Shown: positions 1 to 64,000, numbered from the stretch's first letter. The stretch is 64,000 nucleotides of DNA from Cyanophora paradoxa CCMP329 (GCA_004431415.1 QPMI01000039.1:1-64000), one strand, 5' to 3'. A program made the numbers and translations. The notes: a model not told the origin generated them from the letters alone.

Positions 1-3000
1 CTCGACCTTCGCAGCCAGCGTCCGCGCTCCGCCGCCAGCGTTCGCGCTCCGCCGCCAGCTCCTCGGACCGCGCCCGCGCCGCTCCAGCTCGGCCGACTGC
101 TCGGCCACGCGCGCCTCCAGCGCCACCGCCTCCGCCGCCGCCGCGCCCAGCTCCGCCACGCGCGCCTCCAGCGCCGCCTTCTCGGCCTCCAGCGCACGGG
201 CCGGCCCTCCGCCTCCTCGGCGCGGCTCTCGGCCTCTGCCCGCGCCTGCGCCGCTTCCAGCTCCGCCCCCGAGGTCGGCGTCCCGCGACCGCGTCTCCGG
301 CTCGGCCTTCTCGGCGCTCTCGAGCTCCTCCACCGCGCCGTCAGCGCCGCCAGCTCCTCCCCGAGGCCGCCCCGCCGCAGCCCGCCGCTCGTGCTCGCGC
401 GCCGCTCCTCGGCCTCGCCGCCGCTGCTCGGCCCGCGCCCGCCGCCAGCTCCGCCTCGAGCGCCTCCACGCGCGCCTCGGCCCGCGCCAGCTCCGCCTCC
501 CGCTCCGCCAGCGCCGCCCGGCTCGACGCCGCCGACGTCTGCAGCGCCGCCACACAGCGTCCCGTCTCGTCGCTGCCCAGCGATGCGTCCCGCTCGCCGG
601 CCTCCGTCGCTGGCGCCGCCGCCGCCGCCGCTGCCGCCGCTGCGGCCGCACCGCGGCCGACGCCGACGCTTCCAGCTCCGCGCACCGCGCCGCAGCGCCT
701 CGGCCTCTGCCCGCGCCGCCTCCAGCGCCTGGAAGCCTCCGCGGCCCGCGCCCGGGATTCCTCGCCCTCAGCGGACCCGGCCTCGAGCGCCTCGACCTTC
801 GCAGCCAGCGTCTCGCGCCGCGTTCGCGCTCCGCCGCCAGCTCCTCGGACCGCGCCCGCGCCGCCTCCAGCTCGGCCGACTGCTCGGCCACGCGCGCCTC
901 CAGCGCCGCCGCCGCCGCCGCCGCCGCGCCCAGCTCCGCCACGCGCGCCTCCAGCGCCGCCTTCTCGGCCTCCAGCGCACGGGCCCGGCCCTCCGCCTCC
1001 TCGGCGCGGCTCTCGGCCTCTGCCCGCGCCTGCGCCGCTTCCAGCTCCGCCCCGAGGTCGGCGTCCCGCGACCGCGTCTCCGGCTCGGCCTTCTCGGCGC
1101 TCTCGAGCTCCTCCACCCGCGCCGTCAGCGCCGCCAGCTCCTCCCGAGGCCCGCCGCCGCCGCAGCCCGCCGCTCGTGCTCGCGCGCCGCCTCCTCGGCC
1201 TCCCGCCGCTGCTCGGCCCGCGCCGCCGCCAGCTCCGCCTCGAGCGCCTCCACGCGCGCCTCGGCCCGCGCCAGCTCCGCCTCCCGCTCCGCCAGCGCCG
1301 CCCGGCTCGACGCCGCCGACGTCTGCAGCGCCGCCACAACAGCGTCCGTCTCGTCGCTGCCCAGGATGCCGCTCGCCGGCCTCCGTCGCTGGCGCCGCCG
1401 CCGCCGCCGCCACCGCGCGCCACCGCGGCCGCCGACGCTTCCAGCTCCGTGCACCGCGCCCGCAGCGCCTGCGGCTCTGCCCGCGCCGCCTCCAGCGCAA
1501 GCCTCCGCGGCCCGCGCCCGGGATTCCTCGCCCTCAGCGGACGCCTTCGACTCGCCGCCAGCGTTCGCGCTCGACGCCAGCGTTCGCGCCGCCAGCGTTC
1601 GCGCTCCGCCGCCAGCTCCTCGGACCGCGCCCGCGCCGCCTCCAGCTCGGCCGACTGCTCGGCCACGCGCGCCTCCAGCGCCACCGCCTCCGCCGCCGCC
1701 GCGCCCAGCTCCGCCACGCGCGCCTCCAGCGCCGCCTTCTCGGCCTCCAGCGCACGGGCCCGGCCCTCCGCCTCCTCGGCGCGGCTCTCGGCCTCTGCCC
1801 GCGCCTGCGCCGCTTCCAGCTCCGCCCCGAGGTCGGCGTCCCGCGACCGCGTCTCGCCGGCTCCGCGCCCTCGAGCGCTCTCACTCGTCCGCCCGTCAGC
1901 GCCGCCAGCTCCTCCCCGAGGCCCGCCGCCGCCGCAGCCCGCCGCTCGTGCTCGCGCGCCGCCTCCTCGGCCTCCCGCCGCTGCTCGGCCCGCGCCGCCG
2001 CCAGCTCCGCCTCGAGCGCCTCCGCGCGCCTCGGCCCGCGCCAGCTCCGCCTCCCGCTCCGCCAGCGCCGCCCGGCTCGACGCCGCCGACGTCTGCAGCG
2101 CCGCCACGACAGCGTCCGTCTCGTCGCTGCCCAGCGATGCGTCCCGCTCGCCGCCTCCGTCGCTGGCGCCGCCGCCGCCGCCGCAGCCGCCGCTGCCGCC
2201 GCCACCGCGGCCGACGCCGACGCTTCCAGCTCCGTGCACCGAGCCCGCAGCGCCTCGGCCTCTGCCCGCGCCGCCTCCAGCGCGCTGGAAGCCTCCGCGG
2301 CCCGCGCCCGGGATTCCTCGCCTCAGCGGACGCCTTCCGACCTTCGCAGCGCGTCTCGCGCTCCGCCGCCAGCGTCTCGCGCTCCGCCGCCAGCTCCTCG
2401 GACCGCGCCCGCGCCGCCTCCAGCTCGGCCGACTGCTCGGCCACGCGCGCCTCCAGCGCCGCCGCGCCGCCGCCGCCGCCGCCGCCGCCCAGCTCCGCAC
2501 GCGCGCCTCCAGCGCCGCCTTCTCGGCTCCAGCGCACGGGCCCGGCCCTCCGCCTCCTCGGCGCGGCTCTCGGCCTCTGCCCGCGCCTGCGCGCTTCCAG
2601 CTCCGCCCGAGGTCGGCATCCCGCGACCGCGTCTCCGGCTCGGCCTTCTCGGCGCTCTCGAGTCCTCCACCGCGCCGTCAGCGCCGCCAGCTCCTCCCGA
2701 GGCCCGCCGCCGCCGCAGCCCGCCGCTCGTGCTCGCGCGCCGCCTCCTCGGCCTCCCGCCGCTGCTCGGCCCGCGCCGCCGCCAGCTCCGCCTCGAGCGC
2801 CTCCACGCGCGCCTCGGACCGCGCAGCTCCGCCTCCCGCTCCGCCAGCGCGCCCGGCTCGACGCGCCGACGTCTGCAGCGTCGCCACGACAGCGTCCGTC
2901 TCGTCGCTGCCCAGCGATGCGTCCCGCTCGCCGGCTCCGTCGCTGGCGCCGTCGCCGCGCCGCTGCCGCGTGCGGCCGCCACCACGGCCGACGCCGACGC

Positions 3001-6000
3001 TTCCAGCTCCGCGCACGCGCCGCAGCGCCTCGGCCTCTGCCGCGCCGCCTCCAGCGCGCTGGACGCCTCCGCGGCCCGCGCCGGGATTCTCGCCTCAGCG
3101 GACCCGGCCTCGAGCGCTCGACTTCGCCGCCAGCGTCTCGCGCTCCGCCGCCAGCGTTGCGCGCTCCGCGCAGCTCCTCGGACCGCGCCCGCGCCTCCAG
3201 CTCGGCGACTGCTCGCCACGCGCGCCTCAGCGCCGCGCGTCGCCGCCGCCGCGCGCCCAGCTCCGCCACGCGCGCCTCCAGGGTCGCCTTCTCGGCCTCC
3301 AGCGCACGGCCCGGCCCTCCGCTCTCGGCGCGGCTCTCGGCCTCTGCCGCGCCTGCGCCGCTTCCAGCTCCGCCCGAGGTCGGCATCCGCGACCGCGTCT
3401 CCGGCTCGGCCTTCTCGGCGCTCTCGAGCTCCTCCACCCGCACCGTCAGCGCAGCCAGCCTCCCCGAGGCCCGCCGCCGCCGCAGCCCGCGCTCGTGCTC
3501 GCGGCCGCCTCCTCGGCCTCCCGCCGCTGCTCGGCCCGCGCCGCCGCCAGCTCCGCCTCGAGCGCCTCCACGCGCGCCTCGGACCGCGCCAGCTCCGCCT
3601 CCCGCTCCGCCAGCGCCGCCCGGCTCGACGCCGCCGACGTCTGCAGCGCCGCCACAACAGCGTCCGTCTCGTCGCTGCCAGCGACGCGTCCCGCTCGCCG
3701 GCCTCCGTCGCTGGCGCCGCCGACGCTGCCGCAGCCGCCGCTGCCGCCGCCACCGCGGCCGACGCCGACGCTTCCAGCTCCGTGCACCGAGCCCGCAGCG
3801 CCTCGCCTCTGCCCGCGCCGCCTCCAGCGCGCTGGAAGCCTCCGCGGCCCGCGCCCGGGATTCCTCGCCCTCAGCGGACCCGGCCTCGAGCGCCTCGACC
3901 TTCGCAGCCAGCGTCTCGCGCTCCGCCGCCAGCTCCTCGGACTGCGCCGCGCCGCCTCCAGCTCGGCCGACTGCTCGGCCACGCGCGCCTCCAGCGCCAC
4001 CGCCTCCGCCGCCGCCGCGCCCAGCTCCGCCACGCGCGCCTCCAGCGCCGCCTTCTCGGCCTCCAGCGCACGGGCCCGGCCCTCCGCCTCCTCGGCCCGG
4101 CTCTCGGCCTCTGCCCGCGCCTGCGCCGCTTCCAGCTTCGCCCCGAGGTCGGCATCCGCGACCGCGTCTCCGGCTCGGCCCTCTCGGCGCTCTCGAGCTC
4201 CTCCACCCGCGCCGTCAGCGCCGCCAGCTCCTCCCGAGGCCCGCCGCCGCCGCAGCCGCCGCTCGTGCTCGCGCGCCGCCTCCTCGGCCTCCCGCCGCTG
4301 CTCGGCCCGCGCCGCCGCCAGCTCCGCCTCGAGCGCCTCCACGCGCGCCTCGGCCCGCGCCAGCTCCGCCTCCCGCTCCGCCAGCGCCGCCCGGCTCGAA
4401 GCCGCCGACGTCTGCAGCGCCGCCACGACAGCGTCCGTCTCGTCGCTGCCCAGCGACGCGTCCCGCTCGCCGGCCTCCGTCGCTGGCGCCGCCGACGCTT
4501 CCAGCTCCGCGCACCGAGCCCGCAGCGCCTCGGCCTCTGCCCGCGCCGCCTCCAGCGCGCTGGACGCCTCCGCGGCCCGCGCCCGGGATTCCTCGCCCTC
4601 AGCGGACCCGGCCTCGAGCGCCTCGACCTTCGCAGCCAGCGTCTCGCGCTCCGCCGCCAGCGTTTCGCGCTCCGCCGCCAGCGTTTCGCGCTCCGCCGCC
4701 AGCTCCTCGGACCGCGCCCGCGCCGCCTCCAGCTCGGCCGACTGCTCGGCCACGCGCGCCTCCAGCGCCACCCGCTCCGCCGCCGCCGCGCCCAGCTCCC
4801 CAACGCGTGCCTCCAGCGCCGCCTTCTCGGCCTCCAGCGCACGGGCCCGGCCCTCCGCCTCCTCGGCCCGGCTCTCGGCCTCTGCCCGCGCCTGCGCCGC
4901 TTCCAGCTCCGCCCCGAGGTCGGCGTCCCGCGACTGCATCTCCGGCTCGGCCTTCTCGGCGCTCTCGAGCTCCTCCACCCGCGCCGTCAGCGCCGCCAGC
5001 TCCTCCCCGAGGCCCGCCGCCGCCGCAGCCCGCCGCTCGTGCTCGCGCGCCGCCTCCTCGGCCTCCCGCCGCTGCTCGGCCCGCGCCGCCGCCAGCTCCG
5101 CCTCGAGCGCCTCCACGCGCGCCTCGGCCCGCGCCAGCTCCGCCTCCCGCTCCGCCAGCGCCGCCCGGCTCGACGCCGCCGACGTCTGCAGCGCCGCCAC
5201 GACAGCGTCCGTCTCGTCGCTGCCAGCGACGCGTCCCGCTCGCCGGCCTCCGTCGCTGGCGCCGCCGCCGCCGCCGCTGCCGCCGCTGCGGCCGCCAACG
5301 CGGCCGACGCCGACGCTTCCAGCTCCGCGCACCGAGCCCGCAGCGCCTCGGCCTCTGCCCGCGCCGCCTCCAGCACGCTGGACGCCTCCGCGGCCCGCGC
5401 CCGGGATTCCTCGCCCTCAGCGGACCCGGCCTCGAGCGCCTCGACCTTCGCAGCCAGCGTCTCGCGCTCCGCCGCCAGCGTTTCGCGCTCCGCCGCCAGC
5501 TCCTCGGACCGCGCCCGCGCCGCCTCCAGCTCGGCCGACTGCTCGGCCACGCGCGCCTCCAGCGCCGCCGCCGCCGCCGCCGCCGCGCCAGCTCCGCCAC
5601 GCGCGCCTCCAGCGCCGCCTTCTCGGCCTCCAGCGCACGGGCCCGGCCCTCCGCCTCCTCGGCGCGGCTCTCGGCCTCTGCCCGCGCCTGCGCCGCTTCC
5701 AGCTCCGCCCGAGGTCGGCGTCCCGCGACCGCGTCTCCGGCTCGGCCTTCTCGGCGCTCTCGAGCTCCTCCACCCGCACCGTCAGCGCAGCCAGCTCCTC
5801 CCGAGGCCCGCCGCCGCCGCAGCCCGCCGCTCGTGCTCGCGCGCCGCCTCCTCGGCCTCCCGCCGCTGCTCGGCCCGCGCCGCCGCCAGCTCCGCCTCGA
5901 GCGCCTCCACGCGCGCCTCGGACCGCGCCAGCTCCGCCTCCCGCTCCGCCAGCGCCGCCCGGCTCGACGCCGCCGACGTCTGCAGCGCCGCCACAACAGC

Positions 6001-9000
6001 GTCCGTCTCGTCGCTGCCCAGCGACGCGTCCCGCTCGCCGGCCTCCGTCGCTGGCGCCGCCGCCGCCGCCACAGCCGCCGCTGCGGCCGCCACCGCGGCC
6101 GCCGCCGACGCTTCCAGCTCCGGGCACCGAGCCCGCAGCGCCTCGGCCTCTGCCCGCGCCGCCTCCAGCGCGCTGGACGCCTCCGCGGCCCGCGCCCGGG
6201 ATTCCTCGCCCTCAGCGGACCCGGCCTCGAGCGCCTCGACCTTCGCAGCCAGCGTCTCGCGCTCCGCCGCCAGCGTTTCGCGCTCCGCCGCCAGCTCCTC
6301 GGACCGCGCCCGCGCCGCTCCAGCTCGGCCGACTGCTCGGCCACGCGCGCCTCCAGCGCCGCCGCCGCCGCCGCCGCCGCGCCCAGCTCCGCCACGCGCG
6401 CCTCCAGCGCCGCCTTCTCGGCCTCCAGCGCACGGGCCCGGCCCTCCGCCTCCTCGGCGCGGCTCTCGGCCTCTGCCCGCGCCTGCGCCGCTTCCAGCTC
6501 CGCCCGAGGTCGGCGTCCCGCGACGGCGTCTCCGGCTCGGCCTTCTCGGCGCTCTCGAGCTCCTCCACCCGCGCCGTCAGCGCCGCCAGCTCCTCCCGAG
6601 GCCTGCCGCTGCCGCAGCCCGCCGCTCGTGCTCGCGCGCCGCCTCCTCGGCCTCCCGCCGCTGCTCGGCCCGCGCCGCCGCCAGCTCCGCCTCGAGCGCC
6701 TCCACGCGCGCCTCGGACCGCGCCAGCTCCGCCTCCCGCTCCGCCAGCGCCGCCCGGCTCGACGCCGCCGACGTCTGCAGCGCCGCCACGACAGCGTCCG
6801 TCTCGTCGCTGCCCAGCGACGCGTCCCGCTCGCCGACCTCCGTCGCTGGCGCCGCCGCCGCCGCCGCTGCCGCCGCTGCGGCCGCCACCGCCACCGCCGC
6901 CGACGCTTCCAGCTCCGTGCACCGAGCCCGCAGCGCCTCGGCCTCTGCCCGCGCCGCCTCCAGCGCGCTGGAAGCCTCCGCGGCCCGCGCCCGGGATTCC
7001 TCGCCCTCAGCGGACCCGGCCTCGAGCGCCTCGACCTTCGCAGCCAGCGTCTCGCGCTCCGCCGCCAGCGTTTCGCGCTCCGCCGCCAGCGTTTCGCGCT
7101 CCGCCGCCAGCTCCTCGGACCGCGCCCGCGCCGCCTCCAGCTCGGCCGACTGCTCGGCCACGCGCGCCTCCAGCGCCACCGCCTCCGCCGCCGCCGCGCC
7201 CAGCTCCGCCACGCGCGCCTCCAGCGCCGCCTTCTCGGCCTCCAGCGCACGGGCCCGGCCCTCCGCCTCCTCGGCGCGGCTCTCGGCCTCTGCCCGCGCC
7301 TGCGCCGCTTCCAGCTCCGCCCCGAGGTCGGCGTCCCGCGACTGCGTCTCCGGCTCGGCCTTCTCGGCGCTCTCGAGCTCCTCCACCCGCGCCGTCAGCG
7401 CAGCCAGCTCCTCCCCGAGGCCCGCCGCTGCCGCAGCCCGCTGCTTGTGCTCGCGCGCCGCCTCCTCGGCCTCCCGCCGCTGCTCGGCCCGCGCCGCCGC
7501 CAGCTCCGCCTCGAGCACCTCCACGCGCGACTCGGCCCGCGCCAGCTCCGCCTCCCGCTCCGCCAGCGCCGCCCGGCTCGACGCCGCCGACGTCTGCAGC
7601 GCCGCCACAACAGCGTCCGTCTCGTCGCTGCCCAGTGATGCGTCCGCTCGCCGTCCTCCGTCGCTGGCGCCGCCGCCGCCGCCGCAGCCGCCGCTGCCGC
7701 CGCCACCGCGGCCGACGCCGACGCTTCCAGCTCCGTGCACCGAACCCGCAGCGCCTCGGCCTCTGCCCGCGCCGCCTCCAGCGCGCTGGAAGCCTCCGCG
7801 GCCCGCGCCCGGATTCCTCGCCCTCAGCGGACCCGGCCTCGAGCGCCTCGACCTTCGCAGCCAGCGTCTCGCGCTCCGCCGCCAGCTCCTCGGACCGCGC
7901 CCGCGCCGCCTCCAGCTCGGCCGACTGCTCGGCCACGCGCGCCTCCAGCGCCACCGCCTCCGCCGCCGCCGCGCCCAGCTCCGCCACGCGCGCCTCCAGC
8001 GCCGCCTTCTCGGCCTCCAGCGCACGGGCCCGGCCCTCCGCCTCCTCGGCGCGGCTCTCGGCCTCTGCCCGCGCCTGCGCCGCTTCCAGCTCCGCCCCGA
8101 GGTCGGCGTCCCGCGACCGCGTCTCCGGCTCGGCCTTCTCGGCGCTCTCGAGCTCCTCCACCCGCGCCGTCAGCGCCGCCAGCTCCTCCCGAGGCCCGCC
8201 GCCGCCGCAGCCCGCCGCTCGTGCTCGCGCGCCGCCTCCTCGGCCTCCCGCCGCTGCTCGGCCGCGCCGCCGCCAGCTCCGCCTCGAGCGCCTCCACGCG
8301 CGCCTCGGACCGCGCCAGCTCCGCTCCCGCTCCGCCAGCGCCGCCCGGCTCGACGCCGCCGACGTCTGCAGCGCCGCCACGACAGCGTCCGTCTCGTCGC
8401 TGCCCAGCGACGCGTCCCGCTCGCCGGCCTCCGTCGCTGGCGCCGCCGCCGCCGCCGCTGCCGCCGCTGCGGCCGCCACCGCGGCCGACGCCGACGCTTC
8501 CAGCTCCGCGCACCGAGCCCGCAGCGCCTCGGCCTCTGCCCGCGCCGCCTCCAGCGCGCTGGAAGCCTCCGCGGCCCGCGCCCGGGATTCCTCGCCCTCA
8601 GCGGACCCGGCCTCGAGCGCCTCGACCTTCGCAGCCAGCGTCTCGCGCTCCGCCGCCAGCTCCTCGGACCGCGCCCGCGCCGCCTCCAGCTCGGCCGACT
8701 GCTCGGCCACGCGCGCCTCCAGCGCCACCCGATCCGCCGCCGCCGCGCCCAGCTCCGCCACGCGCGCCTCCAGCGCCGCCTTCTCGGCCTCCAGCGCACG
8801 GGCCCGGCCCTCCGCCTCCTCGGCGCGGCTCTCGGCCTCTGCCCGCGCCTGCGCCGCTTCCAGCTCCGCCCCGAGGTCGGCGTCCCGCGACTGCGTCTCC
8901 GGCTCGGCCTTCTCGGCGCTCTCGAGCTCCTCCACCCGCACCGTCAGCGCCGCCAGCTCCTCCCCGAGGCCCGCCGCTGCCGCAGCCCGCCGCTTGTGCT

Positions 9001-10294
9001 CGCGCGCCGCCTCCTCGGCCTCCGCCGCTGCTCGGCCCGCGCCGCCGCCAGCTCCGCCTCGAGCGCCTCCACGCGCGACTCGGCCCGCGCCAGCTCCGCC
9101 TCCCGCTCCGCCAGCGCCGCCCGGCTCGACGCCGCCGACGTCTGCAGCGCCGCCACAACAGCGTCCGTCTCGTCGCTGCCCAGTGATGCGTCCCGCTCGC
9201 CGGCCTCCGTCGCTGGCGCCGCCGCCGCCGCCGCAGCCGCCGCTGCCGCCGCCACCGCGGCCGACGCCGACGCTTCCAGCTCCGTGCACCGAACCCGCAG
9301 CGCCTCGGCCTCTGCCCGCGCCGCCTCCAGCACGCTGGAAGCCTCCGCGGCCCGCGCCCGGGATTCCTCGCCCTCAGCGGACCGGCCTCGAGCGCCTCGA
9401 CCTTCGCAGCCAGCGTCTCGCGCTCCGCCGCCAGCTCCTCGGACCGCGCCCGCGCCGCCTCCAGCTCGGCCGACTGCTCGGCCACGCGCGCCTCCAGCGC
9501 CACCGCCTCCGCCGCCGCCGCGCCCAGCTCCGCCACGCGCGCCTCCAGCGCCGCCTTCTCGGCCTCCAGCGCACGGGCCCGGCCCTCCGCCTCCTCGGCG
9601 CGGCTCTCGGCCTCTGCCCGCGCCTGCGCCGCTTCCAGCTCCGCCCCGAGGTCGGCGTCCCGCGACGGCGTCTCCGGCTCGGCCTTCTCGGCGCTCTCGA
9701 GCTCCTCCACCCGCGCCGTCAGCGCCGCCAGCTCCTCCCCGAGGCCCGCCGCCGCCGCAGCCCGCCGCTCGTGCTCGCGCGCCGCCTCCTCGGCCTCCCG
9801 CCGCTGCTCGGCCCGCGCCGCCGCCAGCTCCGCCTCGAGCGCCTCCACGCGCGCCTCGGACCGCGCCAGCTCCGCCTCCCGCTCCGCCAGCGCCGCCCGG
9901 CTCGACGCCGCCGACGTCTGCAGCGCCGCCACGACAGCGTCCGTCTCGTCGCTGCCCAGCGACGCGTCCCGCTCGCCGGCCTCCGTCGCTGGCGCCGCCG
10001 CCGCCGCCGCTGCCGCCGCTGCGGCCGCCACCGCGGCCGACGCCGACGCTTCCAGCTCCGCGCACCGAGCCCGCAGCGCCTCGGCCTCTGCCCGCGCCGC
10101 CTCCAGCGCGCTGGAAGCCTCCGCGGCCCGCGCCCGGGATTCCTCGCCCTCAGCGGACCCGGCCTCGAGCGCCTCGACCTTCGCAGCCAGCGTCTCGCGC
10201 TCCGCCGCCAGCGTTTCGCGCTCCGCCGCCAGCTCCTCGGACCGCGCCCGCGCCGCCTCCAGCTCGGCCGACTGCTCGGCCACGCGCGCCTCCA

Positions 10295-10331
<37 letters not shown>

Positions 10332-11881
10332 GCCCAGCTTCGCCACGCGCGCCTCCAGCGCCGCCTTCTCGGCCTCCAGCGCACGGGCCCGGCCCTCCGC
10401 CTCCTCGGCGCGGCTCTCGGCCTCTGCCCGCGCCTGCGCCGCTTCCAGCTCCGCCCCGAGGTCGGCGTCCCGCGACCGCGTCTCCGGCTCGGCCTTCTCG
10501 GCGCTCTCGAGCTCCTCCACCCGCACCGTCAGCGCCGCCAGCTCCTCCCCGAGGCCCGCCGCTGCCGCAGCCCGCCGCTTGTGCTCGCGCGCCGCCTCCT
10601 CGGCCTCCCGCCGCTGCTCGGCCCGCGCCGCCGCCAGCTCCGCCTCGAGCGCCTCCACGCGCGACTCGGCCCGCGCCAGCTCCGCCTCCCGCTCCGCCAG
10701 CGCCGCCCGGCTCGACGCCGCCGACGTCTGCAGCGCCGCCACAACAGCGTCCGTCTCGTCGCTGCCCAGTGATGCGTCCCGCTCGCCGGCCTCCGTCGCT
10801 GGCGCCGCCGCCGCCGCCGCAGCCGCCGCTGCCGCCGCCACCGCGGCCGACGCCGACGCTTCCAGCTCCGTGCACCGAACCCGCAGCGCCTCGGCCTCTG
10901 CCCGCGCCGCCTCCAGCACGCTGGAAGCCTCCGCGGCCCGCGCCCGGGATTCCTCGCCCTCAGCGGACCCGGCCTCGAGCGCCTCGACCTTCGCAGCCAG
11001 CGTCTCGCGCTCCGCCGCCAGCTCCTCGGACCGCGCCCGCGCCGCCTCCAGCTCGGCCGACTGCTCGGCCACGCGCGCCTCCAGCGCCACCGCCTCCGCC
11101 GCCGCCGCGCCCAGCTCCGCCACGCGCGCCTCCAGCGCCGCCTTCTCGGCCTCCAGCGCACGGGCCCGGCCCTCCGCCTCCTCGGCGCGGCTCTCGGCCT
11201 CTGCCCGCGCCTGCGCCGCTTCCAGCTCCGCCCCGAGGTCGGCGTCCCGCGACCGCGTCTCCGGCTCGGCCTTCTCGGCGCTCTCGAGCTCCTCCACTCG
11301 CGCCGTCAGCGCCGCCAGCTCCTCCCCGAGGCCCGCCGCCGCCGCAGCCCGCCGCTCGTGCTCGCGCGCCGCCTCCTCGGCCTCCCGCCGCTGCTCGGCC
11401 CGCGCCGCCGCCAGCTCCGCCTCGAGCGCCTCCACGCGCGCCTCGGACCGCGCCAGCTCCGCCTCCCGCTCCGCCAGCGCCGCCCGGCTCGACGCCGCCG
11501 ACGTCTGCAGCGCCGCCACGACAGCGTCCGTCTCGTCGCTGCCCAGCGACGCGTCCCGCTCGCCGGCCTCCGTCGCTGGCGCCGCCGCCGCCGCCGCTGC
11601 CGCCGCTGCGGCCGCCACCGCGGCCGACGCCGACGCTTCCAGCTCCGCGCACCGAGCCCGCAGCGCCTCGGCCTCTGCCCGCGCCGCCTCCAGCGCGCTG
11701 GAAGCCTCCGCGGCCCGCGCCCGGGATTCCTCGCCCTCAGCGGACCCGGCCTCGAGCGCCTCGACCTTCGCAGCCAGCGTCTCGCGCTCCGCCGCCAGCG
11801 TTTCGCGCTCCGCCGCCAGCTCCTCGGACCGCGCCCGCGCCGCCTCCAGCTCGGCCGACTGCTCGGCCACGCGCGCCTCCA

Positions 11882-11918
<37 letters not shown>

Positions 11919-14900
11919 GCCCAGCTCCGCCACGCGCGCCTCCAGCGCCGCCTTCTCGGCCTCCAGCGCACGGGCCCGGCCCTCCGCCTCCTCGGCGCGG
12001 CTCTCGGCCTCTGCCCGCGCCTGCGCCGCTTCCAGCTCCGCCCCGAGGTCGGCGTCCCGCGACCGCGTCTCCGGCTCGGCCTTCTCGGCGCTCTCGAGCT
12101 CCTCCACCCGCACCGTCAGCGCAGCCAGCTCCTCCCCGAGGCCCGCCGCTGCCGCAGCCCGCCGCTCGTGCTCGCGCGCCGCCTTCTCGGCCTCCCGCCG
12201 CTGCTCGGCCCGCGCCGCCGCCAGCTCCGCCTCGAGCGCCTCCACGCGCGCCTCGGACCGCGCCAGCTCCGCCTCCCGCTCCGCCAGCGCCGCCCGGCTC
12301 GACGCCGCCGACGTCTGCAGCGCCGCCACGACAGCGTCCGTCTCGTCGCTGCCCAGCGACGCGTCCCGCTCGCCGGCCTCCGTCGCTGGCGCCGCCGCCG
12401 CCGCCGCTGCCGCCGCTGCGGCCGCCACCGCGGCCGACGCCGACGCTTCCAGCTCCGCGCACCGAGCCCGCAGCGCCTCGGCCTCTGCCCGCGCCGCCTC
12501 CAGCGCGCTGGAAGCCTCCGCGGCCCGCGCCCGGGATTCCTCGCCCTCAGCGGACCCGGCCTCGAGCGCCTCGACCTTCGCAGCCAGCGTCTCGCGCTCC
12601 GCCGCCAGCTCCTCGGACCGCGCCCGCGCCGCCTCCAGCTCGGCCGACTGCTCGGCCACGCGCGCCTCCAGCGCCACCGCCTCCGCCGCCGCCGCGCCCA
12701 GCTCCGCCACGCGCGCCTCCAGCGCCGCCTTCTCGGCCTCCAGCGCACGGGCCCGGCCCTCCGCCTCCTCGGCGCGGCTCTCGGCCTCTGCCCGCGCCTG
12801 CGCCGCTTCCAGCTCCGCCCCGAGGTCGGCGTCCCGCGACGCGTCTCCGGCTCGGCCTTCTCGGCGCTCTCGAGCTCCTCCACCCGCGCCGTCAGCGCCG
12901 CCAGCTCCTCCCCGAGGCCCGCCGCCGCCGCAGCCCGCCGCTCGTGCTCGCGCGCCGCCTCCTCGGCCTCCCGCCGCTGCTCGGCCCGCGCCGCCGCCAG
13001 CTCCGCCTCGAGCGCCTCCACGCGCGCCTCGGACCGCGCCAGCTCCGCCTCCCGCTCCGCCAGCGCCGCCCGGCTCGACGCCGCCGACGTCTGCAGCGCC
13101 GCCACGACAGCGTCCGTCTCGTCGCTGCCCAGCGACGCGTCCCGCTCGCCGGCCTCCGTCGCTGGCGCCGCCGCCGCCGCCGCTGCCGCCGCTGCGGCCG
13201 CCACCGCGGCCGACGCCGACGCTTCCAGCTCCGCGCACCGAACCCGCAGCGCCTCGGCCTCTGCCCGCGCCGCCTCCAGCGCGCTGGAAGCCTCCGCGGC
13301 CCGCGCCCGGGATTCCTCGCCCTCAGCGGACCCGGCCTCGAGCGCCTCGACCTTCGCAGCCAGCGTCTCGCGCTCCGCCGCCAGCTCCTCGGACCGCGCC
13401 CGCGCCGCCTCCAGCTCGGCCGACTGCTCGGCCACGCGCGCCTCCAGCGCCACCGCCTCCGCCGCCGCCGCGCCCAGCTCCGCCACGCGCGCCTCCAGCG
13501 CCGCCTTCTCGGCCTCCAGCGCACGGGCCCGGCCCTCCGCCTCCTCGGCGCGGCTCTCGGCCTCTGCCCGCGCCTGCGCCGCTTCCAGCTCCGCCCCGAG
13601 GTCGGCGTCCCGCGACCGCGTCTCCGGCTCGGCCTTCTCGGCGCTCTCGAGCTCCTCCACCCGCGCCGTCAGCGCCGCCAGCTCCTCCCCGAGGCCCGCC
13701 GCCGCCGCAGCCCGCCGCTCGTGCTCGCGCGCCGCCTCCTCGGCCTCCCGCCGCTGCTCGGCCCGCGAGGCCGCCAGCTCCGCCTCGAGCGCCTCCACGC
13801 GCGACTCGGCCCGCGCCAGCTCCGCCTCCCGCTCCGCCAGCGCCGCCCGGCTCGACGCCGCCGACGTCTGCAGCGCCGCCACAACAGCGTCCGTCTCGTC
13901 GCTGCCCAGTGATGCGTCCCGCTCGCCGGCCTCCGTCGCTGGCGCCGCCGCCGCCGCCGCAGCCGCCGCTGCCGCCGCCACCGCGGCCGACGCCGACGCT
14001 TCCAGCTCCGTGCACCGAACCCGCAGCGCCTCGGCCTCTGCCCGCGCCGCCTCCAGCGCGCTGGAAGCCTCCGCGGCCCGCGCCCGGGATTCCTCGCCCT
14101 CAGCGGACCCGGCCTCGAGCGCCTCGACCTTCGCAGCCAGCGTCTCGCGCTCCGCCGCCAGCTCCTCGGACCGCGCCCGCGCCGCCTCCAGCTCGGCCGA
14201 CTGCTCGGCCACGCGCGCCTCCAGCGCCACCCGCTCCGCCGCCGCCGCGCCCAGCTCCGCCACGCGCGCCTCCAGCGCCGCCTTCTCGGCCTCCAGCGCA
14301 CGGGCCCGGCCCTCCGCCTCCTCGGCGCGGCTCTCGGCCTCTGCCCGCGCCTGCGCCGCTTCCAGCTCCGCCCCGAGGTCGGCGTCCCGCGACCGCGTCT
14401 CCGGCTCGGCCTTCTCGGCGCTCTCGAGCTCCTCCACTCGCGCCGTCAGCGCCGCCAGCTCCTCCCCGAGGCCCGCCGCCGCCGCAGCCCGCCGCTCGTG
14501 CTCGCGCGCCGCCTCCTCGGCCTCCCGCCGCTGCTCGGCCTGCGCCGCCGCCAGCTCCGCCTCGAGCGCCTCCACGCGCGCCTCGGACCGCGCCAGCTCC
14601 GCCTCCCGCTCCGCCAGCGCCGCCCGGCTCGACGCCGCCGACGTCTGCAGCGCCGCCACGACAGCGTCCGTCTCGTCGCTGCCCAGCGACGCGTCCCGCT
14701 CGCCGGCCTCCGTCGCTGGCGCCGCCGCCGCCGCCGCTGCCGCCGCTGCGGCCGCCACCGCGGCCGACGCCGACGCTTCCAGCTCCGCGCACCGAGCCCG
14801 CAGCGCCTCGGCCTCTGCCCGCGCCGCCTCCAGCGCGCTGGAAGCCTCCGCGGCCCGCGCCCGGGATTCCTCGCCCTCAGCGGACCCGGCCTCGAGCGCC

Positions 14901-17900
14901 TCGACCTTCGCAGCCAGCGTCTCGCGCTCCGCCGCCAGCTCCTCGGACCGCGCCCGCGCCGCCTCCAGCTCGGCCGACTGCTCGGCCACGCGCGCCTCCA
15001 GCGCCACCGCCTCCGCCGCCGCCGCGCCCAGCTCCGCCACGCGCGCCTCCAGCGCCGCCTTCTCGGCCTCCAGCGCACGGGCCCGGCCCTCCGCCTCCTC
15101 GGCGCGGCTCTCGGCCTCTGCCCGCGCCTGCGCCGCTTCCAGCTCCGCCCCGAGGTCGGCGTCCCGCGACCGCGTCTCCGGCTCGGCCTTCTCGGCGCTC
15201 TCGAGCTCCTCCACCCGCGCCGTCAGCGCCGCCAGCTCCTCCCCGAGGCCCGCCGCCGCCGCAGCCCGCCGCTCGTGCTCGCGCGCCGCCTCCTCGGCCT
15301 CCCGCCGCTGCTCGGCCCGCGCCGCCGCCAGCTCCGCCTCGAGCGCCTCCACGCGCGCCTCGGACCGCGCCAGCTCCGCCTCCCGCTCCGCCAGCGCCGC
15401 CCGGCTCGACGCCGCCGACGTCTGCAGCGCCGCCACGACAGCGTCCGTCTCGTCGCTGCCCAGCGACGCGTCCCGCTCGCCGGCCTCCGTCGCTGGCGCC
15501 GCCGCCGCCGCCGCTGCCGCCGCTGCGGCCGCCACCGCGGCCGACGCCGACGCTTCCAGCTCCGCGCACCGAGCCCGCAGCGCCTCGGCCTCTGCCCGCG
15601 CCGCCTCCAGCGCGCTGGAAGCCTCCGCGGCCCGCGCCCGGGATTCCTCGCCCTCAGCGGACCCGGCCTCGAGCGCCTCGACCTTCGCAGCCAGCGTCTC
15701 GCGCTCCGCCGCCAGCTCCTCGGACCGCGCCCGCGCCGCCTCCAGCTCGGCCGACTGCTCGGCCACGCGCGCCTCCAGCGCCACCCGCTCCGCCGCCGCC
15801 GCGCCCAGCTCCGCCACGCGCGCCTCCAGCGCCGCCTTCTCGGCCTCCAGCGCACGGGCCCGGCCCTCCGCCTCCTCGGCGCGGCTCTCGGCCTCTGCCC
15901 GCGCCTGCGCCGCTTCCAGCTCCGCCCGAGGTCGGCGTCCCGCGACTGCGTCTCCGGCTCGGCCTTCTCGGCGCTCTCGAGCTCCTCCACCCGCACCGTC
16001 AGCGCAGCCAGCTCCTCCCCGAGGCCCGCCGCTGCCGCAGCCCGCCGCTCGTGCTCGCGCGCCGCCTCCTCGGCCTCCCGCCGCTGCTCGGCCCGCGCCG
16101 CCGCCAGCTCCGCCTCGAGCGCCTCCACGCGCGACTCGGCCCGCGCCAGCTCCGCCTCCCGCTCCGCCAGCGCCGCCCGGCTCGACGCCGCCGACGTCTG
16201 CAGCGCCGCCACAACAGCGTCCGTCTCGTCGCTGCCCAGTGATGCGTCCCGCTCGCCGGCCTCCGTCGCTGGCGCCGCCGCCGCCGCCGCAGCCGCCGCT
16301 GCCGCCGCCACCGCGGCCGACGCCGACGCTTCCAGCTCCGTGCACCGAACCCGCAGCGCCTCGGCCTCTGCCCGCGCCGCCTCCAGCACGCTGGAAGCCT
16401 CCGCGGCCCGCGCCCGGGATTCCTCGCCCTCAGCGGACCCGGCCTCGAGCGCCTCGACCTTCGCAGCCAGCGTCTCGCGCTCCGCCGCCAGCTCCTCGGA
16501 CCGCGCCCGCGCCGCCTCCAGCTCGGCCGACTGCTCGGCCACGCGCGCCTCCAGCGCCACCGCCTCCGCCGCCGCCGCGCCCAGCTCCGCCACGCGCGCC
16601 TCCAGCGCCGCCTTCTCGGCCTCCAGCGCACGGGCCCGGCCTCCGCCTCCTCGGCGCGGCTCTCGGCCTCTGCCCGCGCCTGCGCCGCTTCCAGCTCCGC
16701 CCCGAGGTCGGCGTCCCGCGACCGCGTCTCCGGCTCGGCCTTCTCGGCGCTCTCGAGCTCCTCCACCCGCGCCGTCAGCGCCGCCAGCTCCTCCCCGAGG
16801 CCCGCCGCCGCCGCAGCCCGCCGCTCGTGCTCGCGCGCCGCCTCCTCGGCCTCCCGCCGCTGCTCGGCCCGCGAGGCCGCCAGCTCCGCCTCGAGCGCCT
16901 CCACGCGCGACTCGGCCCGCGCCAGCTCCGCCTCCCGCTCCGCCAGCGCCGCCCGGCTCGACGCCGCCGACGTCTGCAGCGCCGCCACAACAGCGTCCGT
17001 CTCGTCGCTGCCCAGTGATGCGTCCCGCTCGCCGGCCTCCGTCGCTGGCGCCGCCGCCGCCGCCGCAGCCGCCGCTGCCGCCGCCACCGCGGCCGACGCC
17101 GACGCTTCCAGCTCCGTGCACCGAACCCGCAGCGCCTCGGCCTCTGCCCGCGCCGCCTCCAGCGCGCTGGAAGCCTCCGCGGCCCGCGCCCGGGATTCCT
17201 CGCCCTCAGCGGACCCGGCCTCGAGCGCCTCGACCTTCGCAGCCAGCGTCTCGCGCTCCGCCGCCAGCTCCTCGGACCGCGCCCGCGCCGCCTCCAGCTC
17301 GGCCGACTGCTCGGCCACGCGCGCCTCCAGCGCCACCCGCTCCGCCGCCGCCGCGCCCAGCTCCGCCACGCGCGCCTCCAGCGCCGCCTTCTCGGCCTCC
17401 AGCGCACGGGCCCGGCCCTCCGCCTCCTCGGCGCGGCTCTCGGCCTCTGCCCGCGCCTGCGCCGCTTCCAGCTCCGCCCCGAGGTCGGCGTCCCGCGACC
17501 GCGTCTCCGGCTCGGCCTTCTCGGCGCTCTCGAGCTCCTCCACTCGCGCCGTCAGCGCCGCCAGCTCCTCCCCGAGGCCCGCCGCCGCCGCAGCCCGCCG
17601 CTCGTGCTCGCGCGCCGCCTCCTCGGCCTCCCGCCGCTGCTCGGCCTGCGCCGCCGCCAGCTCCGCCTCGAGCGCCTCCACGCGCGCCTCGGACCGCGCC
17701 AGCTCCGCCTCCCGCTCCGCCAGCGCCGCCCGGCTCGACGCCGCCGACGTCTGCAGCGCCGCCACGACAGCGTCCGTCTCGTCGCTGCCCAGCGACGCGT
17801 CCCGCTCGCCGGCCTCCGTCGCTGGCGCCGCCGCCGCCGCCGCTGCCGCCGCTGCGGCCGCCACCGCGGCCGACGCCGACGCTTCCAGCTCCGCGCACCG

Positions 17901-20457
17901 AGCCCGCAGCGCCTCGGCCTCTGCCCGCGCCGCCTCCAGCGCGCTGGAAGCCTCCGCGGCCCGCGCCCGGGATTCCTCGCCCTCAGCGGACCCGGCCTCG
18001 AGCGCCTCGACCTTCGCAGCCAGCGTCTCGCGCTCCGCCGCCAGCTCCTCGGACCGCGCCCGCGCCGCCTCCAGCTCGGCCGACTGCTCGGCCACGCGCG
18101 CCTCCAGCGCCACCGCCTCCGCCGCCGCCGCGCCCAGCTCCGCCACGCGCGCCTCCAGCGCCGCCTTCTCGGCCTCCAGCGCACGGGCCCGGCCCTCCGC
18201 CTCCTCGGCGCGGCTCTCGGCCTCTGCCCGCGCCTGCGCCGCTTCCAGCTCCGCCCCGAGGTCGGCGTCCCGCGACCGCGTCTCCGGCTCGGCCTTCTCG
18301 GCGCTCTCGAGCTCCTCCACCCGCGCCGTCAGCGCCGCCAGCTCCTCCCCGAGGCCCGCCGCCGCCGCAGCCCGCCGCTCGTGCTCGCGCGCCGCCTCCT
18401 CGGCCTCCCGCCGCTGCTCGGCCCGCGCCGCCGCCAGCTCCGCCTCGAGCGCCTCCACGCGCGCCTCGGACCGCGCCAGCTCCGCCTCCCGCTCCGCCAG
18501 CGCCGCCCGGCTCGACGCCGCCGACGTCTGCAGCGCCGCCACGACAGCGTCCGTCTCGTCGCTGCCCAGCGACGCGTCCCGCTCGCCGGCCTCCGTCGCT
18601 GGCGCCGCCGCCGCCGCCGCTGCCGCCGCTGCGGCCGCCACCGCGGCCGACGCCGACGCTTCCAGCTCCGCGCACCGAGCCCGCAGCGCCTCGGCCTCTG
18701 CCCGCGCCGCCTCCAGCGCGCTGGAAGCCTCCGCGGCCCGCGCCCGGGATTCCTCGCCCTCAGCGGACCCGGCCTCGAGCGCCTCGACCTTCGCAGCCAG
18801 CGTCTCGCGCTCCGCCGCCAGCTCCTCGGACCGCGCCCGCGCCGCCTCCAGCTCGGCCGACTGCTCGGCCACGCGCGCCTCCAGCGCCACCCGCTCCGCC
18901 GCCGCCGCGCCCAGCTCCGCCACGCGCGCCTCCAGCGCCGCCTTCTCGGCCTCCAGCGCACGGGCCCGGCCCTCCGCCTCCTCGGCGCGGCTCTCGGCCT
19001 CTGCCCGCGCCTGCGCCGCTTCCAGCTCCGCCCCGAGGTCGGCGTCCCGCGACTGCGTCTCCGGCTCGGCCTTCTCGGCGCTCTCGAGCTCCTCCACCCG
19101 CACCGTCAGCGCAGCCAGCTCCTCCCCGAGGCCCGCCGCTGCCGCAGCCCGCCGCTCGTGCTCGCGCGCCGCCTCCTCGGCCTCCCGCCGCTGCTCGGCC
19201 CGCGCCGCCGCCAGCTCCGCCTCGAGCGCCTCCACGCGCGACTCGGCCCGCGCCAGCTCCGCCTCCCGCTCCGCCAGCGCCGCCCGGCTCGACGCCGCCG
19301 ACGTCTGCAGCGCCGCCACAACAGCGTCCGTCTCGTCGCTGCCCAGTGATGCGTCCCGCTCGCCGGCCTCCGTCGCTGGCGCCGCCGCCGCCGCCGCAGC
19401 CGCCGCTGCCGCCGCCACCGCGGCCGACGCCGACGCTTCCAGCTCCGTGCACCGAACCCGCAGCGCCTCGGCCTCTGCCCGCGCCGCCTCCAGCACGCTG
19501 GAAGCCTCCGCGGCCCGCGCCCGGGATTCCTCGCCCTCAGCGGACCCGGCCTCGAGCGCCTCGACCTTCGCAGCCAGCGTCTCGCGCTCCGCCGCCAGCT
19601 CCTCGGACCGCGCCCGCGCCGCCTCCAGCTCGGCCGACTGCTCGGCCACGCGCGCCTCCAGCGCCACCGCCTCCGCCGCCGCCGCGCCCAGCTCCGCCAC
19701 GCGCGCCTCCAGCGCCGCCTTCTCGGCCTCCAGCGCACGGGCCCGGCCCTCCGCCTCCTCGGCGCGGCTCTCGGCCTCTGCCCGCGCCTGCGCCGCTTCC
19801 AGCTCCGCCCCGAGGTCGGCGTCCCGCGACCGCGTCTCCGGCTCGGCCTTCTCGGCGCTCTCGAGCTCCTCCACTCGCGCCGTCAGCGCCGCCAGCTCCT
19901 CCCGAGGCCCGCCGCCGCCGCAGCCCGCCGCTCGTGCTCGCGCGCCGCCTCCTCGGCCTCCCGCCGCTGCTCGGCCCGCGCCGCCGCCAGCTCCGCCTCG
20001 AGCGCCTCCACGCGCGCCTCGGACCGCGCCAGCTCCGCCTCCCGCTCCGCCAGCGCCGCCCGGCTCGACGCCGCCGACGTCTGCAGCGCCGCCACGACAG
20101 CGTCCGTCTCGTCGCTGCCCAGCGACGCGTCCCGCTCGCCGGCCTCCGTCGCTGGCGCCGCCGCCGCCGCCGCTGCCGCCGCTGCGGCCGCCACCGCGGC
20201 CGACGCCGACGCTTCCAGCTCCGCGCACCGAGCCCGCAGCGCCTCGGCCTCTGCCCGCGCCGCCTCCAGCGCGCTGGACGCCTCCGCGGCCCGCGCCCGG
20301 GATTCCTCGCCCTCAGCGGACCCGGCCTCGAGCGCCTCGACCTTCGCAGCCAGCGTCTCGCGCTCCGCCGCCAGCGTTTCGCGCTCCGCCGCCAGCTCCT
20401 CGGACCGCGCCCGCGCCGCCTCCAGCTCGGCCGACTGCTCGGCCACGCGCGCCTCCA

Positions 20458-20494
<37 letters not shown>

Positions 20495-21267
20495 GCCCAG
20501 CTCCGCCACGCGCGCCTCCAGCGCCGCCTTCTCGGCCTCCAGCGCACGGGCCCGGCCCTCCGCCTCCTCGGCGCGGCTCTCGGCCTCTGCCCGCGCCTGC
20601 GCCGCTTCCAGCTCCGCCCCGAGGTCGGCGTCCCGCGACTGCGTCTCCGGCTCGGCCTTCTCGGCGCTCTCGAGCTCCTCCACCCGCACCGTCAGCGCAG
20701 CCAGCTCCTCCCCGAGGCCCGCCGCTGCCGCAGCCCGCCGCTCGTGCTCGCGCGCCGCCTCCTCGGCCTCCCGCCGCTGCTCGGCCCGCGCCGCCGCCAG
20801 CTCCGCCTCGAGCGCCTCCACGCGCGCCTCGGACCGCGCCAGCTCCGCCTCCCGCTCCGCCAGCGCCGCCCGGCTCGACGCCGCCGACGTCTGCAGCGCC
20901 GCCACGACAGCGTCCGTCTCGTCGCTGCCCAGCGACGCGTCCCGCTCGCCGGCCTCCGTCGCTGGCGCCGCCGCCGCCGCCGCTGCCGCCGCTGCGGCCG
21001 CCACCGCGGCCGACGCCGACGCTTCCAGCTCCGCGCACCGAGCCCGCAGCGCCTCGGCCTCTGCCCGCGCCGCCTCCAGCGCGCTGGACGCCTCCGCGGC
21101 CCGCGCCCGGGATTCCTCGCCCTCAGCGGACCCGGCCTCGAGCGCCTCGACCTTCGCAGCCAGCGTCTCGCGCTCCGCCGCCAGCGTTTCGCGCTCCGCC
21201 GCCAGCTCCTCGGACCGCGCCCGCGCCGCCTCCAGCTCGGCCGACTGCTCGGCCACGCGCGCCTCCA

Positions 21268-21304
<37 letters not shown>

Positions 21305-22077
21305 GCCCAGCTCCGCCACGCGCGCCTCCAGCGCCGCCTTCTCGGCCTCCAGCGCACGGGCCCGGCCCTCCGCCTCCTCGGCGCGGCTCTCGGCCTCTGC
21401 CCGCGCCTGCGCCGCTTCCAGCTCCGCCCCGAGGTCGGCGTCCCGCGACCGCGTCTCCGGCTCGGCCTTCTCGGCGCTCTCGAGCTCCTCCACCCGCACC
21501 GTCAGCGCAGCCAGCTCCTCCCCGAGGCCCGCCGCTGCCGCAGCCCGCCGCTTGTGCTCGCGCGCCGCCTCCTCGGCCTCCCGCCGCTGCTCGGCCCGCG
21601 CCGCCGCCAGCTCCGCCTCGAGCGCCTCCACGCGCGCCTCGGACCGCGCCAGCTCCGCCTCCCGCTCCGCCAGCGCCGCCCGGCTCGACGCCGCCGACGT
21701 CTGCAGCGCCGCCACGACAGCGTCCGTCTCGTCGCTGCCCAGCGACGCGTCCCGCTCGCCGGCCTCCGTCGCTGGCGCCGCCGCCGCCGCCGCTGCCGCC
21801 GCTGCGGCCGCCACCGCGGCCGACGCCGACGCTTCCAGCTCCGCGCACCGAGCCCGCAGCGCCTCGGCCTCTGCCCGCGCCGCCTCCAGCGCGCTGGAAG
21901 CCTCCGCGGCCCGCGCCCGGGATTCCTCGCCCTCAGCGGACCCGGCCTCGAGCGCCTCGACCTTCGCAGCCAGCGTCTCGCGCTCCGCCGCCAGCGTTTC
22001 GCGCTCCGCCGCCAGCTCCTCGGACCGCGCCCGCGCCGCCTCCAGCTCGGCCGACTGCTCGGCCACGCGCGCCTCCA

Positions 22078-22114
<37 letters not shown>

Positions 22115-25100
22115 GCCCAGCTCCGCCACGCGCGCCTCCAGCGCCGCCTTCTCGGCCTCCAGCGCACGGGCCCGGCCCTCCGCCTCCTCGGCGCGGCTCT
22201 CGGCCTCTGCCCGCGCCTGCGCCGCTTCCAGCTCCGCCCCGAGGTCGGCGTCCCGCGACTGCATCTCCGGCTCGGCCTTCTCGGCGCTCTCGAGCTCCTC
22301 CACCCGCACCGTCAGCGCAGCCAGCTCCTCCCCGAGGCCCGCCGCCGCCGCAGCCCGCCGCTCGTGCTCGCGCGCCGCCTCCTCGGCCTCCCGCCGCTGC
22401 TCGGCCCGCGCCGCCGCCAGCTCCGCCTCGAGCGCCTCCACGCGCGCCTCGGCCCGCGCCAGCTCCGCCTCCCGCTCCGCCAGCGCCGCCCGGCTCGACG
22501 CCGCCGACGTCTGCAGCGCCGCCACGACAGCGTCCGTCTCGTCGCTGCCCAGTGATGCGTCCCGCTCGCCGGCCTCCGTCGCTGGCGCCGCCGCCGCCGC
22601 CGCAGCCGCCGCTGCCGCCGCCACCGCGGCCGACGCCGACGCTTCCAGCTCCGTGCACCGAACCCGCAGCGCCTCGGCCTCTGCCCGCGCCGCCTCCAGC
22701 GCGCTGGAAGCCTCCGCGGCCCGCGCCCGGGATTCCTCGCCCTCAGCGGACCCGGCCTCGAGCGCCTCGACCTTCGCAGCCAGCGTCTCGCGCTCCGCCG
22801 CCAGCTCCTCGGACCGCGCCCGCGCCGCCTCCAGCTCGGCCGACTGCTCGGCCACGCGCGCCTCCAGCGCCGCCGCCGCCGCCGCCGCCGCGCCCAGCTC
22901 CGCCACGCGCGCCTCCAGCGCCGCCTTCTCGGCCTCCAGCGCACGGGCGCGGCCCTCCGCCTCCTCGGCGCGGCTCTCGGCCTCTGCCCGCGCCTGCGCC
23001 GCTTCCAGCTCCGCCCCGAGGTCGGCGTCCCGCGACTGCGTCTCCGGCTCGGCCTTCTCGGCGCTCTCGAGCTCCTCCACCCGCACCGTCAGCGCAGCCA
23101 GCTCCTCCCCGAGGCCCGCCGCCGCCGCAGCCCGCCGCTCGTGCTCGCGCGCCGCCTCCTCGGCCTCCCGCCGCTGCTCGGCCCGCGCCGCCGCCAGCTC
23201 CGCCTCGAGCGCCTCCACGCGCGCCTCGGCCCGCGCCAGCTCCGCCTCCCGCTCCGCCAGCGCCGCCCGGCTCGACGCCGCCGACGTCTGCAGCGCCGCC
23301 ACGACAGCGTCCGTCTCGTCGCTGCCCAGCGACGCGTCCCGCTCGCCGGCCTCCGTCGCTGGCGCCGCCGCCGCCGCCGCAGCCGCCGCTGCCGCCGCCA
23401 CCGCGGCCGACGCCGACGCTTCCAGCTCCGTGCACCGAACCCGCAGCGCCTCGGCCTCTGCCCGCGCCGCCTCCAGCGCGCTGGAAGCCTCCGCGGCCCG
23501 CGCCCGGGATTCCTCGCCCTCAGCGGACCCGGCCTCGAGCGCCTCGACCTTCGCAGCCAGCGTCTCGCGCTCCGCCGCCAGCTCCTCGGACCGCGCCCGC
23601 GCCGCCTCCAGCTCGGCCGACTGCTCGGCCACGCGCGCCTCCAGCGCCGCCGCCGCCGCCGCCGCCGCGCCCAGCTCCGCCACGCGCGCCTCCAGCGCCG
23701 CCTTCTCGGCCTCCAGCGCACGGGCGCGGCCCTCCGCCTCCTCGGCGCGGCTCTCGGCCTCTGCCCGCGCCTGCGCCGCTTCCAGCTCCGCCCCGAGGTC
23801 GGCGTCCCGCGACTGCGTCTCCGGCTCGGCCTTCTCGGCGCTCTCGAGCTCCTCCACCCGCACCGTCAGCGCAGCCAGCTCCTCCCCGAGGCCCGCCGCC
23901 GCCGCAGCCCGCCGCTCGTGCTCGCGCGCCGCCTCCTCGGCCTCCCGCCGCTGCTCGGCCCGCGCCGCCGCCAGCTCCGCCTCGAGCGCCTCCACGCGCG
24001 CCTCGGCCCGCGCCAGCTCCGCCTCCCGCTCCGCCAGCGCCGCCCGGCTCGACGCCGCCGACGTCTGCAGCGCCGCCACGACAGCGTCCGTCTCGTCGCT
24101 GCCCAGCGACGCGTCCCGCTCGCCGGCCTCCGTCGCTGGCGCCGCCGCCGCCGCCGCAGCCGCCGCTGCCGCCGCCACCGCGGCCGACGCCGACGCTTCC
24201 AGCTCCGTGCACCGAACCCGCAGCGCCTCGGCCTCTGCCCGCGCCGCCTCCAGCGCGCTGGAAGCCTCCGCGGCCCGCGCCCGGGATTCCTCGCCCTCAG
24301 CGGACCCGGCCTCGAGCGCCTCGACCTTCGCAGCCAGCGTCTCGCGCTCCGCCGCCAGCTCCTCGGACCGCGCCCGCGCCGCCTCCAGCTCGGCCGACTG
24401 CTCGGCCACGCGCGCCTCCAGCGCCACCGCCGCCGCCGCCGCCGCGCCCAGCTCCGCCACGCGCGCCTCCAGCGCCGCCTTCTCGGCCTCCAGCGCACGG
24501 GCCCGGCCCTCCGCCTCCTCGGCGCGGCTCTCGGCCTCTGCCCGCGCCTGCGCCGCTTCCAGCTCCGCCCCGAGGTCGGCGTCCCGCGACCGCGTCTCCG
24601 GCTCGGCCTTCTCGGCGCTCTCGAGCTCCTCCACCCGCGCCGTCAGCGCCGCCAGCTCCTCCCCGAGGCCCGCCGCCGCCGCAGCCCGCCGCTCGTGCTC
24701 GCGCGCCGCCTCCTCGGCCTCCCGCCGCTGCTCGGCCCGCGCCGCCGCCAGCTCCGCCTCGAGCGCCTCCACGCGCGCCTCGGACCGCGCCAGCTCCGCC
24801 TCCCGCTCCGCCAGCGCCGCCCGGCTCGACGCCGCCGACGTCTGCAGCGCCGCCACGACAGCGTCCGTCTCGTCGCTGCCCAGCGACGCGTCCCGCTCGC
24901 CGGCCTCCGTCGCTGGCGCCGCCGCCGCCGCCGCAGCCGCCGCTGCCGCCGCCACCGCGGCCGACGCCGACGCTTCCAGCTCCGTGCACCGAACCCGCAG
25001 CGCCTCGGCCTCTGCCCGCGCCGCCTCCAGCGCGCTGGAAGCCTCCGCGGCCCGCGCCCGGGATTCCTCGCCCTCAGCGGACCCGGCCTCGAGCGCCTCG

Positions 25101-26185
25101 ACCTTCGCAGCCAGCGTCTCGCGCTCCGCCGCCAGCGTTTCGCGCTCTGCCGCCAGCGTTTCGCGCTCCGCCGCCAGCTCCTCGGACCGCGCCCGCGCTG
25201 CCTCCAGCTCGGCCGACTGCTCGGCCACGCGCGCCTCCAGCGCCGCCACCGCCGCCGCCGCCGCGCCCAGCTCCGCCACGCGCGCCTCCAGGGTCGCCTT
25301 CTCGGCCTCCAGCGCACGGGCGCGGCCCTCCGCCTCCTCGGCGCGGCTCTCGGCCTCTGCCCGCGCCTGCGCCGCTTCCAGCTCCGCCCCGAGGTCGGCG
25401 TCCCGCGACCGCGTCTCCGGCTCTGCCTTCTCGGCGCTCTCGAGCTCCTCCACCCGCGCCGTCAGCGCCGCCAGCTCCTCCCCGAGGCCCGCCGCCGCCG
25501 CAGCCCGCCGCTCGTGCTCGCGCGCCGCCTCCTCGGCCTCCCGCCGCTGCTCGGCCCGCGAGGCCGCCAGCTCCGCCTCGAGCGCCTCCACGCGCGCCTC
25601 GGCCCGCGCCAGCTCCGCCTCCCGCTCCGCCAGCGCCGCCCGGCTCGACGCCGCCGACGTCTGCAGCGCCGCCACGACAGCGTCCGTCTCGTCGCTGCCC
25701 AGCGACGAGGCCCGCTCGCCGGCCTCCATCGCTGGCGCCGCCGCCGCCGCCGCTGCCGCCACTGCCGCCGCCACCGCGGCCGCCGCCGACGCTTCCAGCT
25801 CCGTGCACCGAACCCGCAGCGCCTCGGCCTCTGCCCGCGCCGCCTCCAGCGCGCTGGAAGCCTCCGCGGCCCGCGCCCGGGATTCCTCGCCCTCAGCGGA
25901 CCCGGCCTCGAGCGCCTCGACCTTCGCAGCCAGCGTCTCGCGCTCGGCCGCCAGCTCCTCGGACCGCGCCCGCGCCGCCTCCAGCTCGGCCGACTGCTCG
26001 GCCACGCGCGCCTCCAGCGCCACCCGCTCCGCCGCCGCCGCGCCCAGCTCCGCCACGCGCGCCTCCAGCGCCGCCTTCTCGGCCTCCAGCGCACGGGCCC
26101 GGCCCTCCGCCTCCTCGGCCCGACTCTCGGCCTCTGCCCGCGCCTGCGCCGCTTCCAGCTCCGCCCCGAGGTCGGCGTCCCGCGA
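1..26185 (-). repeat. Coding tandem array, ~34 copies of a 777-bp unit (length variants ~798, 810, 819, ~728 bp)
   Basis: Marker TCAGCGGA recurs at 768, 1534, 2323, ... 13323, 14100, 14877, ... 22743, 23520, 24297, 25074, 25893 (33 occurrences plus partial ends). The unit encodes SRDADLGAELEAAQARAEAE...ELESAEKAEPET. Confidence 0.97.
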
Positions 26186-29100
26186 CCGCCCCTCGAACGC
26201 CGCCAGGCGCTCCTCCGCGTCGCGCAGGCGGGCCTCGAGGTCGGCGCGCTCGGCGGCCGCCGCGGCCAGCTCGGCGACGCGCGCCTGGAGGGCCGCCATG
26301 GCCCCCTCCGCCTCCCGCGCGCTCGTGTCCAGCGGGTTCGGCGGCGACTCGGGCGCAGCGGCGGGCGCGGGGGCGCGGGCCGCCTGCCCCGCGCCCCGCG
26401 GGGACTCCACCATCTCCCAGTCGTCTTCGTAGCGCTCCTCCGCCTCGTCCCCCGCCTCGCTCACCCGCCGGCTCCGCTCGGCCGCCTCGCTGGCCGCCCG
26501 GCTCGCCGCCGCGCTCGCCGGCGCCGATGAGCGCGCCTGCCGCTCCGCCTCCAGCTGCCGCTCGACGGCCGCCAGCTCCCGCGCCAGCGCCTCCTTCTCG
26601 TCCACCGCCGCCTTGAGCGCCGCGGCGATGCCGGCCGCCTCCGCCGCCTCCGCCGCCGCCTGCGGCCGCGCCTCCGCCTCCGCCAGCAGCGCCGCCATGT
26701 GTTCCACGCGCGCCAGCAGGCCGTCCCGCTCCGCCCGCAGCCGCACTAGCTCGCCGCTCGCGCCCTCCGCCGCCGCCGCCGCCGCCGGCGCCGCCGGACG
26801 GATCGGCGAGGCGCCCGAAAGGTCCAGCGAGGCGTCTAGGGCCGCCCGGCCGGGAGTCCGCGGCGGCTTGCCGGGCGTCCGCGGCTCCGCCTGCACGAAC
26901 GACTCCTCGTACTCGTCTTCCGCTTCCTCGTCCTCCTCGTCCTCCAAGTCCGCGCCGTCCTCGGCGGCGAAGGATTGCTCGAGGGCCCCCGCGAGCCGCG
27001 CCAGCCGCACGCTGTAGTTCGCCGCCTCCTCCGCCGCCGCCTCCGCCTCGGCCGCGCACTTCGGCCGCCGCGCGTCCTCCAGCTCGGCCCGCAGCGCCGC
27101 CAGCTCCGCGTCCCGCTCGGCGAGCTCCCGCGCGCGGCGGGCGAGGAAAGAGCGCAGGCAGTCGGCCACGCTGTTCGCCACGGCCGCCTCCTGGAGCGCC
27201 GCGTCGCGCTCAGCGAGCCACGCCCGCACCGCCTCCGCGTCCCCGGCCAGCGCGGCCCGCAGGCGCGCCCCGTCGGCGCGCGCGCGCTCGAGCTCCTCCC
27301 GCCACTCGGCCTCCTGCGCCTCCGCCTCCAGGGCCCGCCGCTTCAGCTCGGCGTTCAGGCGCCCAACCTCACGCAGGCTGCCGCGCGGGGCGTCGGGCGT
27401 CTTATGGGGTGAGGTGGGGGGGGGCGGAGGGGCGAGAGCGCACCAGTCCGAGAGGGGATCTCCGCCGGTCCCGCCGCCACCCCCGAAGAGGCGCGCGGCC
27501 GGCCCTGCTCGCCGCCCTCCTCCGGGCCGGCGCCGGCGCCGGCGCCGCCCCGAGTCCCGGACTGGCCGGCGCCGCGGGAAGCGAGGGGCGCCCCGCCGCC
27601 GCTGCTCGCCCTCCGCGCGCCCTCCAGTCCGTCGCTCGGCTTGTCGGCGCCCTCGCCCGCCGCCGACGCCGCCATCGCAGCCGAGAGCGCCGCGCAGGGC
27701 CCGCACGGCGCCCCGCCCGGCGCCGGCGCCGGCGCCCGCGCGGCCGCTGCCGCCGCCGCCGCCTCGGCGCGCGCCGCCTTCTCCGCGCCCTTCGCGTCCT
27801 CGAGCTCGTCCCGCAGCCGGCCGACCTGCGCGGAGGCGCGGGCGCCCGCCCTGTCAGCGCCGCGGGCGGAGTGCCGGGAGCGGCCGGGCCCGCTCCCTCA
27901 CTCACCTCGACGCGCAGCTCTGCGATTTCGATCTCCATCTCGCGCATTCGCGCCTCCTGCTGCTCCGCGGGCGGCGGGTTCGGAGGCGGAGGAAGGGAGG
28001 ACGAGGAGGCGCCGCCCAGGGACGCCCGGAGGCTCTCCCGCCGGACGCCGGCCGCCGCGGCCGCGATGCCGGCCAGCACCTTGCGCTGCAGGTCCGCGAC
28101 CTGCGCCTCCAGCTCGGCGGCGCCCGCCTTGGAAGCCTCCAGCTCCTCCTCCAGCGCCCGCGCCCGCCCCTCCACCTCGAACTTGGCCGTGTACAGCTGC
28201 CGCTCCGAATTACACCAAATTTCTCGCAGGGCTCTATGTGATTTTATGCTTGGTGTTCTGAGCGCGAACCTGGACGCGCTCCTCGAGCATTCCGCGGAGG
28301 GCGCCCTCGGCGCGGCGGGCGCCGGCCGACAGCTCCTCGCCGGCGGGCCGCGAGGGGGCCTGTTCCTCTTCCGCCCCGGCGCCGCCCCGCGAAGCGGCGT
28401 CCAGAAGCGCGAGCTGCCGGGAACGCTTAAGACGTGGCAAACGAAAGCGGGCGGGAGGAGGCTTCGACGACGCCGCACCATGCGCCCGACGCTGACGGAG
28501 ACCTCGGAGAGCGCGGCGGCGTCCCCGTCGGCCGACGCGGATTGCCCGGCGGCGGCCAGCTCGGCCCGGGCGCGCTCGAGCTCCGCCTCCAGATCGGCCG
28601 CGTGCTCGGCGGCGGCCGCCTGCAGCTCCGCGGCGGTGGCCGACGACTGCGCCCGAACCAGCGCGAGCTCCTCCGCCCGCGCGTGCGCCGCCTCGAGCTC
28701 CGCCGACTGCTCCGCGACGCGCGCCTGCAGCGCCGCCGCCGCCGCGTTCGCCGCCGCGCCCAGCTCCGCAACGTGCGCCTGAAGAGCCTCGACCTTGGCG
28801 GCTGCCTCCGAAGAAGCCGCTTCCAGCTCCGCGCACCGCGCCCGCAGCGCCTCGGCCTCTGCCCGCGCCGCCTCCAGCGCGCTGGACGCCTCCGCGGCCC
28901 GCGCCCGGGATTCCTCGCCCTCAGCGGACCCGGCCTCGAGCGCCTCGACCTTCGCAGCCAGCGTCTCGCGCTCCGCCGCCAGCGTTTCGCGCTCTGCCGC
29001 CAGCGTTTCGCGCTCCGCCGCCAGCTCCTCGGACCGCGCCCGCGCTGCCTCCAGCTCGGCCGACTGCTCGGCCACGCGCGCCTCCAGCGCCGCCACCGCC

Positions 29101-32100
29101 GCCGCCGCCGCGCCCAGCTCCGCCACGCGCGCCTCCAGGGTCGCCTTCTCGGCCTCCAGCGCACGGGCGCGGCCCTCCGCCTCCTCGGCGCGGCTCTCGG
29201 CCTCTGCCCGCGCCTGCGCCGCTTCCAGCTCCGCCCCGAGGTCGGCATCCCGCGACCGCGTCTCCGGCTCGGCCTTCTCGGCGCTCTCGAGCTCCTCCAC
29301 CCGCGCCGTCAGCGCCGACAGCTCCTCCCCGAGGCCCGCCGCCGCCGCAGCCCGCCGCTCGTGCTCGCGCGCCGCCTCCTCGGCCTCCCGCCGCTGCTCG
29401 GCCCGCGCCGCCGCCAGCTCCGCCTCGAGCGCCTCCACGCGCGCCTCGGCCCGCGCCAGCTCCGCCTCCCGCTCCGCCAGCGCCGCCCGGCTCGACGCCA
29501 CCGACGTCTGCAGCGCCGCCACAACAGCGTCCGTCTCGTCGCTGCCGACGGACTGTCCGCCGTCCTCGTCACGGCAGCCCTCCTCTTCCTGTCGCTGCTG
29601 CCGCTCGAGCTCTTCCGCCTCGTTTTCGAAGGCGCGCATCTCGGCCGCGCGGAGCTCCGCGAGCGCCTCGTCCCGCGAAGCCCGCAGCTCCGCGATCTGA
29701 GGTCCGCGCATCAGACGGGAAAAGCGCGCGTAGATGTGCAGCGCGGGGCCGCACCTCGTCGTGGGCGGAGGCCAGCGCAGCCTCGGCAGCCTCCAGCTTG
29801 GCCCGCAGCTCGGCCATCTCGGCCCGGGCGGGCGACGCCGCCGCCGCCGCCTCCGCCGCCGTGGTCGCCGCCGGCCGCGCCTGCGACTCCCCCTCCTCGT
29901 CTTCGTCCTCGGCGCTGAAGCCAAGGGAGGCCAGCTCGCGCGAGAGCGAGAACGACGAGCCCCGAGACGCCTCGGGCTCCTGCACGCCCGCCGTGTGCGC
30001 CGCAGCCTCCGCCTTGGCTGCCGCCGCGGCCTCCTCCGCGGCCGCCAGCCTCGCAGCGAGCTCCTCCCGTTCGGCCGCCGCCTCCCCCGCGTCGGCCGCC
30101 GCCCGCTGCGCATCCTCCAGCTTGCGGGCTAGCGCGTCGCGCTCCGCTGCCGCCGCCTCCGCTGCCGCTTGCTGCGCCGTAGCCTCCGCCTTGACTGCCG
30201 CCGCGGCCTCCTCCGCGGCCGCCAGCCTCGCAGCGAGCTCATCCCGCTCGGCCGCCGCCTCGCCCGCGTCGGCCGCCGCCCGCTGTGCGTCCTCCAGCGT
30301 GCGGGCTAGCGCGTCGCGCTCCGCTGCCGCCGCCTCCGCTGCCGCTTGCTGCGCCGTAGCCTCCGCCTTGACTGCCGCCGCGGCCTCCTCCGCGGCCGCC
30401 AGCCTCCCCGCGGCAGCGTCGCGCTCGGAGACGGCGGCTTCAGCAGCAGCGCGCTGGGCGGCGGCCTCCGCGGCCGCCGCCTCCACAGCTGCCTCCAGCT
30501 GCTCGGCCAGCGCCCCGCGCTCCACGGTGGCCGCCTGCGCTGCCCGCTCCGCCTCTGCCAGCTTCCGCTCCGCCTCCTCCCGCTCGGCCGCGGCGGACGC
30601 CAGCGCCGCGCGCGCCTCCTCGAGCCGCGCCGCGAGCGCGTCGCGCTCCGCGGCCGCCGCGGCGGCCGCCTCCAGGGCGGACGCCAGCTCGCCCTCCAGC
30701 GCGGCCGCGCGGACGTCCGCCGAGCCCCGCTCGCCCGCGGCGTGCTCCTCCGCGGCCGCCGCCCGCGCCGCGAGCGCTGCCGCCTCGGCCCGCGCCTCCG
30801 CCAGCTGCGCCACGGCCTCTTCCACGCGCCGGACGATCGCCTCGCGCTCCCCAGCGGCCGCCTCGGCCGCCGCCCGCGCCGCCTCGACCTCGGCCGCCAG
30901 CGAGTCGGCCCGCCGCTTCAGCTCGCGCCGCTCCTCGGCCGCGTCCTGCCGCGGCGTCGGCGGCTGCCCGGCGCGAGCTTCGGGTCTAACCGCCAGCGCA
31001 CCTCGGCTTCCTTCTCGAAGCGCGCCGCCGCGGCCTTCCGCTCGGCCTCGGCCGCCGCGAGGTCCGCCCGCAGCGCCCCGATCGCGCCCTCGAGCTCGCG
31101 CTGCAGCGCCGCTGCGGCCTGCCGGACGAGAGGGTTCAGCGGGCGGCGAGGACGGCGGCCGGGGGGCGGATGCACCGCTGCGGCCTGCTCGCGCCGGGAC
31201 TCGGCAGCCTCCGCCTGCCTCTGCGCGGCTCCCAGCTCTCCACGGACGGCCTCCAGCTGCTCGGCCAGCTCCCGCGTCCGCGCCTCCGCCGCCTGCGCGG
31301 GCCCGTGTCACGGAGAGGCGGCGGGGGCGCGGGGGGCGCGGCGGCCCGGCCCAACCGCACCGCGAGCTCCTCCCCGCGCCGCGCGGCGGTCGCCTCGCGC
31401 TCGGCCGCCGCCGCGGCGAGCGCCGCCTCGGCCTCCCTCAGCCGCGCGGCGGCCTCGGCCTCGCGGCGCTCGGCGGCCTCGCGGGCGGCCGCGACGCGCG
31501 TCAGCTCCGCGTCCAGCGTCTGCAGGCCCGCCCGCTGCGCCTCCACCTGGTCCCCAGGCGCTCGATCTCCGCGTCCGCACGCTCCACGGCCGCCCGCGCC
31601 TCCTCCGCGGTGCGCCCCGCCGCCTCGGACAGCGCGGCCGCCTCGCGCTCGGCCTCGCCCAGCCTCGCCTCCAGCTCCGCGATGCGCCCGGCGCGGTCCT
31701 CGCCTGCGGTCCTTGATCGGTCAGACGCACACGCGTACGGGGCCCGCCGGCACTCGGCCCCGCTCGCACCGGTTCGCTTGGCGGCCTCGAGCTCGGCCGC
31801 GACGGTCCCGACGGTCCGCTCGAGCTCGCCGCAGCGCTCCTGCGCGGCCCGCAGCGACGCCGCCGCCGCCGCCGCCGCCGCCGCCGAGCGCGCCCGCTCC
31901 GCCTCGGCCTCCCGGCGCGCGCCCTCGCCCGCCGCCTCCGCCGCCCCGCAGCGCTCCCGCCACTCCTTCAGCTGCGCCTCCAGGCCCTCCCGCAGCCTCC
32001 GCTCCTGCTCCGTCTCCGCCCTGGCGCCCGCCAGCGCCTTCCCGAGATCGTCCAGCCGCGCCCCTGCCGCCTTCATCTCCGCGGCGACCCGCTTCGCCTC

Positions 32101-33429
32101 CTCGTGCGCCCTGCGCCGCCCCACTCAGGCACCGCCCGCCTCGCCCCGCCTCGGCCCGGCGCAGCGGGCGGCGCGCACCTGTCCCGCTCGCTCCGGAGCG
32201 TCTCGAACTTGGACTGCACGCGCGCGGCCGCCTCTCTGGCCTCGTCGGCCTCGACGCGGGCCGCCACGGCGCTGGCCCGCTGGATCTCCAGCTGCCGCGA
32301 CGTCTCCCCGTGCGCGGCCCTCGCCTCCTGCCGGGCCGCGGGCCTCGGCGGGCGCAGAGGGCGCGGGGCCGGGGCGCGCGCTCCGCACGCACCTCGAGGT
32401 GCTTTGTGGCGTCGGCTAGGCCCGCGAGGGCCTGTCTGTAGTCCGCCATGACGCCCTTGCAGCGCTTCATCGCCGCCTCCTCCCGCGCGACCGCCTCCTC
32501 CTTCGCCGCGCGCATCTCGTCCGCCTCCGCCACGGCCCGCCGGCGGGCCTCCTGCGCAGCGCCGCGTTCGAGGCACTCTAGAGCCGCGGGCGAGCGCAGC
32601 GGCGCCGGCACCTCTGCCCGCGAGAGGCGCCGCTTCACGTCCGCGACCTCGTCGTCCCGCGAGGCGATCAAATCTTCCGTCCCGCGCTGGTGCGCGGCCA
32701 GCTCCGCCTGCAGCGCCTCGCGCTGCGAGGGCGGAAGCTTCGGCGGCGGGAAGGGCGGCGGGCGCGGGCGAGCTAGACGCACCTCTCCGATCAGCTGTTC
32801 AATCGTTGCCATCAGCTTGCGGTTCTCCTCATCCGCATTCCGCAGCCGATCCGACGCCAGGCTAGCCTGCATGCCGCGCGGTTCGCGGACGCTGCGACCG
32901 GCGCGCACGCGGGTTCCTGGCGGCACCTGCTGGCTGCGGATCTGGAGCTGGTCGTTCACGCCCCGGATGCGGGTGTTCAGGAGCTCGACCTCGCTGTGCA
33001 GCTGCGCGAGCTCCTCTTTCTTGCTCTTGGTCTTGTGGAAGAGACCCTTGGAGCGCGGAGAGGTGGGCTCCGACTGGGCCGTCTGCGCGCGCTCGGCTTA
33101 GAAGCGAGGGTGTCGGATGCGACTCGGCGGACTAAGCGGACTCGGCGAGCGCTTGCTCGCGTTCGAAATAGGTTCCCTTCGCGTGAGGCGCGCGTCGCAC
33201 AGAGAGCGTGCGCACCGGAACCTTCGACGATTTGCCCTTCGCCTTCGGGTTCGCTCCCGAAGCTAGCTGGTCGCGAAGCGAATCTATGTACGCTAGCTTG
33301 CCTGCACGATTCGCGGGCGGCATATTAGCCGGCCAGCGCACAGGACACCGGCGGCACGATTTGAAGGGCCGCACTCTGCAGCACTTCCTCGAGGGCGCTG
33401 AGCGCGCGGTTGTGGCTCTCCTGATCCAT
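1..33429 (-). CDS. Giant multi-exon Ala/Glu/Arg-rich coiled-coil protein (roughly 10,000 aa or more, 3' end beyond the window start)
   Basis: Putative ATG at 33429 (MDQESHNRALSALEEVLQ). Short exons are joined by GTGCG...CAG introns (KLAYIDSLRDQLASG; EELAQLHSEVELLNTRIRG; EARRRAVAEADEMRAAKEE). A long exon follows from ~27377 (LREVGRLNAELKRR) into the 259-aa repeat array (ORF pieces 19883-27706, 15999-20228, 12116-16345, 8598-13238). Heptad-patterned L/A/V with E/R throughout. Frame breaks within the array are mostly 1-bp losses. Confidence 0.85.
28818..29545 (-). repeat. Isolated copy of the array unit in an upstream exon of the same gene
   Basis: Translates GSDETDAVVAALQTS...EALRARCAELEA. Shares diagnostic variants (AGGGTCGCC, GCGCTGCCTCC, three ETLAA copies) with the array unit at ~25074-25460. 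Confidence 0.9.
30010..30425 (-). repeat. Second coding tandem repeat, ~177-bp (59-aa) unit, ~2.3 copies
   Basis: GCGGGCTAGCGCGTCGCGCTCC at 30124 and 30301. The peptide AAERDALAR(T/K)LEDAQRAAADAGEAAAER(D/E)ELAARLAAAEEAAAA is repeated. Confidence 0.85.
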
Positions 33430-34073
33430 CTCCAGCCTATGGATTCTTTCGACAAGGCTGCTCGCAGTTGACGCGGATCAAATCCCGCCGGGTCGCGCGG
33501 AAGCGGCGCGGCTCACGCACACTGCAGGTGGGATCGGAATCGAGGAAGAAGAAGACGAGCTGGCCGCGTTTTCCACCGGCCTACTCATCACGCCGCATTC
33601 CTGCAGCCTCGCGACAAGATCCGTGTACCCGGCCCGAACGCGGCAACCAAAGAAAGCACCCTCCGCAGAGAGCCCCGCGGCCGCGCGCAACAATGCCGGC
33701 GATAAGGTGGTCATTCGAAGCTGGATCAGAGCCGGCCCCGAGCAGAGCACCTCGTCAGCTCGCGCGGACACGTGCTCAACCCCGCCGCGATCTGGAGCAC
33801 CGACCCGGCCGCTCGGCCGCAGTCACGAGGAGGAATCCCACTTTCAGCCGGGGCGCCGGCCGCGTAGCCTTCGTGACACCCGGCCAAAAGACGCGAAGCG
33901 GCGAATCGGGGCTCCTGGAGGAGCGGCGGCAGAACGGGCCCTTGCACAGCACAGGCAGCACGTCGGATGAGTCGGCGCAGCGGCAGCGCAAGCCCAAGTG
34001 CCCCTTTAAGTGGGCCCTGCCGCTCACGCGCGGACGCGGCGAGGGCGCGAGGCCGGGATCCGAGGCCCCGCGC

Positions 34074-35908
34074 ATGCTCGCGGGCGCCATGAGAAGAGAC
34101 ATGATTGCGGGCTCCGTGGCGGGCGCGACCGTCATGAGCGTCCTCTACCCGCTGGAGGTCCGCCGCGTCCCCGCGCCGATGGCGTCACGCGGGCGCTCAC
34201 CCGGTGACGCGCAGGTGGTCAAGACGCTCGCGCAAGCTACGGGCTCGAAGGTTAGCGTGAAGGAGGTCGGGCGGCGTATCATGGCGGAGCGAGGGCCGGC
34301 CGGCTTCTACGCCGGCCTAGGCAGTGCGCCGGCCGCCGCCCCGTCCCCGCCGCCGCGCTGACGTCCCCCAGGCTCCCTCGTGCTTATGTCGCCTACGTCC
34401 GGCCTCTACTTCGTTGCGTTTGAGGCGATCAAGAAGAAGCTGCTGAAGGTGCCGCGCGCCCCGCCATGCGCGCCCGCGCTGCGGTTACGCTTACGCGCGG
34501 GCGGCCTTGCAGGTGATGCCGGAGAAGCTGCAGGCGGGCGCGTTCGTCGGCGCGGCGCTGGCGGGCTCCATCGGCGCGTCCGTCCTCTACGTACCCGGCG
34601 AGGTCGTCCGCCAGCGGATCATGGTGCGCGTACCCCCTCCGGAGGGCGCTCGTACCCCCCGCGAGGCCGTTCGGCCGCAGGTCGGCCCGGAGCGCTCCAT
34701 TGGCGGCGTCGTCCGCTCCATCCACGCCGCCGCCGGCGTCCGCGGCTTCTACGCAGGCTTCGCCGTGCGCGTACCCCCCTCCCGTCCCTCCGCCGCGTAC
34801 CCCCCTTCGACCGACCGGCCGCTCTTCGTACCCGGCAGGCCACGCTCCTCCGGAATCTGCCCTACACGACGATCCGCAACGCGACCTACGGCGCGCCCGT
34901 ACCCCTCCCGGCCCGGCCCCGCGGTCGCGGCGCCCCTGACGCGCCCCGCAGGCCAGATGCAGCAGTCGATCGGGGCCAAGGGCGCAAAGCTGAACCCCAG
35001 GCAGATGGCTGTCCTCGGCGGCGTCTCCGGTGCCTCTGCTCACGTGTCCCCCGCTCTAGCCGCGCCGCGCTGCTGACGCCGCGCCCAGGCGCCGTCGCGG
35101 CCGTGATGACGACGCCCGTCGACGTGATCAAGACCCGCCTGCAGGTCCGCCCGTCCCCCGCACCCCGCCCCACCCCCGCCCCGCCCCCTCCTCACCCCAT
35201 CCCCTCCCAAAACAGACGTCGGACGAGTACCGGGGGATCGGGGAGGCCTTCCATTCGATTCTCGAGCGGGAGGGCCCCGGGGCGCTCTTCAAGGGCCTGG
35301 CGCCCCGCGTCATGCTCGTGCTCCCCGCCTCGGCGCTCTTCTTCGGGGTCTACGAGGGCGTCCGCTCCGCCATCCGCGCGTGCGTGCCCACGTACCCCTC
35401 CGTATCCTTGAGATGTTCCTTAGCGCCGCGTTCCTGGGCCTTCTTAGCACCTCACCGTCCGCTTAACATTCTTAGCCTTCTAACCTCTCTTATGGGCCGC
35501 TTAAGAGTGCCTTCTAAGTGATTGAGCCCCTAAGAGCGTCCACGAGGGCGTCCGCGCCGCCATCCGCGCGTGCGCACGTGCCCCTAAGAGAGACGCCTCG
35601 CGCCCGGAGGCGCCCCCTTCCGGAGTCCTCGTGCCGGGTTCCTTAACGCCACTCGATTCCCCTTGGAAGTTGTGCCCGAGCCTCGTGCCGCGGCGTGTCC
35701 TGGGGCCGTGCCCGAGCTCACAAGCCTCGCTTAGCCTTCGCGCCTCGGCCCCCGCACCCTCCGGACGCGGCGCCGACCGACCACGCCCGCCCGCCCCTCG
35801 CGCAGGCACACCAAGGCGCAGGAGGGCGCCGAGCAGGCCGCGGCGGCGGCGACGACGGCGGAGGGTCGGTCCGGGGGCGGCGGCGCAGGGCGCAGGGCCC
35901 CCGCGTAG
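34074..35908 (+). CDS. Mitochondrial carrier family (SLC25) protein, most like S-adenosylmethionine-type carriers; multi-exon
   Basis: Three carrier repeats after splicing: YPLE|VVKTLAQ...GPAGFYAGL; YVPGEVVRQRIM...GVRGFYAGF...LLRNLPYT; TTPVDVIKTRLQ...EGPGALFKGLAPRV...ALFFGVYE. Last exon 35806-35908 is in phase and ends in TAG. An in-frame upstream ATG at ~33692 could add an N-terminal extension. Substrate assignment is tentative. Confidence 0.88.
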
Positions 35909-36944
35909 GAGCCCGAAGGGCCCAGGCCTAGGCCCAGGGACAGGGGCAGAGGGCAACCTTTTTCAAGTTTCAGCGCTCTAGTTAGCCTTAGTCTCTTGCA
36001 GGGTTCGCTTGAGCTCGTCCCCTCTTTTTTCGAAGCCTGTACATTTCTTTGCTTCCGCCTTCGCAGATTGTCGCTCGTGCAGTTTGAAGTGCAGCGTAAT
36101 TGATCCCTGTGCAACAGTCACCGAGTCGTGCAGCCGGCCGCAGGGTCTTGAGCAAATGGTTCCTTATAAGTAGACTCTCTTGTGTCAATTGTACAATGCC
36201 CGAACTCGAGGCGACAAATTCGGGGAGCCTCGGACGTACGGAGGATCCGGAGCCCTGGCCATGGGGGGGGGGGGGGGGGGGGGGGATTAATGACCTTGAT
36301 CATGATAATTGATATCGATCATGAGCTCGAGGGTCATGATATCGATCATGACCCCCCGGTACCCCGTGATCATGATCATGACGCTTAAAGCTCTGATCAT
36401 CGGATCATGATCATGAAATTGTTATATTATAAACAATTATTTCAACTGCAGCTGCCAGACTGATCGAGCTTCAAATATGACGATAAACACTGAATTCGGA
36501 GTGCCTTACACGTAGCTCTCGAAATCGACAGCTATCTTGAAAACATGGCACAAATGCAATCTACAATGAATACAAAATTGTTAGAGCTCGCAACACGTAT
36601 CATGAAGTACGTGTGCGCAACACCGCGCATGCCATGATGCGTATTCCCAGCCAGATGTTAACAGCCCAGCTGTTGCCCTAGCCTAAGACAAGCTATAGCT
36701 ACGTTCTACAGTAATCTACGAACTGGGCCTGGCTCACAAAGATCAGCGGATGTCGATTCCTCGTGTACACGCCAATCGTAAGTTAATTAGCTATTATAGT
36801 ATACGTATCTTGACGTATCACAGTACTGTTTGCTTAGTTGTTCTTATTCATTACTTTTTGTTTTCTGACGAGGGCGCTCGAGCTCGCGATGACGATCCCT
36901 CCCTGTAGCTGGGGCGCCCCGCGTGGATTCCAGTAGGGGGTTTG

Positions 36945-39900
36945 TCAGACCCAGAGCTGCGCGGGTCGGCTCATGATCAGCCTCTGCCCTGCCCCGCCCC
37001 GGCTCGGATCAAATTCAAGATCAAATCTCGCGCACGTGGTGGGCCTCCAGCGCCGCGGCGGGGAGCATGGCGACCAGCTGCCCGCGGCTCAGCGGCTCAT
37101 GTTACAAGTTACCCGTGAGTCACCGGGGGAGGGAGCGCACCTGGAAGGCGCGGGACGTCTCGCCCACCAGGCGCCCGAGCATCGGCTAAGTAAAGTAAAG
37201 TAAAATCAGTTAGAGCCGCGCGATCCGAATCCAGATAGTTCAATAAGAAAGGACCTTGAAGACAAAGAGGTAGAGGACAAGGAAGAAGGCGACGTCTGTT
37301 AACCGATCGTTCGTGTAAATATATAACTCGCCGGCGAAATTCGTTCGAATAAGAATCAGAGGTCGCAAACAAACGAACCGAGCACGAGGACGGCGGCGAT
37401 GACGGAGCGCAAAGAGCCGATCGTGCCCCGCGTCTCCGTGGCCACCTGGGGTGGGGAGAATGAGAAGCAGGATGGGGTGCACGTGCGTGCAAGCGCCCGT
37501 CGCATCGCCGGAGCCCAAGCTTAATGGAATGGGCCGAGGCAAGCTTAAGGCCCCGAGACTCGAAGGCGGGCGCGCGAGGGCGGCCCGGCACGGCCCGGAG
37601 CGCCGCCGCTCTCATTCTGGAGGGCCGGCGCCGCTTCTGTCTATGCGGAGGAGACTTCTAAGACGAGAGAAACACGCAGAGAAACACGGGGGAGGGCCCT
37701 CTGGCCCTTGGAAGGAGACGAAGCGGAGCTCGCGCTAAGAGAAGAAACGAAACGAAGCAAAACAAAGCGGGCACCAGGGTGGCGAGGCGGGCGAGGGCGG
37801 CCTGGAGCGCCGCCGCCCCGCCCCGCACGTGCCTCAGGTCGGCGTCCCCAAACGAGGCGGCGTCGGGCCAGCCCTCGTAGCGCGGCGCCCGCCCCGGCGC
37901 GACCGAGGCCGAGGACGAGGCCGAGGACGGGTACAGGAGCCCGTTCGTCTGCGCGGGCGCGCGCGTTGTTGAGCAGGGCGGGGCGGGGCGGGGCGGAAGC
38001 GGGGGGTACGGGGGCACGTTCAGGGTCCGGAGCGAGGCCTCGAGGTCTGGAACGCATCGGTCTGGAGTCAGAGCGATCTCTCGAGGACCGGAGGCAGGCA
38101 GGGGGGTACGCAATAAAGAGGGGGGTACGCGTGCGCACACGAGTTGAGGGAGAAGGTCAGCCCGCCGGCGCCGCTCCCGCGCAGGACCTTCACGCCCCGG
38201 CCCGCCTCAGGGATTCCGAGGAATTCGAAGGAAATTTGGAAATTCGGACCTCGTCGATCTCGGGGGAGCGGCGAATGGCGCCCGACGTACCCGTCGCCGG
38301 CCCCCCGAACTGCGAGAAAGGATTCAAATTCGAATTCGAATTCGAATCCAAACGGAAAGAAAGGGACCTTCACGGAGTCGAACAGGATGCGCGCCTCGCC
38401 GGCCGACGCGCGTACCCGCGCGGCGCTCGCCGTCCCATTGAAGCCCAGCACGCCGTCCCCGACGTCTAAAAATAGCACAGCGAAGGGCGCCCGGGAAATC
38501 AGACGGAGTGAGAGGAACTCTAATTATTATTTAAGCGGGCGAGTGAGACGGAGTGAGAGGAACTCTTGGGGCGCACAGGGCTCGCGGGCGAGGGTGGCGA
38601 TGGCGGCGACATGGGCGGAGACGCGGCCGGCGGCGGCGACCTCCGCCGCCGCGTTCTCGCTCCGCGAGGCCATCAGGAAGCACGCTGCGGCGCCGATGAT
38701 GCGACGCAACGCGACGGCAGCCGCGGTCAGGCCCATCCAAATTCAAAGCGGGGGTGGCGGGGGCGGGGGCGGGTCCGGCGGGGGCGGACCGAGGAAGGTG
38801 CCGGCGGCGACGAGGATGGTGGAGAGGAGGGCGAGGGCCACTCGGAAGCGAAGCCTCGCGAAGACCGCGCCCTAATAATAGCCTCCGGTCAGATAGATAG
38901 ATAGATAGCTATAGGCTCAGGGTTTCAGGACGGTCGTCGCACCTCGTCGGCCCCGCGGGGGCGGGCGCCGATGCCGAGCCAGTTGAGGAGGCTGCGCGGG
39001 GGTCGCGATCACGATCACGATCAGGCTTGCTTAAGCTTTGGCGCAGGATCGGGTCGCCCGGGGGACTTGCGATTGCGCACCTGCCCCGCCGCCCGAAGGT
39101 GGTACCCGTCTCGCCGCCCCGCGAGTCGCGCTGCACGAATTCGAGTGAGCGGGTCGTTGAGAACGCGGGCGGCACATTTCGCGAGGGGGCGTTTAAGGCG
39201 CGCACCGCGGTCGTGGCTCCGGTGGGGCTGTACCGCGGCACACCGGCGCCGGCGCCGGCGCCGGAGGCGGGCGACGGGAGGGCGAGGGGGCTGTCGGAGC
39301 GGCGCCGGGACGTCGCCTGCCCGGTCGGCTGGAGCGACAGGCGCGGACTGCCGCGGCCCACGGCCTGTCAGCTCGGAGGGGGCGCCAGCGCTTGCACGCC
39401 AGCTAGGCAGCAGATTGGGACGTAAAAGCAAAGTCTAAGCTGTTGTATCTCAGAGCTTAGACAAACGCATCGCGCCCGGATTCGAACCTGCTTCTTTGGG
39501 TGCTCACGAAGCGCGACTCGTCCACTTCCGGAACCACAGGGGCAGAGGGGTACCTGTCCCGCGAAGTCAGAACGCGATGCGAGGGGGCGCGTGGGGGGCG
39601 GCGCGCGCGGAGGCGCACCGCTGGCTCCTCCGAGGCCGCCGGCTCGTGGTCGCGTCGCCCGACTGCGCGTGCGTGCGGTCAGACGCGATGGCGCCTAGGG
39701 GCGGGGCGGGGCGGGGCGGGGCGGGGGCGCCTCCTCGGCGGCCGAGAGGTACGGCGAGCCGGAGCCGGGGCTCGGGTTGGAGTTGGAGGCGAGGGCGCGG
39801 CGCAGGTCCCGGTCCGACCCCGTCGACCGCCGCGCCATGACTCCCCGCGCGTGCTCGCTCGCTGCGGCGAGGCCGGGCGTGAGATCGAGCCAATTTGAAC

Positions 39901-42900
39901 TCAATTCGTTCGCACCGGCCTGGAGGCGGCGGATGGCGGAGGGGGCCTTCCCTGGGCCGAAGCTCTTCCTCTGCGAACGAAGTGAGGGGTACGGCAAAGG
40001 GGCGGCGCCTTCGATTCGGGTCGGGCCGGGCCGGGCGGACCGGGGCGGCGTCGGTCACGCTGGCGGGGCTGTCCCTGCCGGAGCCGGCGGCGCTCGCCGG
40101 CGCCGGCGGCGTGCCCGCGGAGCCGTGGCCAAACGCCGACTCGAAGGTCGCGCCGATGCCCCCGGGCCCGGGCCCCGGGGGGCGGCCCCGCTCCCCGTAC
40201 CCGTGGCTGGCGAGGGGCGCGGCGTTCGCGCCGAAGCCCAAGCCCGACCCCAACTCCGCGCCCGCCTGCGCCGACGCCGCCGTCGACGTCAGGGCGAGCT
40301 GAAAGGTTAGGGGGGGGGGGGGGGGGGTGATGCTGAAGGGGGTACCGCGAGGAACTGGATGGAGCTGGTGCCGGTGCTGGCCACGCTCAGCGCGGCGTGC
40401 AGCTGCTGCGCGAGCACGCCTCCGCCCTCTCCCTGGGGCCCGCCCTTGGCCAGGTCGGCCTCCACGTCCGGCCGCAGGCTCGAGAGGCCTGATCATGAGG
40501 GGAACGTTAACCCCAGCTCGAGAGCGCAAGGCGCGGGCTGGAGGCCTAGGGAGACTCGCCCGTGGCGGACACGAGGAAGGGGACGGAGCGCGGGGTGCGC
40601 GCGCCGGAGTGCGGCGGGGAGGAGGCGCCGGAGGTCGAGGGCAGCGTCCGCACGACCGCGGCGGATCCGGAGGCCGCCGGCTGCGGGCGCGGAGAAAGCG
40701 GCCGCGGGTCTGAGTCAGCCGGGCAGGCAGCATCAGGTGTCCCGGCGGCCTCACCTGCTCGTGGCCCGACGTCGACATCGACGCGGCGAGGCCGCGGCCG
40801 GCGCCCCCGCCCCCGCCCTCGAGATCGGGTTCGGGATCGCGATCGCCATCGGGGTCGGGGTCGCTCGCGATCGCCTGGGGCGGCAGCGCGAAGGCGGAGG
40901 CGCTGGTCTCGCCCTCGCGGTCGCTGGCCATGGGCGCCGGCACCACGCCGGGCGGCGACGGCGCCGGCGCCGGCGACTCGCGAGCGACGCGCGGCGGCGA
41001 TGGCGATTCGGGATCGACGGGCGCCGGCGACGGCGACTCGCGAGCGACGGGGAGCGACGTGACCTCCACCCGCCGCCGCCGCGCGCTCGAGCTCGCGCTC
41101 GAGCCGGGGTCCACCATCGCCGCCTCGTACCTCTGGCCCGCCTCGGGCAAGAGCCCCGCCAGGCCCTCCTCCATCATCGACACCGGCTCGAAGCGGCCGG
41201 GCCCCGGCCCCGGCCCCGGCCCCGGCCCCGGCCGCGCCTCCTCGCGACCGGCCGCCGCTTTCGGTACAGAGCCGAAGGGGTGCGCGGCCTCGGCGCCGGC
41301 CGGGGGCCCCCCGGGCTTGCCCCGCTGCTCGGGGCTCCCGAAGGCGTTCCCGGCGCCGTGGACGTAGACGTTGCGGTGCGCCTCCCGCCCCTCCCGCCCG
41401 TCCCTGCAGATCGACGGATACCAGGTGATTATGAGAAGGGCGAGGAAACAGTAGATTTCAACGGGAATCAAGAAGGGAGGGCCGCACCGCTCGTCGACGA
41501 TGTGGACGCGGGGCGAGTGCGGCGCGTCCTCCTCCTCGGCGTCGGAGCGCCCGAAGCGGGCCATGTCGTCCAGCCCCTCCATCTCCTCCTCCTCCTCCTC
41601 GCTCGAGTCCGCCACGACGAAGCGCAGCTGCGTCAACGTTGAAGGAGTTCGATTTGATCCAACTTTCAGCGGCGGCGAAGGGTGTCTGTCACCTGTGAGT
41701 AGTGGCGGGCGGCCAGGCGGGCCACCTGTAAACGTTCCCGGGAAGGTTAGACCGGGGGGGGGGGGGGGGGGGGTGTAGAGGGGGTACGTATACGCATAAC
41801 GGACACAAGCGCACCGGGTACGGGATGCGCAGGATCACTTCGGAGAGGTTCAGCTGGGCGGGAAAGATCAGCGGAAATCAGGGGATTTCAGCCGCGCGGC
41901 GGTGCGGGCAGATGCATATATGCCTTCTTTTGGACGACGCGGTCTACCAGCGGCCGAAACTGCGCGCGCGCGCGCGCGCCCGACATCAGACGCAGTGCAT
42001 CGTCGGAATTCGAACGACCTCAGACCAACTAACCACGGCAAAGGCGAAGGCAACGGCTAGGACGCAGATGGTCACGAGGAGGGCGATGAAGACGTCGTTC
42101 GCGGTGCGGAGCTGCTGCTGGAAGTGGGCGCGGTAGCCCTCCAGCAGGGCGGCCAGGCCCCCGAGCAGGGCGTTGAGGCCCATCTGCAGAGCAAAGCGAA
42201 GCAGACGCAGTCAAGACGGAGCCATGACAAATAGCTACGTATAGTTTGCGGGCGATTCATAGATAGATACATAGACTACAGAGTCGCTGTTCACAGAGTC
42301 GCAAAGCGACGTCGACGCACGTCGGCGACGAAGCGGAAGTCGGGCGAGGTCGCGGCGGCGGCAGCCGGCAGCGCCGGGAGGAGCTGGGCCTGCGCAGCTT
42401 TCCAATGAGACTTCGAGATCGACCTCGGCCTCGAGTCTACCGCGATATTTCAAGAAAGCGCTTCCATCTTAAAGAGGTTTCGATTTTCCTATAGCTATCT
42501 TCTTAAGCGGATGGAGGCATCAAGCTATCTTCTTCTTAGCTTCTAGATCTTCTATCAAATGTGTACAAGGCATCAAGGCATCAAGGTTTCTATTTTCCTA
42601 TCTAGATCTTCTTAAGCGGATGGAGAAAGCGTTTCCATCTTAATGGAGTCAAATTAAATGTGGGAGAGGCGCGCCTTGGCGACGAGGAGGGCGACGGCGT
42701 CCCAGACGGCGGCCTGGCGCGTGACGGCGGAGGCCGGCGAGCGGGGGCCGGCGGGGAGGTAGCTCGCCTCCTCCACGAGCGTCCCCTCCCACAGGCGGCC
42801 CGTCAGGTCCCCGTTGTCGTACAGCCGCTGCGGGAGGACCATCGGATTCGGTCGGAATCGGGTCGGAATCGGGTCGGACTCGGGTCGGAATCGGGTCGAA

Positions 42901-45900
42901 ATCGGGTCGGAATCGGGTTGGTCGGTCGTCGCTTTATAATATCGCTTATTTGAGTGAGGCCACGGATTTGCAGCGGCACCTTGGAGGCGTCAAGCAGCTC
43001 CGTCGCGTGGAGGCGGAGCGCGGCGAGCGCGTCGGCCGCCGTCGTCACGTTCAGCGGGTCGGGCGGCGCCGCCGACGCCGCGTCCCGCGAGGGCGGCGGG
43101 GAGGAGGAGGCGGCGAGGACGGCGGAGCGGGCCGAGTCGACGACGGCGATTGCGCTCCGCGGCTGCCGATGCGGCCGTCAGCTCGCGCGGCGGAGGGGCT
43201 GGGTTTAAATTACGTCGGGGGAGCCAGAGGCGCTCTAAATTAACAAAAGCTCGCGCTATAGATAAAGCTCGCGCGCTCGGTGGATGTAACTAGAGACTTC
43301 GACAACGCTCTAGAGAGAAAAATCGCTCTAAAAAACTTGAAATAGACGTCGACGCTCTTAAATAAATACGCTCTACTTAGAGCGTTCGAGGGAGCACCAG
43401 GAAGGCGGACGCCGCTATCTCGTCGAGGGAAAAGTCCTGAGGGAGGGAGAGGTCGCTCGCTGTGAGCAGCAGAGCGGAGCGGAGCAGAGTGCGCTGAGCG
43501 GGATGCGCTAAGCAGTTGGCTAGGCCCAGAGGCGCCCCAAGCAGAGAGGGACAGGCCCGTACGGCACCGTAGGGCGGCGGCAAGCGGGTGCCATTACGTA
43601 CACAGCAGGCGCAGAGCCAGCGTAAGACAGAGAGAACAAGAGAACAAGGACGTCGACAGACAGCAAGCGAGCGCCGCGCAGGGCAAGCGAGGGCCCAGGG
43701 CTAAAATAAGCGGGCCAGTTGGCAACAACGTGGCACCAGGAATAGCAGGCTACAAAGGGTACAAGGCAAGGCAAGCTGCCGGCTTAGAGCCGACGACCAG
43801 GGCTAGCTGGGAGTCGGAAAGTGGGCGGCACACGCTTCCCGCTACAAAAAGCCGTCCTCGGCGCTACGAGCTAAAGGCTGAACTAAAGCTGCGTAGGCGA
43901 GGCTGAACGGACTACGAGCCAAAAGCCGGCTACCGTCCCTGCACAGAAAGCCGTCCTCGGCGCCACAGCGGGCGGGCCAGAGGGGCAAATTAAAATCCAT
44001 CAGGCCGTCGGCACCAGTATGAGGAACTGGGCCCAACAAGGGAAGTTGGGTGAGGGACCCACGACCTGACGCCAGAGCGCGCGGAGCGCCGCCAGCCAAC
44101 CGGGGGCAAACCCTCTAAATCCCGCCGGAAGGGAAAACGAGTGCTAGCGCTAGCACTAAGCTCGAATTCGAAGCCGGCGCCGCGCCACACGAGCCGCCGG
44201 GCCGCGGCGGCGCCGGGTCGAAAGTTCCACAGTGTAGAAGGTACTTGACGTAGAGTGTAGTAGTGTAGGACCGCAGGCTCGATCAGCAGAGCCGCAGCGG
44301 TAGAGTACGCGTTGCGGGCCAAGCTCGGCGCAGCTTGCCGCATTGCGTTGCCAAGTGACTCGGCCGGCGGAGTCACAAGGCGGGGCGATCGGTCAGCACA
44401 GTAGAGTGTGCAGCCGCGTACGCGTAGAGCAGGCAAGCCATGAAGAGTAGAGGCGGCGAGCCAGTCGTACGGGGTCAGGCTCCGCAGCAGCAGCAGGCCA
44501 CTGGTCGCATCATACAGACCCATCGCCAAGGATCCTCCACGATCGGACGGGATGGGATACAGCCATCGAGTCCGCCAGCGTACGCAGATGCAGCGCGTAG
44601 CCGGGGCTTAGGCAGGCCACCATCGCGGGACAGGAGACAGCATCAGCGCGGCCCGGAATGATCATCGGTGCTCGCGTGATAGTCGTAGGCAAGACGTATG
44701 GACCTCTCAGCAGCGGAGAGTCGCAAGCGGAGGCTTGGTCGGAATCACCCGGACTAGAGCGCCGGTGCGTGCTGGCTTGGTCAGCGTGGAATCACCCACA
44801 GCTAAGCAGACCGAAACAGCGCTGGCGTCCAGCTGGCATCACCCAGCTGCCAGGTTCAACCGATGCACGGGAATCACCGACGGGCCGACGCAGTCGACGC
44901 GCGAACGTGAAGACTGGTCGCGGGGCATCACCCAGTGCTGCTTGCTGACGCTCCTCAACAGACAGGTCCGCTGTCCGCCGTCCAACTTTAGCTATGGCTG
45001 CTCACGTCGTCGTAGGACGTTCCAGAGCGCATCCTTTACGCTTCTGTTGACCTCCGCCCGCCGGACAGGCCTCGGTCAGACCTCCGCCCGCTGAACAGGC
45101 CTCGGTCGCTGATCAAACGCCCACGACAGGAAGAAAACGACAGTTCGCACACGCTTGAGATGTGCGTGAAGCGACTGACATCTGGCTTGACGAGCTGGAC
45201 GTCCCGGAGAAGGGCAGCTACGTCGTCGGAGCCAGGGCAAGGTCTTGGCATCTTGTCTGCCGACTAGGTGCGACAGTGCGCCCGGTAGGCTTGACAACAG
45301 ATAGATGCGCTTCCTCGCATAGAGATCGCTGTCAAGTGGAGCTGCGCCGGCTTCCACTGACGCGTACGCAACCCGCAGAGCCGAGAGAGACGCGGAGCCG
45401 CACGTCCTCTGGATGCAGGGTGGAGTCAAGTGGAGTGATCCTCACGAGGGATGCCACTCGCCGCCGCTGAGCGTGCCTCGGGAGGTCCGCAGGCGCCACT
45501 GCAGCCGTCGTAGGTGAGACCTCGGGCGCGTACTGGGGCCTTGTTATCCCAGGGGCTTTCACGTCGCAGCGGTTTGACTGGCAGCAGCCCCCATGCGCTG
45601 AGCGGGATGCGCTAAGCAGTTGGCTAGGCCCAGAGGCGCCCCAAGCAGAGAGGGACAGGCCCGTACGGCACCGTAGGGCGGCGGCAAGCGGGTGCCATTA
45701 CGTACACAGCAGGCGCAGAGCCAGCGTAAGACAGCAAGTAACAGGTACAGCGTAAGACAGTAAGTACAGAGAACAGGGACGAGAACGACAGCCAGCAAGC
45801 GAGCGCCGCGCAGGGCAAGCGAGGGCCCAGGGCTAAAATAAGCGGGCCAGTTGGCAACAACGTGGCACCAGGAATAGCAGGCTACAAAGGGTACAAGGCA

Positions 45901-48900
45901 AGGCAAGCTGCCGGCTTAGAGCCGACGACCAGGGCTAGCTGGGAGTCGGAAAGTGGGCGGCACACGCTTCCCGCTACAAAAAGCCGTCCTCGGCGCTACG
46001 AGCTAAAGGCTGAACTAAAGCTGCGTAGGCGAGGCTGAACGGACTACGAGCCAAAAGCCGGCTACCGTCCCTGCACAGAAAGCCGTCCTCGGCGCCACAG
46101 CGGGCGGGCCAGAGGGGCAAATTAAAATCCATCAGGCCGTCGGCACCAGTATGAGGAACTGGGCCCAACAAGGGAAGTTGGGTGAGGGACCCACGACCTG
46201 ACGCCAGAGCGCGCGGAGCGCCGCCAGCCAACCGGGGGCAAACCCTCTAAATCCCGCCGGAAGGGAAAACGAGTGCTAGCGCTAGCACTAAGCTCGAATT
46301 CGAAGCCGGCGCCGCGCCACACGAGCCGCCGTGCGCTGAGCGGGATGCGCTAAGCAGTTGGCTAGGCCCAGAGGCGCCCCAAGCAGAGAGGGACAGGCCC
46401 GTACGGCACCGTAGGGCGGCGGCAAGCGGGTGCCATTACGTACACAGCAGGCGCAGAGCCAGCGTAAGACAGAGAGAACAAGAGAACAAGGACGTCGACA
46501 GACAGCAAGCGAGCGCCGCGCAGGGCAAGCGAGGGCCCAGGGCTAAAATAAGCGGGCCAGTTGGCAACAACGTGGCACCAGGAATAGCAGGCTACAAAGG
46601 GTACAAGGCAAGGCAAGCTGCCGGCTTAGAGCCGACGACCAGGGCTAGCTGGGAGTCGGAAAGTGGGCGGCACACGCTTCCCGCTACAAAAAGCCGTCCT
46701 CGGCGCTACGAGCTAAAGGCTGAACTAAAGCTGCGTAGGCGAGGCTGAACGGACTACGAGCCACTGGGCCAAAAGCCGGCTACCGTCCCTGCACAGAAAG
46801 CCGTCCTCGGCGCCACAGCGGGCGGGCCAGAGGGGCAAATTAAAATCCATCAGGCCGTCGGCACCAGTATGAGGAACTGGGCCCAACAAGGAAAGTTGGG
46901 TGAGGGACCCACGACCTGACGCCAGAGCGCGCGGAGCGCCGCCAGCCAACCGGGGGCAAACCCTCTAAATCCCGCCGGAGGGGAAAACGAGTGCTAGCGC
47001 TAGCACTAAGCTCGAATTCGAAACCGGCGCCGCGCCGCAAGCCGCCGGGCTGCGGCGGCGCCGGGTCGAAAGTTCCACAGTGTAGAAGGTACTTGATGTA
47101 GAATGTAGGAGTGTAGGACCGCAGGCTCGATCAGCAGAGCCGCAGCGGCAGAGTACGCGTTGCGGGCCAAGCTCGGCGCAGCTTGCCGCATTGCGTTGCC
47201 AAGTGACTCGGCCGGCGGAGTCACAAGGCGGGGCGATCGGACAGCACAGTAGAGTGTGCAGCCGCGTACGCGTAGAGCAGGCAAGCCATGAAGAGTAGAG
47301 GCGGCGAGCCAGTCGTACGGGGTCAGGCTCCGCAGCAGCAGCAGGCCACTGGTCGCATCATACAGACCCATCGCCAAGGATCTTCCACGATCAGACGGGA
47401 TGGCAAACCACGGATACAGCCATCGAGTCCGCCGGCGTACGCAGATGCAGCGCGTAGCCGGGGCTTAGGCAGGCCACCATCGCGGGACAGGAGACAGCAT
47501 CAGCGCGGCCCGGGATGATCATCGGTGCTCGCGTGATAGTCGTAGGCAGGACGTATGGACCTCTCAGCAGCGGAGAGTCGCAAGCGGAGGCTTGGTCGGA
47601 AGCACCCGGACTAGAGCGCCGGTGCGTGCTGGCTTGGTCAGCGTGGAATCACCCACAGCTAAGCAGACCGAAACAGCGCTGGCGTCCAGCTGGAATCACC
47701 CAGCTGCCAGGTTCAACCGAAGCACGGGAATCACCCAACGGGCCGACGCAGTCGACGCGCGAGCGTGAAGACTGGTCGCGGGGCATCACCCAGTGCTGCT
47801 TGCTGACGCTCTTCAACAGACAGGTCCGCTGTCCGCCGTCCAACTTTAGCTATGGCTGCTCACGTCGTCGTAGGACGTTCCAGAGCGCATTCTTTACGCT
47901 TCTGTTGACCTTCGCCCGCCGGACAGGCCTCGGTCAGACCTCCGCCCGCTGAACAGGCCTCGGTCGCTGATCAAACGCCCCCGACAGGAAGAAAACGACA
48001 GTTCGCACACGCTTGAGATGTGCGTGAAGCGACTGACATCTGGCTTGACGAGCTGGACGTCCCGGAGAAGGGCAGCTACGTCGTCGGAGCCAGGGCAAGG
48101 TCTTGGCATCTTGTCTGCCGACTAGGTGCGACAGTGCGCCCGGTAGGCTTGACAACAGATAGATGCGCTTCCTCGCATAGAGATCGCTGTCAAGTGGAGC
48201 TGCGCCGGCTTCCACTGACGCGTACGCAACCCGCAGAGCCGAGAGAGACGCGGAGCCGCACGTCCTCTGGATGCAGGGTGGAGTCAAGTGGAGTGATCCT
48301 CACGAGGGATGCCACTCGCCGCCGCTGAGCGTGCCTCGGGAGGTCCGCAGGCGCCACTGCAGCCGTCGTAGGTGAGACCTCGGGCGCGTACTGGGGCCTT
48401 GTTATCCCAGGGGCTTTCACGTCGCAGCGGTTTGACTCCATGCGTTCTTCAGATACACTCGCCACCATTGAGCGTGCCTCGGGCTAGCCGGAGGTGCCAT
48501 CGCAGCCGTCGTAGGTGAGACCTCGGGCGCGGACTGGGGCCATGTTATCCCAGGGCATTCACGTCTTGGCGGGCTGACTCTGTACTTTCTGCAGAGAGCA
48601 AAGATTGGTTGACTGGCGCTTCATAGCTGCCTTGCGAGCCTGGCATGTCACGAGCATGCGGGCAACTCGACAAAACAAGACGACGACGAAAAGAAGGTAT
48701 GTTTGTGAAGAATACTCAGTCAGGCAGCTTTAATCATCATACGTCTCACTGCACGTGGACCAGGGAAGAAACGACATGCCACGACGACAACAAGATCATC
48801 ATTCGATCGGCGTCAACACGCAATTCGATCGTAATGACGACGTGTGTAGATGTAGAGGGTGTTGCTCCACATACAATACATTTAGTAGTACGTTGTGGTG

Positions 48901-51900
48901 TCGTCCCCCGATACAATGCAATACAGTTTCACTCGACATGCGCGCGGGCTGCATCAGCATTTGCTCTTGAGCGCAGCCACGGCACGTTTAGATGACTGTG
49001 AGCGCATGCGGCTCAATAGACGGATTGGCGGACGCTTCCCACTACAGAAAGAGTGGTGCGCCAGGTCCGTAAGCAAGAAAGGCGCAGTGGCGGGTGGAAA
49101 GGCATGAACCATGCGGTTAGTATTGCTAAGCTCTGCCGCATAGGCGCTTCCCACTACAAGAGAGTGGAGGCCGTACGCGCAAGCCGAGGCAAACGATGGC
49201 GTGCTTGTCCAGGGGTTCGGGCAAGAGCGCAGCGTTCGTCCCCAGGCATACGAGCTAAAAAGTCGAAGCCCAACGCAGCAGCCCCATGCGCTGGGCGGGA
49301 TGCGCTAAGCAGTTGGCTAGGCCCAGAGGCGCCCCAAGCAGAGAGGGACAGGCCCGTACGGCACCGTAGGGCGGCGGCAAGCGGGTGCCATTACGTACAC
49401 AGCAGGCGCAGAGCCAGCGTAAGACAGAGAGAACAAGAGAACAAGGACGTCGACAGACAGCAAGCGAGCGCCGCGCAGGGCAAGCGAGGGCCCAGGGCTA
49501 AAATAAGCGGGCCAGTTGGCAACAACGTGGCACCAGGAATAGCAGGCTACAAAGGGTACAAGGCAAGGCAAGCTGCCGGCTTAGAGCCGACGACCAGGGC
49601 TAGCTGGGAGTCGGAAAGTGGGCGGCACAAGAGCAAGGCGGAGCAGGGGGGAGTGGAGGGAGCGGGGCGGGGCGGGGCGGACCTGGTGGTCGAGCTGGGC
49701 GATCATGATCCCGCAGAGCACGACGAGGAGCAGCAGCAGCACGACACAGGCCTGAGCCAGGCGGGTCGCGATCGGCGGGTCAGATGCGTTCGTTCGACGT
49801 GTTGCGTTAACGTTGCGGAATTGGTAGAGGGCGCGGGCCGGGCGGGCGGGCGGGCCGGGCGGGCGCCAGCGGACCGCGACGATGGCCCGGCGGAGGTCAC
49901 GGACGGCGCGCGTGCCGCCGAGCGCCGCGCTCACGAGGAGCTCCGATACGGGGTTTCCGGAGCCGCCGCCGCCCTCGGAGCCGCGCCTGTTCCCGTGGCG
50001 CTCCCGCTTGGGCTTCGAGAGCCGCGACGAGCGCGACGCGGTCTGCCGCGGGGGCGGAAACGGGTCAGGAAGGGGCCGGGAGGGGAGGGGAGAGGCGCGG
50101 AATTTCGAGTATAGTGCCATGGCCAGGCCCCAACCTCTGGCCATGGGGGCCGGATAGGAGGCGCGGTCACTCTCAAGTTTCAGGGTTCGATAAATCGTAT
50201 GGGGAAAGGCGCGGAAATGCGCGGGGGCGGGCACCTCGGAGGGGTCCTCCACTTCGACCGTCCCGCCGGCGAGGGAGCCGCCGTACGCGCTCGCCAGGTT
50301 CGCCTCCAGCTGCGACCGAACAATGCAAATTGGTGGGCTTCCTCTTATAGCTGGACCGTTTCATGATGAGGGCGGGGGCGGACCGCGGCGCTCTCCTCGA
50401 GCTCGTCTGCGCGGGCGAAGGACTCGTTCGCCTCCCGCTCCTCGTTAGACACCAGCAGGAAGTACGCTGCTCAGGGGGCGTCAAATGCAAGCTCGAGAGG
50501 GCTTTGAGTGTGGTCAAAATAATGAAGCTTCGAAGAGATTCTATCTTAGATGTCAGCTATGCGGCGGTACACGTGATGCGTCGAATTCGAAGAGACTTCA
50601 TCTTTCTCTTTGGGGCGGCGATGCGAGGGCAGTGCGCGGTTGCGGACCGTAGGCCCGCCAGAGGGCCGGGGAGCGGGTGAAGCGGGAGAGGAGGCGCCGG
50701 TAGGCCTGCTCCGCGGCCCGCTTGGCGCGGTGGATGGAGGCGACCTTCGTCTCCAGGCTCGTGGCGTGCAGCGCGCGCCCCCCGGGCAGCAGCGGGGCCA
50801 CGCGGCGGCGCGAGCCGTGGGCGCCGGCGCCGGCGCCGGCGGGAGGCGGGGCGAGCAGGGAGAGGCGGCGGGTGGAGCGGCTGTCCGCGACGGCCGCGGG
50901 CGGCAGCGCCGCGGGGCGGCCCTCCTGCTCTCGTTTCGCGAGCGATTTCAGGACGGTCTTCCACAGGGCGCGGATCTCCCGAAGCGCCGCGTTCTGGTGC
51001 TGCGCGCACAGACGCCCCGCCCCGCCCCGCGTCAACGAAAGCGTGTCGGCAAGCTAGCGCGAGTCGAACCCGCGTCGCCTCGTCCATCAGCATCTGGAAC
51101 TGCGCGCGCGTGCGGAATTCGTTCCTTAGCCGTCCGCGCGCTTCGTTTTAGCGTTGAGCTTCCAAATTAAATTAAAGGGGCGCACCTCGAGGACGGCGAC
51201 GGCGCTGATGCCGGCCGCCTCGCCCAGCGACGCCGAGTACTGCGCCCCGCGAGGGCGGCCCGTCAGACGCGACAATGATCATATGCATTGTAGTTAAGCC
51301 GAAGGCGATCGAACATTCGACAGCGATCGACTCTTCGACGGCGCTGATATATCGATGCTACGGCTTCGCTGAGATCGAATCTCGAGCTCGGGATCGCACC
51401 TCGCGCTGGGTCCACTCGCGGCGCTTGGCGGCGAGGAAGAAGGCCATGTCGAGGGCGCGCCGCGGGCTCCGCTCCGCCAGCCGCAGCCGCACCTGGCACG
51501 GCACGGCGTGGCGTGGCGTGGCACGGCTCAGCAAAGCTCAGCAGATGGAACGGGTTCGGCCCCGCCGGCTACGCCGGCGCCGGCTGCGGCAGGTGCACCA
51601 TTGCGCTCGACGGGTTCTTCTTGAAGCCGTGCAGGAAGATCGCTGCGGGCGGACGGGGGCGCGCCCAGATCAGAACCCACGCGGTGGCATCGAATTCAAT
51701 GATCGATTCCGCGCACCGTAGTTGAGGGCTGCGTACGCGTGTTCGGGCGGACGAGCGAGCGCTCAGAGCTCGAAGCTCGAAGGGGGCCTCGAGCTCGAAG
51801 CCGATCGCATCAAACGGGGGCACGCGCCGCGCCGCGCACCGACGTACTGGCTGGCCTTGTGCCGGTTCATGCCCTCCTCGTAGATCGCCTCCGCCGCCGC

Positions 51901-54900
51901 CAGCGCGTCCGGCATCGCGCCCGAGGCTGCCCGCCCGCCCCGTGAGCCGATTCCCGAAATTTCCGATTTCGGGGCGGGGCGGGGGCGGGGCGCCTGGGAC
52001 GGCGGCGAGATAGCCTAAGGTGGCTTAGGTGTGGCGGTGGAGTTTCAGATCGGGGCGGGGCAGGGCGGGGCGGGGCGTGGCGGGGCGGGAGGAGCGGGGC
52101 GGGGCGGGGCGGGGCGGCGGCGGGGCGGGGCTTAGGTGTGGCGGTAGAGTTTAGACTCTGCCCTGTTGGGCGGCGGCGGGGCGGGGCGGGGCGGGGCGGG
52201 GCGGCGTGCCTGCGACGGCGGCGCGGGCCTCGAGCTCGACCTGCGCGGCGACGAGGAAGCCCCGCGACCGCGAGAGGAGCCTGCGCCCGCGCGCCGGAGG
52301 CGTTAACGTTGGAGTGCTTCGGAGATTAGAAATAAATGAGCTGCCAAGGGAGCGAGCCCAAGCCACGGCAAGTTTGCCCCCCACGGCCAGGCCACGCCAG
52401 GCCCAGGCCAGCTGGCGGAGCGCACCCGAATCCGAAGCCGAGGCCGGCGGCCCCGCGGCGGCGCCGGGGGGCGGGAAAGCCCCCCGCGAAGTCGGCCCCC
52501 TCCTCCCCCCTCTCCGTCTCCTGCGCGCCCGCCCGCCCGCCGCTTGAGCGCGAGGCCCGCCCAGCCGAGTACATACACTAAAACGCGGCGCAGCTGCAAC
52601 GCATGCGCACCGGGCTCGCCTCGAAGTCGCCGAAGGAGCCGGTGCGGGCCTGTCGAACGAACGGTGTCGGGATCGAACGGCGTCGGGATCGAACGAACGG
52701 CGTCGGGATCGACGGGCCTTGTGGAGGACGCGGCGGAGGACGCCCCTGTGCCGCAGCCGCACCGCGAAGGCCCCCAGCAGCGCCACCGGGATCTGCGCAC
52801 GCGCCGGCGCCGCCGTCGGATCGATCGAACGAGCGGCTCGGGATCGAACAGGAAATTTTTAAACCGACGCCGGCGTCGGGATCGAACGGCTCGGGATCGA
52901 ACGATCGGAAAAGCGATGGAAACGACGCGAGGCTCTAGATCTAATCTCATGGGATCGCGTGAGGAAATTAACTTGATCATAATAAGGCCGCACAATACGC
53001 CGGCGTCGGGATCGAACGAGCGGCTCGGGATCGACGAATTCGAACGGAAATGCGATGGAAATTGAGGGCGCACGATGAGGAAAATGAAGGCGAGGGAGAC
53101 GGGGAGGGCGCTCTCGGGCCCCGAGTAGGCGAGCACGATGGAGCCCAGGGCGAAGACCGCCGCCGAGAGGAAGCAGCCGGCCCTGGATCGGACGAACAAG
53201 GAGGAGGGGGTTAGGCGGGAGGACGTCTAACTTGTCGAACTAAAAGGTAGAACGGAGCGAGCGAGCGAGCGGGAGCGGGGCGGATCCGGACCGGAGCATG
53301 TTCATGAAGTTGGAGTAGTGGGGGAGCAGGAGGACGACGAGGCACGCGAGGAGCAGGCAGCCGCCGAGGAGGAACGAGGCGAAGGCGACGGGGTGCCGGC
53401 CCCCCAGCGCCCGGCTCAGGAACACCAGCGCCGACTGGAAGAGGACGTACAGGAGCTGGGACCGGGGCCGGGGCGGCGCGTCAGCCGCGCCTGGATCTAT
53501 AGCTAATTTTGGAGCGGTCGGGATCTATTTTTAGAGCGCACCTGGACGCGTCCGTGCGCTCGGGCGCCGACGTCGCTGCGACGGAAAAGAAATAAGAAAA
53601 GAACCGGACGGCATCGTTAGCGTTAACCATAACTAGCTCCCATCCAACGAGGAGAAGAGAGAAGTCTGAATTTTGTGTGTAGGGCGAGGTTGTCTCACAA
53701 TATGCGTCTCATGATCACAACATACTATGATAGCTTAAGCTTTAAGCCTCGGTTTAAGCGTACACGTACACGGAGAGGGGGTCGTTGTCGTGGAAGACGG
53801 CGGCGACGAGGGCGGCAAAGGGCACGTGCAGCGCCAGCAGCACCGCCGAGACGCCCAGCGTCAGCCACCTGCCGCCGCGGGCCGGGGGCGTGAGCGAGGC
53901 CCAGGCCTAGGAGAGCGGGGGGAGAGGCCTAGGTGGGGGACGGAGGCGGGGGTGGGGGGCGGGGGCGTGAGGCCTAGGCCCAGGGGGGCGGGGTATGGGG
54001 CTTCGGTGGGGGGACGAAGAACGAAGGCTTCACGTTGGGGTGGGGCGGGGGGGGAAAGGAGGGGGGGGGGGGGGAGGCGGGGGGGCGCACCGCATCCAGG
54101 GCGTGGAGTCGCAGAAGTCGGCCATCCACGCGTCCGGGTCGTCAGGGCCCCGCCCGGCCCCACCCGCCACCGAGCAGAAGAACGGCGCCGCCAGGAGCTG
54201 CAGAGAGGGAGGGGGGGTTGGGGCGGAAACAAGGGAGGGAGGGAGGGAGGGGGGATGATACCTTTAGGGACGGAATATAGAACGCCGATACCTGGGGACC
54301 CAGCTCAGTGTAAGGAAACCAAGGTAAGGGTACGGGTCACACCAGGAGGGGGTCACACCAGGGGGGGGGGGGGGGGGCAAACTCAGCGGCCGAGGGGGTA
54401 CGGGCGTCGCCGGGGCGCCGCGCACCAGAGGACGCGGATGGGGAGCACGCGGAAGCGGTGCTCCTTGAACATGAGGCTCGCGTAGATCTGCGGGAAGGGG
54501 GTTGGGGGTACGGTTTGAGTTCGAATCCGCCGGGGCCCCGGAAGGGAGGGGGTACGGGCGGACGACGAGGGCGAAGGTGGCGGCGAGGAGGGCGGCGAGT
54601 CCCCAGTACAGGCCGAGGGCGGCCACGGAGACCGACTCGAAGTGGGCCGCCAGGCTCAGGCCCGAGGTCAGCCTGCCCGGGGGGCCGTGGCCTGTCAGGC
54701 GGGCGTAGGGGGGTCGTAGGGGGGCCCGGAGGCGCAGGTTCCTTAAGCCGTATGCAAAAGGACGAAAAGGGCGTGCTCTAAGGGGTCTTGGGGCCGAAAA
54801 AGAGAGGGTAAGGGACCCAAGGGGAGGTACAAGTCGAGACGAGGATCCGGGCCCCGGTGGCGCATGCGCACGCGGGGGCGGGGGCGGGCGCGCGGGCGGG

Positions 54901-55354
54901 AGGGGCCGCACCACTTGACGGAGGGGGCGTGCCAGGAGCTGGAGAGGGCGAGCGAGAGCAGCTGGAGGGCGTCCGCGATCACCAGCGAGACCTGCCGGGG
55001 CGGGGCGGGGCGGGGCGGCGGGAGGGGTTGGAGGGGGCCGTGGTCGGTGGGGGGCGCGGGTGGGTGGGGCGCGGGGCGGCAGGCTTTGAGGGCGCCCCAG
55101 GCCCATAGCTATAGGCTCGAAACGGCGCGCGCGGACCGGGATGATGAGGCCGCGGACGACGTCCGGGTCGCGCCCCCTTCGAATTCGCACCCACGTCAGC
55201 AAGCGCATACGCACATCGAAGCGAAGACGCTTGACGCGCGTCCGGCTCACCCGCGGTCCGTCATGAAGAAGAGCGCTCCAAAGAGAAACGACTCTGCGTC
55301 CAGTCGAGTCGGCGTCAGAACCCGGCGCGCGGGGGATGCGCGCGAAGAATCCAT
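36945..55354 (-). CDS. TmcB/TmcC (tiny macrocyst protein)-like multi-pass membrane protein with TPR-like region; many short exons
   Basis: Exon peptides fall in family-typical order: MDSS...ESFLFGALFFM (ATG 55354); ADALQLLSLAL; DVGARAHGRVQ; LLLPHYSNFMNMLRSG; QVELEAR; AEAIYEEGMNRHKASQY; LDMAFFLAAKRR; EQAYRRLLSRFTRSPALWRAYG; YFLLVSNEEREANESFARADELEE; TM exons; LRPLVDRVV...LSEVILRIP; C-terminal FFLVLYLFVFK|PMLGRLVGETSRAFQ|LVAMLP. The family call is from recalled motifs, and the 3' end is uncertain (~36850-37020). Confidence 0.72.
42841..42918. repeat. Intronic 10-bp minisatellite (GGGTCGGAATC-like)
   Basis: About 7 imperfect copies between the exons at ~42.8 and ~43.0 kb. Confidence 0.8.
43490..43832 (-). 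repeat. LTR copy 1 (343 bp, 3' LTR)
   Basis: TGCGCTGAGC...GGGCGGCACA. Preceded on the plus strand by AGAG (43486-43489); PPT-like tract at 43833-43846. Confidence 0.88.
45594..45964 (-). repeat. LTR copy 2 (371 bp, variant ~28 bp longer internally)
   Basis: Same termini as copy 1, with a duplicated CAGCGTAAGACAG segment around 45722-45760. PBS-like sequence at 45581-45593. Confidence 0.85.
46332..46674 (-). repeat. LTR copy 3 (343 bp)
   Basis: Appears identical to copy 1. Abuts truncated internal sequence with no PBS. Confidence 0.88.
49287..49629 (-). repeat. LTR copy 4 (343 bp, 5' LTR)
   Basis: One visible substitution versus copy 1 (CTGGGCGG vs CTGAGCGG). PBS-like sequence at 49275-49286; followed by AGAG (49630-49633). 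Confidence 0.88.
52655..53045. repeat. Intronic dispersed/tandem motif (C)GTCGGGATCGAACG
   Basis: About 8-9 copies of CGGGATCGA(A)CG in the introns flanking TM exons. Confidence 0.75.
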
Positions 55355-56057
55355 GCGAGCTAGCTATAGCGTTCGAGCGGGCGCGGCGCGGGCGGGCGAG
55401 CGCGCGCGCGCGCACGGGCTGCCTCGATCTTGGCGCGGAGCTGTCCCAGAAGCGATGCGGAGCGAAGGGCCGAAGGCATCTCCAGAAGGGCGCCCGCGCC
55501 GCCGCCGGCCGCGGCCGCGGCCCGCGGGGCCGCGCGCTCGCGACCCCGGCCCGCGTCCATGATCATGGACCAGCTGCCGCCGAAGACGCTCTTAAACGAG
55601 ACGGGGCTCTGCGACCGCGGGCGCTCTGATCATGATCATATGCATGAGGTCCAATTGCAAGCTCAAGCTCAAGGCCGGCTATGGCCATGGCCTCGCGTGC
55701 GCCGGCGTGTGCAGCGGTTGGACATATGCATGGCCTTGGATCACGATCATCGGATCATCGGGGAGAGCTGGCTGCTGCTTTCCCAAGTTCCACGCGTGCG
55801 CTGCCCTAGATCTAGCAATAGCAGGCTACGCTTATGTGTTGAAACTCGTATACGGCCGCGGGACGGGCCCTGCGCTGAGGCTGCGCGCGCGCGCGGGCTG
55901 GCGTCCCGCCCTTCGGCGCGCGTGCCACTGCTGTTGGGCGATTCGCCGGTACCCCACGCGATCGCGAGCTTACCAAGGCGAAAGCAATTTGCAAGCTTCG
56001 AATTCGAAGTTCCGCGATCGCGAAGCATTCAGTTTTTGGAAGTGCCGGCGGTGACGT

Positions 56058-56170
56058 CGTTACGCCAACTTCGCCAAGTCGCCGGCGGCGGCCCAGCGGC
56101 GGGCCGGGAGCTCCGCCAAGTTACGCCAACTTCGCCAAGTCGCCGGCGGCGGCCCAGCGGCGGGCCGGGA
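56058..56170. repeat. Direct tandem duplication, ~61-bp period
   Basis: GTTACGCCAACTTCGCCAAGTCGCCGGCGGCGGCCCAGCGGCGGGCCGGGA occurs twice. Confidence 0.85.
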
Positions 56171-57362
56171 CCCGGGGGCCCGGGAGCCGGGGCCCGGGGA
56201 GGCCCTCGCCTACTAGTAGCTTTTGAAGCCCTTCTCAGGTCTTTCAGGTTTGTTATATTTCGCGATTGTGCCCCTCAATCGTAGCTACGTATGCAGCATG
56301 CGCAGGCTCGTATGCGTCGTGATCTTACTTGTTTAATGCTTCATTATAATGTGCTCGCCTTTCCGAAGTGCGGCGTGCGATCGCGACACGCGCGGCGCCG
56401 GGATATCGATGAGGCGGAAACAACTCGCGGCAGAGGTCGAGCGGGTTGACGCCGCGGGCCGTCCACTCGCCAGCGGGGCCGGGAGATGCCCTTTAACCCT
56501 TCGCCCTCGCCCTCTTATATTATATATCTTACTAAGTTATAACTATTCGAGCTTGAGCTTAGCTTGAAGGTTCTTCTCCTTAAGCCTAGGCCGCTCCGTA
56601 TCCTTCCGCTTGTCCTCAATTAACCTTTCTATCTATCTATCGATATCTATCTATCTATCTATCTATCCTTTTCCCCCGTCTCGCGCCTCCTCCTCCTCCA
56701 TGGCTGCTTCGCCCGGGATTTTCGATCTAGATCTGAATCCCTATATTATATGTCGGCGCGCGCGGCGCGCGCGCAGGCTTCTTCTTCTTCGCAGGCTTCG
56801 TCTTAACGGAGCACGACGGGCGGGGCGATGAGCGTACCCCCCTACATGCTTTCCTCTTCTGCGCATGCCCCCCTCGGAGGCCCGCGCCGCCCTTCTCCTG
56901 ACGGGCGCTGTGCAGCTCACTGGCGGGGCACCCATCATGCTCGATGGCGGCTCCATCGTGATGTCGGGCTAGAGCCACGGATCAGATCTACAATTGACGT
57001 CCGGCGGTCATGCTATGGTCGTTTACAGGCCGCATATTACTGTCGGACCCCTCGGATTAGCTTACATAATTAGCCTTTTCTCAAGCTCGGCTTAGCCTTC
57101 AATTTGATTTCCTCTGCGCATGCATTCCCATACCATCGATCCCCCCACACAGCGGTATTGTGTGGAACGCGTACGGTATATATCGAGTCCTCCGAAGGCA
57201 TTCGCAGATCCGATCATATGCATGACCGGACGCATCCGATGATCGATCGCGATGTCATATTTCTCTCTCAATTAATGAGACATCGATGCAGACAAGCCTT
57301 TTAAGCTAGCGCTAGCGCTCTCGCACGGCTAATCATAACGAGAAGCCGTCGGGTTCATAAGA

Positions 57363-57980
57363 TCAAGCAGAGACGTCGACGTCGGCCCCCTCAAGCATCT
57401 GTGCAGCGCGTGCAGATCTAGATTTAGCTGGTGCACGCACGCATGCATTTTCAGGCATAGGGGACACAGATCTAGAGCGCGTGCACGTGCGCACCGTGGC
57501 CGCGGCCTCCATCTCCGCCTCCATCTCGGCAACGTCCATTTCCGCTTCGAATTCGGCCTCCAGGTCATCGGCGCCCACAAGCTGCATGCATTTGCAAAGC
57601 GCCAGTCAGTAACCCGTGCGTCGAGACTATCATGGCTAGCGCTATATATATAGCTAATGATACGCGCGCGTGCATGCATACAAATTATGCATGCGCACCT
57701 GAGCATCGGCGTCAAGGAGCAGATTGGAGCACGATGTGTTGCCCCCGTCATAGAAGGCATAGGACTTGCAACCGGACGTGTTCTGGCAGACATTCCTGGC
57801 CCCCGAGCCAATAACGCCAGTATCGAAGCTCAGTTGGGAGCCCGTGCAGTTCGTCCCAGCATAGGTGGTGACATCTGGTCGGATATCCGGATGATGGGCA
57901 GGCATGCGCGCCGGGGCGTGTGAGTGATGACGACATGTATAAGGGAGGCATACGCGAATTCGAATGGTCGCACTGCCCAT
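57363..57980 (-). CDS. Small spliced protein: Cys/Gly-rich N-terminal core plus acidic C-terminal tail, function unknown
   Basis: ATG 57980 to exon end 57699 (...DVTTYAGTNCTGSQLSF...CQNTSGCKSYAFYDGGNTSCSNLLLDADAQ|GTGCGC). Exon 57581-57495 (LVGADDLEAEFEAEMDVAEMEAEMEAAAT|GTGCGC). Exon 57398-57363 (MLEGADVDVSA*). Both junctions are phase 0 with CAG acceptors. A further intron near 57955-57875 is possible. Confidence 0.6.
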
Positions 57981-58180
57981 GATGATCGATGTTGGTTCGG
58001 CGATCGACGACGACGGATGTCTGAGGAAAGCGTTGATTGCTTCAAGGCTTGCACTTGCAAATTGCGATCGGTGTGCGCGCGCTCTCCGACGACGTTGATC
58101 GCGATCGGCAAATACGAACCTGATCGAAGGCAGCAGCCGGCACCTGGCAGTTGTGATGTTCGCCGGCCTTCTTTCCTTCC

Positions 58181-58187
58181 TTTTATA
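58181..58187 (-). promoter_or_regulatory. TATA box (TATAAAA) for the 57363-57980 gene
   Basis: CTATAAAAGG on the minus strand ~40 bp upstream of a CAG|GTGCCG donor (58143) that pairs with a TTCCTCAG acceptor (58021), implying a 5'-UTR intron. Confidence 0.5.
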
Positions 58188-58748
58188 GGTTGACAACTTG
58201 ACACTTGCAAATTGAAAGAGGGGCTACTAGGAGCAAAAAAAATTAATAAGCAGCTGATCATGAAGTCCGACGTCGACGGTCCGATGATTCTGAATCTACC
58301 GTCATGTCCGATCATGAGCTCGAGCCTAGTACTACTACCGGTACAGTACGGTAGGGCGGCCCGCGGGCGCAGCGCTTAGCCTAGTAGGAGGGTCTCCGAC
58401 GTCGACTCTCCGCCGACTCGCATCCGATGATCATATGCATTCTGATTCATACACTGTGACATGAATCAGTGATGAGTCACTGATGACTTCTGATGATACC
58501 TCGTACGCGTACTTAACGGTACCGACCGTTCCATCGGTACGTTCCAGCCGGCGCCCGGCGGTGCCGGCTGGTACCGGTATCAATCATGAATATTAATGAT
58601 GCATATGCGTTTTTCAGACTCACGACTCGCGAGTCACGAGTGACGAGTCTCAGACTCAAGAGTTTTTGTATACTAGCTAAAGACTATAGTACTACTGGTA
58701 GGAGTACTGGTACACCGTATACGTATACGTACCGCTGCCGCGCGCGTA

Positions 58749-59700
58749 TACCGTAAAACAGAATATTAAGGTCTGCACTTTATTATTGCAAGGGGGGAAG
58801 GGGGGCTTAGGGGGCCCCCTTGCTTCCCGTTCCCTCGCTTCAGCCAAAATTTTTCTACAAGCGAGTCCCTGCGGAGCAGGAGTGGCCTTGGGTCTTGGGG
58901 CTTCAAGGCGTGAGGGTGGCAGCTCTTTGTTTTTACACGGGAACCGGCGCCCGCAACCGCGCGCGGTTACGGGGGAGGGGGGGGGAGAAACAGGGGGTCC
59001 ACTAGGCAAGGGTACACACTCAAGTGAGAGGGTACAGAATTGAGCCGCAAGGGTACAGATATCGATGCGGGGCCCAATCGGCCGCAATTGTACCGAGTAC
59101 AGGCCCCGAGGGGCCCATTGGTCGTCTCAGCTGAATGAAAACGACTTTCGGCGCTTTTTGCCAAATTGGAGGTGGTTAATAATTATCTATGAATCATTTG
59201 AATGCAATTCGCAGTAATAAGGCTCTGTCTAAATTGTTTATTTTGATAATTTTTCAACTAACGCATCAAATACTTTTAAATCCCACATCGTGGCACACTG
59301 CGACCCTGTCTCATACAAATTTGCTGGCCGGCAACGTGGCTCTCCGTTAATTCGGAAACTATTTCCTAGCGAATGGGGTGCGGTCTCTTGAAATTAATAA
59401 TTTTTAAATTTCGACTTGGAAGGCCAATGTGATTTGCGCTTTCTATTTTTTTACGGGAAAATGCTTTTCTGTGCTTTTCGACGTGCTGTTACTGCCCATT
59501 AGAGGCCTCTCATAGGAAAACGGGCCGCACCAACGTGCTCCCCAGGGTCAAAAATGGGGTAGTAGTGCTAGGGATCTAGGAGCGCATTCTGGTCCAAAAT
59601 TAATACAGCAATTGGGTTGGGAATTATGTGTTGTGTGATGGCGCAGCGAGGGGGGCAGCGGGCTAGGCGACAGATAGCAGTAATGGAGGTTGCATGCTAC
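58749..59700. mobile_element. Probable DNA-transposon remnant(s)
   Basis: TA-CCGTAAAACAGAATATTAAGGTCTGC terminus-like sequence, nested inverted repeats at 58788-58972, three AGGGTACA repeats (59010-59060) and an AT-rich stretch at 59130-59530. No partner TIR and no transposase found. Confidence 0.35.
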
Positions 59701-60689
59701 TGAACACGATACATTAGGCGGCGTCTAGCCCCGTCACCATCGGTTTTCGACCACTGCGGGCGCGGGATTCGCGGCGCGGGATCGGCAAGACAGCTACACG
59801 AGTGCTAGGGAATCGGCGCGCATAGGTCCTTTTTGCTAGCGGATCCCCGCTGCGCGCCCGCGCGCCAAGGTCCCGCGCGCCCGCTTGCGGAGGGGGGGAC
59901 AGCGATTCCGTCATGCAGTCCGCGCTGCTAGCGCTCTGGTCGCGTTATGCATGCGCGGTACAGCGCAACGATTGCGTTGTGTACCGCTTCGGGTCCTCCG
60001 CGCTGCCGCCGCCGCGCCAGCGCCGGTTTTGGGCTGCCCAAAACCGGGGGGACAGCGTTACGAGGCACCAGCTCCAGCCACACATCGCCCGGTGTGCGAA
60101 ACGCTCGAGCGCGTCGCACTCCCCAGGCGCCGCCGCTGTATCTGGCGCCTCCATCTGGCCCCGCTCGCCGCCGCAGTACACGCCGCACATCGCGGCACAT
60201 GTACAGCTACTGCTATAGGTCCGTGGCTCACTTTGCATCGTGCTCGGTTCGCTCACCGCGGGCGATCCGGCGCGGCGCATCTGGCGGTTCGTCGCCCTCG
60301 CGCCGCCGCCGCATGTCAATGCGATCCCGTGCGCGCTCCATCACGAGCCGAAAAGCCGGCGCTGAGGTCTGCACACGCCCGCGCCGCCCCCTGCGCCGAG
60401 CGCCGACCGCGGCCTGCCCGCGCTCATTTGCGCAGGGCGATCTCCGTTACCGCGCGTGCTCTGGGGCACCTCGCCGTCGACGCATGGGACTCAATGGCTG
60501 CTGGCGTCTTGCGCAGTCAGAGCCAGGATCGCCGACGAGCTGCAGCATGCCGCCCCCATGCCCTGCGCGCGCGCGCTTCGCCACAACCACGTATCCGCGG
60601 TGCGCGGGCCAGCCGCCTTTGCCCGCTCTTTGATATTCAATCGGAGGGTCTTTTTGAGCGTGGCGTCAGCCACGCTGGACGCCGCTCGC

Positions 60690-61864
60690 GCAGGGATCCC
60701 GCCCCCCGCCGCCCCGCCAACCACGTACCCCGGTACGAGGCCCGGCCCGCGCCCCCGGCCCTGGCTCTGCCGGGCGGGGCCTTAGTGCCGCGCCCGGTGG
60801 GCCGCCGAATCGCTTGGGAGACGGCGCTGAACGCTGCTCCCGCAGGGCCCCGCCCCACACCCCGGCTCTCCGTCGCCCCGCCAACCACGTACCCCGGTAC
60901 GAGGCCCGGCCCGCGCCCCCGGCCCTGGCTCTGCCGGGCGGGGCTCTAGTGCCGCGCCCGGAGGGCCGCCGAATCGCTTGGGAGGCGGCGCTGAACGCTG
61001 CTCCCGCAGGGACCCCGCCCCCGCCTCCCGCCCCCCGCCAACCACGTACCCCGGTACGAGGCCCGGCCCGCGCCCCGGCCCTGGTTCTGCCTGGCGGGGT
61101 CCTAGAACCGCGCCCAGACGGCCGCCGAATCGCTTGGGAGACGGCGCTGAACGCTGCTTCCGCAGGGCCCCCGCCCCCGCCTCCCGCCCCCCGCCAACCA
61201 CGTACCCCGGTGCGAGGCCCGGCCCGCGCCCCCGGCCCTGGCTCTGCCAGGCGGGGCCCTAGTACCGCGCCCAGACGGCCGCCAAATCGATTTGGAGGCG
61301 GCGCTGAACGCTGCTCCCGTAGGGCCCCCGCCCCACACCCCGGCTCTCCGTCGCCCCGCCAACCACGTACCCCGGTACGAGGCCCGGCCCGCGCCCCCGG
61401 CCCTGGCGATGCCTGGAGGGGCCCTAATATCGCGCCCGTAGGGCTGCCGAATCGCTTGGGAGGCGGCGCTGAACGCTGCTCCCGCAGGGCCCCCGCCCCC
61501 CGCCCCCCGCCCCCCCGCCAACCACGTACCCCGGTACGAGGCCCGGCCCGCGCCCCCGGCCCTGGCTCTGCCGGGCGGGGCCTTAGTGCCGCGCCCGGTG
61601 GGCCGCCGAATCGCTTGGGAGGCGGCGCTGAACGCTGCTCCCGCAGGGCCCCCGCCCCACACCCCGGCTCTCCGTCGCCCCGCCAACCACGTACCCCGGT
61701 ACGAGGCCCGGCCCCCGCCCCCGGCCCTGGCGCTGCCTGGCGGGGCCCTAGTAACGCGCCCGGAGGGCTGCCGAATCGCTTGGGAGGCGGCGCTGAACGC
61801 GGTTTCCGCAGGGACCCCGCCCCCCGCCCTGGTTTGGGCGCCCCCAAAACCGGGACTGACGCTG
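60690..61864 (+). repeat. GC-rich minisatellite, 7 units of 156-165 bp, ending in a hairpin
   Basis: CCAACCACGTACCCCGGT at 60717, 60881, 61038, 61194, 61359, 61518, 61683. Terminal GGTTTGGG-CGCC-CCCAAAACC at ~61831-61851. Confidence 0.93.
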
Positions 61865-62574
61865 CACGTGTGCGTGTGAGAACATAAATTGTAGTGGTCC
61901 GACGGTCGCGCTAGCACTACGGTCGGTAAATTGAATCTCGCCGAGTCGAGCTCGCCGTCGAAGTAACCAATATCGATGATCCAGGGCCCGCACGTCTTAA
62001 ATGTCAGTAGGGCCTGGCATGCGCGGGCCCCGGGCTGTCGACTCGCCGAGTCGGCGAGTTAATAATTCCTAGGTACACGCCGTGACGTGATCTTCACGCG
62101 AGTCATGATCATGATCATGATCAGTGAAAGAGCTGCCAGGCTGTACAGCCATGGCCAGCGCCTGTACAGCTGTACGTACACTGCTGCCCAGCTCATGATC
62201 AGCGGCTGATCATGATCATGACAGCTCATGATTAGCTGTACATGTTTTCAGATTTTCAAGCCTGATATCGATCATGAAGCTCACTTCAAGGCTTCAGCTG
62301 TTTCGAATTCAAGTTTTACATCATGATCAAGAACACGCGTACGTGCACTGCGGCACTAGCTATAGCTATAGTTCTCAGAGTCTGACCATTCAATGATTCA
62401 AGTGATTAATATATTGATCCGATGATGGATATCCCGGAGAGTCCGATTCAATGATTATAATCCGATGATCATGATCATGATGAAATTATTCAATGATATA
62501 TAATTAATACAATATCATGCATGCGCTATTTGGGTATTTCCCGGCATTGCAATTGCTTAAAATCGCCGCGGTAT

Positions 62575-62817
62575 TTTGCGGCATCTCGCGCCAATCGAAT
62601 GATTCGCGGCTCTTCGCGGCATCTCGCGGCAACTCGCGGCATTCCGCGGCATCCCGCGGCATCCCGCGGCATCCCGCGGCATCCCGCGGCATCCCGCGGC
62701 ATCCCGCGGCAACTTGCGGTTTCCGCGAGAAATCGCGGCAATCCAATTATCCGCGATTTATCGCGGCAACTCGCGGCAACTCAGAACTCGCGGCAAGTTG
62801 CGGCAATCATTGAATAG
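62575..62817. repeat. 10-bp microsatellite (ATCCCGCGGC)n with degenerate CGCGGCA flanks
   Basis: Six perfect copies at 62651-62710 plus about 10 degenerate copies. Confidence 0.9.
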
Positions 62818-63367
62818 GCGGCATTGAGGGATCAACGGCAGGCGTTTCATGTTCACTGAGTGAGTGATCATGATCCTGATCATGATCATGAGTAAATGAT
62901 CATGATACAAAAAATCAGCCGCCGGGCCGCTGAGCGCAGCGTTGAAGCGTTGAAGTTTGAAGCTTTAAAGCTTATTTATCACGCACTGCGGCAGTTCAAG
63001 ATCAATCAATCATTGAATATTACAAGATATCGATAATCAGATGATGATCAAGATCTAAAGCCCGCGCCGAACCCCATGGCCAGGCCTAGGCCCGGCCGCG
63101 GGCCCCTTAAGCTTGCAAGTATGTCGACATCCGACAAGTAAGCTTGCACTCATCCTTGCAATACATAGCCATCCTTGCAAGTATCATAGTATGTCAACAT
63201 ACTAGGTCGAGAGCTTGGTACAAATTAAAACCTCAATAAACATGTCGCAGTGCCACGCTTCCTGTCGCAGTTCTCGACTAATGGCTATGAAAGGCCGCTG
63301 CAGGCCGCTGCCACGCAGTGCCACGATGGCTATGAAAGGCCGCTGCATGCGCTCCGCGCGCCCGTCA

Positions 63368-64000
63368 CAGCGTCAGCCCCCGGTTTTGGGGGCGCCCAAA
63401 CCAGGGCGGGGGGCGGGGTCCCTGCGGAAACCGCGTTCAGCGCCGCCTCCCAAGCGATTCGGCAGCCCTCCAGGGGGCCGTGGTTGGCGGGGGGGCGGGG
63501 AGGCGGGGGGCGGGGGCCCTGCGGAAGCAGCGTTAGCGCCGTCTCCCAAGCGATTTGGCGGCCGTCTGGGCGCGATACTAGGGCCTCGCCCGGCAGAGCC
63601 AGGGCCGGGGGCGCGGGCCGGGCCTCGTACCGGGGTACGTGGTTGGCGGGGGGGCGGGGGGCGGGGGGCGGGGGCCCTGCGGGAGCAGCGTTCAGCGCCG
63701 CCTCCCAAGCGATTCGGCAGCCCTACGGGCGCGATATTAGGGCCCCTCCAGGCATCGCCAGGGCCGGGGCGCGGGCCGGGCCTCGTACCGGGTACGTGGT
63801 TGGCGGGGCGACGGAGAGCCGGGGTGTGGGGCGGGGGCCCTACGGGAGCAGCGTTCAGCGCCGCCTCCAAATCGATTTGGCGGCCGTCTGGGCGCGGTAC
63901 TAGGGCCCCGCCTGGCAGAGCCAGGGCCGGGGGCGCGGGCCGGGCCTCGCACCGGGGTACGTGGTTGGCGGGGGGGCGGGGAGGCGGGGGGCGGGGGCCC
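63368..64000 (-). repeat. Inverted copy of the ~160-bp minisatellite array (at least 4 units, runs off the window)
   Basis: 63368 onward is the reverse complement of 61864 backward, including the hairpin. GTACGTGGTTGG recurs at ~63636, 63792 and 63957. Confidence 0.92.

What the first reader, a model, noticed from the sequence alone, without database searches (positions are those of the whole stretch)
1..27377. A >27-kb single exon encoding a ~9,000-aa modular coiled-coil rod
Seen: from the acceptor at ~27377 to the window edge there is no intron-like interruption, only ~34 near-identical 259-aa units, while the 5' part of the gene and both neighbouring genes have introns every few hundred bp. 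Established: coiled coils rise ~0.15 nm per residue. Inference: the visible array could span more than 1 micron, with a Pro/poly-Ala hinge in each unit (AAAPATEAGERDASLGSDE). This suggests an undescribed giant structural filament or length ruler (flagellar root, cortical or tether-type) whose size is set by repeat copy number.
Basis: partly seen in the sequence, partly recalled or inferred. Interest (0 to 1): 0.75.

Follow-up and report, generated by a model that had tools for sequence, protein, structure and literature searches.

The report
Megadalton helical rod protein in glaucophyte
A single-celled alga, likely Cyanophora paradoxa, has a spliced, transcribed gene that ends in about 34 nearly identical 259-amino-acid repeats; the frameshifts in the assembled sequence are likely sequencing errors, so it likely encodes a protein of over 10,000 residues, predicted to be a roughly micron-long helical spacer inside the cell, for which I found no relative.

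Summary
The array is real: 34 head-to-tail 777-bp units (96.8-100% alike) run from 26164 to the window edge on the - strand, at the 3' end of a gene with 17 predicted short introns. As assembled it is not one open frame: 107 frameshifting indels, none in units 1-7, 4 in units 8-21, 103 in units 22-33. They look like long-read errors; at the first one, the dominant short-read contig of 4 of 4 runs restores the frame. Short-read depth gives roughly 27-38 copies, and spliced RNA runs hold the unit and the unit-to-unit junction. The read-through product is at least ~10,800 aa (~1.1 MDa), acidic, predicted all-helical, with three helix breaks per unit, heptad periodicity in two of three helices and four CDK-type motifs in linkers. 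The C-terminus is outside the window. No homologue was found. It fails the epiplastin and Sfi1 tests. It is built like trypanosome NUP-1 and worm ANC-1 but is not shown to be related. Best reading: an intracellular spacer or tether; a precise ruler is unsupported. The scan noted similar giant rods in other genomes, not this one.

The parts
33521..33588 (-). Predicted exon 1 with the likely start ATG at 33588; Ser-rich N-terminal tail
   Evidence: GT..AG intron of 63 nt (33520-33458) joins it in frame to exon 2; not checked in RNA joints
27444..33457 (-). Exons 2-17: unique N-terminal region (to aa ~1690), long Ala/Glu/Arg helices with Pro/Gly/Ser and acidic linkers
   Evidence: Stop-free spliced model. 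Three introns (31360-31293, 31175-31119, 31001-30946) shown spliced out in contigs of X15 and X16, and RNA pieces end at the exon edges 29696 and 32109
31551..31552 (.). One base missing from the assembly in a C run; short-read contigs restore the frame
   Evidence: Extra C in X15, X16 and X1, at full depth of the contig that covers it; X17 has no cover listed
27479..27480 (.). One base missing from the assembly in a C run; short-read contig restores the frame
   Evidence: Extra C in X1 only; the three RNA runs have no cover listed there
29996..30428 (-). Older internal repeat of 177 bp (59 aa), about 2.5 copies, in exon 13
   Evidence: blastn self-match, 94% over 257 bp
28821..29570 (-). Isolated, nearly whole copy of the 777-bp unit inside exon 14
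   Evidence: Local alignment, 20 mismatches and one +42-nt insertion
1..27377 (-). Exon 18, at least 27.4 kb, open at the window edge; stop codon and C-terminus not in the window
   Evidence: unspliced unit and junction contigs in RNA runs
26165..27377 (-). Unique 404-aa segment before the array: long helices, acidic tract, low-confidence linkers
   Evidence: AlphaFold2 single-sequence model, pLDDT 70, pTM 0.29
26798..26878 (-). Linker with three full CDK-type motifs (S/T-P-x-K/R); a fourth lies at 29835-29824
   Evidence: 4 seen in 2,096 aa against 0.49 (whole shuffle, p 0.001) or 0.69 (local shuffle, p 0.006) expected
1..26164 (-). Tandem array: 34 units of 777 bp (variants 798, 810, 819 bp); each unit three predicted helices (aa 2-88, 93-146, 159-247) with breaks
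19900..19903 (.). First frameshift in the array (one G missing from a GGGG run in unit 8)
   Evidence: Extra base in the dominant contig of X1, X8, X15 and X17
13595..19808 (-). Units 9-12 and 13-16: a 3.1-kb four-unit block present twice with no substitution
   Evidence: 0 substitutions and 2 one-base gaps in 3,108 bp; control blocks differ by 38 and 29 substitutions
33629..35380 (+). Neighbouring divergent gene, mitochondrial carrier; used to place the organism
   Evidence: 8 introns shown in three RNA runs; hit P0001, eukprot:tig00000157_g9593.t1; PF00153

Best explanation
This is a spliced, transcribed gene whose last exon holds about 34 near-identical 259-residue units and which likely encodes an intracellular, mostly helical rod of over 10,000 residues that would act as a long spacer or tether between binding sites at its unique ends. 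Shown: the array, the spliced 5' part, RNA over the unit and the unit junction, and correction of three frameshifts by short reads. Predicted: each unit is three long helices; Leu/Val heptad stretches (aa 26-85, 161-199, 227-241) alternate with Ala/Glu/Arg helices that lack a hydrophobic core and with a poly-Ala plus Pro/Gly/Asp hinge. Inferred: two or more chains pair through the heptad stretches into a jointed fibre of up to about 1.2 micron for the array; the negative charge (-29 per unit) keeps it extended; the unique head and the unseen tail do the anchoring, as in NUP-1; length drifts by unequal crossing-over, which also keeps the units alike; CDK-type sites in the linkers release or remodel it at division. 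Where it sits (nuclear periphery, basal-body roots, cortex under the alveoli, organelle surface) is not determined.
For: Array and gene model. Frameshifts: 73 of 107 are one-base deletions, 34 of those 73 in runs of 3 or more (10% of bases lie in such runs), rising towards position 1; three tested sites are restored by short-read contigs. Head-to-tail junction contig at depth 1462 and 1852 (DNA) and 764 and 180 (RNA). Unit/unique depth in X1 27-38 with GC-matched contigs, 19-44 at the extremes. Codon-position GC of the unit (0.90/0.61/0.94) matches a spliced exon (0.91/0.62/0.91). No substitution to a stop among 62 alleles in units 1-29. Period 3.44 and 3.52 in helices 1 and 3, 0 of 500 shuffles as strong. 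In-frame indels in helix 1 add 7 or 14 residues, or 4 Ala that turn a Leu-Leu spacing of 10 into 14. No signal peptide by inspection and no transmembrane-type stretch other than poly-Ala in the first 4,172 aa. Variant sites are shuffled in blocks between units. Architecture parallels NUP-1.
Against: No homologue, so function rests on analogy. The C-terminus, which decides targeting in NUP-1, ANC-1 and golgins, is missing. Purifying selection between units is weak: pN/pS 0.53-0.64, p about 0.06. Helix 2 has no heptad period (237 of 500 shuffles as strong), and many core positions are Ala. The 7- and 14-residue indels are slippage of a 21-bp DNA repeat and four kinds of event only, so they are not independent proof of selection. 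pTM 0.33: intramolecular helical hairpins are not excluded, which would shorten the rod. Only 3 of 109 frameshifts were tested directly, and contigs drop rare variants, so one true frameshift in one unit could be hidden. RNA unit/5'-exon depth is 65-83, about twice the DNA ratio, which fits 3' bias but also a shorter array-only transcript. No protein-level evidence.
Confidence: 0.55

Rival explanations
1. The gene is real but the protein stops early, for example at ~4,200 aa after the first frameshift, and the distal array is decaying or untranslated.
For: The assembled sequence does stop at 19885-19883 and holds 107 frameshifts. Contigs cannot show a variant present in one unit of 35 reliably (notes). 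At 19900 the frame-restoring contig accounts for 1166 of 1558 summed depth in X1, not all of it.
Against: Frameshifts rise steeply towards the edge while substitutions per unit stay at 7-18, which decay would not give; they sit in homopolymer runs; the same kind of error occurs in unique exons and is corrected; the extra base at 19900 was the only indel listed at a 1% threshold in 4 of 4 runs, with 28 of 30 bins covered; no nonsense substitutions.
Confidence: 0.12
2. The array is inflated or scrambled by the assembler; the true copy number is much lower.
For: Units 9-12 and 13-16 are identical over 3.1 kb. The array is longer than typical older long reads; a published assembly of the likely species used ~15-kb PacBio inserts (whether the window derives from it was not established).
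Against: Short-read depth ratio 27-38 (range 19-44) in X1 matches the 35 visible copies; most units carry distinct variant patterns, and several of the variants are present in short-read contigs. At worst one block of four is a duplicate.
Confidence: 0.08
3. The protein is a compact or beaded chain: helices 3 and 1 of neighbouring units (89 and 87 aa) fold back into Ala-cored antiparallel hairpins, giving an elastic spring or a gel-like meshwork and not a micron rod.
For: Helices 1 and 3 are of equal length and are joined by a 3-residue break; Ala is 37% of the unit; ANC-1's repeats are now read as spectrin-like bundles.
Against: Net charge -29 per unit disfavours close packing; no fold match to spectrin or other bundles, 0 hits at E 0.001; low pTM shows no confident tertiary contacts.
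Confidence: 0.15
4. The protein is a precise molecular ruler or template with one partner-binding site per unit, setting a periodic structure such as a striated root or the striated epiplast plates.
For: Units are 98% alike and 259 = 37 x 7 residues; Cyanophora epiplast plates are striated and semicrystalline; GSBP1/2 bind a partner periodically.
Against: Unit length varies by 7, 11 and 14 residues in no regular order; copy number looks fluid; the unit has no aromatic residue and no Sfi1 motif; high identity is explained by homogenisation alone.
Confidence: 0.1

Closest known systems
NUP-1 of Trypanosoma brucei (PMC3313915, passages; PMC8255026, passages)
   Same: Acidic (pI 5.07 against 4.5 for the unit here), almost wholly coiled-coil or helical, central near-perfect repeats between unique ends, no transmembrane helix, repeats alike within a species, no detectable homologues far afield; termini act as hubs.
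   Different: 17 x 144 aa and 3,647 aa against 34 or more x 259 aa and ~10,800 aa or more; no sequence similarity found; nuclear location and C-terminal NLS of NUP-1 cannot be tested here; this gene has an intron-rich 5' part.
ANC-1 of Caenorhabditis elegans, giant KASH protein (PMC12422203, passages)
   Same: About 800 kDa, long helical middle made of tandem repeats, spacer role in positioning organelles.
   Different: ANC-1 has N-terminal calponin-homology domains, six ~900-aa spectrin-like repeats and a C-terminal transmembrane/KASH end; no CH or spectrin match here, C-terminus unseen.
GSBP1 and GSBP2 of Spirostomum minus (PMC9946354, passages)
   Same: Giant (13,125 and 17,974 aa), repeat-built, helical protist cytoskeletal proteins encoded without introns over tens of kb; hard to recover by standard RNA-seq.
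   Different: GSBPs carry hundreds of Trp-centred Sfi1-like centrin-binding motifs; the unit here has no Trp, Phe or Tyr.
Rootletin and SF-assemblin root fibres (PMC8435291, passages)
   Same: Long coiled-coil polymers at basal bodies, disassembled by mitotic phosphorylation.
   Different: No Pfam or sequence match; protist rootlets are described as SF-assemblin based; near-identical internal repeats are not described for them in the passages seen.
Epiplastins/articulins of Cyanophora (PMC6212826, section 6 part 1 and passages)
   Same: Low-complexity, charged (34%) repetitive proteins of the same alga's cortex.
   Different: Epiplastins are Val/Ile-rich, Ala-poor and beta-stranded; this unit is 3.9% V+I, 37% Ala, no VPV, all-helical.

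Membership tests
NUP-1 (trypanosomatid lamina) | Central block of near-perfect helical repeats between unique ends | tested here: met
   for the N-terminal end and the repeats; C-terminal end unseen
NUP-1 (trypanosomatid lamina) | Sequence homology to NUP-1 orthologues | tested here: inconclusive
   No hits; two of these searches were limited to proteins of at most 2,000 aa, and NUP-1 itself was not compared directly
NUP-1 (trypanosomatid lamina) | C-terminal NLS and location at the nuclear periphery | not testable with these tools
   C-terminus outside the window; no genome held
Lamins | Intermediate-filament rod domain | tested here: not met
   Pfam Filament only at E 0.018, 15 bits against a cut-off of 40, on one exon; size and repeat layout unlike lamins
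Lamins | CDK1 consensus site next to the rod (PMC5630835, passage) | tested here: met
   4 full motifs in linkers; not specific to lamins
Lamins | Ig-like tail domain, NLS and CaaX at the C-terminus | not testable with these tools
   C-terminus outside the window
Giant KASH proteins (ANC-1, nesprins) | N-terminal tandem calponin-homology domains | tested here: not met
   No CH match on 15 of 18 exons scanned with Pfam, singly or with in-frame introns; exons 1, 10 and 17 and the spliced whole were not scanned
Giant KASH proteins (ANC-1, nesprins) | Spectrin-like repeats | tested here: not met
   No Pfam match for the unit; 0 Foldseek matches at E 0.001 for a low-pTM model
Giant KASH proteins (ANC-1, nesprins) | C-terminal transmembrane helix and KASH peptide | not testable with these tools
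   C-terminus outside the window
Epiplastins/articulins | V+I about 33%, Ala and Gly nearly excluded, VPV motifs | tested here: not met
   V+I 3.9%, Ala 37.1%, 0 VPV against criteria
Epiplastins/articulins | Beta-strand, helix-free medial domain | tested here: not met
   Model is all helix
Sfi1/GSBP centrin-binding backbones | Trp-centred Sfi1 repeat | tested here: not met
   0 motif matches in the N-terminal 2,096 aa and in the unit; no aromatic residue in the unit
Rootletin / SF-assemblin | Family domain or sequence homology | tested here: not met
   Neither family among Pfam hits; no hits
Golgins / giantin | C-terminal GRIP, GRAB or tail anchor (recalled, from no call) | not testable with these tools
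   C-terminus outside the window; Atlas look-alikes GOLGA2 and HOOK1 are generic coiled-coil hits with low recognition
Coiled coils in general | Heptad periodicity of large hydrophobic residues | tested here: met
   Helices 1 and 3: 0 of 500 shuffles as strong; helix 2: not met, 237 of 500

The most novel reading that the evidence does not exclude
This is the main fibre of a glaucophyte-specific nucleoskeleton: an independently evolved lamina protein three times the length of trypanosome NUP-1, in which one chain can span a large part of the nucleus, is released by CDK phosphorylation of its linkers, and changes length by gaining or losing 259-residue units.
Probability: 0.15. Interest if true: 0.8.

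Novelty: new variant of a known kind. Interest (0 to 1): 0.5.

Why it matters
The proteins of glaucophyte non-microtubule fibres and of their nucleoskeleton are largely unnamed in the papers I saw, and glaucophytes sit near the base of the plant and algal lineage. A megadalton rod built by tandem amplification would be another independent case of the NUP-1/ANC-1/GSBP design, where unique ends bind and a homogenised repeat sets the span. At up to ~1.2-1.5 micron it would be a sizeable part of a 6-9 micron cell. One antibody to the unit would label 35 sites per chain, so localisation is easy to test. It also shows a class of gene that error-rich long-read assemblies break and protein databases then lack.

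Tried and rejected
Whole-genome search: no genome held, so the far end of the array and other copies could not be sought. No listed sequencing run is on record as RNA; X15-X17 are treated as RNA because their contigs are spliced. No silent stretch was laid as a control; if the 5.4-fold contig at 35351-35600 in X15 were all DNA, 35-44 copies would give ~190-240, against 753-1173 seen, but for X17 the same sum (4.5 x 35 = ~160 against 180-326) does not exclude DNA. 20158-20209 (poly-Ala) had no cover in any of 4 runs. Homologue searches: N-terminal piece with three in-frame introns against proteins of 404-2,000 aa, none of 7,998 candidates; same piece against 1.84 billion representatives, 0 at E 0.001; unit against proteins of 455-2,000 aa, none of 7,997 at E 1e-10; unit against metagenome contigs, 0 of 599 pattern matches confirmed. 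Proteins above 2,000 aa were not covered. Pfam: nothing above cut-off on single exons or one unit; HALZ and GBR2_CC pass only by summing eight units, with 0 stretches passing alone. Atlas: generic coiled-coil look-alikes with low recognition. Foldseek PDB: 0 of 312 matches at E 0.001. Homodimer prediction of one unit: no answer, score 0.00, no controls run. An Atg8-interacting-like motif (aa 2010-2015) is not above chance (p 0.23) and an SxIP-like motif at aa 15 lies in an exon not confirmed by RNA. Long + strand ORFs (up to 4,636 codons) rejected as GC artefacts: all three + frames of the unit are stop-free and the spliced introns read GT-AG on the - strand. Cryptic introns in the unit: 2 candidates in one variant, but high-depth RNA contigs cross that place unspliced. 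Literature: 9 searches found no paper on this gene; subscription journals are mostly absent and the supplement of PMC6704402 could not be read, so its published gene model and annotation are unseen.


Full report
Observation. The - strand from 26164 to position 1 holds 34 head-to-tail units (33 whole, one partial) with a base length of 777 bp, 259 codons. Units 1-29 are 96.8-100% identical, mean 98.4%. A 35th, nearly whole copy lies upstream at 29570-28821. Upstream of the array I built a gene model from GT..AG pairs: ATG at 33588, 17 introns of 40-133 nt, and an 18th exon from 27377 that begins with 404 unique codons. With an unknown base at two places where short reads show an extra letter, the model is stop-free for 4,172 codons down to 19937. 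The first two intron choices are by consensus only; intron 2 has alternatives, and the last intron is in frame without a stop, so it could be retained.

The frame is not open as assembled. The rod frame shifts at about 19900 and stops soon after. Against a clean unit there are 107 frameshifting indels: 0 in units 1-7, 4 in units 8-21, 103 in units 22-33; 73 are one-base deletions, 60 of those a G, and 34 of the 73 lie in runs of three or more although 10% of bases do; substitutions per unit stay between 0 and 18. This is the pattern of long-read consensus error with falling cover (established knowledge). Direct tests: in the unique part, contigs add one C at 31551 (X15, X16, X1) and at 27479 (X1), each restoring the frame. 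At the first array frameshift the dominant contig adds one C in 4 of 4 runs (depth 1166, 1437, 753, 251), and it was the only indel listed at a 1% threshold, with 28 of 30 bins covered. Limits: contigs collapse all units and drop rare variants, and the restoring contig is 1166 of 1558 summed depth in X1, so a true frameshift in a single unit is not excluded. I put the chance of an unbroken frame through the visible array at about 0.8.

Copy number and expression. In DNA run X1, four invariant unit contigs have depth 1166-1604 against 36.5-51.1 for four unique contigs of the same gene and about 62 for two at the neighbour: ratios 27-38, extremes 19-44. The tool warns that depth is no copy number, so this is rough, but it fits the 35 visible copies and leaves little room for a far longer array. 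Units 9-12 and 13-16 are identical over 3,108 bp apart from two one-base gaps: a very recent duplication or an assembly duplicate. X15, X16 and X17 are only guessed to be RNA, but their contigs skip 8 introns of the neighbour, and in X15 and X16 one contig joins 31702-31360 to 30944-30377 across exactly 234 letters, the two 117-nt exons between them. The two of these that were laid on the array (X15, X17) hold the unit and the head-to-tail junction unspliced (depth 764 and 180). Unit to 5'-exon depth is 65-83 in the three RNA runs, about twice the DNA ratio; 3' bias or a shorter transcript could explain it. A single 33-kb mRNA is not shown.

Organism. The divergent neighbour gene is a mitochondrial carrier whose only hit among 488 candidates is P0001, eukprot:tig00000157_g9593.t1. 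Gene ids of this style are used for Cyanophora paradoxa in PMC6704402 (section 15), which also reports many short introns (mean 86 bp). The style is not unique to one species, so the assignment is likely, not proven. Earlier notes of this scan on the same genome say the same; they are not independent.

Protein anatomy. Read through, the visible part is about 10,800 aa, 1.1 MDa, and lacks its C-terminus. The unit is 37% Ala, 21% Glu, 10% Arg, 9% Leu, has no aromatic residue, net charge -29 and pI 4.5. AlphaFold2 on two units without alignment gives helices at 2-88, 93-146 and 159-247, mean pLDDT 72.5, pTM 0.33. Large hydrophobic residues recur with period 3.44 in helix 1 and 3.52 in helix 3 (0 of 500 shuffles as strong), but not in helix 2 (237 of 500). 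Leu/Val-cored stretches cover 114 residues (26-85, 161-199, 227-241); between them lie helices with no large hydrophobic residue and many Glu/Arg pairs (4-25, 200-226), which resemble single alpha-helices (recalled), and the poly-Ala plus hinge segment (124-160). In-frame indels in units 1-28 are of four kinds: +7 and +14 residues (whole heptads), +4 Ala (which changes a Leu-Leu spacing from 10 to 14) and -15 in the poly-Ala segment. Among 62 alleles 24 are synonymous, none makes a stop; pN/pS 0.53-0.64, p about 0.06. The unique 404-aa segment is also long helices with low-confidence linkers and no globular domain. Four full CDK-type motifs lie in linkers of the first 2,096 aa, against 0.5-0.7 expected (p 0.001 and 0.006); ten patterns were looked at and two were shuffle-tested. 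No signal peptide is evident and the most hydrophobic windows are poly-Ala. Contour length of the array is 0.58, 0.89, 1.16 or 1.31 micron counting cored, periodic, helical or all residues; the cell is 6-9 micron long in the original description (PMC11356406, passage).

Mechanism. I commit, at 0.55, to an intracellular spacer or tether: chains pair through the heptad stretches, charge and single helices keep the fibre extended, hinges give it joints, the unique head and unseen tail anchor it, and CDK sites remodel it at division. The block-wise shuffling of variants among units points to unequal crossing-over and gene conversion, which explains both the identity and a drifting length. Pairing, extension, anchoring and phosphorylation are inferred. 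Rivals: early true stop (0.12), inflated array (0.08), fold-back hairpins (0.15), precise ruler (0.10).

Comparison. No homologue; no Pfam family above cut-off on single exons or one unit; no fold match; Atlas gives generic coiled coils. It works like NUP-1, 17 near-perfect 144-aa repeats, about 400 nm, termini as hubs (PMC3313915 and PMC8255026, passages), and like ANC-1 (PMC12422203, passages), but membership is not shown. It fails the criteria for epiplastins (PMC6212826, section 6 part 1 and passages) and for Sfi1-type GSBPs (PMC9946354, passages). GSBP genes are intronless and longer, so the exon size is no record. Rootletin and SF-assemblin (PMC8435291, passages) gave no match. PMC5630835 (passages) does not mention glaucophytes, and passages of PMC6240307, PMC9010356 and 10.1101/674762 added nothing on this protein, so whether this alga has lamins or NMCPs is untested here. 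Nine literature searches found no description of the gene; the supplement of the genome paper could not be read.

Verdict. Observation partly confirmed, interpretation partly supported. A real, transcribed, probably megadalton orphan rod; a new variant of a known kind of repeat-expanded scaffold protein. Interest 0.5.

Noticed in passing
window 33588-33629: The rod gene's likely ATG (33588, - strand) lies 41 bases from the 5' end of the spliced carrier RNA contigs (33629, + strand): a very tight head-to-head pair, likely a shared promoter or overlapping 5' ends.
   Followed up: partly
window 43489-49629: A 2.1-kb block present twice (97.9%, 2.84 kb apart) with ~740-bp direct repeats at 43490, 45594 and 46324 and a 350-bp partial copy at 49280; it sits between exons of a - strand gene and looks like tandem non-autonomous LTR-type elements.
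   Followed up: no
window 60673-61832 and 63473-64000: Two arrays of a ~160-bp GC-rich unit in inverted orientation around an AT-richer core with short tandem repeats; fold-back-element-like.
   Followed up: no
window 1-26500, + strand: All three + strand frames of the unit are stop-free, giving antisense ORFs up to 4,636 codons; PMC6704402 reports many such bidirectional ORFs in this alga without antisense transcription in the cases tested.
   Followed up: partly
window 26430-26400 and 33550-33530, - strand: An acidic Trp motif that fits the extended Atg8-interacting consensus (aa 2010-2015; p 0.23) and an SxIP-like motif in the Ser-rich first exon (aa 15-18); both weak.
   Followed up: partly
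window 26990-26890, - strand: A strongly acidic tract with two aromatic residues just before the CDK-motif linker; another acidic tract at ~29915-29885. Possible partner-binding linkers.
   Followed up: no
window 37800-43400 and 49600-55200, - strand: Two further intron-rich genes read by eye, one partly coiled-coil with a hydrophobic end, one multi-pass membrane-like; not identified.
   Followed up: no
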